Below, piece by piece: positions 1 through 64,000 of a stretch of DNA of 64,000 bases. The notes beneath the pieces are model-generated. The model ran no database searches. It worked only from the letters and a program-made list of their open reading frames with translations, and was not told the DNA's origin. The position numbers were made by a program, and so were the translations under genes. Origin of the DNA: Dimorphilus gyrociliatus (taxonomy: Eukaryota > Animalia > Annelida); contig CAJFCJ010000007.1 of the NCBI GenBank assembly GCA_904063045.1, positions 1,050,819-1,114,818 on the forward strand, in the 5' to 3' direction. How positions within the stretch are numbered: position 1 is the first letter of the stretch; each line of letters begins with the position of its first letter.

Positions 1-1741
1 ATCCTGGAAAAAATCCATTTTTAGTCGGTGCTTGTTTTATCGAATGTATATTTACACATGAGTTGTTTAGTTGGTTTGTAGAATTTTTAGCGAGTTTTTT
101 TTTTGTGTGCCTTTGCACATCCGAAATTGTTCGTGTGGTGTTGAATTATTATTTAAATACAATTAATTGTATACAATTTAACTAAAGTGACAAATCTTCA
201 TAATTATTTTAAAGTTGCAAAACACTTTATCCACTCTTTGATAACAAAGAAGTTTCACTCAAGTACCAGATGGCACTACTGATGGATAATAAATTTTATA
301 TTTATATCATAAAAACATCTTTTAATCCATAACGCCAGCTGTAAAACTTAATATCGAGGAGTAAAAAAAGTAGAATATGAAAAGCAATGAGTTTTTGATT
401 GGCATAAAGTCAATAATTTTACCCTTATGCTTAACATTGAAATTTCAGTTTTCAGGCGATTCGTGACAAACTTTAAACTTGATAGCTGATTTAGCGTGAT
501 TAGCGAATAATTTACATTCATTTAGTAGTGAATTAGGCGTCAAAGTCTAGTTCTAAGACACGAGCTATTCTCATACAAGGAAAATTACTTGAAAATTAAT
601 TCAACAAAGGCTAAACTTTCCATATTCTCTTTCATTCTCGATCAATGAACCGAAGATATTAATGATGGCCGTCGGCTGCGAAAGGTTTACTTGATTCTTA
701 TTAATATACAAAGCACTCAATCTTGGAAAATTTTCCATCTCATTCAACCTTGAATGTCAATCCGAAGGGAGAAAGTACAATTCAATTCTACTCGTCTATT
801 TAAAACTTTTTGCTTATTGAAAGATGTGATAGACATTAATTACAAACGTGAAAATATGTGTTTTTTCACCGTTCTGACATTGATTTGAATAGAACACTTG
901 ACATACAACTAGTCATTTTGCTGATATTTTTCAAATTAATTACAAAACTAATTACCATCTTGAAGGATACTTTTTAAATCGTATGAAAGAAATTTCCTGT
1001 TATAATACGTCTTTTGCACGCTCACCCTCTCTAGCGTGAAGTTGTTAATGCACATTTACTCATTAATATTCATAAAGTTTGACACATTATTCATATTGTA
1101 AGAGAGCTTGCAACTTCTTAACAATGAAACATGATTGAAACCGTTAGAAGAAACTGTTCTTTCTTTTTTTCCGTTTTAATGACAACATTAAAATCAATAA
1201 AAAAAACCACTTAAGTTCTATTGTTTTAGTGTCTCTAACTTTTCATTAAAGATTGTTTAAACAAAGAAAAATAATGAAAATGTGATTAAAATGGAATATT
1301 CTCTTTATATTAAAAAAATTCTTTAAAGTCTCTTTTTTCAAAAGAGTTAAAAAACAAAAACTATTTAAACTGTTTATTCAATTTAAATTGCAAACAATAA
1401 CAAAACGTTCCCTTGTTCAATAACAACGTTGTTAAGGACAACAAAATATCACAATTTTTGCCTGTTGTATGCTATGTTTTCCTTTTATTTTTTTTAAAGC
1501 ATAAATAAATTATAATAAATATATAAGATTTGTTCCAATATCTAACAAGTTCAATCGAAATTGTTAATTATACTAAACCTCTATCAAATGAGAATGTATG
1601 TATGCGATTTTGAAAATTATATAATGTAAATCTTCGTTTCTTAAACGCATCTCTTATAAACTGGTTTTATATATATATATATATAAATAGACTGTACTTT
1701 AGTACTCTTCTTCAGGGTTCTTCTTATCTTTGACAATTATT

Positions 1742-2117
1742 TTAGTCGGAGTTTATTTTTGTTATGGAGAAGTATAGGATGAAATAGATGCCAACAAAGA
1801 CTGCTGCTATAGCTAAAACTATCAGTAAAGCCTCCTAACAATAAAAAAACACGGCTATTGACATTTGATTATGGAAATATTTTCTTTTTTTCAATCTAAT
1901 TATTATACCTTTGTTGTTTCCCCAAATGATTTCTTTTTGTTGGCTATTTCCTTTGATAGCTTAACGTCTTTCTTGCTTTTTTTCCAGTCTTGCTTTCCTA
2001 TGGGACAATTTTCCTATAGATTAGTTGTATTAAGAGAAATTTCTTACAGACACAACCTATTTGTTTTCTGTATTGTTCAACGGGTGTATTTCTTGAAGCT
2101 GCATCTTTGCGACCCAT
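1742..2117 (-). CDS. TRIQK: Triple QxxK/R motif-containing protein (small single-pass membrane protein, ~80 aa), 3 exons; absent from the ORF track
   Basis: Exons 2117-2057, 1997-1909, 1834-1742 with GT-AG introns (59 and 74 nt) translate to MGRKDAASRNTPVEQYRKQIGKQDWKKSKKDVKLSKEIANKKKSFGETTKEALLIVLAIAAVFVGIYFILYFSITKINSD*. This matches the TRIQK pattern MGRKDA..PV.QYRKQIGKQD.KK followed by a C-terminal TM helix. Confidence 0.9.
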
Positions 2118-2760
2118 TTTTAGTTAAAATTCTTTCTATATTGTTAAAATAATATTTTATCGCTCAACAATTTCCCAATTATATTTTTAATAAGAAATGC
2201 AATTTTAAATCTTACTTATTGCTCTCGAAAATTTATGGATATAATATATCTCGCAACGAGCTATATTCCCAAATAATATGGTTTATGAAAATAATTATTG
2301 CTTGTTTTGAATTGGAGAAAAAATAGTCAACGTGGAACGATTTTTAACGCCATCTGCAGTATTATGATTCATTATATTTAAAAATTCTCGTTATCTCCGA
2401 AACTTCTTTATAATATTCAGCGCTAATGCTCAGATTGATACATTGATACTAATTGTGCACTAATCTTTAATTATATGAATGTAATTTTCAAGATATCTTA
2501 CCATTCGAGTTTACTTTCGTTTTCGATATAATGCCGAATTAAAGCAGCATTTACTGTGAGCTGTACAAAGACAGTCAAATGTAACAAATTAAAATACATG
2601 AGGTTCATTATTTATAGCAATCTGTTTATGTAAATAACAAATTACAAGGATTTTTAATCTGCTGGGGTAAACTGGTATGTTTATTTCATCATCCAATATT
2701 GCGTCAGACAGATCAAAACCTATATAAAGCCGGCTTTCTTCCAGTTGACACTAATCAACA

Positions 2761-4487
2761 ATGTGTGGTATTTGGGCTATTTTTGGTTCTGATAAAGACG
2801 TATCTGTTCAGTGCAAGTCGTGTTTGGCAATTGCACACAGAGGACCTGATTCGTTTAGAATTGAAAATGTCAACCATTTTCCGAATTGCTGTTTCGGTTT
2901 CCATAGGTTGGCCATTGTTGATGATATGCTTGGCATGCAACCTATGAGAATTCATTCTCTACCCCATCTATGGCTTTGTTACAACGGTGAAATTTATAAT
3001 TTCAAAACTGTAAGTTTTTAACCAATTTAAAATCTATTTAAATAGTAATACGAAATTCGTTCTATATGTTTTATCAGGTTGAAAAGCAATTCGACTTTAA
3101 ATATGAAACTCAATGCGACGGAGAAGCTATTCTACACTTGTATGAACATGGAGGAGCAAAATTCATGGCCCAGAATTTGGACGGAGTCTTTGCATTTATG
3201 CTCTTAGATACAAAAAATCAAAAAGTGTTTGTTGGCCGAGACACCTATGGTATCAGGCCTGCGTTCAGAATGATAACCAAAGACGGTTTCCTAGCCGTCT
3301 GTTCTGAGGCTAAAGGCCTTATGGACATAGTTCACGAATGTCCTTATGCCAAGGTTGAACCTTTTCCCCCAGGACACGTAGAGAGTTATGATTTGGCTGA
3401 TAATGGTAAAGTTTCGTTAACATCATCTGAAAGGTTTCACAGCATAGGACACCCACCAAAATATTTAACTCCTGCACCACCAACTGAGGGCAAAGATGTA
3501 TATGAAAATATTCGCAACCTTTTTGAAACTGCCGTAAGAAAAAGAATGATTGGTCAAAGAAGAATTGGCTGTCTATTGTCTGGAGGACTTGATTCATCAT
3601 TAGTCGCTGCTCTTGTATGCAAATACGTTAAGGAAGAGGAAAGAGGCTATCCTGTGCAAACTTTCTCGATTGGACTGGAAGGATCTCCAGATATCGTTGC
3701 TGCTCGTAAAGTTGCACAACATATCGGTTCAGAGCATCATGAATTCACTTTCAAGACGGAAGATTTCCTCAATGCTGTCAGACCGACTATTCAAGCTTTA
3801 GAAACCTATGATATTACAACTATTCGGGCCTCCGTGCCGATGTATTTGTTGAGTCAAAGAATCTCTAAAGAAACAGACAGTATAGTTATTTTTTCTGGAG
3901 AAGGAGCCGACGAACTAGCACAAGGTTACATTTACTTTCATAAAGCACCATCGCCAGCTGAGGCAGATGAGGAGAGTAGACGTCTACTAAACGATTTGTA
4001 TTTCTTTGATGTCCTGCGAACTGACAGAACTACTGCTGCCCATGGCTTAGAAGTTCGTGTGCCATTTTTGGATCATCAGTTTGACGCTTACTTTTTGTCA
4101 ATTGATCCTAAATTAAGACAACCTGCAAACGGCGTAGAAAAGTCACTAGTAAGAAAAGCATTTGAGAACACCGGCCTGCTACCAAACGAGATTCTTTGGC
4201 GACCCAAGGAAGCATTTAGTGATGGGGTATCATCTACAGAAAAATCTTGGTTTAAAATACTACAAGAGGATGTTGAAACTAAAGTCACCGACGATGATCT
4301 GGCTGCCGCTTCCAAAGTCTTTGTTCACAATCCCCCTAAAACAAAGGAAGCTTATTTCTACAGAACAATCTTTGAAGAATTCTATCCAAGCCAAGGTGAA
4401 TGGCTTCCCTATTACTGGATGCCAAAGTGGATTGACGGTGCCAGCGACCCGTCAGCTCGTACTCTAGGGCATTATAAGACTGCTTAA
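2761..4487 (+). CDS. ASNS: Asparagine synthetase (glutamine-hydrolysing), 2 exons
   Basis: Exon 1 2761-3009 begins MCGIWAIFG (Ntn-amidotransferase Cys2). Phase-0 GT-AG intron 3010-3077. Exon 2 3078-4487 has [32 protein letters not shown] and DPSARTL. Confidence 0.97.
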
Positions 4488-4867
4488 TAGCCTAGTAATT
4501 TATGAACTATAGGGTAGATGTAATAATAATTATGAATTATTGTCCCTGTAGTGATAAATATTATATCAATGTCTCTATGTTAGACAATAAAATACGGAAA
4601 AGGGTTAAAGGTCTTACAACGTATTAAATATTTGGCAATTATCAAATGTTATTTTATTATCATTTAAAATATCAAAAAAACAACCAGCCAGTTTAGACTC
4701 TCATTGTTCTTTAACCTTTATAAAGAATGGGAATAGTCTTACATTTAAAAGAACATAACATACAATAAGTTTACAGACACATACATAAAACATATATTGT
4801 ATATACAGTATATATATATAAACAATATCTGATATAACAAAGGACGTATTACAACAAATGTTGTCAG

Positions 4868-5581
4868 TTATTCATGTTTACTACTACCTTCCAATACAGT
4901 AAGAACCATATTGGATATGATCTGAGCAGATTCTATGACATTACTCGTAATTATATCAATGTTTTTTTCATTTTCATTTTCATCCTTTTGAAATTCTTCT
5001 TCAAATATATTGAGTAAATGTCTTTCGAGCATTTTACCTTGGCGGATAATCTCATTTCTTTTACGACGAAGACCATTAGAAAATATCTTTTTACGCTTCT
5101 TTCTTGGAACATCATCCGATGATAAATCAGACGAGTCGATGTCTGAAAACTTTCTCTTTGACGGACGAATTGTCTTTTTTATGGTTGATAGTTTAAGAGA
5201 TAAATGTTGACATTCTTTCTTCGATTGTTCTAATTCTCTACACCGCCTCATCAACTCCCTTTCAGTTTCATCTAATTGATTTTTTAACTTCTGCTGCTTA
5301 TCTTTACATTTTTGTAATGTTTTTATATAAGTTTTATAGTTTTCTCTTAGCTTTTGTTTCAGTTCAAGCATTTTGTCTTTATCGGTTCTCTTTCTAATGA
5401 TTGTGTAGCTTTTTTCGCTATCGCTATCGCCAGAACTGCAGTTTAAGACGTAAGAACTATCAGAATCGCTATTCTCATTACCCTTACCATTGAGTACTGT
5501 CATCATCTCACTCAGAGATTCCACGGGTGAAGTTGGTTCACCCATGTATGAAAGTTCACTTTGAGGTTCTACAATACTCAT
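4868..5581 (-). CDS. Uncharacterised coiled-coil protein with Ser/Asp-rich patches and basic NLS-like clusters (237 aa)
   Basis: Uninterrupted 237-codon ORF with a heptad-like E/K/Q/L segment and PRKKRKK. An acceptor-like TTTTCAG lies 6 nt upstream of the ATG, so an upstream exon is possible. No family recognised. Confidence 0.65.
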   Translation of the reverse strand: MSIVEPQSELSYMGEPTSPVESLSEMMTVLNGKGNENSDSDSSYVLNCSSGDSDSEKSYTIIRKRTDKDKMLELKQKLRENYKTYIKTLQKCKDKQQKLKNQLDETERELMRRCRELEQSKKECQHLSLKLSTIKKTIRPSKRKFSDIDSSDLSSDDVPRKKRKKIFSNGLRRKRNEIIRQGKMLERHLLNIFEEEFQKDENENEKNIDIITSNVIESAQIISNMVLTVLEGSSKHE

Positions 5582-6387
5582 TGTTATCTGAAAATATTCA
5601 TTAAACTATGGCAAAGCTAATAAATAGTTTTTTAGTCTTTTTGACTAGATAATCTAGGTATACACAAGAAATAACAGTTTATCAACTGAATTGTCTACTC
5701 GATCTAAATCCTGGACGATTAATGATCGAATTACTTTTTATTTCATAAAATATCGAGAAGTTGAGTTCTATCAGCTATGTCTACAATTTCTATAGAATTT
5801 ATTTAACATTAATTTTAACTTATCTAGGTGTCCAGATATTTTTTTATGGCTTTTTGTCCTTTTCTTAATCGATCTTAATTAAAAATCGATTTCCCCTACC
5901 ACTGACCTTAAATTTAGGAGGATAAATTGGCGGGATATCCCTGGCAATTAATGCCATCTAGTTAGAGAATATTTCAGAGATCATGATGCATACTCTGATT
6001 AGGATGGACATAAGGCTAGACGCGTCAGATAATTAGTTGATTTACGATTTTGTAAATTGTCTTTATTGACTCTCATAATTTAGGGTCTTAGTTGACATTT
6101 CAGTTGAAATTCAAATTTTGCACTTGAAGCGTAAAATTCTTTCATACCTTTACATTCCTAAGCTATTTCGAAGACAACGAAATTTTAATGACCCTTTTGA
6201 TATTTATAAAAGTTGTCTGGTAGTTTTTATGCTTTTACTTTTTAGATTAGCGTCGCTTATGAAGATAATTATCAAACTTAATCCCTTAAACATAGGCCAT
6301 CTACTGTATACTTGAATAACTAAAGGGCGATATTTCCGTCAAGTTGAAGGTCAAACAAGCAATTATATTTGATTCTCGGCTTTGAAA

Positions 6388-8591
6388 ATGATTAACTTAA
6401 AGCCGCCTTGTCAAACTTTAGCTTTGTTAAGGCGAGCAAGAAACTTTCATCTTATAAGATTTTATTACAATGATTCAAAGTACGCAAAACCGCCTTCCGT
6501 TAAGCCGATACATGTTAAAAGCGAAAAATTCTCTGATAGGATAGCGATAATTGATAAAAACGGTGCTTATAAGTATGGAACTTTACTATATAACACACAT
6601 CGGCTAGTTGATAAAATTCTAGGAACTCTAAATTTTGAGTATAACGAGTTTCGTCATCAAACAATCTGTACAATTGGTCCGAATGACTCCTTTTTCGTTA
6701 TATCGCAGTGGGCATGTCATATTCTTGAAAGTATGCATGTTCCGCTTTATAGTCAGCACCCCGTTTCTGAACTTCGCTACTTTATTGAAAACTCGAAGGC
6801 TAAGGTTGTTATTACTACCCCGGAATTTACTGATAAAATAGAGAGCATTGCGCAAGAGCTTAAGATAGCGGTGGTGGAAGTCGATATGTCAGATAACCTG
6901 CCTGGAAACTACGAATACATGAAGAATAATTTAAGGGAAGTTTTAAGAAATCATACCAAACGAAATAGGCTTCATTATCAATTGGCATTGGCTAACAAAT
7001 TTCAAAAAAGAGATTGTCTAATGTTATATACAAGTGGAACAACCGGCCGACCTAAGGGAGTAGTACATACTTTCGGAACCTTAGATACTTGTATCAAAGA
7101 TATGGGGTACGTTTGGAAATGGAATCGGGATGATGTAATTTTACATTCTTTACCGTTACATCATTACCATGGTATCGTCAACTGCCTAATGACTCCTCTG
7201 AATTTTGGTGCATGTTGCGTAATGATGCCTAGATTCAATCCTGCCGAGGTAGGTTTTATCTAAACTATTCGTTCGCACCGTCCATTTGGTTTTTAAACTT
7301 AGGATTCGATAAAAAAAATAAAAGTATAGATTAATGGAATCAACAAAACATTCTTGGCCTTACGAATTTCTAAGGAATGTACGTTGAATCTTGTTCTCAA
7401 CCATGTAATCTTTACCAGATGGCAGTGCGAACGATTCTAATAGAAAACTAATTTTTGGTGGTATTTTAAAGTGTATTTAAATTAGACATGGGCCTACTTT
7501 CTCGGTAAAAAGAAGCTTAATGAAAGTATTAAGAGAATAAATATTTTTATGGGTGTTCCAACAATGTATGTCAAGCTGATTGAATATTATGAGAATGTTG
7601 TTGGGAAGGGAAGAAGGGGGAGGAGATTAGCCGAAAAAATCAAGAGAATTTGTCAAAATGAAATTAGGTCAGTAGAAAATAAACCATGTATCATTTTAGA
7701 AAAAGAAAAAACTTGTTGCAGGTTAATGTGTTCTGGGTCAGCATCTCTTCCGTCAAGTGTGTTTGAGAAGTGGGAAGAAATTACCGGCCACCGTCTTTTA
7801 GAGCGTTACGGAATGACTGAAAGTGGAATGGCTTTAACAAACCCGTATAATCCTATCTCGTCTAGAACGCCAAAATTTGTTGGTGAGCCTTTTCCAAGTG
7901 TAGACGTTGCTGTTGTCCAACACAAAGACGGCGAATCAGACGAATTTCTATTAGAAGTTTGCAAGGGTCGATATCGGATTAAGCCGAGTGAGTTGATTGA
8001 ATTGGACTCATAATCAAATAATCTTTTTCATTAATTGCTGCTTTGTGATAAAATATGCTTCACTATTGTACATTTATTATATTTTTAATTAATTATTATA
8101 TTTTTCGATCAGAAACCGAACCAGTAGAAGGCGAACTTTATGTATACGGAAATAATGTCTTTAAAAGGTACTGGGAGAATGAGGAAGCTACCGCTGAGGC
8201 ATTTACCAAGGAAGGCTGGTTTAAAACTGGTGATATTGTATCATATGAAAACAGAAAGTTTAAAATGGTTGGAAGGTCTTCTGTTGATATTATAAAATGT
8301 CAATCTTTTAAAATTGGAGCACTTGACATCGAAGGAAAACTACTCAATCACGAAAATATAAGAGAAGTCGCAGTCCTCGGAGTTCCGGATAATGTACAGG
8401 GTGAAAAAGTAGCATGCTTAATAGCTTTAAAAAGTCAGGATAAAAAGTTGACACTTGAGGAGTTAAAAGATTGGTGTCGGGATAAGATGCCCCACTATCA
8501 CACACCTACTGAACTTTTAATTGTCGATAGCATTCCACGAAATGCTATGGGTAAAGTTAATAAAAAAGAACTCATTAAGATGTTTTTATAA
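6388..8591 (+). CDS. ACSF3: Mitochondrial malonyl-CoA synthetase-like acyl-CoA synthetase (ACSF3 family), 4 exons
   Basis: Exons 6388-7248, 7486-7667, 7722-7987, 8113-8591. AMP-binding motif YTSGTTGRPKG, plus LPLHHYHG, FMGVPTMY, LLERYGMTE, GWFKTGD and IPRNAMGKVNKK. Arg-rich presequence-like N-terminus. Confidence 0.85.
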
Positions 8592-8841
8592 AATAGTCAA
8601 TTAAATAAACAATTGTAATAAAGACAAAGGTGGAGAGTAATTGGTTAATTAACTCTTTGTTATACTTTTAACAGAATGAATGCTTAATTAGGTCTCTTCA
8701 ATGAATATTTTGCATGATAATATAGTCGATAGTTGTCGAAATGACATTTAACGTAGGCTTCTCTTTCGTAATATAATAATAGCGTGTTTTTTATTATTTG
8801 AAAAAAGGATTACGAGTAAAAGCACTTTTGTTATTTTCAAT

Positions 8842-10930
8842 ATGACTGCAATATCGCCTCCCCCTCCTAATCTCGATATCAAGTCAAACTTTAGAAGCGT
8901 CAAAATGATCGATCGACGTCGAAGTAAAGCAAAGGTCTGCTACTGTCGGTCTAAATTCGTTGACGAATCAAAACGACCTAGGGGACCAACTCCCTGGGGC
9001 GGAAAATGGACTAGACTTGCTCTGCCTTTTCCTGTTACGTCGCGGAAGAAACGTCGCCAGAGGCTAATCGCTAAACGTGTTTGGACACCGGATAAAGAAT
9101 GGGTGGAACTATCAGAAAATAAGCAATCAACACCTGACCTGTTTGATTCGCATGTTGAAGAAGTAGAAAAAGTAACTGAAGAGACAAGTGTTACATTTGA
9201 CGACTCCAGCTCTGAGTACGATACAGATGTCGAAAGGGAATTTAAAACCGACGACCATCCATCATCTTTAACCGGTCGAAACTTATACGACTTGGTCTGC
9301 AAACGATTCAACTTGCCCCCGAACTCATATTTCCGAAAGAGTATCATGAATAAGAAAATGAGATTTCGACACAGGTGTATGGGTCCCAAAGCCGCCAAGG
9401 CTATCTGCATTACTCTTTGTGCCAATGTAACCATTCGGGAATTAGACTTAAGGGATAATGCTTTAGGAGCAGTCGGTGCATTCTACGTAAGCGAAATGAT
9501 GAAAGAGAATTGTTTTATCACCGATCTAGTTAGTTTATTCACAAAAGCAGATGGATAAAATCATAATAAATCGTTTTCCATCTTTAAAAGTCGTTAGCCG
9601 ACAATGCTATAGGGCTCGAAGGCGTCAAATACATTAACGATATGATGCAATCCAACATAACATTGGAAAAATTGAATCTATCTAGTTAGTATTCTAAAAC
9701 TGTCTTTTCTTACATGCATATATCAAAGAGCAGGTTTTCCTCATCTAAATATTCAGACAATGGGTTAGGCGATAGTTCTGCGGACGATATCGCAACTATT
9801 CTAAAGGTAAACAAAACCAATTTTCTTTATATCTTCCACTTAGCAAACTCTATACTATTCAACTTAAGTTTTTAAGTTCTTTATACAAAAGTGTAAGTTA
9901 CTATTTGCTTTAACGCTAGTCGTTTATTGTTAGAATAGTGCCAAACTAGTACATTTGAATCTGAATCGTAACGAATTCTCTGATAAAGGCTTATCGAAAA
10001 TCGCCGACGGTCTGCGTAAGTTATCTCTGATTATCTTGTTTTCCTTTTCGACCGTCAAAACAAAAACGTCGGGTGAATAAAACAGGATACAATACGTCCC
10101 TGAAGAGCATAGACTTATCTTGGAATCAGTTCGGTAGCAAAGGTTTAATTAATCTATTAGACATCTTAAAGGTTAATTCTATCTTATCTCTACCTCTCTC
10201 TTTTTTATTCCAATTGAAATATAAACGATTTAGTTAATACTATTTATTAAATTATCAGAATCATCCGTCAATATCAGAAATAAAAGCGAATTTTAATGGA
10301 ATTGATAACAAGTCATTACTGTCTGTCACCGAGATAATCGATAAGCAGAAAGGGAACAATAATTTGAAAGTTATCGATTTGTCTAATAACAGAATAACGG
10401 ATAATGGAATGAATGTTTTGGCAAAAGGATTATCAAATAGTAGCGATCTTGAACAAATGAATCTCGCTCGTAATCAAATTTTTAGTAACGAATCCATCCG
10501 TAAATTGACTGAAGTCCTAATAAAAAATCAATCGTCCTCGCTACGACTACTAGATTTAACAGTTAGGCCTATATATTATAATAATATCAGTATTATAATA
10601 ATTAAATTCAGTAGGGAGGGTAATTCGTGAAATGTTTTTCAATTTTGTTTCTATTTTCTTCCGATTCCTTAGGGTTTATTAGCGGACGTGTCGTATATCG
10701 ATAAATTAAACGGTGAGAAATCGAAAAGTAAATTACAGCCGATCGACATTAAGCACTCGGGAAATGTTCGGTGCAACGGTAAAATTCGTTTAGAACACAT
10801 CATGGGAGGTGGATTAGCCAGCGATGAAAAATCTGACAGGTTTGAGGAAATCTTAGGTTGGAATCATCTGAAATCAATTAGTAACCAGTTTGAAAAGACA
10901 ACAATTCAAACGTTACCTAAATCTGATTAA
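8842..10930 (+). CDS. RNI-like leucine-rich repeat protein, LRRC74-like, 7 exons
   Basis: Exons 8842-9528, 9591-9684, 9757-9806, 9934-10015, 10086-10171, 10259-10561, 10673-10930, all GT-AG and in frame. Repeats include LDLRDNALG, LSLADNAIG, LNLNRNEFSDKG, IDLSWNQFGSKG and IDLSNNRITDNG. The subfamily call is inference. Confidence 0.75.
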
Positions 10931-11447
10931 AGTCGGGAAAAAGTTATCAACAGTTCTACAGAAAAGACTAAGTAAAGTTTTCAAAAATAGAATCTTATAT
11001 AATGGGCAAAGTTGTAAGTTTACGAGCTTAATTTAAATAAGAATAAAGGTGTTAAATGGTGATTATTTATAGTGTTTCGAGAATGAAGAAAGAGGACGGG
11101 GGAATGGTAGACTTCAGAAATATTTTATGTATAATTAAGTAAGAAAAAGAGAAGAGAATAAAAACCTTTAACTTAGTTATATAAAAAAAAGTCAAAAGTA
11201 AACTGGTAGATGTCAGATATATCTTTCTCTTCACATTAACGGTATATAAATAAAGTATATAAAAAGAGGCGGGAAAAAAAGAAGCAGCTTGTTAAATATT
11301 TTAAGCGCCGGTTTTATCGTGCTACTTATCTCACAATGTTGATTTGACAAGAGAAACGCTAGAAAAAAAGATAAACGAAGACAGCTACGTTGAAAAAACA
11401 CAGCCATAACAACGTTCGATTGTGGCGCCTCATCGTTGCTATGATCG

Positions 11448-11462
11448 GTTGCTAGGGACAAC
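11448..11462. promoter_or_regulatory. RFX X-box-like site upstream of CFAP161
   Basis: GTTGCT-AGG-GACAAC, an imperfect inverted repeat of X-box form, about 70 nt upstream of a ciliary gene ATG. Confidence 0.55.
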
Positions 11463-11533
11463 AAATCATACAAACACATTCACATTTGCCTGTTTATATT
11501 CATTTTTAGCATAAATTTAAAAAGCTAATAGTG

Positions 11534-12658
11534 ATGAGTTGGGTGAGAACTTATAATCCATCTGTAAGAGTCGGCAATTGGAATGAGGACATTGCGCTAG
11601 AAGAGGTTAGTACTTAAAATAATCAAAGATAAAGAATAGGGCCAAAAGTTTTATTATTATGTAGCATTTGCTCAATTATTTCCGTCATTGTTGCATTTTA
11701 ATTTCCGTTATAGAATACCATAAAAGATTTCTTAGAGAGAAGAGAAAGAGGGGAGCTACTCATACAGAAATCATCAAAGTTCCGAGAAACACTCTTAGAG
11801 CCTGTAAGATTATTACTATCTCTTAAAAGTCAAACAATTCTTAATTAAATTGTAAACTTATAAGTGCGTGTTTATTTATTTATTTAGATAACGACATCAA
11901 CATCACGAGATGGTAAAGTGCACTTTGGCGATCTTGTCCAATTGGGATGTGAGGAACCAAAGTCTGTTTTGAGCTTGAATGGCAATGATGTTTACGGTTC
12001 TCGAAACGTAGAAAGCAGTCAGAGAAACGTCTTTTGTATTGTGAGGTGATAAAAAAGTGAAATATCCCATTTTAATTATTACTAATTGCCTGTTCCATCT
12101 GCTCTTTATCTAGTTGTGATGGAACGGCGAACGGGGAGCCTCTAAACTATGGGCAAGATTTCATGCTCCGCACGGCACACAGCTGTTTGTTCTTGGAGAG
12201 TGACAGGCAGACGTTTGCACGTGCCGCAAAGAAATCTCGTCACAATTTAGTTCAATTAGTCGAAAGACCTTCCAAGCTAACTAGATGGCGTGCAATTTTT
12301 TTCAATCCAAAATTTCGTCTTGAATCGACAGGATTTCCAGTTCAAGCAAACGAAAAATGTCTAATACAACATTGCATGACTAATGTAAATCTAAATCTGG
12401 AATCAGAGCATTTACTGTCGTAAGTTATTTTTACTTAATTAATAAAAAATTAATTAATAAATAATCCTCTTGACTGTAACCCTTTTTATTGCTTTTTTTC
12501 TATATTATTCTTTTGTTACACTCAGAACACCCTTTGGAAAAGAGTACGAGGTAGCCGGTCATAGTTGCTATGATTCCCACAAAGCCGAATTAGGTACTAA
12601 TCATTGGAGATTCGAAATGGACATACCCGGCGGTCCCGAAAAGCTTTCATCATCATAA
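11534..12658 (+). CDS. CFAP161: Cilia- and flagella-associated protein 161, 5 exons
   Basis: Exons 11534-11605, 11714-11803, 11888-12045, 12114-12419, 12526-12658. N-terminus MSWVRTYNPSVRVGNWNEDIALEE / NTIKDFLERRERGELLIQK; then DGKVHFGD and TPFGKEYEV...NHW, as in CFAP161. Confidence 0.88.
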
Positions 12659-12890
12659 AAAACGAGATTCATTAAAAATTATGCATGGTACAAGTGTATT
12701 TTTACACAATTTCGTACGGTGTAATATAAACTTTATATTTGCCAATTTATCATTACGTGATCGAGCGTATAAATAAAAAGTTCACATGGAAATTTATTCA
12801 ATCTAATGAATAAATCATAATAAAGGATTTCACGGTTATGTAAGAACAAAAAAACTAAAAGCCGGTTAACTCTCAATTAAAATGGGATAC

Positions 12891-12904
12891 AATAGATGGC
12901 GCTA
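12891..12904 (+). promoter_or_regulatory. CTCF-like motif at the left edge of the Irx domain
   Basis: AATAGATGGCGCTA contains the YAGRTGGCR core of the CTCF consensus. A second forward copy lies at 14060-14066. Confidence 0.5.
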
Positions 12905-14801
12905 CATGTGGAGCTTTGTTGAAATAAGAGCACAAGCATTTGTTAGAGTCGTTTGTTATATTAAACTAGGAGCGGCTGTTGAATTACATAAGTTATTTTA
13001 TTTTAAAATAGACAAAACGGATAGGAAAAGCAGACGAAAATCTCTTTTCAGATAAAATAAGATTTTGGTTTTTTTTTTATAGAGAAGGAGGAAATTTACA
13101 GCGTTCGTTGTTTATTTCCCGTATACCGTTTCATTAACAATGTGAACACACACAGAGAGACAACTGATATGAAGTGTTTATATTTATCTAATTTTATCAG
13201 AGGCGCGTTATTTTAGGAACAATAACAATATTCACCGTTTAAACGCCAAGAAAGAGTAAATTGCAGAAATCTTGCTTATATGGAAGGGTGTAAAAACATG
13301 TTGGTGTATGCGTGCCGAGACGCCCTGGCCGTCTTTTACGTCGCTACCATGCAAAAAGTACATAAATCTTAAAAGGAATTACAGTGAGTCACTGCAATCA
13401 CTTTCGACATGTGTAAAAAGAAATTATTTAAATCTCTATATATTTCTGTAGGGCCAAGTTTTGTATTTCTAACACCTTCATAACACCTTAAGAATAAGAA
13501 TATATATAATATATATACAGAATAATAATTTCGGATATGCATGTTTGATCAGGGCAAGCTGATTCTACTATATACTTAATTGATTCTTTTCAAAGCGAAA
13601 TTAATGCCGGTTTAAACACCTATTCATATTGCCAAAGCAAAGGCAGTTGTGTGTTGTGGTATGTCCGTTGGTACACGTAATCTTTTTCATATACAACTCG
13701 TCACAAGTTGCTTTACATATTCAGGCGGTAGGCTTTGAAGTGAACAACGCTAAGCCTCTTGAGCATTGTGTTTGATGAAACTTCAATTTCCTTGTTTAGC
13801 TTCTGCTAAAGGGATATAGTCGCACATATATGCCTTTATGCATACGTAATTTGTTTTGCAATAAGTTGGCAATAAGCCGGTCAGCGTTGATTGAAACAAG
13901 CTATTTATTCTGCCAGTAAATGTCTCATATATATCGAATATACTTCTTGCGCAGTTGTGTTTACGTTCAGTCTGTGTGTAAGAATTAAATGAACTTAGGA
14001 TGGAAAGTTGACATTGCCGCCGGCGCGGCAAAGAGACGGATCAGGTAACTGATGTCTATAGGTGGCAGATGAGCTTATCGAGGTTTTGCAATTGCCGGTG
14101 CACTTACGTTGATTATAGATTATGTAACGTTAGTGCAATAATTTTACCTTTCTATCTTTTCCCTTTTTTTTTCTCTTTATTCGCGTACCAACTAGAAAGG
14201 TTATATATCATACTTTAGTCGGTATAGAAGGTAAAAGGGTACTAGTTAGCTTTAGCCTAGTTAAAAAGCAATCAATACAAATGATGAAGTCATGGAGAAG
14301 TTGGTAGCGGTGTTGGAATGCGGTGCGTTGACAAGTAGGCGGTTCTAATACCCCCCACAGCATAGTCTATCTGTTAAAAAGACACTAATGTAATTAGCAT
14401 ATAATCTGGTCAACGCGTATACGCACCGTCATTTATATTTATTTAATCTAATCGTCTCGGAGGGGAATAGAGGACAACGAATATGTAAATGAGCAATTTA
14501 AGTGCTGAAGATGGAAGGACGTGCATCAAAGAGAAGCGGTGCGCGTCCACGATTGTGCATACGCATTAGACGTTTAGAAAAGAGGGAAAACATGACGAAT
14601 GCGTGTCAGAGTTCATGCAACACAGTGTTGAGTATGCAATGAAGCATGATCAATCTGGCTCAATGTTTTGATTAGCATCAACTTCAAAGAAAGCCCAACG
14701 AACGTGATGTAGCACGTCCCCACCGTCCCATGATGCAGCGAGCACCTTACAGGTCAACAGTCAGAACAGTGTCAACATGACGTTCAAACCATTAGGCTGG
14801 T

Positions 14802-14886
14802 GGGCGGAGTTAGTAGTGTTAGTGGTCGATTTCCGCCGTCACTCAGCTACTTTTCAGGCGACGCGGCCGAAACAAGTGCTGATTGG
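14802..14886 (+). promoter_or_regulatory. Putative Irx-a promoter elements (GC box, inverted CCAAT)
   Basis: GGGCGGAG at 14802-14809 and ATTGG at 14882-14886, in a GC-rich patch upstream of the proposed ATG at 15012. Confidence 0.45.
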
Positions 14887-15011
14887 CTAATCCACTTTGA
14901 TAGTGGCGCCTCTACGCAAGCAGTTTTTCTCACATTAAAGCTCGGCAGTTCGTCGTTCTATTATAATCTAATGCTAGGCGATCTACTATATAGTGTGGAT
15001 TTATAAAAGTC

Positions 15012-17749
15012 ATGGCTTTACAGGTAATACAAGTACTGTTACAAATAAATAAATAAATTTATTACCTTATTCGCTATATCCCTTCATATTTATTTATGTA
15101 TTTGTATTTAATAATTGTTTATATAAAAATATATAATTTATATTGATAGCGTGTATATATATATATATATATATATATGTATTTGAACATTTGCAAGTAC
15201 AACTCTTGTTCTTATGTACTAAGTTTTAAATACATATATACATGAATACAAAAGTATAGATATATATATATATATATATATATGTATACTTATAGGATTT
15301 ATTAATAAATATGTCCTTAGAATGAAGAGATATATAAATATAGATATATCAATTTTGTATGTATATATTTATACATAAAATTACAATTATATGTCATAAG
15401 TTTAACATAGAATATATACAATATACATATGTATATATTTATATGTGCTTAAGTTCAAATATGTGTTTATGCATATTTATAAGCATACGCGTTAATATAA
15501 GTGAAATTTTTTGATGCGAACGCTCTTTTTTTAATTCGTAATATATCTCAACATAAAAGGGAGATATTAGCATATATATATATTAATTAGAATAATATAC
15601 AATCTGCCAGTATGCTTGGCCAGTGTACTTGAGTTTTTATTAGAATAATAATGTATAATGAGGGGCATAAATTTCATATATTCACTATCTGTCTCTTTTT
15701 CGTAGTCTGCAGCCGTGACGCCTTCAATGCGTAATTCGTCAAGCAGTGACGAAACATCACGCTGTGAAAGTAATCGACCCACTACCGATGCGCATTCGGA
15801 TAAAAAGATGTGGTGCAATCAGCCTCAAGCCTTAACACCTTCCTTTCCAAGATTCCCGCTTCCAGAAACTGCGTTTTCGTTGCCAGCACCACCAGGACTT
15901 TTTCATGTGCCACAGGAAGCGTTACCTCACATCGTAAGTGTGTTACTCTCACCCCCCTCATCCTTTACCGTTGCTTTTACACGTAGGCATACATTTCTTA
16001 TGTACAGTACATATTTAACTTATAAGCGCAACGCTCACTTCGAGTATTTCCCCATGCATATATGTATTTATTATGATATTATTAATTTATAATAAATACA
16101 CAAGCTATATAAGAAAGTATATATATATATATATTTATATGCATTTATATAGATTACGGGATGCATGCAAAATATTGTCTGACCGCCTGTGTGTATTCAA
16201 TACGGACATGTGTGCAGACAGAACGTTTCGCTTCAATAACTTTCGCCTGCTTTTTTATATTTTGTGACGATAATTAAATATCTATAAAACTAATCGATTA
16301 ACTCGCATCTGCTGGTTGGCAAGTGAAAAAAAGTGCAAAAGGATGCTATTTCGATTTTTATCGACTTTTCACTGTTATACAAGAGAATGGAGAGAATCCA
16401 TTAAAATAAATAATAAAAAAAACACAAATAAACAAAACTTTTAACAATAAATTTTTCTTTTAAGCAGAGTTCCTACGATTTAAAAGAAACGTCTGATGTT
16501 GTTAGAAATCTCGGCCTACCGTCCGGATATGTCTACGATCCAAGCTTGGCCGCCTCATACGCCTACGCAAACAGGTACGTGTCCGCTCACTGAACGCCAA
16601 CCAATAAGGCATCCGCCGACGTTGAGGGGCAACGTTGCAGACTGAGCGGCTCCAATGTTATTCTAAGCTGAATATTACATGCTACAAACAGGCAGAATAA
16701 TGCATGCCTTTCTGACAGTCTAGTTTATATATAGAGCGCGTATAGACAACGTCTCAACCAAGCTGGCCTTTGTACGTATATTGATCACACGGCTTTAACA
16801 TGCAATGCAAACAAACGCTTCTATTTCATATTTTATGCACATAACTATAAGTTCGTGCGACGAGTATAAACCGCTCGTGACGTTAACTAGCCGATCGTAA
16901 AAAGTCAAAAATTAACTCCCGTCGATTCCTCAATAACGAAATAGCGACGGGGGTTAGGCGTGGTAGGTTAAGTGCGATAGAGAGAGGGGGGGAAGAGATA
17001 GAATTAGAGCTACAGAGTTTATAGGGTGATTGGATTTCTTTATCTACGCACTTGAAATTAGGAGAAAACCATTAATAATAGCTTTTAAAACAATTAAACA
17101 GTGCTATGGATTTGAATGCTCGCCGGAAGAATGCGACTAGAGACGCTACAAATACTTTAAAGGCCTGGTTGTATGAACACAGAAAGAATCCGTACCCTAC
17201 TAAAGGGGAAAAGATTATGTTGGCAATTATAACTAAAATGACTCTAACTCAAGTATCCACCTGGTTCGCTAATGCTCGTAGACGACTGAAGAAAGAGAAT
17301 AAAATGACCTGGTCACCGAGAAATCGCAACGACGAGGAAGAAGAGGAAGAAGAAGAAGAGGAGGATGTAAAGAAATCGAGTTGTGAGAAATCCACGACTG
17401 AGTCGGATGAAGAAGTTATTATTGATGGTAAGTTCTAATTGTAATAAAAAATACAACGAAAAACATCATGAATAATTGATGAAGTATAAAATAAAACATT
17501 TTTTTGATTATCCAAACAGACGACAACACCGAGGAAGAAAAGGAGAGTCGTCTCGCTCCAGCTGAACCGTCGCCTCCTGCAGCTGCGACCAAGCCAAAAA
17601 TTTGGTCGTTAGCCGACACGGCGATCTCTAATAAAGAGCCTTCGCAAAAGAACAAACTCACACCTTCGCCGTCTAATTTGCTATTTACTCACTGGTTGTC
17701 GGGATTACCTACGCCTCTGTTTAGACCCTATAATACCCCCCACAGTTAG
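15012..17749 (+). CDS. Irx: Iroquois-class TALE homeobox protein, cluster gene 1 (Irx-a)
   Basis: Exons 15012-15023 (MALQ, tentative), 15706-15933, 16468-16574, 17102-17427, 17520-17749. Homeodomain [61 protein letters not shown], then a poly-Glu tract and IRO box [11 protein letters not shown]. Confidence 0.95.
15155..15285. repeat. (AT)n microsatellites in Irx-a intron 1
   Basis: Two (AT)n runs near 15155-15180 and 15258-15283. Confidence 0.8.
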
Positions 17750-20700
17750 TATGTTGCTGATTATCAGTAATAGTTAAGATATATACAGATATACATATAC
17801 ACTACGGACTACTGACAGAATTTTTATCTCGTCTAATCTTTCTTCCGTTCGTTTATATATTATATATATGTGCTATACGGCGAGTTGAGATGCATTTGTG
17901 TTGATAAGATATCAATGACGTCAAAGTATATCAACGACCTTGTCTTCCGAGTAGACTATTGCGTTGGACGCGATTTATATAGGAGCAATATAAGACGAAA
18001 AGCGATGATTCGGTGGAATGATAGTGCAATGGAAGACAGATGTCTTATCGTTTCAACGATAAACACTTTTGCCACTTATATGTATATATATAAGAGCGCT
18101 TACGTATCTGTTATGCGAATATATTCGACATCAGCGTCTTCATGCTCGAAAATTTAATTTTCTTTTGTATAAAAAGCATTTCTTTTTATTGTGTCAATCT
18201 TCCTTTAATAGACAAACGAATTAGAATAAAGAGAGAAAGAGAGACAGATAGAGACACAGACACTGAGAATGAGAATGAGAGAAAGAAAGAAAAGAGAATA
18301 TAAGAGGAAGATAGAAAAATAGAGAAAGAACTATAGCTTTATACACCTGCTCAATTATATATACGTATAGGTGCGTGTGCCGTGTGAAATAGGGCGCCTT
18401 CAAGCCTTCCGCTAATTAAAACGATAAGAATTACATGCCATCTGGCGGCCTTGCGTTTGGGAAGAGAGTAAACAAACGGAGAGATTCGCCGACAAAATGT
18501 TCGTGTCTATACATACATATTCCACAATAGAAAGTATAAAATGTATATAAGAAATAACGCAGAACCTTTTTCGTAGATACTTAAATGTATATAACGAATA
18601 ACACATTCTGCCATATATCTTATCCTGAATGGTACAGAGTGTATACATGTCCATTACAATATGGACAACATATACGTAATAAATAAGTTATGTATAATAT
18701 GGAAATGGGAATTTCCCATATAATCGGTCGTTGGCGAGAAAGATAGGAAATCGTGAGCGTAAAACTCCGGCGGGAAATGATGGAAAAGCGGAAGAATGCA
18801 AAGAGCGATAGAAGAGCGCTGCGCAGTCTGATTACAAACTGAATTGTTTGTGTTAGACTCACGCCAAGAAGTCGTTTCTTGGCGAGTTATTGCCGGCTGG
18901 CCGCCGGCCGTTTATTCTTTATATACAGTATACCGTATATAACGAACACCTCGGAGCTTTATAAAGTCGCCGTTTTATATGCTAGCTTCCGTTATATTCT
19001 TATCGTTTTCGTTCTTTCTTTATTCGTTTTTCCGTCTCTCCGTCTCTCTTTCCCCCTCATTGTCTTTTCCTTCTTTTTACTCTTTTCATCAATATTCCCT
19101 GTTTTTACAAAATAAATACATATTATTTATATATCAAAAAAAAAAAATTTTAAGGTATATACTATATACAATACATAGATAGTACTTGTTCGGTTGTCGC
19201 TTCTCCTTCAAAGAAAATTCGTAAGCAAAACACAACGCCGGCTCGCATTGTGCCCGAAATTGACTTGGCTACATGTACACAAAACGTTCAATCAAGCCGA
19301 CATGAACAAGCTACAATCGCGTGTTTATCTCTAAATATTGCGCTGCATATGAGCAAGGGGAGGCAGGTGCGCTCAGCATGCTCATGATCACTTCACACCA
19401 GTTAACAATGCGCCTATTCGTTGGAGTCGTCATTGTTGCCCGCCGGCTAAATAGCGAACGAAACTTTTTTTCTTTCCTTTCTATCATTTTGGCTTTTCAA
19501 ACTATTAGTTCCTTTTAATTTTATACTCCTACTTTATATCCCTAATTTCTAACACATTCACAATAGGTATACTATCTGTAACTATTTAGTAATACGCTCC
19601 GCACATGTTCACTAATAAATGTATCTCTGTAGTTGATAGGACAGCGTATACAACATTTACTAAATGAATGTATATATATGTATGTATACATTTCAAATGA
19701 AAATATATACCTCACATATATACTATTGTAAAGCGTAATAATAATAAGTATAAATATAAATATAAGAATATAAATATATAAATATGTAAGTATATAGATA
19801 TATATTTATGTATTGTAAAAAAAAGACCATAAAGCTGCGACAAATTGAACACTACTAGTCCGTAGACATTGACTGATGACGACAGTTGTTGTGTGCGACG
19901 ATAGGTCGTTATTAGCGCAGCGGGACGCGTTTAGTGGCGACTTTACTCCACAATTGGCCGATGCAGGTGCGAGCACCACACAAACACAACATTGCAATCA
20001 GGTGAAGTCATGCTGCGACAGCATTGATCATACACAACGCTTGCTCACAACAATAACTTTGCCTTCTTCTGCTTTATAATCGCCCTGCATTATGCACGGC
20101 GCGATTCGACCTTTATCGATTCGCCATTTCCCACCTAATTACGTTCGCCTTAATCGCTTCTAGTCTAACTACCGTTTCGTACGTCTATAGTTTTTTTTCT
20201 TTACGTACTTTAAACCTAATAAACTTCTCAAATCGAAATAGGGTTTATGTTTATTACACTAGTGTTTGTTTTATTTCAACTTTTCGGTTTCGAAATCACG
20301 CAATCACTGGTCACAAGTCAGTAATGAGCTTCTCGGCCCTTTGGGCTCTGCCCTACAAACTCATTGAGCCATAACCCGTGTCGTCAATAGTCGACATTCC
20401 TCGGAGAATCGTTTCTAATGGTATAACGACATACGTTCACAACTTTGCTTTCCATAAATAGCATGTATCGCACTTAATTCTATATACTTAGCAATTCATA
20501 CCCCATTTTCTTCTGCTTAGAGCCAGCGATTGGAATTTATATTTGTAATTATTACTTCAGTATATACAAGAGCAATTTTCAAGTCTTTCAAACGTTTCTT
20601 TATGCACACTTTTTTTTTGCATCACTCAATCATATAATATCCTATATATTTATAAATAAACGGTATACTGGTATTGGATGCGAGTGCACGTTATTCTAAC

Positions 20701-21979
20701 ATCTGTTCATTTTATATAAAATATTTGTATGCAGAGCGGGCTTTCGTCAAGAATATAACTATTGATTAGATATATATTACCGTATTACTTATTCTTTTAT
20801 ACTAAATATGAAACTTCTTCAATGTGCGTATAGTCTTATTTTGTATTATACTACGGATACGATTTTTATATACGATATTTAATAAACATATACGCAATAA
20901 AACTATTAAACCTCAATCCGAATCCCCACACATTCATATACGCCTATATATTTATACTTATATTTATACGTCTGTCATTAAGTTGACGATTCACCCCTTT
21001 CTTTTCATTTGTCAGCGTCAGGATGACAGCTGACGAGGATTTCAGGCCCATTGACTGCATAGTTCACTAATGACTCTATATCGCCTTCTAGTTTCTTTCT
21101 TCGTTAATATCTTATATAGGCAAAAGAGAAAAGTATATTGCTTTTATATATACGAAACTGATGGAGAAAAGAGCGAGTCGATATGTATGACAAACGGACG
21201 TGCACAGTTTACAAACAAGATTGAGTGGGTCTGCTCAAGCACTTGCGAATGTCAACACTCTTACCTAATCAAGCAGCAACGTGAGACGGAGGTTAGATAT
21301 CATTCCCCATAGCAACGTCAACACTGCATGTTCAAAATTTTCAGTATGTAAAAGGTTGAGAAGAAAGGGAAAAAATTCTTTTTAACTCCTACCGCATTTT
21401 TTTAATATCGCAACTGTTCGTTAAGTTTAAAAGAATTTCTTTTACAAGCAAAAAAGTGGCCTTTTGGTAGGTAAGGTTGCAATTATGTACGAACCTAACA
21501 ATTTAGAGTAACGTTATACTTATATTTAACACACACGGTATCAATGTTTATAATATGTGTATATATATCTTTATATATAGTTTGCAAAAAAATTCTTTGG
21601 AGCATAATAAAAATTAAAGTTTGTAATTGAGTCGTTATTTTGCTTCTTCAAAGTTTGTAATATATATAAACACTTTCTATATCACTGCATCATTCAACAC
21701 TCTCGCGCTGTTCTTACGTAGAGTTTGATATGACACTCTATAACATACAAACACAGCGTATCATCTAGCAATAAACTTAATCAAGATAAGAGCGTAATTA
21801 ATCACCGTATTGTGTAATTGTGCTTGTGCTGCGCTAGTTGTTCGAAAGGTCAGGTCTTACGCAACAGGCAGTGCTGGAAAGTTTGAGGAGCAATATGATC
21901 TGAGCCTGGCACTCATCACAGATACCACGCCTGCTCCGCTAGCAGTGCCACCACTTCAAACATATGATATACACCAGTC

Positions 21980-22034
21980 GGGGCGGAGCCAGCCTCTCAC
22001 CTCATTTGCATAATGTATGCGTTGATCAACCAAT
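21980..22034 (+). promoter_or_regulatory. Putative Irx-b promoter (GC box, octamer, CCAAT)
   Basis: GGGGCGGAG at 21980-21988, ATTTGCAT at 22004-22011 and CCAAT at 22030-22034, about 130 nt before ATGCAG|gtat. Confidence 0.45.
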
Positions 22035-22160
22035 GGCGATGAGAGCCCATAAATCTTTTACGGCTTTGAGCTTTTGTTGCCGCCAAGTGCGAGTTTAGTA
22101 GCGAATTTCGAACGGTCGCGTCTCGAGAAATTTGTCCGACGTTTTCTCACCCATTTATGC

Positions 22161-24367
22161 ATGCAGGTATTTATATGAATTATGCATAAACCAGCATTTG
22201 TTTGTGTTTTATATGAAGATATAGATAAAAGTATGTCTGACTTCTATTATATATAGAATTGATATGTATATATATAAATATATCTTTAAGTATGCGATCT
22301 AGCCTAAATATTTTGTACATAAGAATTTTCTTTATAAATATTCATATATTATATTTATTCAAAATTTTAGTTTGTATACAGATATAGGAAATTAGGAATA
22401 TACACATATACTTATGTGATAAATTATAGATGCTGTAATGTCTCTTAATAACCCGCACGTCAATAAAGAATGACGGTGCAACGTAAGGACATAAATGGCA
22501 AAGCATTGTTTGTAGTTTGTCAACAAAGTACCAGCTGTCGCATATTGTATTGTCTTTGCTTCTAACACAGCAGTTCGTGTTTACAAACTGCTGCTTGTTT
22601 GTCAATGTCACAAAGCTGACTGTCTTGTCAAACATAAACGACAGACAACAATTGAAAAAAGTTGTGTCTCTGGATATACATATGTATTTACGAACTATAA
22701 GACTATTACACAAGTGTTTGTGTCAAATCGGAGTTTTTGTCTGAGTTCAGAGTGATTCCAAACAGCCGCGTGCTTCTTATCGTTATAACTTTCATTATTG
22801 TAGAATTTGCATAATTTATACAAACAGATGGCGCATAAAACTTCGAGAATTGGCTCTGCTGCGGAGTTGGAATTTTGTACGCAATCGAAATCGAAATTAT
22901 CTCATCAATATTCTCAGGCATCGGGAGATAGGAATATATTCGTATCGCCTTTGGTAAATATTCAATAATACACTTATATACAAGTATACTATCTATATAC
23001 ACTGAATACATATATCAATATGAGGGTATATAGATATGTTTAAAAAATCAATTATTAATTGTTATCTTTATTGCTTCGTTGTTTTATGTAACATTTACGG
23101 TTTTCTTTATTTTGTAATAAAGGCATCGAACTTGGACAAAGGAAATTCATTCGTTTCCCAGGACTTTCAAAGCAGCTATCCATACACATGGTAGGTATAA
23201 TATAAAATAAATTATTCGTGGTTTCGGCCTGATTAAGAATGGCGATAAGAAGTAATGACAGCGTCTGCCTTCTTTCAGCTATTCACAAGCTGATTTAGCC
23301 GCTCGACGCAAAATGGCCACAAGAGAAGGTACTTCTATACTTAAACGATGGCTGTATGACCACCTGAAGAATCCATATCCGACAAAAGGAGAGAAAATAA
23401 TGTTGGCCATTATCACAAAGATGAGCTTGACTCAAGTGTCCACTTGGTTCGCTAATGCACGACGGCGCCTAAAGAAAGAAAATAAAATGACATGGTCGCC
23501 AAAGAATAGAACTGACGAAGATGGAGAAGAAGAAGAGGAGGAGGAGGAAGATGAAACTAATGATTCCAAAAAAAATGATGATGATGATGAAGAAATTGAT
23601 GTTACAGGTAAAATTTTATTAATTTTCAAAGCACAATTTTGTAATTTAATATTTAACTATAAAAATTTGAAGGTGTTTAATAAATATACGGTATTGAGAT
23701 TAGTATAGGAACGCAGGTGCCAAATACGATTGTTGACTGTTTGTTAAAGGCGTATTTGACAAAGAGTTTAAAATGTGCAACATTATGTAATAAGCATTTA
23801 GAGTTATTTCGTTGTCATAGGTTATTGACGTATTAGTTGTTTCTAGTAATTCCACCGAAAAAATTGCATATAAATTACCATAATTTATTACGACTTACGT
23901 ACTTAAGGACAAACGATAAATCATCGAATCGAATAAGAAAGTGGTTTATATACTCTGATTTCTGATTGATGTACGAAACGACGCGCGGCGTCGCAAATTT
24001 GACAATATAGCCAGAGGCAATGCCACTTTCCCGTAGAAAAAATGTTCCATTAAGCATCATCATCGACAATACGAAAATGTGTGTAATTGCAGGAAACTTG
24101 GACGAGGACGCTTTATCTGATGTTGATAATGCCGCATCAAAGCAAGTAGAAGCTCCTTTAATAGCCGAGGATAGTAGAGGAGAGAAAAAAGGGAAAATTT
24201 GGTCTCTAGCCGATACGGCAACTTGCCAAGAAAATGAAGAAGAGAAGAGGAAACGCCGGGAAGAGCGACGCCGTTTCTCCACCTTCCCTTCCTTCCTCAA
24301 TTATTCTCCATATTTAGGATATGTTTCCATACCAACGCCATCTACAGCTTTTGTCACTTTAAGATAG
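22161..24367 (+). CDS. Irx: Iroquois-class TALE homeobox protein, cluster gene 2 (Irx-b), divergent
   Basis: Exons 22161-22166 (tentative; alternative start at 22828), 22828-22953, 23123-23190, 23279-23607, 24093-24367. Homeodomain [61 protein letters not shown], then an acidic tract and IRO box [11 protein letters not shown]. Confidence 0.93.
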
Positions 24368-24574
24368 TGTTGATAATCTTTTGTTAATGTGCTTAAAATC
24401 GTGTATATATGGATACGTATGTATACAATTGGGATGTGTAGTATAAATCTGTATATACTGTATATCTGTATATATACGATATATATCTGTAAATGCATGT
24501 ACAAAGAGGCCGCGTCTAGTCGAGTTTGTGATATAAACGCGCTCAAGTTGTATATTCGTTGTACGTATAATTGT

Positions 24575-24620
24575 ATATATATATATATATATACAGTTAT
24601 ATGTATTATTATGTTTTTGA

Positions 24621-24665
<45 letters not shown>
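24575..24665. repeat. (AT)n microsatellites downstream of Irx-b
   Basis: Long TA runs near 24575-24592 and 24626-24665. Confidence 0.85.
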
Positions 24666-24667
<2 letters not shown>

Positions 24668-27489
24668 TGTATATATGTTGCTCGTATGTATATATAACAA
24701 ATACAATAATATAAGTTATTTCTAATTTATAAGTACTACGTGTCGTACTTTGTATTTATTCAACTGCACTGTAAATAGTTCTTTTTTAAAAAAAAGATGT
24801 CGACTTTTGACACAAAATAACAAAATCTCATATTCTTCAATTTTTTTCTTGTATTATTAATAACCAGGTATAAAAAAATAGGGTAGGTCAAGGCGGTAGG
24901 TTAAAATATACCTTTTAGCTGAATATATTATACATATATATCTGAAACGGGCGGAAAGGTTGAAGACAGCCATCAGATAGCACGAAACTACAGACAACAG
25001 GGCGCCTGTTGTAAGGAGTAGATAAAAAGGTAGTAATTATTAAGTCCGACATATAAATATATATAAACTATATACAATACATATATATCTATATAAGAAA
25101 ATATAGGAACTATAGATATACACGGTCAGCACATATATATATATATAAAGGATATAACTACATATGTTTATAGATAGATAGGCATATCTTATATATATAC
25201 ATATATATACAATATACTAATATATATATATTTATATATATACAGTGTATTTATATAAATATCTAACTATAAACTAATACTTAGCAAACGAAAGTATGGA
25301 TTTTAATTTTTTTTTATTTGTTGATGTTAAAAGTTGAAAGAAGGGAAAAAAACCAAGGGTTGTTGAATTTCTCCTGAGAATTGAACAGAATTGACTGTAT
25401 TAAGTTTGTATATTTAAATAATTATTTAAAATAATATGGTAAGGGAGTAAGGGCATAAAGGTAAATTTAGATGAAGCAATAGTAAAGGATGAAACAGGTG
25501 AAAAAAGTCTGATGAGAAAAAAAGCAACGGTGATCGCGCGCGTCACTTATCGAACATCTATTGTCGTTAATAGTCGGTTTCAACTTTCGGTGGCGCCAAT
25601 TGTGATTTAGCTCGCAAACAGACTGTATATATAGAAACGACTTAAATGCTATACGATAATATCTTTCTCGCCCAACCTCTCTCGTCCTCACCTCATTTAT
25701 TCGGTTATTTCGGTCATCTTATAGCCCCCTATCACTCCTTTCCCGCATCATTTAAAGAAAAGGCAAAAACCATTTCATTATAAATCTAAATTACTCTTCT
25801 TCGCATGTACGCATAACAATATATCTATATATTACATATTGGCACGCGTCCAGGTGGCTACAAGCTGCCAAAGTTCAAACGACCGATCGCCGAGATGAAA
25901 AGAAACAGTATCTGGAGTGAAACGAGAGACTAGGCACTTGTATGAAAACATAGACGGAAAGATGGTATGCATATGGGTCAATACAGTCTTATACCCCACA
26001 CAGGCTCGCTCACACACACACGTACACAGACACACACACACAAACACATAGGAAATTACGTTAACGCCATTCCTAATTAGGTTATAGGCGTCTCACACGA
26101 GACAGAGGGCGTCGGTTGCTTCTAATTATTTAATTTAGCGGCAGCTATCAATCAGAACTAGTCAGCCTTGTCGCCGACCGAGTTTAGTAATAGTTTTACA
26201 CCCCGCTGACGAACGCTGACCGCGCAATAGGAATTTGCATAATAACGCTTAGCTGCGCGTACCAAGCCAATATCCGCCGTCACACACATTATGCACACAG
26301 CTGCCTTTATATATATGGACGCGAAAAACGACGTCTTTCGCCGGCGTCTCATTTGACGGCGTTAGGAGACGGGCGCGCAGCTTCATTTCCGGGCAAACAA
26401 TGCAAGGGTCAGCGCCATATTGAAGTCTACTACTTATCTGCGTAAACAGTGCGCAATTCGATCATCTCGCGTCTGTAGGAGTTTTTTAGGAGAGTAAATT
26501 TTACATTTATGTCTGTGTATTTAACGGTCAAGTATTAGAACGAGAGTTTTACGTGATACGTTCATTTCCCTCGAGTAGAGCATAATCAAGCAGTACTATT
26601 GTTTATTCGACCTTATTTCTTTTTCTCCCCTTTATCCACAGCATAACTATATTCATATATGGACAGAAAAGATTGGAACAGAAGCACATTTAGAAATAGG
26701 GCAAATTTTCTTAATATGAACACTTTTTCTCAATAACTCCATTTATAAAAAAATTAATTATTATTAATATAAACGTACTCAAAAGATTATATATATATAT
26801 CGTGTGTAGATTAAAGTTAAAAAAAAGAGCAATATAAAGAGAATTTGCAGAAAAAAAGGAGCTTAAGACCTTTATACTATGTAATATACGCTTTCTTAAA
26901 ATATATTCACTCTCTTGAACTTTGCTACATAACAGAATAACGTCTTGGCCCGTTTCGTGTTTATCGATTAAACAGATCGTGCTTGAATAGAAAGTGGGCG
27001 CGCGTATAAAAGTCAAACGAACTCTTTATCAGGGCTGCTCACTCATTTGCAAACTCCTTATAACAATAAAGACAATCCTCTTAAAGCATATTGCACTGTC
27101 AACTGTCATCGGTCTTAGTGGCATTTCCATTAATTGACTGTTTATCCATCGTCCGATAACTTATCGCTTCTTTATATAGAGCGGGCCGAGCCTAACGAAC
27201 GCCTCACTTCCACCGTTTTTTTTTTCATGCGTCACTATTAGCGATTAGACTTTACTATTTAGATATGGGATATTGCAATCTATAGGCCTCAAATGAAACA
27301 GATAATGATAACAATAATAATATTTTATACGAAATTTGTTAAAAGTTGATTGCATATTCATCATAATTTTCTTTTTACATATTTTTCTTTTCAGTAAAAA
27401 AATTTCGGACGCAATAATTGCCCGCACTCGAGACCGACGCGTCGTCCGCACCGACAAGAACACTTTCGAAAGTAATCAATCACACCAAC

Positions 27490-28618
27490 GCCACCTAGGT
27501 GGGTAGGGAGTGAAAAAAAAAGGCAGAAAATTACGCCAGAAATCGACTTCAGACAGAGGCAAAGGGTTAAAACGTCAGTTTCTTGATAGCCTTCTTCTTT
27601 CTCACACCTTCCCAAGTGGCGAACCTATACAAAAGAGGGCGTTTACGGTTGGTGTCCCCTCTGACTAGGCACTCGAATAAAAACTCCCCTCTCTTTATAT
27701 ATATTATAGCTACTAATAGGTTTTACATATAGAGCGTATTATACATTTAATCATTGGCGCCATCTGCATTTCATCGCAAGCCCTAGGAGAACCCCCGCAA
27801 ACTTAATGAAATTGCGATTACGGTCTTTAGTCGCCATCAGTCATCCGCAGAATTATAATGTCAGTTCGGTAAAACAGAGTTTAGCGGTGGCCGACTAGCA
27901 GCCAACTATAGAATATAATTAAACACACGCCTTAATATAAATAAGAAATCTATAGCGGTATGCAAAGATTTTCCTTTTACTTCCCTAATTCTCCGTAATC
28001 GTTCGGCCTTTATCAAAGCTACGGACGAACGAAACGACGCTTAAGATAAGATCTCGCACGGCTGTAAACAGGTGCATCACAAGCCGTCTCTTACGCAAAA
28101 TTTATTCACCGATGCCATCTGTTTGATTTTTATCGTTTTTCTCTTCACTAAAAAATAAACTATTTCCACTGTAATCACGAACTGTCCACCTTCGTATAAG
28201 ACGACCGATAACATAAAAGACGCTAATTACCGAGGAGAATTTAAAACGTTTTCACTTTTTCCCTTTCTATCTTTGTGCCGTCCACCCACTTCATTCTTCA
28301 AATATTGGAATGTTTTAAGAAGCCTCTTTTCAATTACTTTCTTTATCCAAAAAATAGGCGGGGGGAAGGGAAGGCAAAGGGGAAAAGAAATATAGAAATA
28401 TAGACAGAAAAATAGAAGCTGCTTCTCTCATTTCAAAAGAAAAAATTAATAAAAGAAAAAAAAGAGAAAAATGCTACTTTTTTTATTATTGTTTACTTAA
28501 CACGTGTAAGATTGTTTTCACGTAGAGGAAAATGCGTATGTGTATATGTGCGTATGTGTATATATCTATGTAATAGGCGATAATACCCAATAACACTTAA
28601 ACTGTAACGCCATCTAGT
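27490..28618 (-). promoter_or_regulatory. Array of four same-orientation CTCF-like motifs
   Basis: GCCACCTAG at 27490, GCCATCTGC at 27759, GCCATCTGT at 28114 and GCCATCTAG at 28609; each reads YAGRTGGCR on the minus strand. Confidence 0.5.
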
Positions 28619-31288
28619 CTGTTAAACTTGAACCTTCTTCTACTTTTCGAGTGGAACGTTGTGATTTTTTGGCTACGCTATAGATAAGAAATCTTATATG
28701 TTAGGCTTATATATATATATTACAATATACTAATACATTACTAAAAACTATATGTATATTTATATCAAATAATGACGTAAGTTTAGTAATGCATAAATCG
28801 GTTTTGGCTATAAATATTAATATATCTGTCAAACTAAAAGTGTACATAGAAAATTTGTATCGGTCGGTGAATGCAAACACCTATAGTATGAACGTACTAA
28901 GTATAAAGAACATATTGTATATGAATATATCTATGTACTTGACATATATAGATACACTTTACATGCAAATACATTTATCAAATAAAGAACGTTCAGTCTA
29001 CGACGATAGTCTATCCATTCTAGAATATTATTTAAACATATGTGATATGTGTAGACTGCTCGTCTATTTATTTAAATATATTTATATAAAAAATATGTAA
29101 GTCTTATTTATATATATATAATTTATATACAGTATATTTATCTATATGCATAAGTCGAACAAAGTTTGTCCATGTCTCAAATCAATTATTTATCCTGCTT
29201 GAAGAACGTCATCGGCGGAGATTTAGAGTTGTCTTTACGCAGAGTGCGCTTCATTTATATATATTGATTGCCGCTTTAAATATAATACGGAAAGTATAAA
29301 CGCCGCAAAATGCAGTGCCACGTCAGTTTAGCAAAGAAACGCTATCTGGGCGTCACTGTGCAGCTGGCATCAACCATCTAGGGAATTTGATAATGTCAAC
29401 AGTTTGTGGTGAAAGTCTATTGTTGCTGGACTCGAGCCCTGATTGAGGCTGGCAATTTGCGAAAGACGCCCATTTGACGCCCTCGCGTAGCATGTTAAAC
29501 AGGCCGTCCAGAGGCGTCGCATGTACGGTATACACAACGCAGACGACCGGATGTAGTAGCAAGTGGAAAAACGTGTCGACGCTGTGCGTAGCCTACACTA
29601 ATGGAAGGCGTCTAGCATTCAGGCGTCGATTCTAGCAATATATAGTCATTGTAGTCACCTATGGTGCATGAAGTAGCGATATGAAACACGAAAACATCAT
29701 TAAAACTCGTCATACTCTGTCAGCCTCACATATAGCCTTTCTATGCATGTCGTCGTTTTTTAAAGCATAGATTGCGCCCCTCCGTGAACTTCAAAGCGTT
29801 CCGGAAATGAATAAAAACATCAACTTTTCTAGCTCTCTTCAATGAATGATGCTTTATGCCAGTACGTCACTATTCCACATTTTTGCCGGCTCCAATTACG
29901 CGTAAACATACACAATATGCAGTAATCACCAAACTCTATGTAGAAATGCCCCAAAACAACGCGATAGGAATACTAAACACTTCCTTTATTCTAATGTATA
30001 AATAGAATTGAATAAAATTACATACGTTATGTACTTTGATATTGAAATCCTATGACATATATAATACATCTATCCCTCTACAATCTAAGCATAGATACAA
30101 AAAAGAGAAATTAGAAAAGAACGTGCAGTAGGTTGGGGCTTAAACGATTGCCCGCTTGCTTCTGCAATGTATATATACTTTCTAATGCGATAAAGCTGTG
30201 TTCTCCTCGTAAATCTTATTCGTAATGAGCGGTTAAAACCTTGGTCGGAAACTTGTTGACCTATAACCTTCGATAGATATACAGATAGGCCATTTATAGT
30301 CGAATTTTCTCTTTCCCTTATTAACTAAGTTCTTTTTATTTTTTTTTTGTTAAAGCAACCTCGATCTGTAACAGACAAGTTTAGAGTTTTTTTTTATCCA
30401 ATGGAATCTCAGAAGCAGATTATCTACATAAAATTGTTATTTATACTCATTTATAACTCATTTATTTACTTATTGAATAAAGTCTTTTGTAAGTAGCCCA
30501 ATTTCCTTCTTCAAGTTTCCCTAATGAATTATCAGATGTCAAATCTGTTAATCAGTATCACTATACATACGCCTATAAATTAGGCTTTCTCTGTATACGT
30601 ACATTATCTCATTTTATCTGATTGCCATAGGGGATTTAGGGAATTGTCTTTCCTCAAAGATACGTCATTGAAAGGTGGAACAATTGATATAATTAGATAA
30701 TTAACGGAGCTTATTCTACTTTTCATTTTAAAACTAAATGGACGAGGGGCAAGTCTTGTAAGAGTTGCTTGTACTATGTAAGTTTAACGGTTGATATATA
30801 CCAGCTGATCTTCTGGTTACTAGTGAAACTGTTAGAAAAAAAAACTTGCACTAGATCGGGCTGGCGGATAAGAGGAAAGGAAACTTAGAAGGAGTTTTAT
30901 TGAAAATACACCGTCGACACTTGAAAAATTTTTCCAATGTTTTTTATCTGTCTGTCTATCTTTCTTTTTCCCCTATCTAGTAGCTCTTTCTTTCCGATTT
31001 TTCTTACATACACCACCATTTACTGTCATTCTCCCTCCTTATTCCTCTTTATCTTTCGTTTTTTTTCTTACCTCTCTTGTTCTTAGCTTCCACAATGTTT
31101 TATTGCGTTTATATTGCCTTCTTAACCTCCGCTTATTTGCAACCACTGACTGATTACGTAAACCCCTTCCCTATCTTAACGATTGTATAACGAAGAGAGT
31201 TTGGCTGCTGGAACGGTTTAACCCAAAAGCTTAAGTAAATCTCTCCTCAAGCTAATTATGTTTTACAATTTAGTACGAACTTGAAAAT

Positions 31289-31309
31289 GGCGGGGTTCGA
31301 TCCCCCGTC
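31289..31309 (+). other. tRNA T-arm-like hairpin / RNA Pol III B-box without a recognisable tRNA body
   Basis: GGCGGGG-TTCGATC-CCCCGTC: 7-bp stem (one G-U pair) around a 7-nt TTCGATC loop. No D-arm, A-box or acceptor stem upstream. Confidence 0.4.
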
Positions 31310-32377
31310 AACCAGACCGTGTTAGCTGTACGTACAAACAGCTGTCTTAGTTTGTAGCAGATCTAGACACTTTGCTGACTGATGAGCGAATGATTGATTA
31401 TACTATAGGAGCTACTATACTCTTTCAGTTAATCTCTATACGCTTGTATACGTACGTCTTAGTTGCACGCATGTGCATATACTGTACACGAGTAGCGCAC
31501 GGATAGTATTATGTAGTTGATTTATTGCTAATCAATTATATAATTATTCACGTTTTTAAACATTTTGTTATCTCCCTGGTAAGATATATTTATTTTCGTT
31601 TTATCGGTTATGTTAGACTCTGCAGATATATTTGTAACGAACTGAACCTACAAGTATGTATTCTGTACGAGTTTTTAAGACAAGTATAAAAGGTTCTTTC
31701 TTCTTAGATCAGCCTATATAGCCGATCGTCTGGAAAAAAATATCATATATTAGAGTATTTGAACAAAAAGCACGTATATTTGACAAAGCGCTAAGCTTCG
31801 ATGCTGGCGTGATTGATGCACGCTCTTGCGGCGCATATGAGCGAAAAATGTATCTGGACAAGGCATTCTTTCACAAAACATTATCCAGAACAATATGTTA
31901 CCTCTGTAGGTGAGCTTTGAATAGAAAAAAGTACAAAAAAAGACACGCTTTTTATTCTATAGAATAAAAAGAAGTAATAGAATTATAATATCGCATAAAA
32001 TTATTATTAATATCTTTGTTATCATTGTTATTATCATTATTATTATTATTATTATATCTGTAAGTATAAGACTATTCTACAGTTTGATTCGTTATCTGAT
32101 TGCATGTATTCAAATTGGCCCATCTGCCGGCGCCACATCAATCTAAATGCCAACAATCGAGCCTTTAAAAAAGCTTTTCAGCACTTTATCACATAGGCCT
32201 TTTGACTCAGTGAGCGGACAAGACACGTTTGGCATGCAGCGCCGCAATTGGCGGGCATACGTAATCAAGTAACCAATGAGAGTGTGCTATCGATTCTACA
32301 GAAGCTTGTAGTGAGTGAGAAGGTACAAGAGCGTGACGACTGAGTTTGTGTTTCACTCATGATAAGCGAGCAAACTA

Positions 32378-34365
32378 ATGGCGTCTTATGCGCAGTTTAC
32401 ATATTCTTCTGTGACCTCTGCCCCGGTATGTTCCCTGTTTCTCTTAAATAGCTAGAGAAGGAGCAGTAGCTTTTCCTCTTTTTTTTTCCTTACTCTCTTT
32501 TCACTGTTTTTTTTTTACTAATACGTTCTCCTCACTTTCTCTTCTCTACCCTAATAAAACAGCTGCTCGCCCCTTCAACATCGGCACCTTCGCCCTCCAC
32601 CTCCTCTTCACCTACAACGAATTCTTGTTGTGATGGAACTAGGACGGTCTTCACCGATCCAACGACAGGACAAGCCCTATGTTCCTGCCAATATCCGGCA
32701 GCACTGCTTTCATCTAGGATAGCTGCAGGTTTAGGATCCGACTATACGTCTTCCTACGCTTCATCACAGTCCTATGTCAATCCTTTCACGGATTCCTTTT
32801 ACGGACCGTTGGTGAGTGAAATTTATTTCTAAAAATGACTAATAGTACCAACAATAGAGAATTGAGGGGTAGCTCAGGGGGAGGCAGTGAACAAAAAAGG
32901 GGAAAAAAGAAAACGACGTCCGACGTCACAAAGCAATAGTCATGCACAAGTGCAAGCTCAATAAAGCACGAGAGAGGCATAAGCGGCGCAGAATGACGAC
33001 TAAATTGAGTTAGTGACGGCGCGCTTTAGTGTATATACATTGAGGCGTCTACTGACGAGCGCATAGCATGACGCTTCTACTTTGCCATTTTCATGAGACA
33101 GTATATAGTGCGGTTTAATGTCATTAAAGGATTGTAAGTTTTCGTGCTACATATTTTTTTTGTCGTTTAGACGGCTTCTGCTTATGCGGCCGCTGCAGCA
33201 TCAAATGATCTTAAAGACGCAGCTTCTTCCGACACGGTTTGGAGATCGATTCCTCAACCTGCAGCCTATTCCTCACCTTATCATTACGACGCTGCCATGA
33301 CCCCATATGCCTACAATGGGTATGGAATATCTTCTTTTTATCCCATTCCGCCCCTGTCCCAAAGTCCCTAATTACAATGATTGTTTCATAACTCTTTTTC
33401 CTCCACACTATCCTTTTTCCTTTAATACAAAAAAGAAGAAAAAGGCTTGGATACAAATTAACCATTTTTTTCTTCCTTTCCTTTGTTATTAGTTACGGTG
33501 CCGTTGATTTAAACGCCAAGCGTAAAAATGCTACGAGAGAATCGACAAATACTCTAAAGGCTTGGTTGTACGAGCATAGGAAAAATCCTTATCCTACGAA
33601 GGGTGAAAAAATCATGTTGGCAATTATAACGAAAATGACGTTAACCCAAGTTTCTACTTGGTTTGCCAACGCTAGACGGAGATTGAAGAAGGAAAATAAA
33701 ATGACTTGGTCACCTAGAAATCGTTCAGGAGACGACGCCGAGAGCGAGGACGATGACAAAAGTAACAATAACGATGACAAACAGGGGTCGGATATAATAA
33801 GCATCGATGGAGGTAAGAAAAAGGCTTTTAATTTTTTAGTAGAACAATTAGAATATACTATCTATATTAATAAGAGGAACGGACGTAATTAGGCCTGTAT
33901 ATATTCACAGATAGGATAGATAACGAAAAGGCCATTAACGGCGAAAAGACAGAGAGTAATAAAGATAAGCCGCGAATTTGGTCTCTAGCCGACGTTGCAA
34001 CTTCATCGAATCCACCATCTAGCTCAACAGCAAGGATTCAATTAGGTAATTCATGGAGTACATATGGTCTAACTAAACTACGGCTACCCTCTAATTTTCA
34101 CCGACCTATGGAGGCAGGGAACTCTGTGAACGGTAGGCTTTTACCTATTTATTCACTTAACCTTAATTTGCGTAAATGCTTATAATAAATAGCTAATATC
34201 ATATTGTTTAAGTGAACCTTATCAACTTAAAAATTCTCGACTTAATCATTATGAATAATTCTTTTTATCTGTTTATATTTAGAGTGCGAACCTGGAGAAA
34301 TTAAAATCTCTACCCCAAAGTCTCATTTTTCAACGAATAATTCAATAAGATTAGGCAAAACATAG
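32378..34365 (+). CDS. Irx: Iroquois-class TALE homeobox protein, cluster gene 3 (Irx-c), most canonical
   Basis: Exons 32378-32425, 32563-32811, 33171-33320, 33493-33812, 33911-34132, 34283-34365 (last tentative). N-terminus MASYAQF; [20 protein letters not shown] motif; homeodomain [26 protein letters not shown]...[14 protein letters not shown]; IRO box [11 protein letters not shown]. Confidence 0.95.
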
Positions 34366-34540
34366 GCTAAAATTTCAACTCGACGCGATTAAATGTCCGT
34401 TCGTTAAAAGCAACTTGGCGTCTATGGAATGGCGCACGGAGTCATTGACAACCTGACTGCTATATGTATACATTTAAATTAAATAATTGTATTCTTGTAA
34501 TATAATATCTGTACTATGTGGAAAAAAAAAACTAATGGTA

Positions 34541-34542
<2 letters not shown>

Positions 34543-34571
<29 letters not shown>

Positions 34572-34722
34572 TGTATTTACTTACTTAAAATATAAAAAGT
34601 ATGAATCTACAATGTGTAATATACTAATACAAAATTACTATAATTTATATAAATATACATATTCATATATTAATATATTTATATATATATATTAATATAT
34701 ATATATATATATATATATATTT
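34543..34722. repeat. (AT)n microsatellites downstream of Irx-c
   Basis: TA runs near 34543-34570 and 34680-34720. Confidence 0.8.
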
Positions 34723-37700
34723 ATTTATAATTTGTGCTTCCATTCTCGAGCAAATATATATAAAATTTGTATTTATATATTTATTCATATAATCTTTACA
34801 TGTGCTTGTAAATACTCTTATTTTGTCACAAAATGATATGCATGCTAGACGAAAAATGGATTTAAAAAAACAATAAAAAACTCAATGAATTCTTCTTCTT
34901 TATAAAAACAATATATGTGTGTCAATGAAATAAGCATAAAATGCTTAAGTAAATAAATAACAAATTAAGGATTTAGTTGAATAGGTAAAGGTGGGTGGAG
35001 GAAACTGAAAAAAAAAGAGAAGAATGGAGATTAAAAGAAGGAGAAAGGAGAAAATTAAAAAGGAATAATTCTCTACTTGAGACGTAAAATGACAGCATTT
35101 TTTCTCGTTTTCAAGTGTTTACTTAATTTCAAATATTTAAGAAATATTTTTCGTAAGATAGGAGTAAAACCGAACTTAGAAAGTATAACCGGAGGCTGTA
35201 TATCGCGACACTTGTGAGGGCTTTAGGTTCGATCGGGATTAGTAAATGTGAAAGCTTTGCCTAAAGCATTTTGTAGCAATTCCATCCGAGCAGGGGTGGT
35301 AGGGGGTAAAGGAATGAAAAGATAAGAGAAAAAGAATCCTTAAAGCCTTTTAACCCTCAAATTAGCAGGAACTTTCATTCTTTATATCTTAATCGTCTAT
35401 TATTTGTTTTTACTTCTGTTCATATTATAACGACACTCATTCACTTCGATTATTCGAGAAAAGAAAAGATATGAATAGAAAAAAGAGAAAATTTAGCACT
35501 TTTTAACCCTGCATAGGACTGAAAGGGGAAATAGTGAAACCCATAAAATATACAACCTGATAACATGTTCGAACAATAGCAATAGCGGTAAATGTACAAG
35601 AAAATAGGTGGAGTTTAAGCGTATGAAAAGGAGAAAAGAGGTGTGCAAATAGAGAACGCGTGAAGAGTCGCCTGGAGCTCGAGTACGGGCTCTAAGCTGC
35701 CAGGTCTTTTTCATTCACCGTCAAATAGAACTTAACTACTATTTGCTTCACACAAACAGCTCCGCACTTAACAAAACGGCAGCCGTATTTATATGAATGC
35801 CGATGAACAATTATATTGGACTAATCGCTTCAACGAGTTGAAAATTTTGGACAAAAACATAAAGGAAAGAAGAAAATGGTAAAAGTGAACTAACAGAAAA
35901 AATGTGTAGTGTAGGTATGTGTATTTACTTATTGAAATCGAAGGACATTGAGTGATAAGAAGATAAAGGACACACGCAAACACGCAGATGGAAGTAAAAA
36001 AAAAAGGGATAAGACGACGTGGAAGGGTGTTAGGGTTATAAGGGAGAGAGGGGTGGAATATATACTTGGCAGACAAACACTTGTCCTTTCACACGCGGGG
36101 CAACCCGAGCATAAATCAATCCAACCGTTTTTGCGCAGCTCGCCAATTGATGAGGCGAAAGAATGGATTAAGGCAAATGTTTCTAATTAGCTCAAATGCG
36201 GGGCGGCCTGTAATCTGCTAGTGTTTAAGTAGAGCCGCTCACGGATCGTTGAATGCACTGCAACTCTTTGAATATATGATGTATCTCTACGTATCTATAT
36301 TTTATTAGCCTTTAACTTTCTTTTCTAATTTTCTTTCTTTTTTTTCATCTCATTTCCTTCCGGAGGGAGTCTGGCATCCCTGACTCTTTTTCCGTAATGT
36401 CATCTCTTTCATTCATTCGATCTCTCTATCTACAAACTATATACACCGTGTTTTACATTGCCCTAATTCTGTTATTCTCTTTGTGAGAATTTAAATAAAT
36501 TTTCAGCACCACAACGTTTACTCAATGCCGTTTCGTTGCTGCAGAGAGTGAGTATCGATCAAAGTTCAATGGGCGACTGCTTTTGTGTTGGACGCCAAAC
36601 TTTCAATGTAGTATTGATGCAAAGCTTTCGGGCTCGTTAATCCAAATAATTAAACAAACCCGTCGAATTAATATCTGTATTCTCTCTCTCTCCCTCGCTC
36701 GCTAACTCTGTGTCTGTCTATTTCCCTGAAGCGCATGCGTTTATACGTCAGGTCGTAAAGTTCGATGCGCTAATTGCCCTTGGAAACATTGACCGTCGTC
36801 TTCCGGCTAATCAGCGTGCAGTCGCTTTTATCCTCCTTTACAGAGCCTCAATTAACCAAGTCCGAAGTCTAACGAGCTCGCAGAATTGCACGTGTAGACG
36901 CCCCGCCTCTGTTTCAGAAGCCTGCTGTGCGCTCGAGGCAAATTATTACATTTCTCCTATATCTCTCCTAGTTGATTGACGTAATGGGTAAAATGTTCAG
37001 GAGCCGGAAAGTTAGATACATAGCTTGTGATGAAAGATTTATACATATTAAAAGATGTAGAATTGTTGTTTATACATTGGTTTTGTGTACTGTTAATGAT
37101 TTCGTTGTTTTCAGTCGATAGAGTGGAAATTTTTTTTTTTGTTAAAACTGCACTGCTTCATGAGAAAGGAGTAATTCGTCTACTGCAATTATTTTAAATG
37201 TATTCCCTATTATTCTCACAAACCCCAACATTTTACCGCATTTATGAAAAAAAAACGGTTGTTTTCAACATTTGTTCGATTTGATGCAATTATGTGCCAT
37301 TTGCGTTTATGCTGATTACCCTTCCGCACGCTTTTCTACTGCAATTGCGACCGAGTTGCAATGGTGCGGAATTCTTTGAAATGACAAACAATCGTAGACG
37401 CGTTTATCCAGATAATCTTCAATCAGAATGTTCTAAGCTCGCCAATCGACCGGCATTTTCGAGTGGCAAACTTTGCCAGATTCTTTTTCTCTATTTAATA
37501 CTCAACTAAATACACTCTCGCTATACCAGTATATATCTTCGTAAACCAGTTTGCCTATATACTATACATATACACCCATATTGTAACACCATTATGTGTA
37601 TATTGACATTGGCACCATACACGCAGGTGCGATTACTAATTTAAAACAATATCCAACAGATTTATACAGTCAAAATATTTATAGACACTGCTTAATTACG

Positions 37701-39468
37701 TAATTTCAACACGCAGTGAGGGTCCTTTCCGTAAAGTGAATTTTTCTATAAATATATACATGTATTTATTTCCATAAAAGCAAAAAAGTGCTTACCCTTT
37801 TAACGGGATTTTTTTCATATATTGCTGTACATACTGATTGTCCGTATTATTCCATATTTTTTACTTCATGTATATACTCTTACATCTGTTTTGAATATCT
37901 TAACTGATAAGCTTTTATAGAGATTTAATGCAATCAGGCCTAGTGCTATCACATACAAAAACCGTTCACCGCGTGTGATTTACGAGTGTTGTTGGTCGTA
38001 CGGACAGTTTAACAGAAAGATGACACGCTTGATAAGCAAACGATGTCAAAGTGCGCATCATCCATACAAACAGCAGCTACCGATGAAAAACAACGATTGG
38101 GGTGGGAAGAAGAGCGAATATAATATTTTTGAAAAATTGATAGAGAGAAAAAATAACGAATAAACGAACGAATTGGAAGCAAAAGGAGGATAGAGAGAAG
38201 AGAAAAACAGAGGAGAGACCATCGTCGATTGGGGAAGGGCATAAATTTCAATTTGCTTCGTTTATCGGTGCTAAAGCGCGGTTTTATCGGCGAAAAAGTT
38301 TTGATAGGCACTCGGAGAATACTCGTTGGAAGTCAATAGATGATGTAATATAGTATAGAAAACAATGGATCGTTGAGCGGACTGGAGTTGGCGTTCAACT
38401 TCCTCTTTAGTTACTGTGCGTATACAACTTAATACAAGTTATATGCTATGCACATAAATATTATTTGTTGAGCATATAGAACTTAATTGTTAATAGTTTT
38501 TAAACGATAATCCGGTATTGTTCCTTACACAGGTACATATATGGAGCAAAAGTAGTACAATGTATCCCTAACTAATAACACATTTCGTTCCTGTCATTTC
38601 TGCCTGAACGAGGGCGAAATGTCATAAATAAACACCGTCGAGTTGATTTGTTTACTCACCACGTATGTATAATAGAGATTCGCTAAGAATAACAAAGAGA
38701 AAAAGAAACAATTAAATAGAAATTTACTATATACAGTAAACGACAAAAAAAACGTTGGCGGATCGAAAGTTGATTGACAAGGTATTCGAACCTTATCAAC
38801 GGTAAACACGCGCTGCTCTAGTTAATATCGGGCTAATACAAGGTGTTATCAATAAAGTCTTTGTTCTTCTTGTCTAATCATAGCCACTATCTAGATAAGG
38901 AACGAAAACAGCAAATGTTTTCTCAATACCTTCTGTCGCTCTGGATTGGTGAGGGTGACAATGTTCTGACAAGTAAGCAGATGCTCACTACTATCAGTTT
39001 TCAGACAACAGCCGTCGGGGAGCGGTAAATTAACTAGGCGATAAAGAAACGCATTTACAGAACAAAGAGTAGAAAACTGTAATCCTTCGCAGTCACTATG
39101 TAAACAACTATGCCCTCATTTTCATTGATTAGCACCATGCGCCCGGTTGCCGTTCTGCGCTATATAGAAGCGCCGCTAACATTTCTGTCAAAAGTGTAAT
39201 AGCTTCCGAAGGCGTCACTAAGCGTTCAATCAAGATCTAGTTGAGGAAAATGACCGTCATTAAACGCACGCACATTTGAAAACGCCGACACTGAGGTGTG
39301 TTGCGCATGTTTCGCCTATTATAAGAGTGCTTTCGAATTGATTTAACAGCGCCATACTGTTTTCAACATCACAATGCAATCGTTGAGAAAAAGTCGTATG
39401 AGCGCTTCTTTTAAAAATCCTTTTCGTATTATCTAGTTATAAGGTGATGGCTTAAATCACAACAACCA

Positions 39469-39480
39469 GCGCCATCTGTA
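39469..39480 (-). promoter_or_regulatory. CTCF-like motif at the right edge of the Irx domain
   Basis: GCGCCATCTGTA, i.e. TACAGATGGCGC on the minus strand, about 200 nt from the TLK stop codon. Confidence 0.5.
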
Positions 39481-39680
39481 GTTTTAACCACGAACTAAAA
39501 ATATTCTTTTTTTTTTAAATTCTATATTGAAAAAATATCAACGTTTTAACTTTTTAAATTGTAAGGAGCGCACATCTTTGTGTTCTTACTCATCACAAAA
39601 TCATGCTTTTATGTTGAAAGAAAAGACTAATTGGGTTCGTCGAACGAAAATACTGAAGAAGCCTCTTGTCCAACCAATTT

Positions 39681-42600
39681 TCAGCTTAGAATTGAGCTTT
39701 CTATACTAGAATGTTGCGATTTAGACCTCATGCCAGAAGGTTTTAAGTAGTCGTCCCCATACAATTGCATTACATCGGGTCTCTCCTCCTTATGATACTT
39801 GAGACATCGTCGCATAAAATACTATAAAAAAAAAGTTGATGGATTAGTTAAACAAACTTATATTTCTCTAAACAAGATTGTTTGTCAAACCTTGGCTTCG
39901 TTGCTAACTACAGGTTTCGGTGGGAATTCAACTTCAGTAGCTTTCAAAATAGTGTTCTCTTCCAGTATGGCAGCTTGTGTGAGATTATTCCCAAAAGGCT
40001 AAATAAATTTTTGGATTATTTTCAAACATATTTAAAAATAATCCAGTTATCTTACCTTTTTTCCATATAAACATTGGTAAAATATGACGCCAACACTCCA
40101 AACGTCTACTTTCGATGAAATCTTTGGTGGATCTTTACCAACAATAAAACATTCTGGAGGTAGATACCAATAGGTACCTGCTCCTTGTGAAGTCAAGTCA
40201 ATACCAGTACCATCATCGGAATTATCCATAACTTTACTTAATCCGAAATCGGTTATCTTGATTTCTCCACTTAAAGATCCAGCTCCAAGAAGAATATTCC
40301 CCGGTTTCAAGTCATAATGTATGACTGGTGGCTTTATCGAATTAAGGTATCGGAGAGCAGAAACCGTTTGAACTATAATAGACCTAGCTTCGCGTTCCGG
40401 CAATTGTTTACATTGTTTCAGATGGAAGTCGAGGTCGTTGCCTTCGCACAATTCTAATACGGTACAAAACGAGTTCGTGTCAATTTCAAAAACATCAAAT
40501 AATCTGACGATACGAGGATGTTCCAGTGACTTGTGAATATTATATTCTCGAAGAGCATGTTTTATATAATTCGCTTTCTTATCATCTTTCCATTCTTTGT
40601 TAAGTTGATGGATTTTACAGGCAACGTATCGTTGTTCTTTCAAATCAAAAGCCTTATGAACTTCGCTGAAGCCACCCTTTCCTAACAAATATAATAAGAG
40701 GTAACGATCGTTCAATATAGTCTGATTTGTAAATCTAGAGTTATCCTCGGCTGCAATGCGCTTTAATTCACGTATATGTAAATTTCGCTCACGTTCAAGC
40801 TTTTCTAGCTCAGCTTGTAAATCAGTATCCTCACGTTTAAGTGCCTGACTTCTTAGTTTTAATATCTCATCACATGCATGCCATTCTTGCCCAGACATTT
40901 GATTATTGGCAACATCACGAGATGTCGGCTTTGCAAACCCGTCTTGCTGCACGCTAGCAGCAGCAAGGGCAGCAGCAGCCGCTTTCCCTCGTTTTGTAGT
41001 GGGATTTTCAGGAGGTGGTTTCCTTTTAAGCAGTAACTTTCTTTGTTTTTCTATTTCGTCCCTTTCGGAAGTTATGCGTTCTTGTTGTTTGAGTCTCTCT
41101 GTAAAAGCAAATCCATCTACCCAATTTTCAACAAATGTCGCCCCTTGTCGTTGATTAATAAATTGGCCTAATCGTAAACGATTTTCCATACACTTTTGCC
41201 TAGCTGTTTTTCTATCTAATTCACTTTTTTCGATAAGTAATTTCTTTGTAAAAGTAAGACATTTAGCTATTGTGTCTTTATCTTTCTCTATAAGTTTACT
41301 TTGGGCCACGATTTGTTGCCTAAGTTTATCTGATTCTTGTTCTAGAGAGGCAATTTTGGAATTTTTTGTCTCCAAATCGGACGCTGATTGAGCTTCCTTA
41401 TTTCTTAGTTCAACATAAGTAAGGTCGGTTTGAGAATATTTATGTTCTAATTGTAGTTTTCTGTCGTTAAATGAGTTTGGTTGTTTCTGGAAGATTGGAT
41501 GAAAAGTCATAAAATATTAATATGATTACATTAAGTGGACAAAGCTAAGATCCTTACCATCGTAACTTGTAATGGACTATAAATTCTTGACGGACTGCAT
41601 GCTTGAATAGGGGGAGAAACAGTTTGACTGACTCCTCGATTAGGACTACTAGAAGAAATTTGAGTCTATGGTAGAAAAACATGTCAATTTAATAGGTTAA
41701 AAGATACTATTATTTTATATTCACGTGCTAAAAATAGCATATAAAATATATTTTTAAAAAATTACCTTGTTGAAATAATCTTGTATTTTCTTAGAATTAT
41801 TATCACTCTTAGCTGTCTTCCCGTGTCCTGTTTAAGGAAATAATCACCTATTTATTTAAAGACACAGATAACAATACAACTCTCAAATATGTTTGATAAT
41901 AAAGTAAAATTAGAAGAAAATAGAAATTGACAGCAACCCTTGTTGAATGGCCTATTGTATGGAGTCTGCAAGATAACATTTGCTCACAGTATTGCATATT
42001 AGTAGTAACTCATTAACTTTTATAAAAAAAAAGACAAGGGGATATTTAATTCGTATTCGAGCTGATTTATTTTATTGTATTACTGCGCCAATATTTAAAG
42101 TCAATATTCTCCGAGGTCCTATGATCGAATTCAATACATACCAGTGTTATTTCCGTCACACAGGTCACCGGTTTTACGTTTTCTTTTCCGATCCAGACCT
42201 GAACCGGTACGAGACTTTTCTGGTGTCTATTTTTAACGGAAAAACATATTAAGTGCATTGATTTTAAGTCATATTAGGCAATATTTTTATGAATTTCATT
42301 TCCGTAAGAAAATAAGTTAATTTCTTAATAATGAAAGAATTTACCACATCTGTATCATCGCTATTGGTACTTTGTAAAGAACTGGCACTCAGATTTGAAT
42401 CGGTTTGTTGCGAATGACTTTGAGGAACGACAAAAAGTCGTGAATCAGATTGAATGGGAACCATTCTGGCTTCTAATAGTGCTTGCTTTCTAGGATCGAT
42501 TTCAAACGTTCCTATTTTAAAAGCTAAACAGAAACAATAGGTTAAATAAAGTAAAGATCAAAGTATATAAAAATCACCATCATCATTCGGAGACCGCCTC

Positions 42601-42710
42601 ATATTGCTGGTGGAAGTGCCATAAATTGACGATGCATTCGCAAATAAACATGGCGCCTCTTGAGGTTTGGAAGAATCAGAAAAAGGTAACGGCTCACTTC
42701 TTTTGTCCAT
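39681..42710 (-). CDS. TLK: Tousled-like serine/threonine kinase, ~8 exons
   Basis: Approximate exons 42710-42578, 42526-42345, 42226-42142, ~41827-41766, ~41667-41558, ~41487-40056, 39998-39891, 39821-39681. [17 protein letters not shown] and coiled coils precede the kinase motifs [33 protein letters not shown] and [13 protein letters not shown]. Confidence 0.96.
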
Positions 42711-43908
42711 CTGTGATATAGGGTGGCTATCCAGGCGTCACAGGTTTTACTGCTGGACGCAGCTAGGCCTAGAATGAGGTAAATTAAGAATATTACAGTT
42801 AAATTTTATTTCGCATAAAACATTCTAAGAACAGAAGACGCCACCTTGTAGTAAAAGTTGTAACTAATACAATCACTATTTCTAGTCCTTTTGCAACCTT
42901 TTAGGTTGCAGGTTCCGCAGTGCTAAAATTTCCAACTTCAGTTTAACACTTCAATATAATTGAAATTGTTCACTAAAACGTAGAAATATGGAAAATTCGG
43001 CAATTAATATAATCAAGGATAACAAAAGGGTACACCAATATACTCAATGTAAACAAATCAGTGCAGACAGAGGCGACATCTGTTAAACTTGGCGACAGCC
43101 GGTTTATTGAATTCACATTAATCTCTCAACAACCAGATGGAGCCAGCAGTATTGCACCAAGTAAATCTTAAATCTCGAAAGTAGTATGAGGCAGACTGTC
43201 GGAAAAATATCTTTACAAAAGAATATGGTGGTCCGTGAGAAATGGCTTTGTTGTGGACATATTGCTAGATTGTAATATACTCACATTCTTTCAATTTAGC
43301 TAACACTAATTCAAAAATTACAGACTGCTGTGAATTTAAATTCTGTCTCGCTGTGTTGCCAATTTATCCTATATCTGAAGCTGATAGCACAGGGACTCAG
43401 ACGGTTAAAATTCACTATAAGTGGAAGTTAACTTTCGATTTCTTTCTAAAGAGAGAAAAAATTTATTTACACCCAGTTTCACTTTTGTTACAAATATCAA
43501 AAGAAATTAAGTTTTAGACGAACGAAAGTTTACCTAATCCCTGCTACCCCCCCCCTGTATCATGTTTTCTCCTCCCTTTACTCTTATTCTAATTATTATT
43601 GAAAGGTTTCAAGGCTAAAATAGGTATTTTCATTCTGAAATTTAACCTAAAACAGTTTGTTTAGATGACTTAAAAGAGTTTGAATGGGAAAATATTTTGA
43701 ATTCAATTTTCTTTTCATCTTTACAAATATGTATCAAACAGAAAATACATATATTACAATATACTGTTGAATAAAACTGATATTATCGAATATTTCAATT
43801 TATATAAGTTGAAATATTGATGAAGATAAGATATTACTATGAAAAAAATATTTTTTAGATAATTAACAAATATTTCAGTTTAATCTATTTATCTACTTAT
43901 CATCCAAG

Positions 43909-43929
43909 GAGAGAGAGAGAGAGAGAGAG
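43909..43929. repeat. (GA)n microsatellite
   Basis: About 10 GA units read directly. Confidence 0.8.
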
Positions 43930-45829
43930 GAATAGTTTTTAATGACTCTCCCATCGAAATCATTTGTGTATGACATTTCTAACAAAAAGCTTCTAATGTA
44001 GTAGGCGGGACAGGTAAAGAGAGAGGGAGGGGGTTATGTGGAAGGTGAGGGATAGATGAGTGGTATTAAGAAAACAAACTATTAGAAATTGAATAAAATA
44101 CTCAATAGAAAAAATGCTATATTAGGAATATCGGTTTTTTTAGAATGTCAAAAGCCTGTATCATTGAGGAGGAAAAAAAAGTCTTCTTTAATAGTCTATT
44201 GCCTTTTAATACATTGTAAAAATATATTATACAAACTTTTTAATATTATATACAATATATAATAATATAATAATATGCAATAATACAATATATACAGTAT
44301 ATATATATATATTTATATATATATACAATACTCTATATAGATACTGGAGAGTATATGCTTTTTTGCAATCATACTACACGAATATTAGTATAACAGCTAT
44401 TGAGTAAATACAGGCAGCTATTACTCTAACGCATATGAATATTATCTCAAAACCTGCATACAATTATAAAAAAAGGATCAATTTTTTGCAAACTAAAAGA
44501 GGATTGTTCTGTCCTTAATTACCTAGTTAATTAAAATAAGAGTATTAATTATTTTACTTATTATCGATATACTCAAATATATACATACTTTATATATTTG
44601 TATTATAACTAAATATTAAGTATAAATATTAATAATACTATTGAAAAAATTTTTTATTAATCATCTTTAGAAAAATGATAAGAACTCTTAAATAAATCTT
44701 ACTTCTTCTTTACATATAAAATAGACGATACGTTTTCAGGGATACGCAGCTTAGAGATTACAGGAAGAGGATAAATATAATGGGTAAAGGGGAAGAAAAA
44801 AAAAGAGAGAGAGAGGTAGGAGAGAGAAGAGGGAAGAGGAAATAAGAACTGCATTTTCTATGGGAAATTTTTCTTTACTTTTGCGATATGCACATAAACG
44901 TAAATTATTTCCATTATATAGAATATAATACAAGAAAACAAACTTGAGACTTTGAGTAAAATTAATTTAATTGGTAATTTTTCACCTAAATTCTTTTAAA
45001 AATAACTAAGTTATACATTGTGGATAAGTAATTGAAAAAAGAGAGAATTTAATAAAAGAACCTCGATACTAATGTTTTTTTCATTAAAAGTATTATTCCT
45101 TCCTATTGATACTAGCTAATTTAAGTAAATTCTTTCCTCTGCACTATTTTTAATTTAATCTTTTCATCCAGTCTTTCTTTATTTTTTTTTTTATATCTCT
45201 TGTTCACTATCTTTTTATTCTTTGTTTTCTATCTTTCTATATCCCTTTCTCTTTTCGGTTGAATTAGTTTGACAATTATTGAAAATTAGTGATTGGAACG
45301 GTAAATAATCTATTAGAGCTATACTCTAATGACTACAGTTAAAAGTTATAAAACAATAATGTATTATAAGTATTTCAGGGTATTAAATATAATCTCGTGA
45401 TTAAATACAAGATAAACACCAATTATTCTTATCCCAGTCTACCATGACAGCCTTAAACCTTAGTATTACAGTTAATCAAGTCACGTTGATTAATATTGAA
45501 TTATCCACCTTTTTATAGAAATTTCGATCGAAATTGCTTGTCCTATTTACGATAGCGATTACTGTCCAAAGTATAATACAATTGTTTACTGATAAATAGT
45601 TGACAAGAGGATTTCGCATTAATTTGAATAATTTAAACTGTACGATTTATTTCAGTTATCTCTTAAAATTCTTGTCTGTTTTTTATGCTCTTTTCATGAA
45701 AAATCAGTATCTGACAAGTAAACGAAAACATTTGGCAAATTAAACTAAAAAAAAAGAAAAAATAACAATAAAAAAAGACCATCTGAAATTTCATATATAC
45801 TGAATATACAGTGTATATACATATACAGT

Positions 45830-45868
45830 ATAATATATATATATATATATATATATAAATTATATATA
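45830..45868. repeat. (AT)n microsatellite
   Basis: TA run between the TLK 5' region and the giantin 3' end. Confidence 0.8.
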
Positions 45869-46192
45869 TGTGAATCTTTCAGAATAACCAAATTTTTGAG
45901 ACCGTCCCCATTAATGATAATAATAATAAAAATAATAATGTCAATAACAATAAAGTAATAAATTATTCATCATTATTTTTTGGTTATTATCAAATTATCA
46001 CAGATGTTAATAAATTAGTAACAAATGCGTCTTTTTCTTCTAGCAAAAGAACATTTAGCATTGTTTTTTTTCCCAAAAAAAAAAAGTAGAATTTATTTGT
46101 ATCCTTTGTTTTTTTTTTGGTATAAAGAAAAACTAAACAAGATGACGAAGAAGAGGAACAAATGTTTCAGTCCGAAAAATAAACGGTTTTTT

Positions 46193-49100
46193 TTAAAACG
46201 AGCAACCCATCAGAGCGTAGATGTGTAACAAAAGTAAATATATCACAATTGAAACTTTCATTATATTAGCAGGCGATAACAATCGGCGCCAACCTTTCCG
46301 ACAAGTAACCAGGCGTTCGGCGTTTAAGAGAGATTTTCGTACTGTTCGTGCTGTGTTATTATTTTGAAAAAGAAAAAACGTATATTGAATATGAATGCTG
46401 TTATGATATGAATTTATTATACTCACTTAAGCCAACTTTTGGTATTAAATGCTTTTCTTCACTTTCCTGGCTATTTAAATCTTCAGGTATATCTATTGCT
46501 GTTGCGCCAGTAACAGTTGGAGGTCGTTCAGCCTATATAATATAGAATTTTAATATCAGTATAACTCTAAATACAATTATATCATATTATAATAGATTAC
46601 TTCTCTCTCTCTCATTCTTAATTCAAGATTAGCTATATTAAGTCTTTCTTCTAATTGTTCCCGTATCTCTTTTTCATTAGCTAATGATTCTGCTAACCGT
46701 TCCTTTTCTTCATTAGTTTTTCGCAGATCAACGTGTACATTAGCAAAATCAGAAAAAGGTGCCAATTCTATTTCTTCTTCAATGGGACTCGAAGGTGATT
46801 GCATCGTCGAAAAAGCACTTACGGGTCTTACATTGTCGGTATGCTTCCGGACCTTATCAGATTCTTCTGCTTGAAGGCTTTTAATCTGCTTTATATTAAA
46901 GAAAAGTATGAGATATAAACAAAATAAGGGAAAAAAACTACCTAACCTGAGATTTTAACTGACAGATGAGATCATCCCTATTTTTTAAAGCTTCAAAAGT
47001 TTGCTCTAGTTGATTATTTAACATTTCTGAATTCTTATAAGCTTCCTCTTCCCTTTTCTGAGCCTTGCTAAGCTCGACGTTTAAACGTTCTAAATCTGTT
47101 TCTTTCTCGTCTAAATCCATACCATATTTATCAATGACATTCTTTAGTTCACCTTCTCTATTCTCCTCGGAAAATTTGATTTTATCAAATAAGTCATTTA
47201 TTTGACGAATGAGTCGATTGTTGTCCTCTAAACTTTTTTCATGTGCGGGTTTTAATCTATTAAATTCATCTTCAATTCTTCCATTTTTATCCTCAAGCTC
47301 TACTAACTTACTTTGTAGAGAGTTATTTGAAGATTGGAATCGTAAAAGTTCTTGCCTTAGGGAGTTTATTTCTTTATGAGCTACTTCAGATTCGTCAATT
47401 TGACGTTGCAAGTCGTCTTTTTCTATAATAGAGCGATTTAAATCTGCTTTAATATGTTCCGAGTTATGAGAAAGAACGTCATTTTCTTGTTTGAGTAGTT
47501 CAATAGCATTTCTTAGATCTTCAACTTGAGTAGATAGTTCTATTATTTCAGTTTCATTCTCTGAATATTTAGATTTCATTTCAGTTAATTCAGTTTCTGT
47601 ATCAAATAAAGTATTCTTATAATCATCGCACTCGTCTTCCAAATTGAGAACTTGTTGTTCGTATTCTAATTTGATATTTGTTACTTCTGATGCTCTTTTT
47701 TCGATCTCCTTTATTAAGTTGTCCCTTTCGTTTTGTTGTTGAGCACTTTGTTTATCTATTTCTTGTCGCAATTCTTGTAAATTACATTCAGTCTCCTTTA
47801 ATCTATTCTCTAACTCTTTCTTCTCTTTTATTTCGTTTTCTGTCACATGTGTTTTATTTGAAAATTCTTCTTGCTGCCTTTCATATTCCGATCTTGTAGT
47901 GAAAAGCTGAAGTTCAAGTTCTTCAATAGTACCTCGAAAAACTTCTTGTTCTTGATTATACTCTTCCTTAACGTTTATTAATTCCTGTTTGAGATTATTC
48001 ACTTGGGCAATAATAGGTTTATTTGCTTCAATTTCATTTTGTAATAATTCATTTCTATCCTTCATGGCCTTCAGTTTGATAAGCATCCTGTCGCATTTAC
48101 TTTCAGCTATTTCTAATTTACTTTTGTTATCATTACTTTGCTTCTGCAATTCTTCTGTATTAATCTTTTTCAAGTGATTTAATTCAGACAATGCGGTTGC
48201 TAATTGAGCGTCGATATTTATTTTTTCAGTATTTACCATTTCCAATTGTGCTCTATTACATTCAAGATCTTCGTTTAGTTTAATAATTTCTTTTTGTTGT
48301 TCTTTTAATTTATTTTTGTTTTCCAGAGTCTGTTGAGACATTCCGGCGTTTAAATCTGAAATAACTTTTTGAAGATCGTCATTCTTTGACAACAGTTCGT
48401 GATTTTCATTTAAAAGCAATGCCATCCTTTCTTCATTTGAGTTTTCCGATTCAATTTTACTATTTTCTAAGTCTTTACTTAATGTTATAATTTTATCTTG
48501 TAACTCTTGAATTTTATCATCAGCTTCCTTTTCTTGATTATTGATCTTCGCTTTTAGGTCTTCAATTACCTTGTTTAAGTCTTCATTAACAGATGTCAAC
48601 TCACCGTTAACATTTAGCAAAGATTCGTATCTGTTTGAAATCTCTTCCATCGAATCTCTTTCAGCAGTCATTTTATCTAACTCAATTTGATACTTTTCAA
48701 CATCATCATTCAATTTTGAAACATTACTTTGTAGTTCCTTAATCTTATTATCTGAATCAGATTCATGCTGATTCTTATCGTGAGTTAAATCATCAATTCT
48801 TTTAGCTAGACAACTCTTTTCAGTTAATAGTAATTGATATTCACTCAAAAGAGATTCGCATCTCTTTGAAAGGTCCTCATTCAAATCTTGTAAACCACTA
48901 ATTTCTTTGCCATCAATAATCGTTTTATCTTGCCATGTCTGAAGCTTTTCCGTAAGAGTGCATCTTTCACTTTCTAATTCGCAGACTTTCTTTTCTAATT
49001 GCTCCATTTCGATTATTATCTTTTCTCCCTTTTTATTAGATTCATTCAAGTCGTGCTCTAATTTTCCAATAAGATTCGTTTTCTCATTCACGACAACTTC

Positions 49101-52100
49101 AAATTCATCTTGGGTTTTTTGTATAGCATTTGACAACTCTGTAGCTTGTAATTGCAATAGATCTCTTTCTTCCGTTGTTTTCTTTAATTCTTCATGAAAC
49201 CTTGTGTCATTGTTGACATTTATCATTCTTAATTCCTCCATTTTATTTCTATATTCTTCGATTACGTTTGATATTTCACTGTTACCTCTTGTTTGTAGCT
49301 GTTGATAATCTAAATCTAGCTGACTTTTAGATTCACAAATTGACTGATAAGATCGATAAAGATTCTCTAATTCATCAGTTTTTGTTCGGAGTGATGAGCT
49401 ACTTTCAGTTACTTCTTGCTCCAACCGAGATAATAATAGAGATTTTTCTTCTAACTGCCTCTTCAAGTCGACATTTTCAGCAGATATAGCTTGTAATTGT
49501 GTTATATTCATATTTAATTCCGCAATTATTTCATCACGACTCAATATGGAGTTTTTATGATCATTAACTATTTGGGACAATTCTTCGATTTTGATCATTG
49601 ATTGTTCGTTAGTGGTATAATATATTTTTAATTGATCATCTTTCTCGCGTAAATCATCTTGTAATTTCTGATGTAAATTCGTTATTAATTGTTCTTTCTC
49701 ACTAATTATGGATTTAGTCATTTCCTCTTCTACCATTATCTTTTTTAAATTCTCATTTAATCTATTTATTTCAGACTCCTTTTCCGTACAAACTTGATTT
49801 ATAGATTCTAATTCTTTTGTTAATTTCTCTTCCGCTTCCGCTTTAGCTTTCAAATCTACCTTTAGCTTTTTCGCCAGCATTGCAGCCTTCTTCCCTTGTT
49901 TCTCTTTTTGATCAATAACTTTTAAATTATCTTTTATTTCATTTTCTTTCTGTTTTAATAAAGTCTCCTTCTCATTTAATTCTATCTGAAGGAGCTTGTA
50001 TCGCTCTTCAGACTTATCTATTGCATCAGAGAGATGCTGTTCGCCCTCTCGTCCAGCTTCCATTAACTCTTTATATTGTAATTCTAAATTAGTATATTTA
50101 GTTTCTGTATTCATGATAGAAGCTTGAATTTGCTCCTTCTCATCTTTACTCTTTTTTAAATCAGAATTAAGCGTCGCTATTTTCTCATTTAGCTCGTTTA
50201 CCGATTGTTGCAGGGAATCGTTTTCGCTCATAGTTGCTGAGAGTTTTTCTTCTATTTCGACAGTAGCCAATTGATATTTATTTAGTTGTACTTGAACTGC
50301 ATCCCTTTGATCGCTTAAATTCGTTATCATTTCTAGTTGTTCGTTCAGTTTAATCTCGCTATCAAACTTAATTTTTTCCAAATTATCGTTCTTATTGAGT
50401 AATTGTATAATTTCTTCTTGTAATTTTATTTTGTCCTCCTCCAGAGAGTTTATTTGTTCATTTAGAGAGTTGGAATTTTCCTTCTCCCTAGAAATTTGCC
50501 TTTCAAATGTAAATGCTTTACTGTTAAGTTCTTCATTTTTAATACCTAATTCTTTATTTTCTCTTTCGTTGTCGTTTATTTGCTTTTCATAGTATTTCAG
50601 CTTTTCTTCGAAATATTGTTTTATACCACTAATATCGTTTTCTTTACTAGCGATTAATTGCTGTGAATTGTGATTTTCAACTTCCAATTGATTAAGCTGT
50701 TCGTGTAATTCTTCAATTCTCTTTTCTTTGTCTTTCAGATTTTCTTCTTGTTGGATTCCAATTACTCCTAATTTTTCTTTAAATATTAGTACTTCTTTCT
50801 CTTTGTCTTCAAGAGCATTTTTTAGTTCATTCTTTTCTCTATCAAGATCAAGAATTAGCTGCTTTGAATCCTGGTGAGACATGCTCGTTTTTTCTTTTTC
50901 CGCTTTGGCAAATTCTATTATTTTTTCCAAGTTATCGCTTCCTGCTTCGCTATGTGACAGTTTTACAGATATGTCGAAGTCATCACTCATGCCTTCTTCT
51001 GTACAGAAAAGGATGAAAAACTCTTCTAAAGTTTTCATCAACTTATTTATTTCTTCATTTTTATTATTCAAAATATCCTTTAAATCAGTTATATTTTGTG
51101 TATATTCTGACAATTGTGCCTCGTATTCGCTAGAAAGATTTTGTGATGCTAAAATATTTTGTTCCCTTTCAGATATGGCAAGAGTTGAAGCTTTTTCCAA
51201 AGATTCGTTTAATGATTTCAGAGTAGATAATTCTTCTCTTAGACTTTCCAAATCAGATAATAAATTCTGTTTCTCCTCCATCGTGTCCTTCAAATTGTCA
51301 TCTAGCTCGCGAATCTTATTAGAAAATTCATGATTTTGAGTAGACAGAGCACCTAATTGTTTTTCCAGCTCCGAACTGGATGAAGATAGCAGCTCATTTT
51401 TGGAAATTAATTCGTTCTTTTGACTAAGTAGCGCTGCTTCATTGTCTTTAATTTCCTTATTCAATTGATTTATGTGATTATTTAAAGATTGGGTTTCGAA
51501 TTTATAATCTTCAATATTTTTGGACAATTCACAAAGGGATAATTTCTGTTTCTCTTTTAACTCCGAAAGTTCGTTTACCTTATCTTTGTTTTCTGTTAAT
51601 TCAGATTGGAGAGATTTCAAATTTTCATTGAATATTTCCATTTCAGTGCGATTCTTTTCGATCTCTTCAGTTTTTTCCAGCAGCACCCTTTCATTTTCTT
51701 GAATTCTTTGATTATATTCGTCCTGGAGCTGTTTCTTTGAGTTCCTCTCTACTTCTAAAAGGTTTTCAAGTTGAGAATTGAAGCTGTTTACCTCTTGTAA
51801 TTGACATTCAATTGAATGTAGTTTATCTATTGATTGTTTTTCACTTTCTTCCAATTTCCTACTTAATTCTTCTATTTTCTCGTGTTGACTATTCTTTTCG
51901 CTTTGTAAATCTTCCATTGATTGATTAAGATTTAATGTCAAACTCTCTAAATAATTTTCTTTTTCAGATAGCTCATGTTGAATTTTTTCAAAAGCATCAT
52001 TCTTTTCACTTAATGAACAATTTAATGAATCTATTTGCTCCTTCCTGCTTTCATTTTCAATATTTATTTGCGAATGATCGGTAGACAATCTTTCAAAAGT

Positions 52101-55100
52101 CTCTTTAAGTGTATTATATTCATCTGTTTTTTGTGTTATATCTTTTTCAAGACATAATGAACGTTCAGCTATTTTTTTATTTTCTTCAGCAAGCTCATCT
52201 TTTTCTCTTAAATAAATTTCTATTTGACTGCGCAAATCAATTATAGTATTCTCCAAATGGCTTTTGCTATTGTTTGCTTCGCCTTGAATGTTGGAGAGTT
52301 CGAGTTGATTCTTTCCTAATTCTCCTTGTAATTGCTCTAATTGCTCGTTCATTTCTGTAACGTTTTCAAAAAGTGATTTAATTTTTTCGTCCTTCTTTAC
52401 TGAAGAATCTGTTAGATGATCGTGCTCACTACGTAAATGGTTTATCTGTTCAACTAAACGGCCTATTTGTATATCTTTGTCGTTTAGAGTCCTTCTAACC
52501 GACATTACATCCTCTGAGCACGATTTTAACTCCTTTGAACACCTTGTTAAGCTATCATTAGAATCCATTAAACGTTCCTCCTTTTCAGTTAAAGCTGCCT
52601 TTAATGAGTTTACAGTTTCTTCATAGGAATCTATATCTCTCTTGAGGGTTTCTTTCACATCATTCATTTCTAAATTTGCCGTTTTTAATTGATCTTCTAA
52701 TTGATTTATCAAAACTTTTGAAGTTTCACTATCTGTTTTATATTTGGTCAATTCTTCAGTCTTGATTTGCAATTCTTGTATAAATTTATCCCGCTCTTCC
52801 GTAAATTGATCCTTATCGTTGGCACTAGTAGCTAGTTCATCATCTTTAGCAGATAATCTTTCAGTTAATTTTTCACATTGATCGTTTAATTTCAATATTT
52901 GGTTATCCTTTTCATCCCTCAGTTCATTAATTTTAATTTCCAATTCCTGTATTGTAGTAGAATGGTCTTGAATATCCTTGTCATATTGATTACGATTATC
53001 AACAGCACTCTTTTCGAATTCAATTAACTTATTTTCAGATTCTTCTAACTTTTTAATTAATTCATTATTATTCTTTTCTAATTTTGCAATATGTATAGAT
53101 ATCTGTTCAGTTTCTTCATTTTTTCGACTATTCATTTCATATGTTTCATCCAATTTCTTAGTTTGATCTAAACGACATAAGAATTACATAGAGAGTACTT
53201 TATTTAAATAAACAGCCTAATAGTGAAAAATAAAAAAATAGAAAACAAGTCTAAATATACCTAATAATGAGCTCTCCATTTCAATTATACGGGCCTGTAG
53301 TTGACTGTTAACATTTCTCAACTCGTTAGATTTCTTAATTTCTTCATCTCTATTTAATATTGCTGTTTCCTTTAAAAGACAGTATATTAATTATATACAT
53401 TGTTTAATTAAAATATTAAATATATATATATAGATATATTGTATATACCATTTGTTTTTCAATTTCAGAAATAGACTCTTTTTGATTTTCAATAAATTCT
53501 TCCAATGATACAATTTTATTTATTTTTTCTTCAATATTCTCTTTTAATTCATCAGTTAATTTTAAATGTTCCTGATCAGTTTCAGCACCTTGAGATTTAC
53601 TACTTTCTTCGAGATCTTTCAATAGTGAATCTATAAAAATATTAAAAAACCTTTATTCTTTCTCATTTCATTTTTACTATTACCAAGCGAAGGTTTCACT
53701 AATTAGTATAATTAATAAGTTAATACTTCATATCAAAATATGACATAGGTTAGTTAAAAGGTTTGTTAAGCTAATAAAACATGCATATAACCTCTTTGTA
53801 AAACTACTTCATCGTAATTTATCAATTTCAATTGAAGTGCACCTTTTTCCTCCTCTAATTCAGCAATACGATTCTGCAAATCTTCTATATTTAATGATTC
53901 TAAAGCTTGCTCCTTCTCCAATAATTTTGCTTCTAAAACTTTTATCTTCTTTGTAGCTTGAGCTTTAAATTTCATAGCTTTTGTATCTTGTTTACCCGTA
54001 CTTTCAGCCAATTGTTTTTTCAAGTTCATTATTTCTTTATCATAGTCTATATACTTAGTTTCGGATTCTAAAACTCCCTAAAAATATTTTAAAATTTAAT
54101 TAAATACTTAAAAAATATTAATATTCATGAAAACAAGATTAATTAACCTGTTGAATTTGTGAATTTAAATTTTCAACTGTTTCGTTTAAGTCCTTAAGTT
54201 TTTGTTCGTAACTGAAGCTTAATTCACCAATTTTATTACTTAAATCTGTCTTTTCGTCTTGTAAAATATTTAAATTAGTGTCATTTTCTCTTATAATTAA
54301 TCGAAGTTGATCTATTTCGAGTGTTTTGTTATTCAATAACATATTACTATCGTCTACTCTGCTTTGAAGCGATTTTATAACCTGACCTTCCAAGTCTATA
54401 CTCTGAGATGAACATAATTCTGATATAACTTTTTCATGACGCTCCATTACATTTTTTAGATCAGTTTCCCTTTTTTCAATTTCTACTTGACGAGCTTTTA
54501 ACGTTTCTCTTAAAGTTTCAACTTCACTATCTTTCTCACTAATTAACGATCTCAAAGTGTCTTCAGATAATCCGCTATTTTTTTGTAAGAGTTTTATTGC
54601 TTCAGTACGACTCCAAATTACTTGATTCTTTTCAGTGACTAGTTCTTGTAAATCCAGAATCCTTCTTTCGTTTTCTTCTATTTTATCACTCAATTCAATT
54701 ATTCTTTGGTCCTTATTCGCTGCTTGAGCGACTATATCGTCAACTTGAGCCATATCTACTTGTCCAGAAGCTCGCGCTGCAGCTATTTCATCATATTTAT
54801 CTGACATTTCTTTCAAGATATTATCCTTCTTTTTCAACATATCTTCAGTCTTTTTAAGAGCTTTTCGAAGTTTGTCAACTTCATGTTTATACATTTTTAT
54901 CTTGGCCCTGGTTGCCTGCTCATTCGAGGTAGATTGAATGCTTGATGCTTCGGACATGCAGCTCTCATCAGACATCACAGATGCCTAAATGATTTAATCT
55001 ATACTTTAGATGTAATAATCATGAATCTTAGATAGCTCACCGTTTCCAAGGAATCTAAAGGGTGGCGTCTAGACTCTTCCAACTGTGCATTGAGTCCAGC

Positions 55101-55428
55101 AATCTTGGATTTGGTTTGGAGTTTATGTTTTGAAAAAGCAGCATTTAACTCTTTAAATTCTCTTTCTTTCTTCTGGTAAATTTCATCTTTTTCTCGAATC
55201 ATATCCTTTAACTGAGAAACGAGTTTTTTCTGCTCTCCATATTGAGATTTTAGATCTGCAGCTTCAATTTCTGCCTGAAGAGATATAAAAAAGTTATAAA
55301 ATCAAAATTCTTCCACATAGGGTAACGCTTACTTCCTCATCAGGGTTAGCAGCTGAGGGTTCTTCTACAAGCATTTCTCCAAGTTTTTCTTGGACTTTCT
55401 GAGTTACACCTGTGAATTGTTTCCACAT
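46193..55428 (-). CDS. GOLGB1: Giantin/GOLGB1-like tail-anchored golgin, about 2,800 aa, 10 exons including a 6,221-nt exon
   Basis: Exons 55428-55333, 55274-55041, 54984-54148, 54077-53792, 53630-53449, 53369-53261, 53167-46947, ~46883-46598, ~46532-46427, ~46350-46193. Nearly continuous coiled coil with KHKLQTKSKIAGL-type motifs. The C-terminus GWRRLL...VSIVIYLLLLHIYALMGCSF* is a TM anchor with the Y-x4-H signature of giantin/CASP/golgin-84. Size favours giantin. Confidence 0.75.
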
Positions 55429-55668
55429 CTCTCTAATCTTTCTCTCCTGTATTTAATCTTGGATGCCAATCAAATTTATTCAAAACGGTAAATCAACTAA
55501 AAGAAGAGAAAAGACACGTTTCATCAAATTGCTAGAAGCGCCATCTTTGTTATTGAAGAAAACTGGTAGAGTAACGGAACGCGAAACCACATTAAGTTCT
55601 AGTTAGCGATCCTTCAAACAGCTTCAAACCTTTGAACTGACTCCTTTTCAGTGTAAAAGACATTCAAA

Positions 55669-57481
55669 ATGGCCAATCGAGACAATGCATCCGATCAACT
55701 AAATGAATATAGAAAGAACCGCGCTGTAAGTACTTTATAAAAAGTTAAACTTTACACGTTTGCAACAAAATTTTTTCCCCGGGTTGAAAATACTTTTCTC
55801 ATCCATCCAGGGCAGACAAACCGATGTCCTCACAACATCTACTGGTCAGCCGATTGGAGACAAGATGAACTCCATGACAGCTGGACCAAGGGGACCAATG
55901 CTCTTGAAAGATTTTGTTTACACCGATGAGATGGCACACTTCAATCAAGAACGTATTCCCGAGAGAGTAGTTCACGCAAAAGGAGCGGGTTAGTAAAGAT
56001 AAACAAAAGATAGACAATATATATATATATAACTTGTAAATTTATTCGTCTTTTTGCCCTAAATGTCAAATTTAAAGTCTTACGTGATTCTTATGTCTTT
56101 GTCCTATATTATAACAGGTGCTTTTGGTTACTTTGAAGTAACTCATGATATTACTCGTTACACAAAGGCTAAAATGTTTGAAAGCATCGGTAAGAGAACT
56201 CCTCTTTTCATCCGATTTTCTACCGTCGGAGGTGAGGCTGGATCAGCGGATACTGCTAGAGATCCCAGAGGATTCGCAGTTAAATTCTACACCGAAGAAG
56301 GCAACTGGGATTTGACTGGAAACAACACCCCAATCTTTTTCATCCGGGATCCAATGTTCTTTCCATCTTTCATCCATACCCAAAAACGAAATCCCAAAAC
56401 TCACTTGAAGGATCCAGATATGTTCTGGGACTTTATTTCTCTTAGACCAGAAACTACTCACCAAGTGAGCTTTCTATTCTCAGACAGAGGAACACCTGAT
56501 GGATTTAGATATATGGATGGATTTGGAAGTCATACTTTTAAAATGGTTAACGCCCAAAACGAGGCAGTGTACGTCAAGTTTCATTATAAAACTGATCAAG
56601 GTATCAGGAACCTTTCGGCTCAAAGGGCAGCAGAATTGGCCGGAAGCGACCCAGATTATGCCACCCGGGATTTGTACAATGCCATAGCACGAAATGATTT
56701 CCCGTCTTGGACCCTTAATATACAAGTAATGACCTTCGAACAGGCTGAAAACTGGAGGTTTAATCCTTTCGATTTGACCAAAGTTTGGCCACATGAAGAA
56801 TTCCCTCTTATACCAGTTGGTAGAATAGTCTTAAACAGAAATCCTGTAAACTACTTTGCTGAGGTTGAACAAGCAGCTTTCTGTCCAGCACACATGGTTC
56901 CCGGAATTGAACCCTCTCCAGATAAAATGTTGATGGGTAGAATTTTCAGCTATCCAGACACCCACCGTCATCGATTGGGTACCAACTACTTGCATATACC
57001 TGTTAATTGCCCATACAATTCTAAGGTTAAGAATTACCAACGAGATGGTTTTATGGTGACAACTGACAATCAAGGAGATGCTCCAAACTATTATCCGAAT
57101 AGTTTTGGAGGACCTGAACAAGATAATAAATTTTTGGAACATCGCTACAACGTGAGCGCCGACGTTACAAGATACAATTCATCAGATGAAGATAATTTCA
57201 CCCAAACTGGTATTTTCTGGAGACAAGTTTTAAATCCGCAAGAAAGAACGAATTTAGTTGAAAACATTGCCGGTCATCTGAAGGACGCCCAACCAGCTAT
57301 TCAGCAGGTACTTTGTATTCACAATACTTTTTCAAGACCTATAAACTTATTCACTTTTTTTAAATTTTAATAGAGAGCCGTTGCTAACTTCTCCTCTGCT
57401 GACCCTGAATATGGAAGAAGAATCCAAGAACTCCTAGATTCTTACAAAGCAAAGTCTGGAAAAGCCGATCCTAAACTTTGA
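55669..57481 (+). CDS. CAT: Monofunctional heme catalase, 4 exons
   Basis: Exons 55669-55725, 55811-55988, 56118-57307, 57374-57481. [40 protein letters not shown] and [15 protein letters not shown]; ends KADPKL*. Confidence 0.97.
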
Positions 57482-57783
57482 AATTATCAAACTAGAAAAA
57501 ATAAGTCATCCTAACCAAATATATAGAAAAGATAAAAAGAAAACAAAGCTGATTTCGCCATATAAATAATAATAATAGCTTGATTAGCAATCAGTTTTTG
57601 GAATAAAATAAAATGATTCTGACGACATCTTAATAATATTATTAGTCTTTTATTTATAGTCATATCAGACAAAAAATTTCACGTATACACTGTCTACAGT
57701 ATATCTTTCATAGATAAGAATATGGCCTTTATTGAATAAAAAGACATAACATAACAGATATGTTTTATGTCTTTTTTTATCAT

Positions 57784-60018
57784 TTAAATATCTGATCTTA
57801 CCATTTTAAAAATGTCCACACTTGTTAAATCTTTCTCTGCCGTTTCAGGTGTATCAGGGCCTAACTGAACAACAGCCATTAGATTATCGCCATCACTTTG
57901 TAAGCAAAAGCATTTCGGTTGTCGTAAGCATTTTCCGGAGACAACAATTGTCTGAATTTCACTCTTGTGAGGTCTTAGTGCTTTAATACTGCTATTAATT
58001 GAATCTGTTATGTAAAATAAGCCATTTCGATCGGACGATATTCCTGACACCGATTGAAAAATTCCAGTAGATTCTGACGTAGAAATTCTACACAGGAATG
58101 ATATTTTTGTAACGTCAAGTGTGTATATAGCAATGACATCATTTTCGCTATCTGCTATATAAAGTGTATTTGTAGTTGTTGTAATATACTGTGGTACTGG
58201 GACATGATTTTCGCTGACGTCACCTTTCATGATAATATCGCCATTACTTTCTTTGTGACCCGTCAACTTTCTTTTTCCTTGGTCGCAAACGAATAGTAAG
58301 TTTCTTGTGGGATGTCTACAAATAGCAATTGGTAACTCGAAGTCTTTGTATCTCCAATTTGACTTCAACTGTCCCTTTATATCAATAACCTTAATACTAC
58401 TTGAACCGCAATCAGTTATTGCCAGACTTCTGAATGAAGTAACAACTATATCAGTAGGCTGTTCGAGAGTATCATCAGATCCTGCTTCAAAATTTAAGAT
58501 CCCTCTTCTATCAAAGAATAAAAGCTTGTATTTTCTTCCACTACATAAAAGTACCAAATCGTTTCCGGGTAAAAAAACCAAACCCATAACGTTCAATTTT
58601 CCAGTGCTTAGAGTTGATCTCTCACCTGACTCGCTTTCAGTCGAAGTTGTATTTTGGGAGAGGGGAAGTTTTAAAGAGTGGCTGTATAAGATCTTGGAAC
58701 TTGGAACAGCCTCTCTTGGTGTTAGTATTGTTGCTTTTGAATCCATATTTATCTTCATCTGAAAGTAATAATTAACGTTTTAATAAGGCTTTATTAATAG
58801 AAGACAAGTTATACTTTGAAGACGGATCCTAAGGAATCTCTACTAGGAATAGGGCAGGGTATAAATTTTACTTCTTCATCTAATTTCTGTTTGAAATTCG
58901 TTAAATCAGGAATTTCTATTGACAGTGCAGATTTCAGAGATTTTTCCATATCAGAATGTGCGATCACTTGGGTTGCTGGGGATGTGTCTGAAGATAATAA
59001 TTCTTTGGCTAACCTGCGTTCAGTTTCCAAATCAGAACAAGCTTTCTCAAGTTTTCTCTTTTCAAGAGAAACACTTGTTATGTCGAATAAATTTTCAATT
59101 TGGTGAATTAGATCATGTTCTTGTTCTTGTATAGCTCTTCTTCTTCGTACACTTTCTGTCTTAACATGGCTAACAGCACATTCTTTCATATACTTTAATT
59201 CTCTTTCAATTTGAGATAGTTCATGTTTTTTATCAGATAATTCAACTGCATTTCCATCACTTTGAGTTAACAATTTCTGCAATTCAGCTGTTATCGTTGA
59301 AGCAACAGTGACCAATTCCTCGACATCATGTTCATTATGATTTAATGTAATACAGGCAATACAGACGCATTGTTTGCATGTCGAGCAGTAGTAGTTCATC
59401 AAATGCTGCCTATGAAAAGGACAGTAGTTACCTCTTTGAGAAGCTGTCAGTAGATTATGGGAGGCAGTTACTTTTTGTGCTTTATGAGAATTCGAACAAC
59501 TTTCACAAAGATCAATTTTGCACTGAACGCAAGTCAAAACAGCCTTTGCTATATTTGAGAAAAAGCAATAAAAAAAATGTCATTAGTTTGACGGATCAAC
59601 TTATATCCTCTGAGTTTATTATTTAAAAAAACAATTAAGGTGAGTATTTACCTCCCTCCGTACAAATTGAACATGATAAATTCATAGCTAAAGAGCTTCT
59701 CCTATCTCCGTCATTTCTTAACAAATCGTCCAAAGTTGTTATGAAAAAACTGTCTGGAAAGAAGCTTACGCCATCTCTAGGATATATAGTTATTTTTCGG
59801 CAAATTGGACAGGGGAACCTTCGTGCTGCTTCGTAATTTTTTAGAAAAGTTCTTAGACATTCACAACAAAAAGTGTGAAGACAAGGTAGAGATTTTGGAC
59901 TTTTTAAAGAACCAAGACAAATCTTACATATAATCAACTCCTTTATAGAATGACGCAGACCAAATGAAGAATTAAGAGTATCATCCATGTGAAAGCCTGA
60001 TGGCATTTCATCCGACAT
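57784..60018 (-). CDS. TRIM-NHL-like E3 ligase (RING, B-box1, B-box2, coiled coil, NHL-like propeller), 3 exons
   Basis: Exons 60018-59652, 59548-58815, 58758-57784. RING CKICLGSLKSPKSLPCLHTFCCECL...CPICR; B-box1 CSIC...CVQCKIDLCESCSNSH; B-box2 CPFH...YCSTCKQCVCIACITLNHNEH; NHL-like repeats (PTDIVV..LAITD, PQYI..LYIADSEN, GISSDRNGLFYITD). Confidence 0.85.
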
Positions 60019-60507
60019 TTTTCATCGAGCTAAACTGAGGTAAACAAATATCCGTAGGACTGAAGTTATCACACAGCTCTAATCATACAATATTATATAC
60101 ACGTTTGAACTTGTTTGCTATTGATCGATTACGAAACTCTCTACCTGTCCGATACAAATCCTTTAACAAATGCTGAATCTTTTCTTCCCTGTCTTGTAAC
60201 CCTATTTTTTATACTCTCTTGGACAGATCACTTAGCATGTCTCACCTGGTGACTTACTAATTTAATACAATGAATAATAAAGAAAAAAGTTGTATTATTC
60301 ATATAACAAAGAAGACAATAAAGGAAGGGATTGAGAAGGTCACAAGGATTATTTATAATAATTGAAAGATACTACTAGAGTATATCTAAGTTTACTTCAT
60401 AAACAGTTAAATGTTGAACGTTACTCTATTTATTTATATCATACATAAGTGAAAAGCTTGTGAATTCACTTTAAAATATTTGCAACCTCATTGCTGCAAT
60501 TTTAATT

Positions 60508-61545
60508 TTACATTGATTGTCTCATGTAATTGACTTTCATAGCCACTTTTTGCTCAGAGGCATCGAATTGGCACATAAACATTCTCTTCTCAGTACATGT
60601 TTCTGATTTCCAACCATCAGAGCTCATGGACATACAGTTACCATCTTCTGCAGCTGGTTCATTTCCGCCAATCCAATTGGTGTAAGAAAGAGAATCAAAT
60701 TCAGCACTAATCCATCCCCACTTTTCATCTTTAGCTATTCCATTTATCCAGAAACTTTCATTCTTTAGATCAGTTTTGGCTTAAAAAGAAAGTGAAAAAA
60801 AACTGTAAAATGATTGCAGTAGAACAAATTGGTTTTTAACTTACATGTTAGAATCCACATAAATTGATAATTATATGCCTTGGAAGATGGAGTTAAAAGA
60901 TAACCTCCGTATGCTTGGCAATAATTGATAGCTTCGGCAAAGGTAGTTTTAACATTTGAAGATTTAACGCAAAAAAGGGAACTGTTTTCAATATCTCGAA
61001 GATAATTCTCGCAAAGACCTAAGATTTTATAATTAAGATATAATTCTTAAATACTAATAATTAAAAATATTAACCCATAGTATTAAATAAAGGCCAGTTA
61101 CTCTGAACTGCCATCTTTCTGTTCTGGCGGTTATTTCTATCTCTTTTATTCTTGTTGTTCCTATTTTTATATTTGTTTTTTTTGCCGTTTTTATTCTTTT
61201 TCTTGTTTTTATTTCTCATTCTTTTGTTGTTTGAGCCTAGAATATCGTGAATACTTCATTAAATAATAAAAATTTAAGTAAATTTCTACAAACCGCCATT
61301 CGGTCTACTACGTCCAACTAATTGGAAAGAAAGTGAAAGTTTGAATTACATTTAAGGAATTTTTTATTAAATATTATTTAATTACTCGTTTTTCTTGTTG
61401 GCATATCATCATTAGCTACAGACACATCAAAACCACCACCATCATCATCATCATCATCATAACCATTTCCAAAATTGTTTCCTATCGCGAATCCATCGAC
61501 GACGTATATCGTTAAAAAGACCAAAAATATCAATGCAACTTTCAT
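60508..61545 (-). CDS. Secreted C-type lectin domain protein (~246 aa) with an acidic block and a Lys/Asn/Arg-rich block, 4 exons
   Basis: Exons 61545-61386, 61236-61102, 61018-60845, 60779-60508 are all phase-compatible. Signal peptide MKVALIFLVFLTIYVVDG; CTLD LC...FCV...TFAEAINYCQAYGGYL...FWING...YTNW...EP....C....GW....C....FMC. Confidence 0.85.
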
Positions 61546-62145
61546 ATTTCTTTTTGCGAACAAAACTTACTTAATTAAACTAGTAAGTTTAATGCACACT
61601 AATAGTTTAAACTCGGATTTATAGCAAATCATAACAACGTCATTGTTCGTAATAAGGTATAAGGTGACAATTATTTTTTTCCTAATTAATAAAATCACAT
61701 GATATTTTTTTATATCTAAGCTTTTTTGTCAAAAGAAAATGTTCTTTATTTTTCTTTATTAGACCGTTTCAAAAATCAGAAATTATAGACTCTAGATGGC
61801 ATTGTTAAGCGATTCGTGACATGAGCTGTGACAAGCCAACAACATTAAACAAGAAACACGTTTGTTAAATATTTCTTGTTTACATAGTTGATTTATTGAA
61901 TTCATTAAGTTGTACTTTTAATTATGTAATAACAAGTAATATATTACAATGCTACAAAAGCGTACCAAATGCCCAGGTATTGTACAAATTGAACAAACGA
62001 AAAAGACTCGAAAAGAAAAAAAAGACACATTGTATAGCAGAGCACGGACAAAGACAGAATAAAAAATATTGATGATTTTTAAGTATATAAAACAATAAAA
62101 GAAAAAGTTCTTTTTTTTTATTAACAGTCAAAGAAATATAAAAAC

Positions 62146-63999
62146 TTATTTCTTAGTTTTCTTCTCTTTTTTTACTTTTTTGGATTTTTTATGTTTTCTC
62201 CTCCTTTCTTCCCTATCGACAGCAATTAGGCCTTGATGGTGTAATTGGCGGTGCATTTTATTAGCTTTATTGATATTATTAAAGAATATTTTGTCACTAT
62301 TTGCATTTGGAAGTGGGGGTGCTAAGTCTTTCTCTGATGCTTTTAGCCTTAAGGTTCTTCTAACTGCTGTTGTACTGTCATATGAACTTTGGCTATCACT
62401 ATCCGACGATTTCTTTCTAGGCGTTACTGGAATAAGACTTAAATTTGGGTTTTTACACAAGTCTAGTTTTACAGCACCAGTTCCGCTATATAATGACTTA
62501 TCGACATTTGATGGAGAACTTTGTTGAGCTGATTTCCTTCTTTCAGACTCAAATACCGCTGCTTCTCTGGCGGCAGTAGCACTTCTTGTTGTTCGTCTAG
62601 GAGGTAGCTGATTGCGTCTTCTACTACCATCTCTTAATTTATATGGCTCAGAATTATTCGAAATGGGGCTTTCAAAATTCTCTTCTATATTATTTTCATT
62701 GGGGGGTGTGTCTTTCTTTTTAGGGCTGATTTGAATAGGTTGGATTGGAGACTCAGTTTTTATTTCGAATGGTTCATGATCGTACAGTATTGCAGCAGAT
62801 TCTGTCAAAGGTAGCACTGGTTTTGAAGGCGTTTTAGGGAGAGATTCCACTACTTCTGGCTCTGATTCGGGGGATTGCTTGAGGGCAGCTAGCACATCAT
62901 TAACTTCACAAGGATTCGGAGACGCCAGGGTGAATTGTTCACCCGCCTCCTCTCTTTCCTCTTTTGTATGAGTTGCGAAGTGAGCCTGTAGATCTTCTAA
63001 TGTCCAAAATCGCCTAGAGCACAAATTGCACTTATTCTGAATATGCTTATTGTGAATAAGTAAATGTTCGTGCAGATGGTGGGATCTGGCGAACTTTTTA
63101 TCACAGTGGGGACACTTCAATGCGTCATCCGAATGAATTTTCAAATGATTCTTTAGATCATAACGATGTCGATATTTTTTGCCGCAAACAGCGCATTGAT
63201 AATTTGCTCCTGTTTTATGAGTATCCATGTGACGCTTAAGGGCAGATGGTCTTAGGAACTCTTTGTTGCACTCTGCACAAGTGTATAATTTCTTTGGTTT
63301 AGATTCACGTTTTTTCGTCTCGTCTCCACCTTCTTGATGACGTAACATGTGTTTGTCCAACGAACGATTAGTCTTGAAAATCTTCTTACAAACGGGACAC
63401 GATGGTCGAGGAGTATTACTATGGTCATCCTGAACATGACGTCTAAGTGCCCTTTCATGTTTGTATTTATTTTTACATAATTTGCACGCATATCGCCTGA
63501 CATCTGAATGCGTATCCTCATGCTCCTTTAATTTATTCATGGAGACAAATTTTTTATGACAAACTGAACAAGTAGGAACCTCTTCACCTCTATGTAACTT
63601 AGAGTGAAAAGCAAGCGCCCTCTTCCTTCGAAATCTTTCTCCGCACTCTCCACATTCATAAATAGCTGCCGTATTGTGCACATCCATATGATAGGCCAAT
63701 AAAGACGGACTGGCAAATCTTTTATGGCATACGCTGCACGCATACACAGTTTTACCACCGTGTTCAACATGTTCGTGTGCTCTTAGTGATCTTTCGTGTT
63801 TATATTTCTTACCACACATTACGCAAGCAAATGCCGCTCGTGACGAATGGACGTGCATGTGGACAGCCAGTCGAGAGGCAATTAGAAATATTTTTCCACA
63901 TTTGGGACACCGATGACATCTCTCTCCCGTATGAATTCTTTCGTGCATGCGCATATACATTTTACTTTTGAAACGCTTTCGACAGTGTCTGCACTCAAA
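62146..63999 (-). CDS. Multi-C2H2 zinc-finger protein (at least 12 fingers in window), 5' end outside the window
   Basis: The ORF stays open to the window edge (FECRHCRKRFKSKMYMRMHERIH). Twelve CxxC-x12-H-x3/4-H units are followed by an S/P/E-rich tail and a Lys-rich C-terminus. Confidence 0.92.
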   Translation of the reverse strand, partial: FECRHCRKRFKSKMYMRMHERIHTGERCHRCPKCGKIFLIASRLAVHMHVHSSRAAFACVMCGKKYKHERSLRAHEHVEHGGKTVYACSVCHKRFASPSLLAYHMDVHNTAAIYECGECGERFRRKRALAFHSKLHRGEEVPTCSVCHKKFVSMNKLKEHEDTHSDVRRYACKLCKNKYKHERALRRHVQDDHSNTPRPSCPVCKKIFKTNRSLDKHMLRHQEGGDETKKRESKPKKLYTCAECNKEFLRPSALKRHMDTHKTGANYQCAVCGKKYRHRYDLKNHLKIHSDDALKCPHCDKKFARSHHLHEHLLIHNKHIQNKCNLCSRRFWTLEDLQAHFATHTKEEREEAGEQFTLASPNPCEVNDVLAALKQSPESEPEVVESLPKTPSKPVLPLTESAAILYDHEPFEIKTESPIQPIQISPKKKDTPPNENNIEENFESPISNNSEPYKLRDGSRRRNQLPPRRTTRSATAAREAAVFESERRKSAQQSSPSNVDKSLYSGTGAVKLDLCKNPNLSLIPVTPRKKSSDSDSQSSYDSTTAVRRTLRLKASEKDLAPPLPNANSDKIFFNNINKANKMHRQLHHQGLIAVDREERRRKHKKSKKVKKEKKTKK

Positions 64000-64000
64000 C

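Follow-up and report, generated by a model that had tools for sequence, protein, structure and literature searches.

The window analyzed here, a 64-kb stretch of the Dimorphilus gyrociliatus genome (CAJFCJ010000007.1:1050819-1114818) that is 100% identical to assembly GCA_904063045.1, harbors three Irx genes arranged in tandem, all on the + strand, between ~15.7 and ~34.4 kb. Irx-a (15715-17749, +) contains a homeodomain exon at ~17082-17435, an IRO-box exon at 17495-17746, and a stop codon at ~17747-17749; its 5′ exons are uncertain. Irx-b (22814-24561, +) is composed of RNA-supported exons at 22814-22952, 23122-23189, 23278-23604, and 24090-24561, with a coding sequence spanning 22828-24367 and at least one more 5′ exon upstream of 22814. 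Irx-c (32378-34365, +) has an annotated coding sequence of 356 aa, with the homeodomain exon at ~33494-33892 and the IRO box near 33976. A Homeobox_KN match (E ~1e-19) in three exons reveals TALE homeodomains with the Irx signature; the three domains are mutually 70-78% identical, and a named relative among the matches is "iroquois-class homeodomain protein irx-3-like." Downstream of the homeodomain, all three genes carry a K-P/G-K/R-IWSLAD motif, which we take to be the IRO box. An earlier note on this DNA had likewise recognized an Irx cluster here. No called genes separate the Irx genes where the window is annotated (15.6-29.7 kb and 52.6-64 kb lie outside the public annotation obtained), and the open reading frame at 28789-29100, considered as a missed first exon of Irx-c, has neither similarity to the Irx-a 5′ open reading frame nor a Pfam match. 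Scanning the window for Rfam families and tRNAs gave zero matches, and exact-protein look-ups of the open reading frames at 8842-9555 and 62149-63960 likewise returned none.

Dispersed through this window is a short motif, YAGRTGGCR, with 16 exact matches on the two strands compared with a mean of 1.06 (maximum 4) in 100 dinucleotide-preserving shuffles, an excess over chance of about 15-fold for the window as a whole. An unbiased k-mer scan leads to the same motif: simple repeats aside, the most over-represented words are CAGATGG, AGATGGC, and AGATGGCG, the last occurring 10 times against 0.73 expected. The earlier note had anticipated roughly one copy by chance, as the shuffles confirm, albeit from a GC content of ~31% where the computed value is ~34%. 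All 15 copies that it reported are present on the strands it gave, but each of its coordinates is one base too high, and a full scan of both strands recovered one copy that it had overlooked, at 12282-12290 (+). Its count of 13 non-coding copies holds among the 16; the remaining three (12282, 22825, and 24336) are exonic.

The motif occupies nearly all intergenic gaps of this compact window and, relative to annotated coding sequences, is found at promoters, shortly past 3′ ends, within a large intron, and at a divergently transcribed gene pair. The leftmost site, CAGATGGCA at 267-275 (+), is intergenic, ~0.74 kb past the end of a NAV-like coding sequence and 2.5 kb ahead of the one for asparagine synthetase, whose start codon (2761) is preceded at a promoter-proximal distance of 405 bp by CAGATGGCG at 2348-2356 (-). 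The 0.8-kb gap of a divergent pair, formed by a 237-aa gene (gene B; ATG 5581, -) and an acyl-CoA-synthetase-like gene (ATG 6388, +), encloses TAGATGGCA at 5952-5960 (-). Another copy of CAGATGGCA, at 7416-7424 (+), resides in a ~285-bp intron of an AMP-binding gene, which is large for a genome whose median intron measures 66 bp (PMC7854359). TAGATGGCG occurs twice at CFAP161, once inside a coding exon (the overlooked 12282 copy) and once at 12893-12901 (+), 235 bp downstream of the stop codon, where it marks the left edge of the Irx domain.

Within this domain, TAGGTGGCA at 14059-14067 (+) is intergenic and precedes the first candidate Irx-a open reading frame by ~1.65 kb, and CAGATGGCA at 18436-18444 (-) follows the Irx-a stop codon by ~0.69 kb. 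Two sites fall within Irx-b exons. The ATG of CAGATGGCG at 22825-22833 (+) probably serves as the start codon of Irx-b, and TAGATGGCG at 24336-24344 (-) lies antisense to the part of the coding sequence that specifies the C terminus, eight codons short of its stop. The spacer separating Irx-b from Irx-c contains four sites on the same strand within 1.1 kb, namely TAGGTGGCG at 27489-27497 (-), 3.1 kb past the Irx-b stop codon and embedded in a near-palindrome, CAGATGGCG at 27758-27766 (-), CAGATGGCA at 28113-28121 (-), and TAGATGGCG at 28608-28616 (-), which precedes the annotated start codon of Irx-c by 3.76 kb. The right edge of the domain is marked by CAGATGGCG at 39470-39478 (-), 203 bp downstream of the stop codon (39681, - strand) of a tousled-like kinase (TLK) gene, and the rightmost copy, TAGATGGCA at 61793-61801 (+), is flanked by a TRIM-NHL gene (ATG 60018, -) and by a C2H2 zinc-finger gene whose 3′ end faces it. 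An explanation of the motif as start-codon context was rejected, as ATGGCG (Met-Ala) opens a real reading frame only at the Irx-b site, those at the other sites extending for just 7-30 aa.

YAGRTGGCY (2 observed, 1.45 expected) and the vertebrate-type G variant YAGRGGGCR (1 observed, 0.81 expected) are not enriched in the window, and the worm form is hence specific for T at the K position of the CTCF consensus, where vertebrates tolerate G. The looser RAGRTGGCR is found five times against 1.5 expected and adds sites that lie 237 bp ahead of the TLK start codon and in the gap separating a coiled-coil gene and a catalase gene.

The core fits the CTCF consensus CCAS-YAG-RKGGC-RS, and the worm motif can be written as YAGATGGCR with a weak C-A-S preference on its 5′ side and Y-T on its 3′ side. 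Across the 16 sites, a small sample from which only a weak signal can be read, position -3 is C in 7, position -2 is A in 8, and position -1 is C or G in 11; position +9, which follows GGCR, is T or C in 14 and G in 2. Of 19 occurrences of AGATGGC, 15 are preceded by C or T and two by A. These preferences are typical of CTCF rather than YY1, if only weakly so with 16 sites. Judged by core and flanks, the copies are real CTCF-type sites of a kind already known, and the assignment of the motif to the CTCF core in the earlier note appears sound. A CTCF ortholog has been reported for the species in its genome paper (PMC7854359, Supplementary Fig. 8). The C2H2 gene at 62146-63960 was rejected as the CTCF gene, its best solved relative being ZNF568.

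The consensus recognized by YY1 is AAGATGGCGGC. It is conceivable, though unlikely, that a factor other than CTCF binds the word, be it YY1/Pho or a zinc-finger protein particular to this lineage; the CAG forms might alternatively be recognized by a proneural bHLH protein. The motif does contain the GCCAT core of YY1/Pho (ATGGC on the other strand), half of the sites include the E-box CAGATG, and CAGATGG without the following C is itself over-represented, with 11 extra copies. However, the depletion of A before AGATGGC and the rarity of G after GGCR, where the worm motif instead favors Y and Y-T, run opposite to the YY1 consensus and disfavor YY1/Pho, and an E-box reading of the motif overall is rejected because the other half of the sites (8 of 16) begin with TAG. 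In addition, HOMER assigned the corresponding genome-wide motif to CTCF (PMC7854359). Equally, one might ask whether the over-representation is functionless, a compositional or mutational quirk or the remnants of an old dispersed repeat, which we regard as highly improbable. The shuffles never exceeded four copies, close variants lack enrichment, and the motif is centered in ATAC-seq peaks genome-wide (PMC7854359). A repeat or transposon origin was rejected given that the flanks differ between copies, which are therefore independent, and that no repeat family was found to cover the sites. Conservation does little to settle the matter: in a close relative (87-93% identical, compared through Logan assemblies) the sites at 18436, 22825, and 24336 are unchanged, but so are 52-70% of all non-coding 9-mers, a background so high as to be uninformative. 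The 18436 site is retained together with its 10-nt flanks at 93% identity, and at 87-90% identity the 39470 site keeps its core AGATGGCGCT with the first base changed from C to A.

From 12.6 to 39.7 kb, as the earlier note had observed, the non-coding sites comprise two in + orientation at the left followed by six in - orientation. Yet it is not clear that this convergent arrangement around the Irx genes exceeds chance. Before correction for the ~1,300 windows of this genome that were inspected, a convergent block this long arises by chance among the 13 non-coding sites with P=0.039 and a convergent or divergent block with P=0.073, a runs test on orientation gives P=0.19, and with the three exonic sites restored the pattern breaks, all 16 sites yielding no qualifying convergent block. 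Weak variants on the opposite strand occur at 25851, 26103, and 27633, but they were not counted as evidence against the pattern because their variant classes are not enriched. Nor is the Irx locus special in motif density, with 0.42 sites per intergenic kb inside the domain and 0.34 outside (P=1), and hence no concentration at its borders or within it. The enrichment is therefore genome-wide rather than linked to Irx, and the copies around the Irx genes are numerous only because the intergenic spacers there are long (3-8 kb).

Spans of 4-27 kb, such as those between the sites here, are far below known CTCF loop sizes. The nested convergent-loop architecture advanced in the earlier note, in which the sites would serve as orientation-dependent CTCF/cohesin anchors around the three Irx genes, is unsupported, and we accord it very little credence. 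In its favor are the succession of two + and six - sites, the same-strand cluster in the Irx-b/Irx-c spacer, which resembles vertebrate boundaries, and the reported CTCF ortholog. Against it stand the marginal orientation statistics and the even density described above, as well as the genome paper, which sees "no clear directional arrangement" between neighboring sites (PMC7854359). Recent functional work assigns CTCF loop anchoring to vertebrates and not to invertebrates: between them, two 2026 preprints and echinoderm Hi-C detect neither an effect of motif orientation nor loops anchored by CTCF in invertebrates. The echinoderm contact maps show no orientation pattern, invertebrate genomes show no convergent-spacing signal, and invertebrate orthologs are reported to lack N-terminal cohesin-halting activity and to be unable to anchor loops when placed in mammalian cells. 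A Hi-C or Micro-C contact map for D. gyrociliatus was not found among the papers searched. A related proposal, that the two + and six - sites and the four-site cluster form a real orientation-dependent boundary system that sets the Irx genes apart as distinct regulatory units, through cohesin blocking or directional pairing, strikes us as just as remote; if true, oriented CTCF function would have an example among protostomes.

We consider it likely instead that nothing sets these sites apart from the CTCF-type motif found throughout D. gyrociliatus regulatory DNA, and that they act locally and irrespective of orientation rather than as loop anchors. CTCF is the top motif in the ATAC-seq peaks of this species, mostly at promoters (Martín-Durán et al., 2021; PMC7854359). 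The worm ortholog would bind these sites locally and, once bound, may function as a promoter-proximal regulator or as a short-range boundary between neighboring transcription units, presumably without regard to orientation, by analogy with flies and echinoderms; the sites would not pair as orientation-dependent cohesin anchors. Several observations sit less comfortably with such ordinary, local sites. The eight non-coding sites of the Irx domain lie up to 3-4 kb from start codons, beyond the promoter-centered picture of the genome paper, and their two + and six - pattern is clean; four same-strand sites in 1.1 kb are unusual against the "single motifs" described there (PMC7854359); and the lack of YAGRGGGCR enrichment indicates a preference somewhat unlike the textbook consensus.

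Irx clusters probably have separate evolutionary origins in different lineages. The vertebrate convergent CTCF/cohesin anchors, including those of Irx clusters, resemble the present sites in their core, in the apparent + then - order of non-coding sites around a developmental cluster, and in the same-strand site cluster; they differ in that the worm motif is T-specific, the spans between worm sites are 4-27 kb, the orientation pattern of the worm sites does not exceed chance, and loop anchoring by invertebrate CTCF is unsupported by current functional work. The Drosophila CTCF insulators, which are promoter-proximal, lie at Hox boundaries, and depend on Cp190, offer a protostome parallel, with a similar core, frequent placement at promoters, gene boundaries, and between neighboring developmental genes, and no loop-extrusion orientation rule, although cofactors such as Cp190 are arthropod-specific. 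The open-chromatin motif of D. gyrociliatus itself belongs to the same genome and motif class as these sites and is likewise found near promoters, in intergenic DNA, and within enlarged introns, whereas the paper illustrates the Hox cluster rather than the Irx locus and stresses single promoter motifs, in contrast to the distal sites and the four-site cluster of the Irx spacers (PMC7854359).

That the motif is in excess throughout the D. gyrociliatus genome is already known and documented. The broader question on which the locus bears is whether orientation-dependent CTCF looping dates from the first bilaterians or from vertebrates, spiralians having barely been sampled; were a 27-kb annelid locus to use nested convergent loops, the origin of the mechanism would move much deeper in animal evolution. 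Such a deeper origin is not supported by the evidence here, and the Irx locus is at most a convenient, compact place for testing the looping idea rather than a discovery.

An exact pattern scan of both strands of the window recovers 16 matches to the CTCF-type word YAGRTGGCR (sites are named here by their first base in window coordinates), against a mean of 1.06 and a maximum of 4 in 100 dinucleotide-preserving shuffles. The excess over about one expected copy described in the earlier note is thus borne out. All 15 sites it listed are present on the strands assigned, each recorded one base too high; the list was incomplete, 12282(+) having been overlooked, and the GC content of the window is ~34%, not ~31%. 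Since an unbiased k-mer ranking of the window places CAGATGG, AGATGGC, and AGATGGCG at the top, simple repeats aside (the last with 10 copies observed vs. 0.73 expected), the motif is no artefact of the pattern originally chosen. The 25-nt flanks are unrelated between motif copies in the window, and window repeat searches found no direct, inverted, or tandem repeat family covering the sites.

CTCF-type motif abundance is already published for the Dimorphilus gyrociliatus genome, which encodes a CTCF orthologue, in which the CTCF motif is the commonest motif in ~10,000 ATAC-seq peaks, and whose peak-bearing introns are enlarged (PMC7854359). Flank preferences in the window match CTCF and support the CTCF-type identification that had been proposed: C or T immediately precedes AGATGGC in 15 of 19 cases, with A depleted; a pyrimidine follows GGCR in 14 of the 16 sites, with T at the next position in 10; and the 5′ flank carries a weak C-A-S preference. 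The consensus of the competing factor YY1/Pho prefers A before AGATGGC, and neither the depletion of A at this position nor the pyrimidine after GGCR fits YY1/Pho. An E-box reading is excluded for the motif as a whole because eight sites begin TAG. Both YAGRGGGCR (1 vs. 0.8 expected) and YAGRTGGCY (2 vs. 1.45 expected) occur at chance level in the window, and the worm form is therefore specifically YAG(A>G)TGGCR; the looser RAGRTGGCR occurs 5 times vs. 1.5 expected. The CAGATGG 7-mer has 19 copies in the window vs. 3.1 expected, and is also in excess when no C follows (11 copies, 7 of them CAGATGGA; e.g., 9548, 35985, 42707, and 43134). These copies could represent weak variants of the CTCF-type motif or E-boxes for proneural bHLH proteins.

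The genomic setting of the sites was drawn from public gene calls at two loci of CAJFCJ010000007.1, 100% identical to the window across 38.5 kb. These comprise asparagine synthetase (2761-4487, +), a 237-aa gene (4868-5581, −), an AMP-binding (acyl-CoA-synthetase-like) gene (6388-8591, +), an LRR protein gene (8842-10930, +), CFAP161 (11534-12658, +), Irx-c (32378-34365, +), tousled-like kinase (39681-42602, −), and a 2837-aa coiled-coil protein gene (46193 to about 55000, −). A word search identifies ORF 40047-41510 as the kinase, its 90% cluster including CAD5117020.1 of D. gyrociliatus, and a 2071-aa ORF within the coiled-coil gene has weak Pfam matches of coiled-coil type only. To the right of these are genes for catalase, a TRIM-NHL protein, and a C2H2 zinc-finger protein. 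The 604-aa, many-fingered ORF of the zinc-finger gene (62146-63960, −) has no exact product among the public gene calls; as a candidate for CTCF itself it was rejected, its best solved relative being ZNF568. With a 90-aa cut-off the ORF list is empty from 9558 to 15715, an apparent gene desert of 6 kb left of Irx-a; public calls fill part of this stretch with the remainder of the LRR gene and CFAP161, and the desert is ~3 kb.

Exons hold three of the 16 sites, and the earlier count of 13 non-coding sites stands. Site 12282(+) lies in a CFAP161 coding exon, 22825-22833 is a perfect motif copy, AAACAGATGGCGCAT, holding the probable Irx-b start codon, and 24336 is antisense to the final eight codons of Irx-b, the latter two placed in frame by a joined Irx-b translation from window sequence. 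As the motif includes ATGGC (Met-Ala), some genome-wide matches may merely be start-codon contexts. Non-coding sites are found past the 3′ end of a NAV-like gene to the left (267), 405 bp before the start codon of asparagine synthetase (2348), in the gap of a divergent gene pair (5952), inside an enlarged intron (7416), and past the 3′ end of the zinc-finger gene (61793); RAGRTGGCR contributes one site 237 bp ahead of the start codon of the kinase gene and another in the coiled-coil/catalase intergenic gap.

Measured between the stop codons of CFAP161 and the kinase gene, the Irx domain is 27 kb long, as previously estimated, and holds eight non-coding sites, all in long spacers: 12893 and 14059 upstream of Irx-a, 18436 at 0.69 kb past the Irx-a stop, four at 27489-28616 in the Irx-b/Irx-c spacer (3.1 kb past Irx-b and 3.8 kb before the annotated Irx-c start), and 39470 at 203 bp past the kinase stop. 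Site 27489 sits within a near-palindrome, CCACCTAGGTGG (27480-27513), which places a partial motif on the opposite strand too. With 22825, just ahead of the Irx-b start codon, included, site density per intergenic kb is 0.42 within the domain vs. 0.34 outside (P=1). The motif excess is not peculiar to this locus; the Irx genes are site-rich because intergenic DNA there is plentiful.

The earlier note had read the strand order around the Irx cluster as nested convergent CTCF loops, an architecture that is disfavoured, being unsupported both by orientation statistics and by current knowledge of invertebrate CTCF. Across the window the 13 non-coding sites run + − − + + + − − − − − − +. Before any correction for how the region was chosen or for the many windows read in this genome, a convergent block of at least nine turns up in 3.9% of random strand assignments to these 13 sites, and one of either polarity in 7.3%; a runs test gives P=0.19, collapsing the four clustered sites to one raises P to 0.17-0.30, and no qualifying block exists with all 16 sites, exonic included. 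No consistent relation was found between site orientation and the direction of the nearest gene. The genome-paper authors, who place the motif mostly at promoters and report neighbouring sites to be without clear directionality, favour a role for CTCF in gene expression over chromatin architecture (PMC7854359), a view that a later review repeats, and in echinoderm Hi-C CTCF motifs lie at boundaries without an orientation pattern (PMC13317027). Of two October 2026 preprints, one reports the convergent-spacing signal to be absent in protostomes and echinoderms, and both report that loop anchoring in mammalian cells fails with invertebrate CTCF orthologues, which in one of the two prefer promoters; annelids were not sampled in the echinoderm or preprint work.

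The three Irx genes share the + strand, and each encodes an Irx-type TALE homeodomain and an IRO box. RNA supports Irx-b exons at 22814-22952, 23122-23189, 23278-23604, and 24090-24561. Three source-study runs listed as "DNA?" are RNA-seq, considering that they contain GT..AG joints spanning Irx-b introns, and Irx-b is clearly expressed there. Long TA microsatellites (24574-24676 and 25133-25262) lie directly 3′ of Irx-b, where RNA contigs end.

A 4.3-kb contig from a coral-aquarium metatranscriptome is colinear with 24873-28707 in the Irx-b/Irx-c spacer at ~95-99% identity, with many small indels; among the differences listed (to 27774), none falls at sites 27489 or 27758. Coral tanks therefore seem to harbour a diverged lineage of Dimorphilus, whose DNA, or else an intergenic transcript that was not spliced, ended up in an RNA library. 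A second relative, 87-93% identical in DNA, is present in Logan assemblies of runs SRR23372216, SRR23372228 to SRR23372231, and SRR31984831; it covers 16.1-24.7 kb and 34.8-41.7 kb, taking in portions of the Irx-a, Irx-b, and kinase regions. Sites 18436, 22825, and 24336 are identical in it, and AGATGGCGCT persists at 39470 despite a C-to-A change in the first base of that site, against a background in which 52-70% of all non-coding 9-mers are also unchanged. Possibly a cryptic sister species, this relative would be of use for comparative footprinting.
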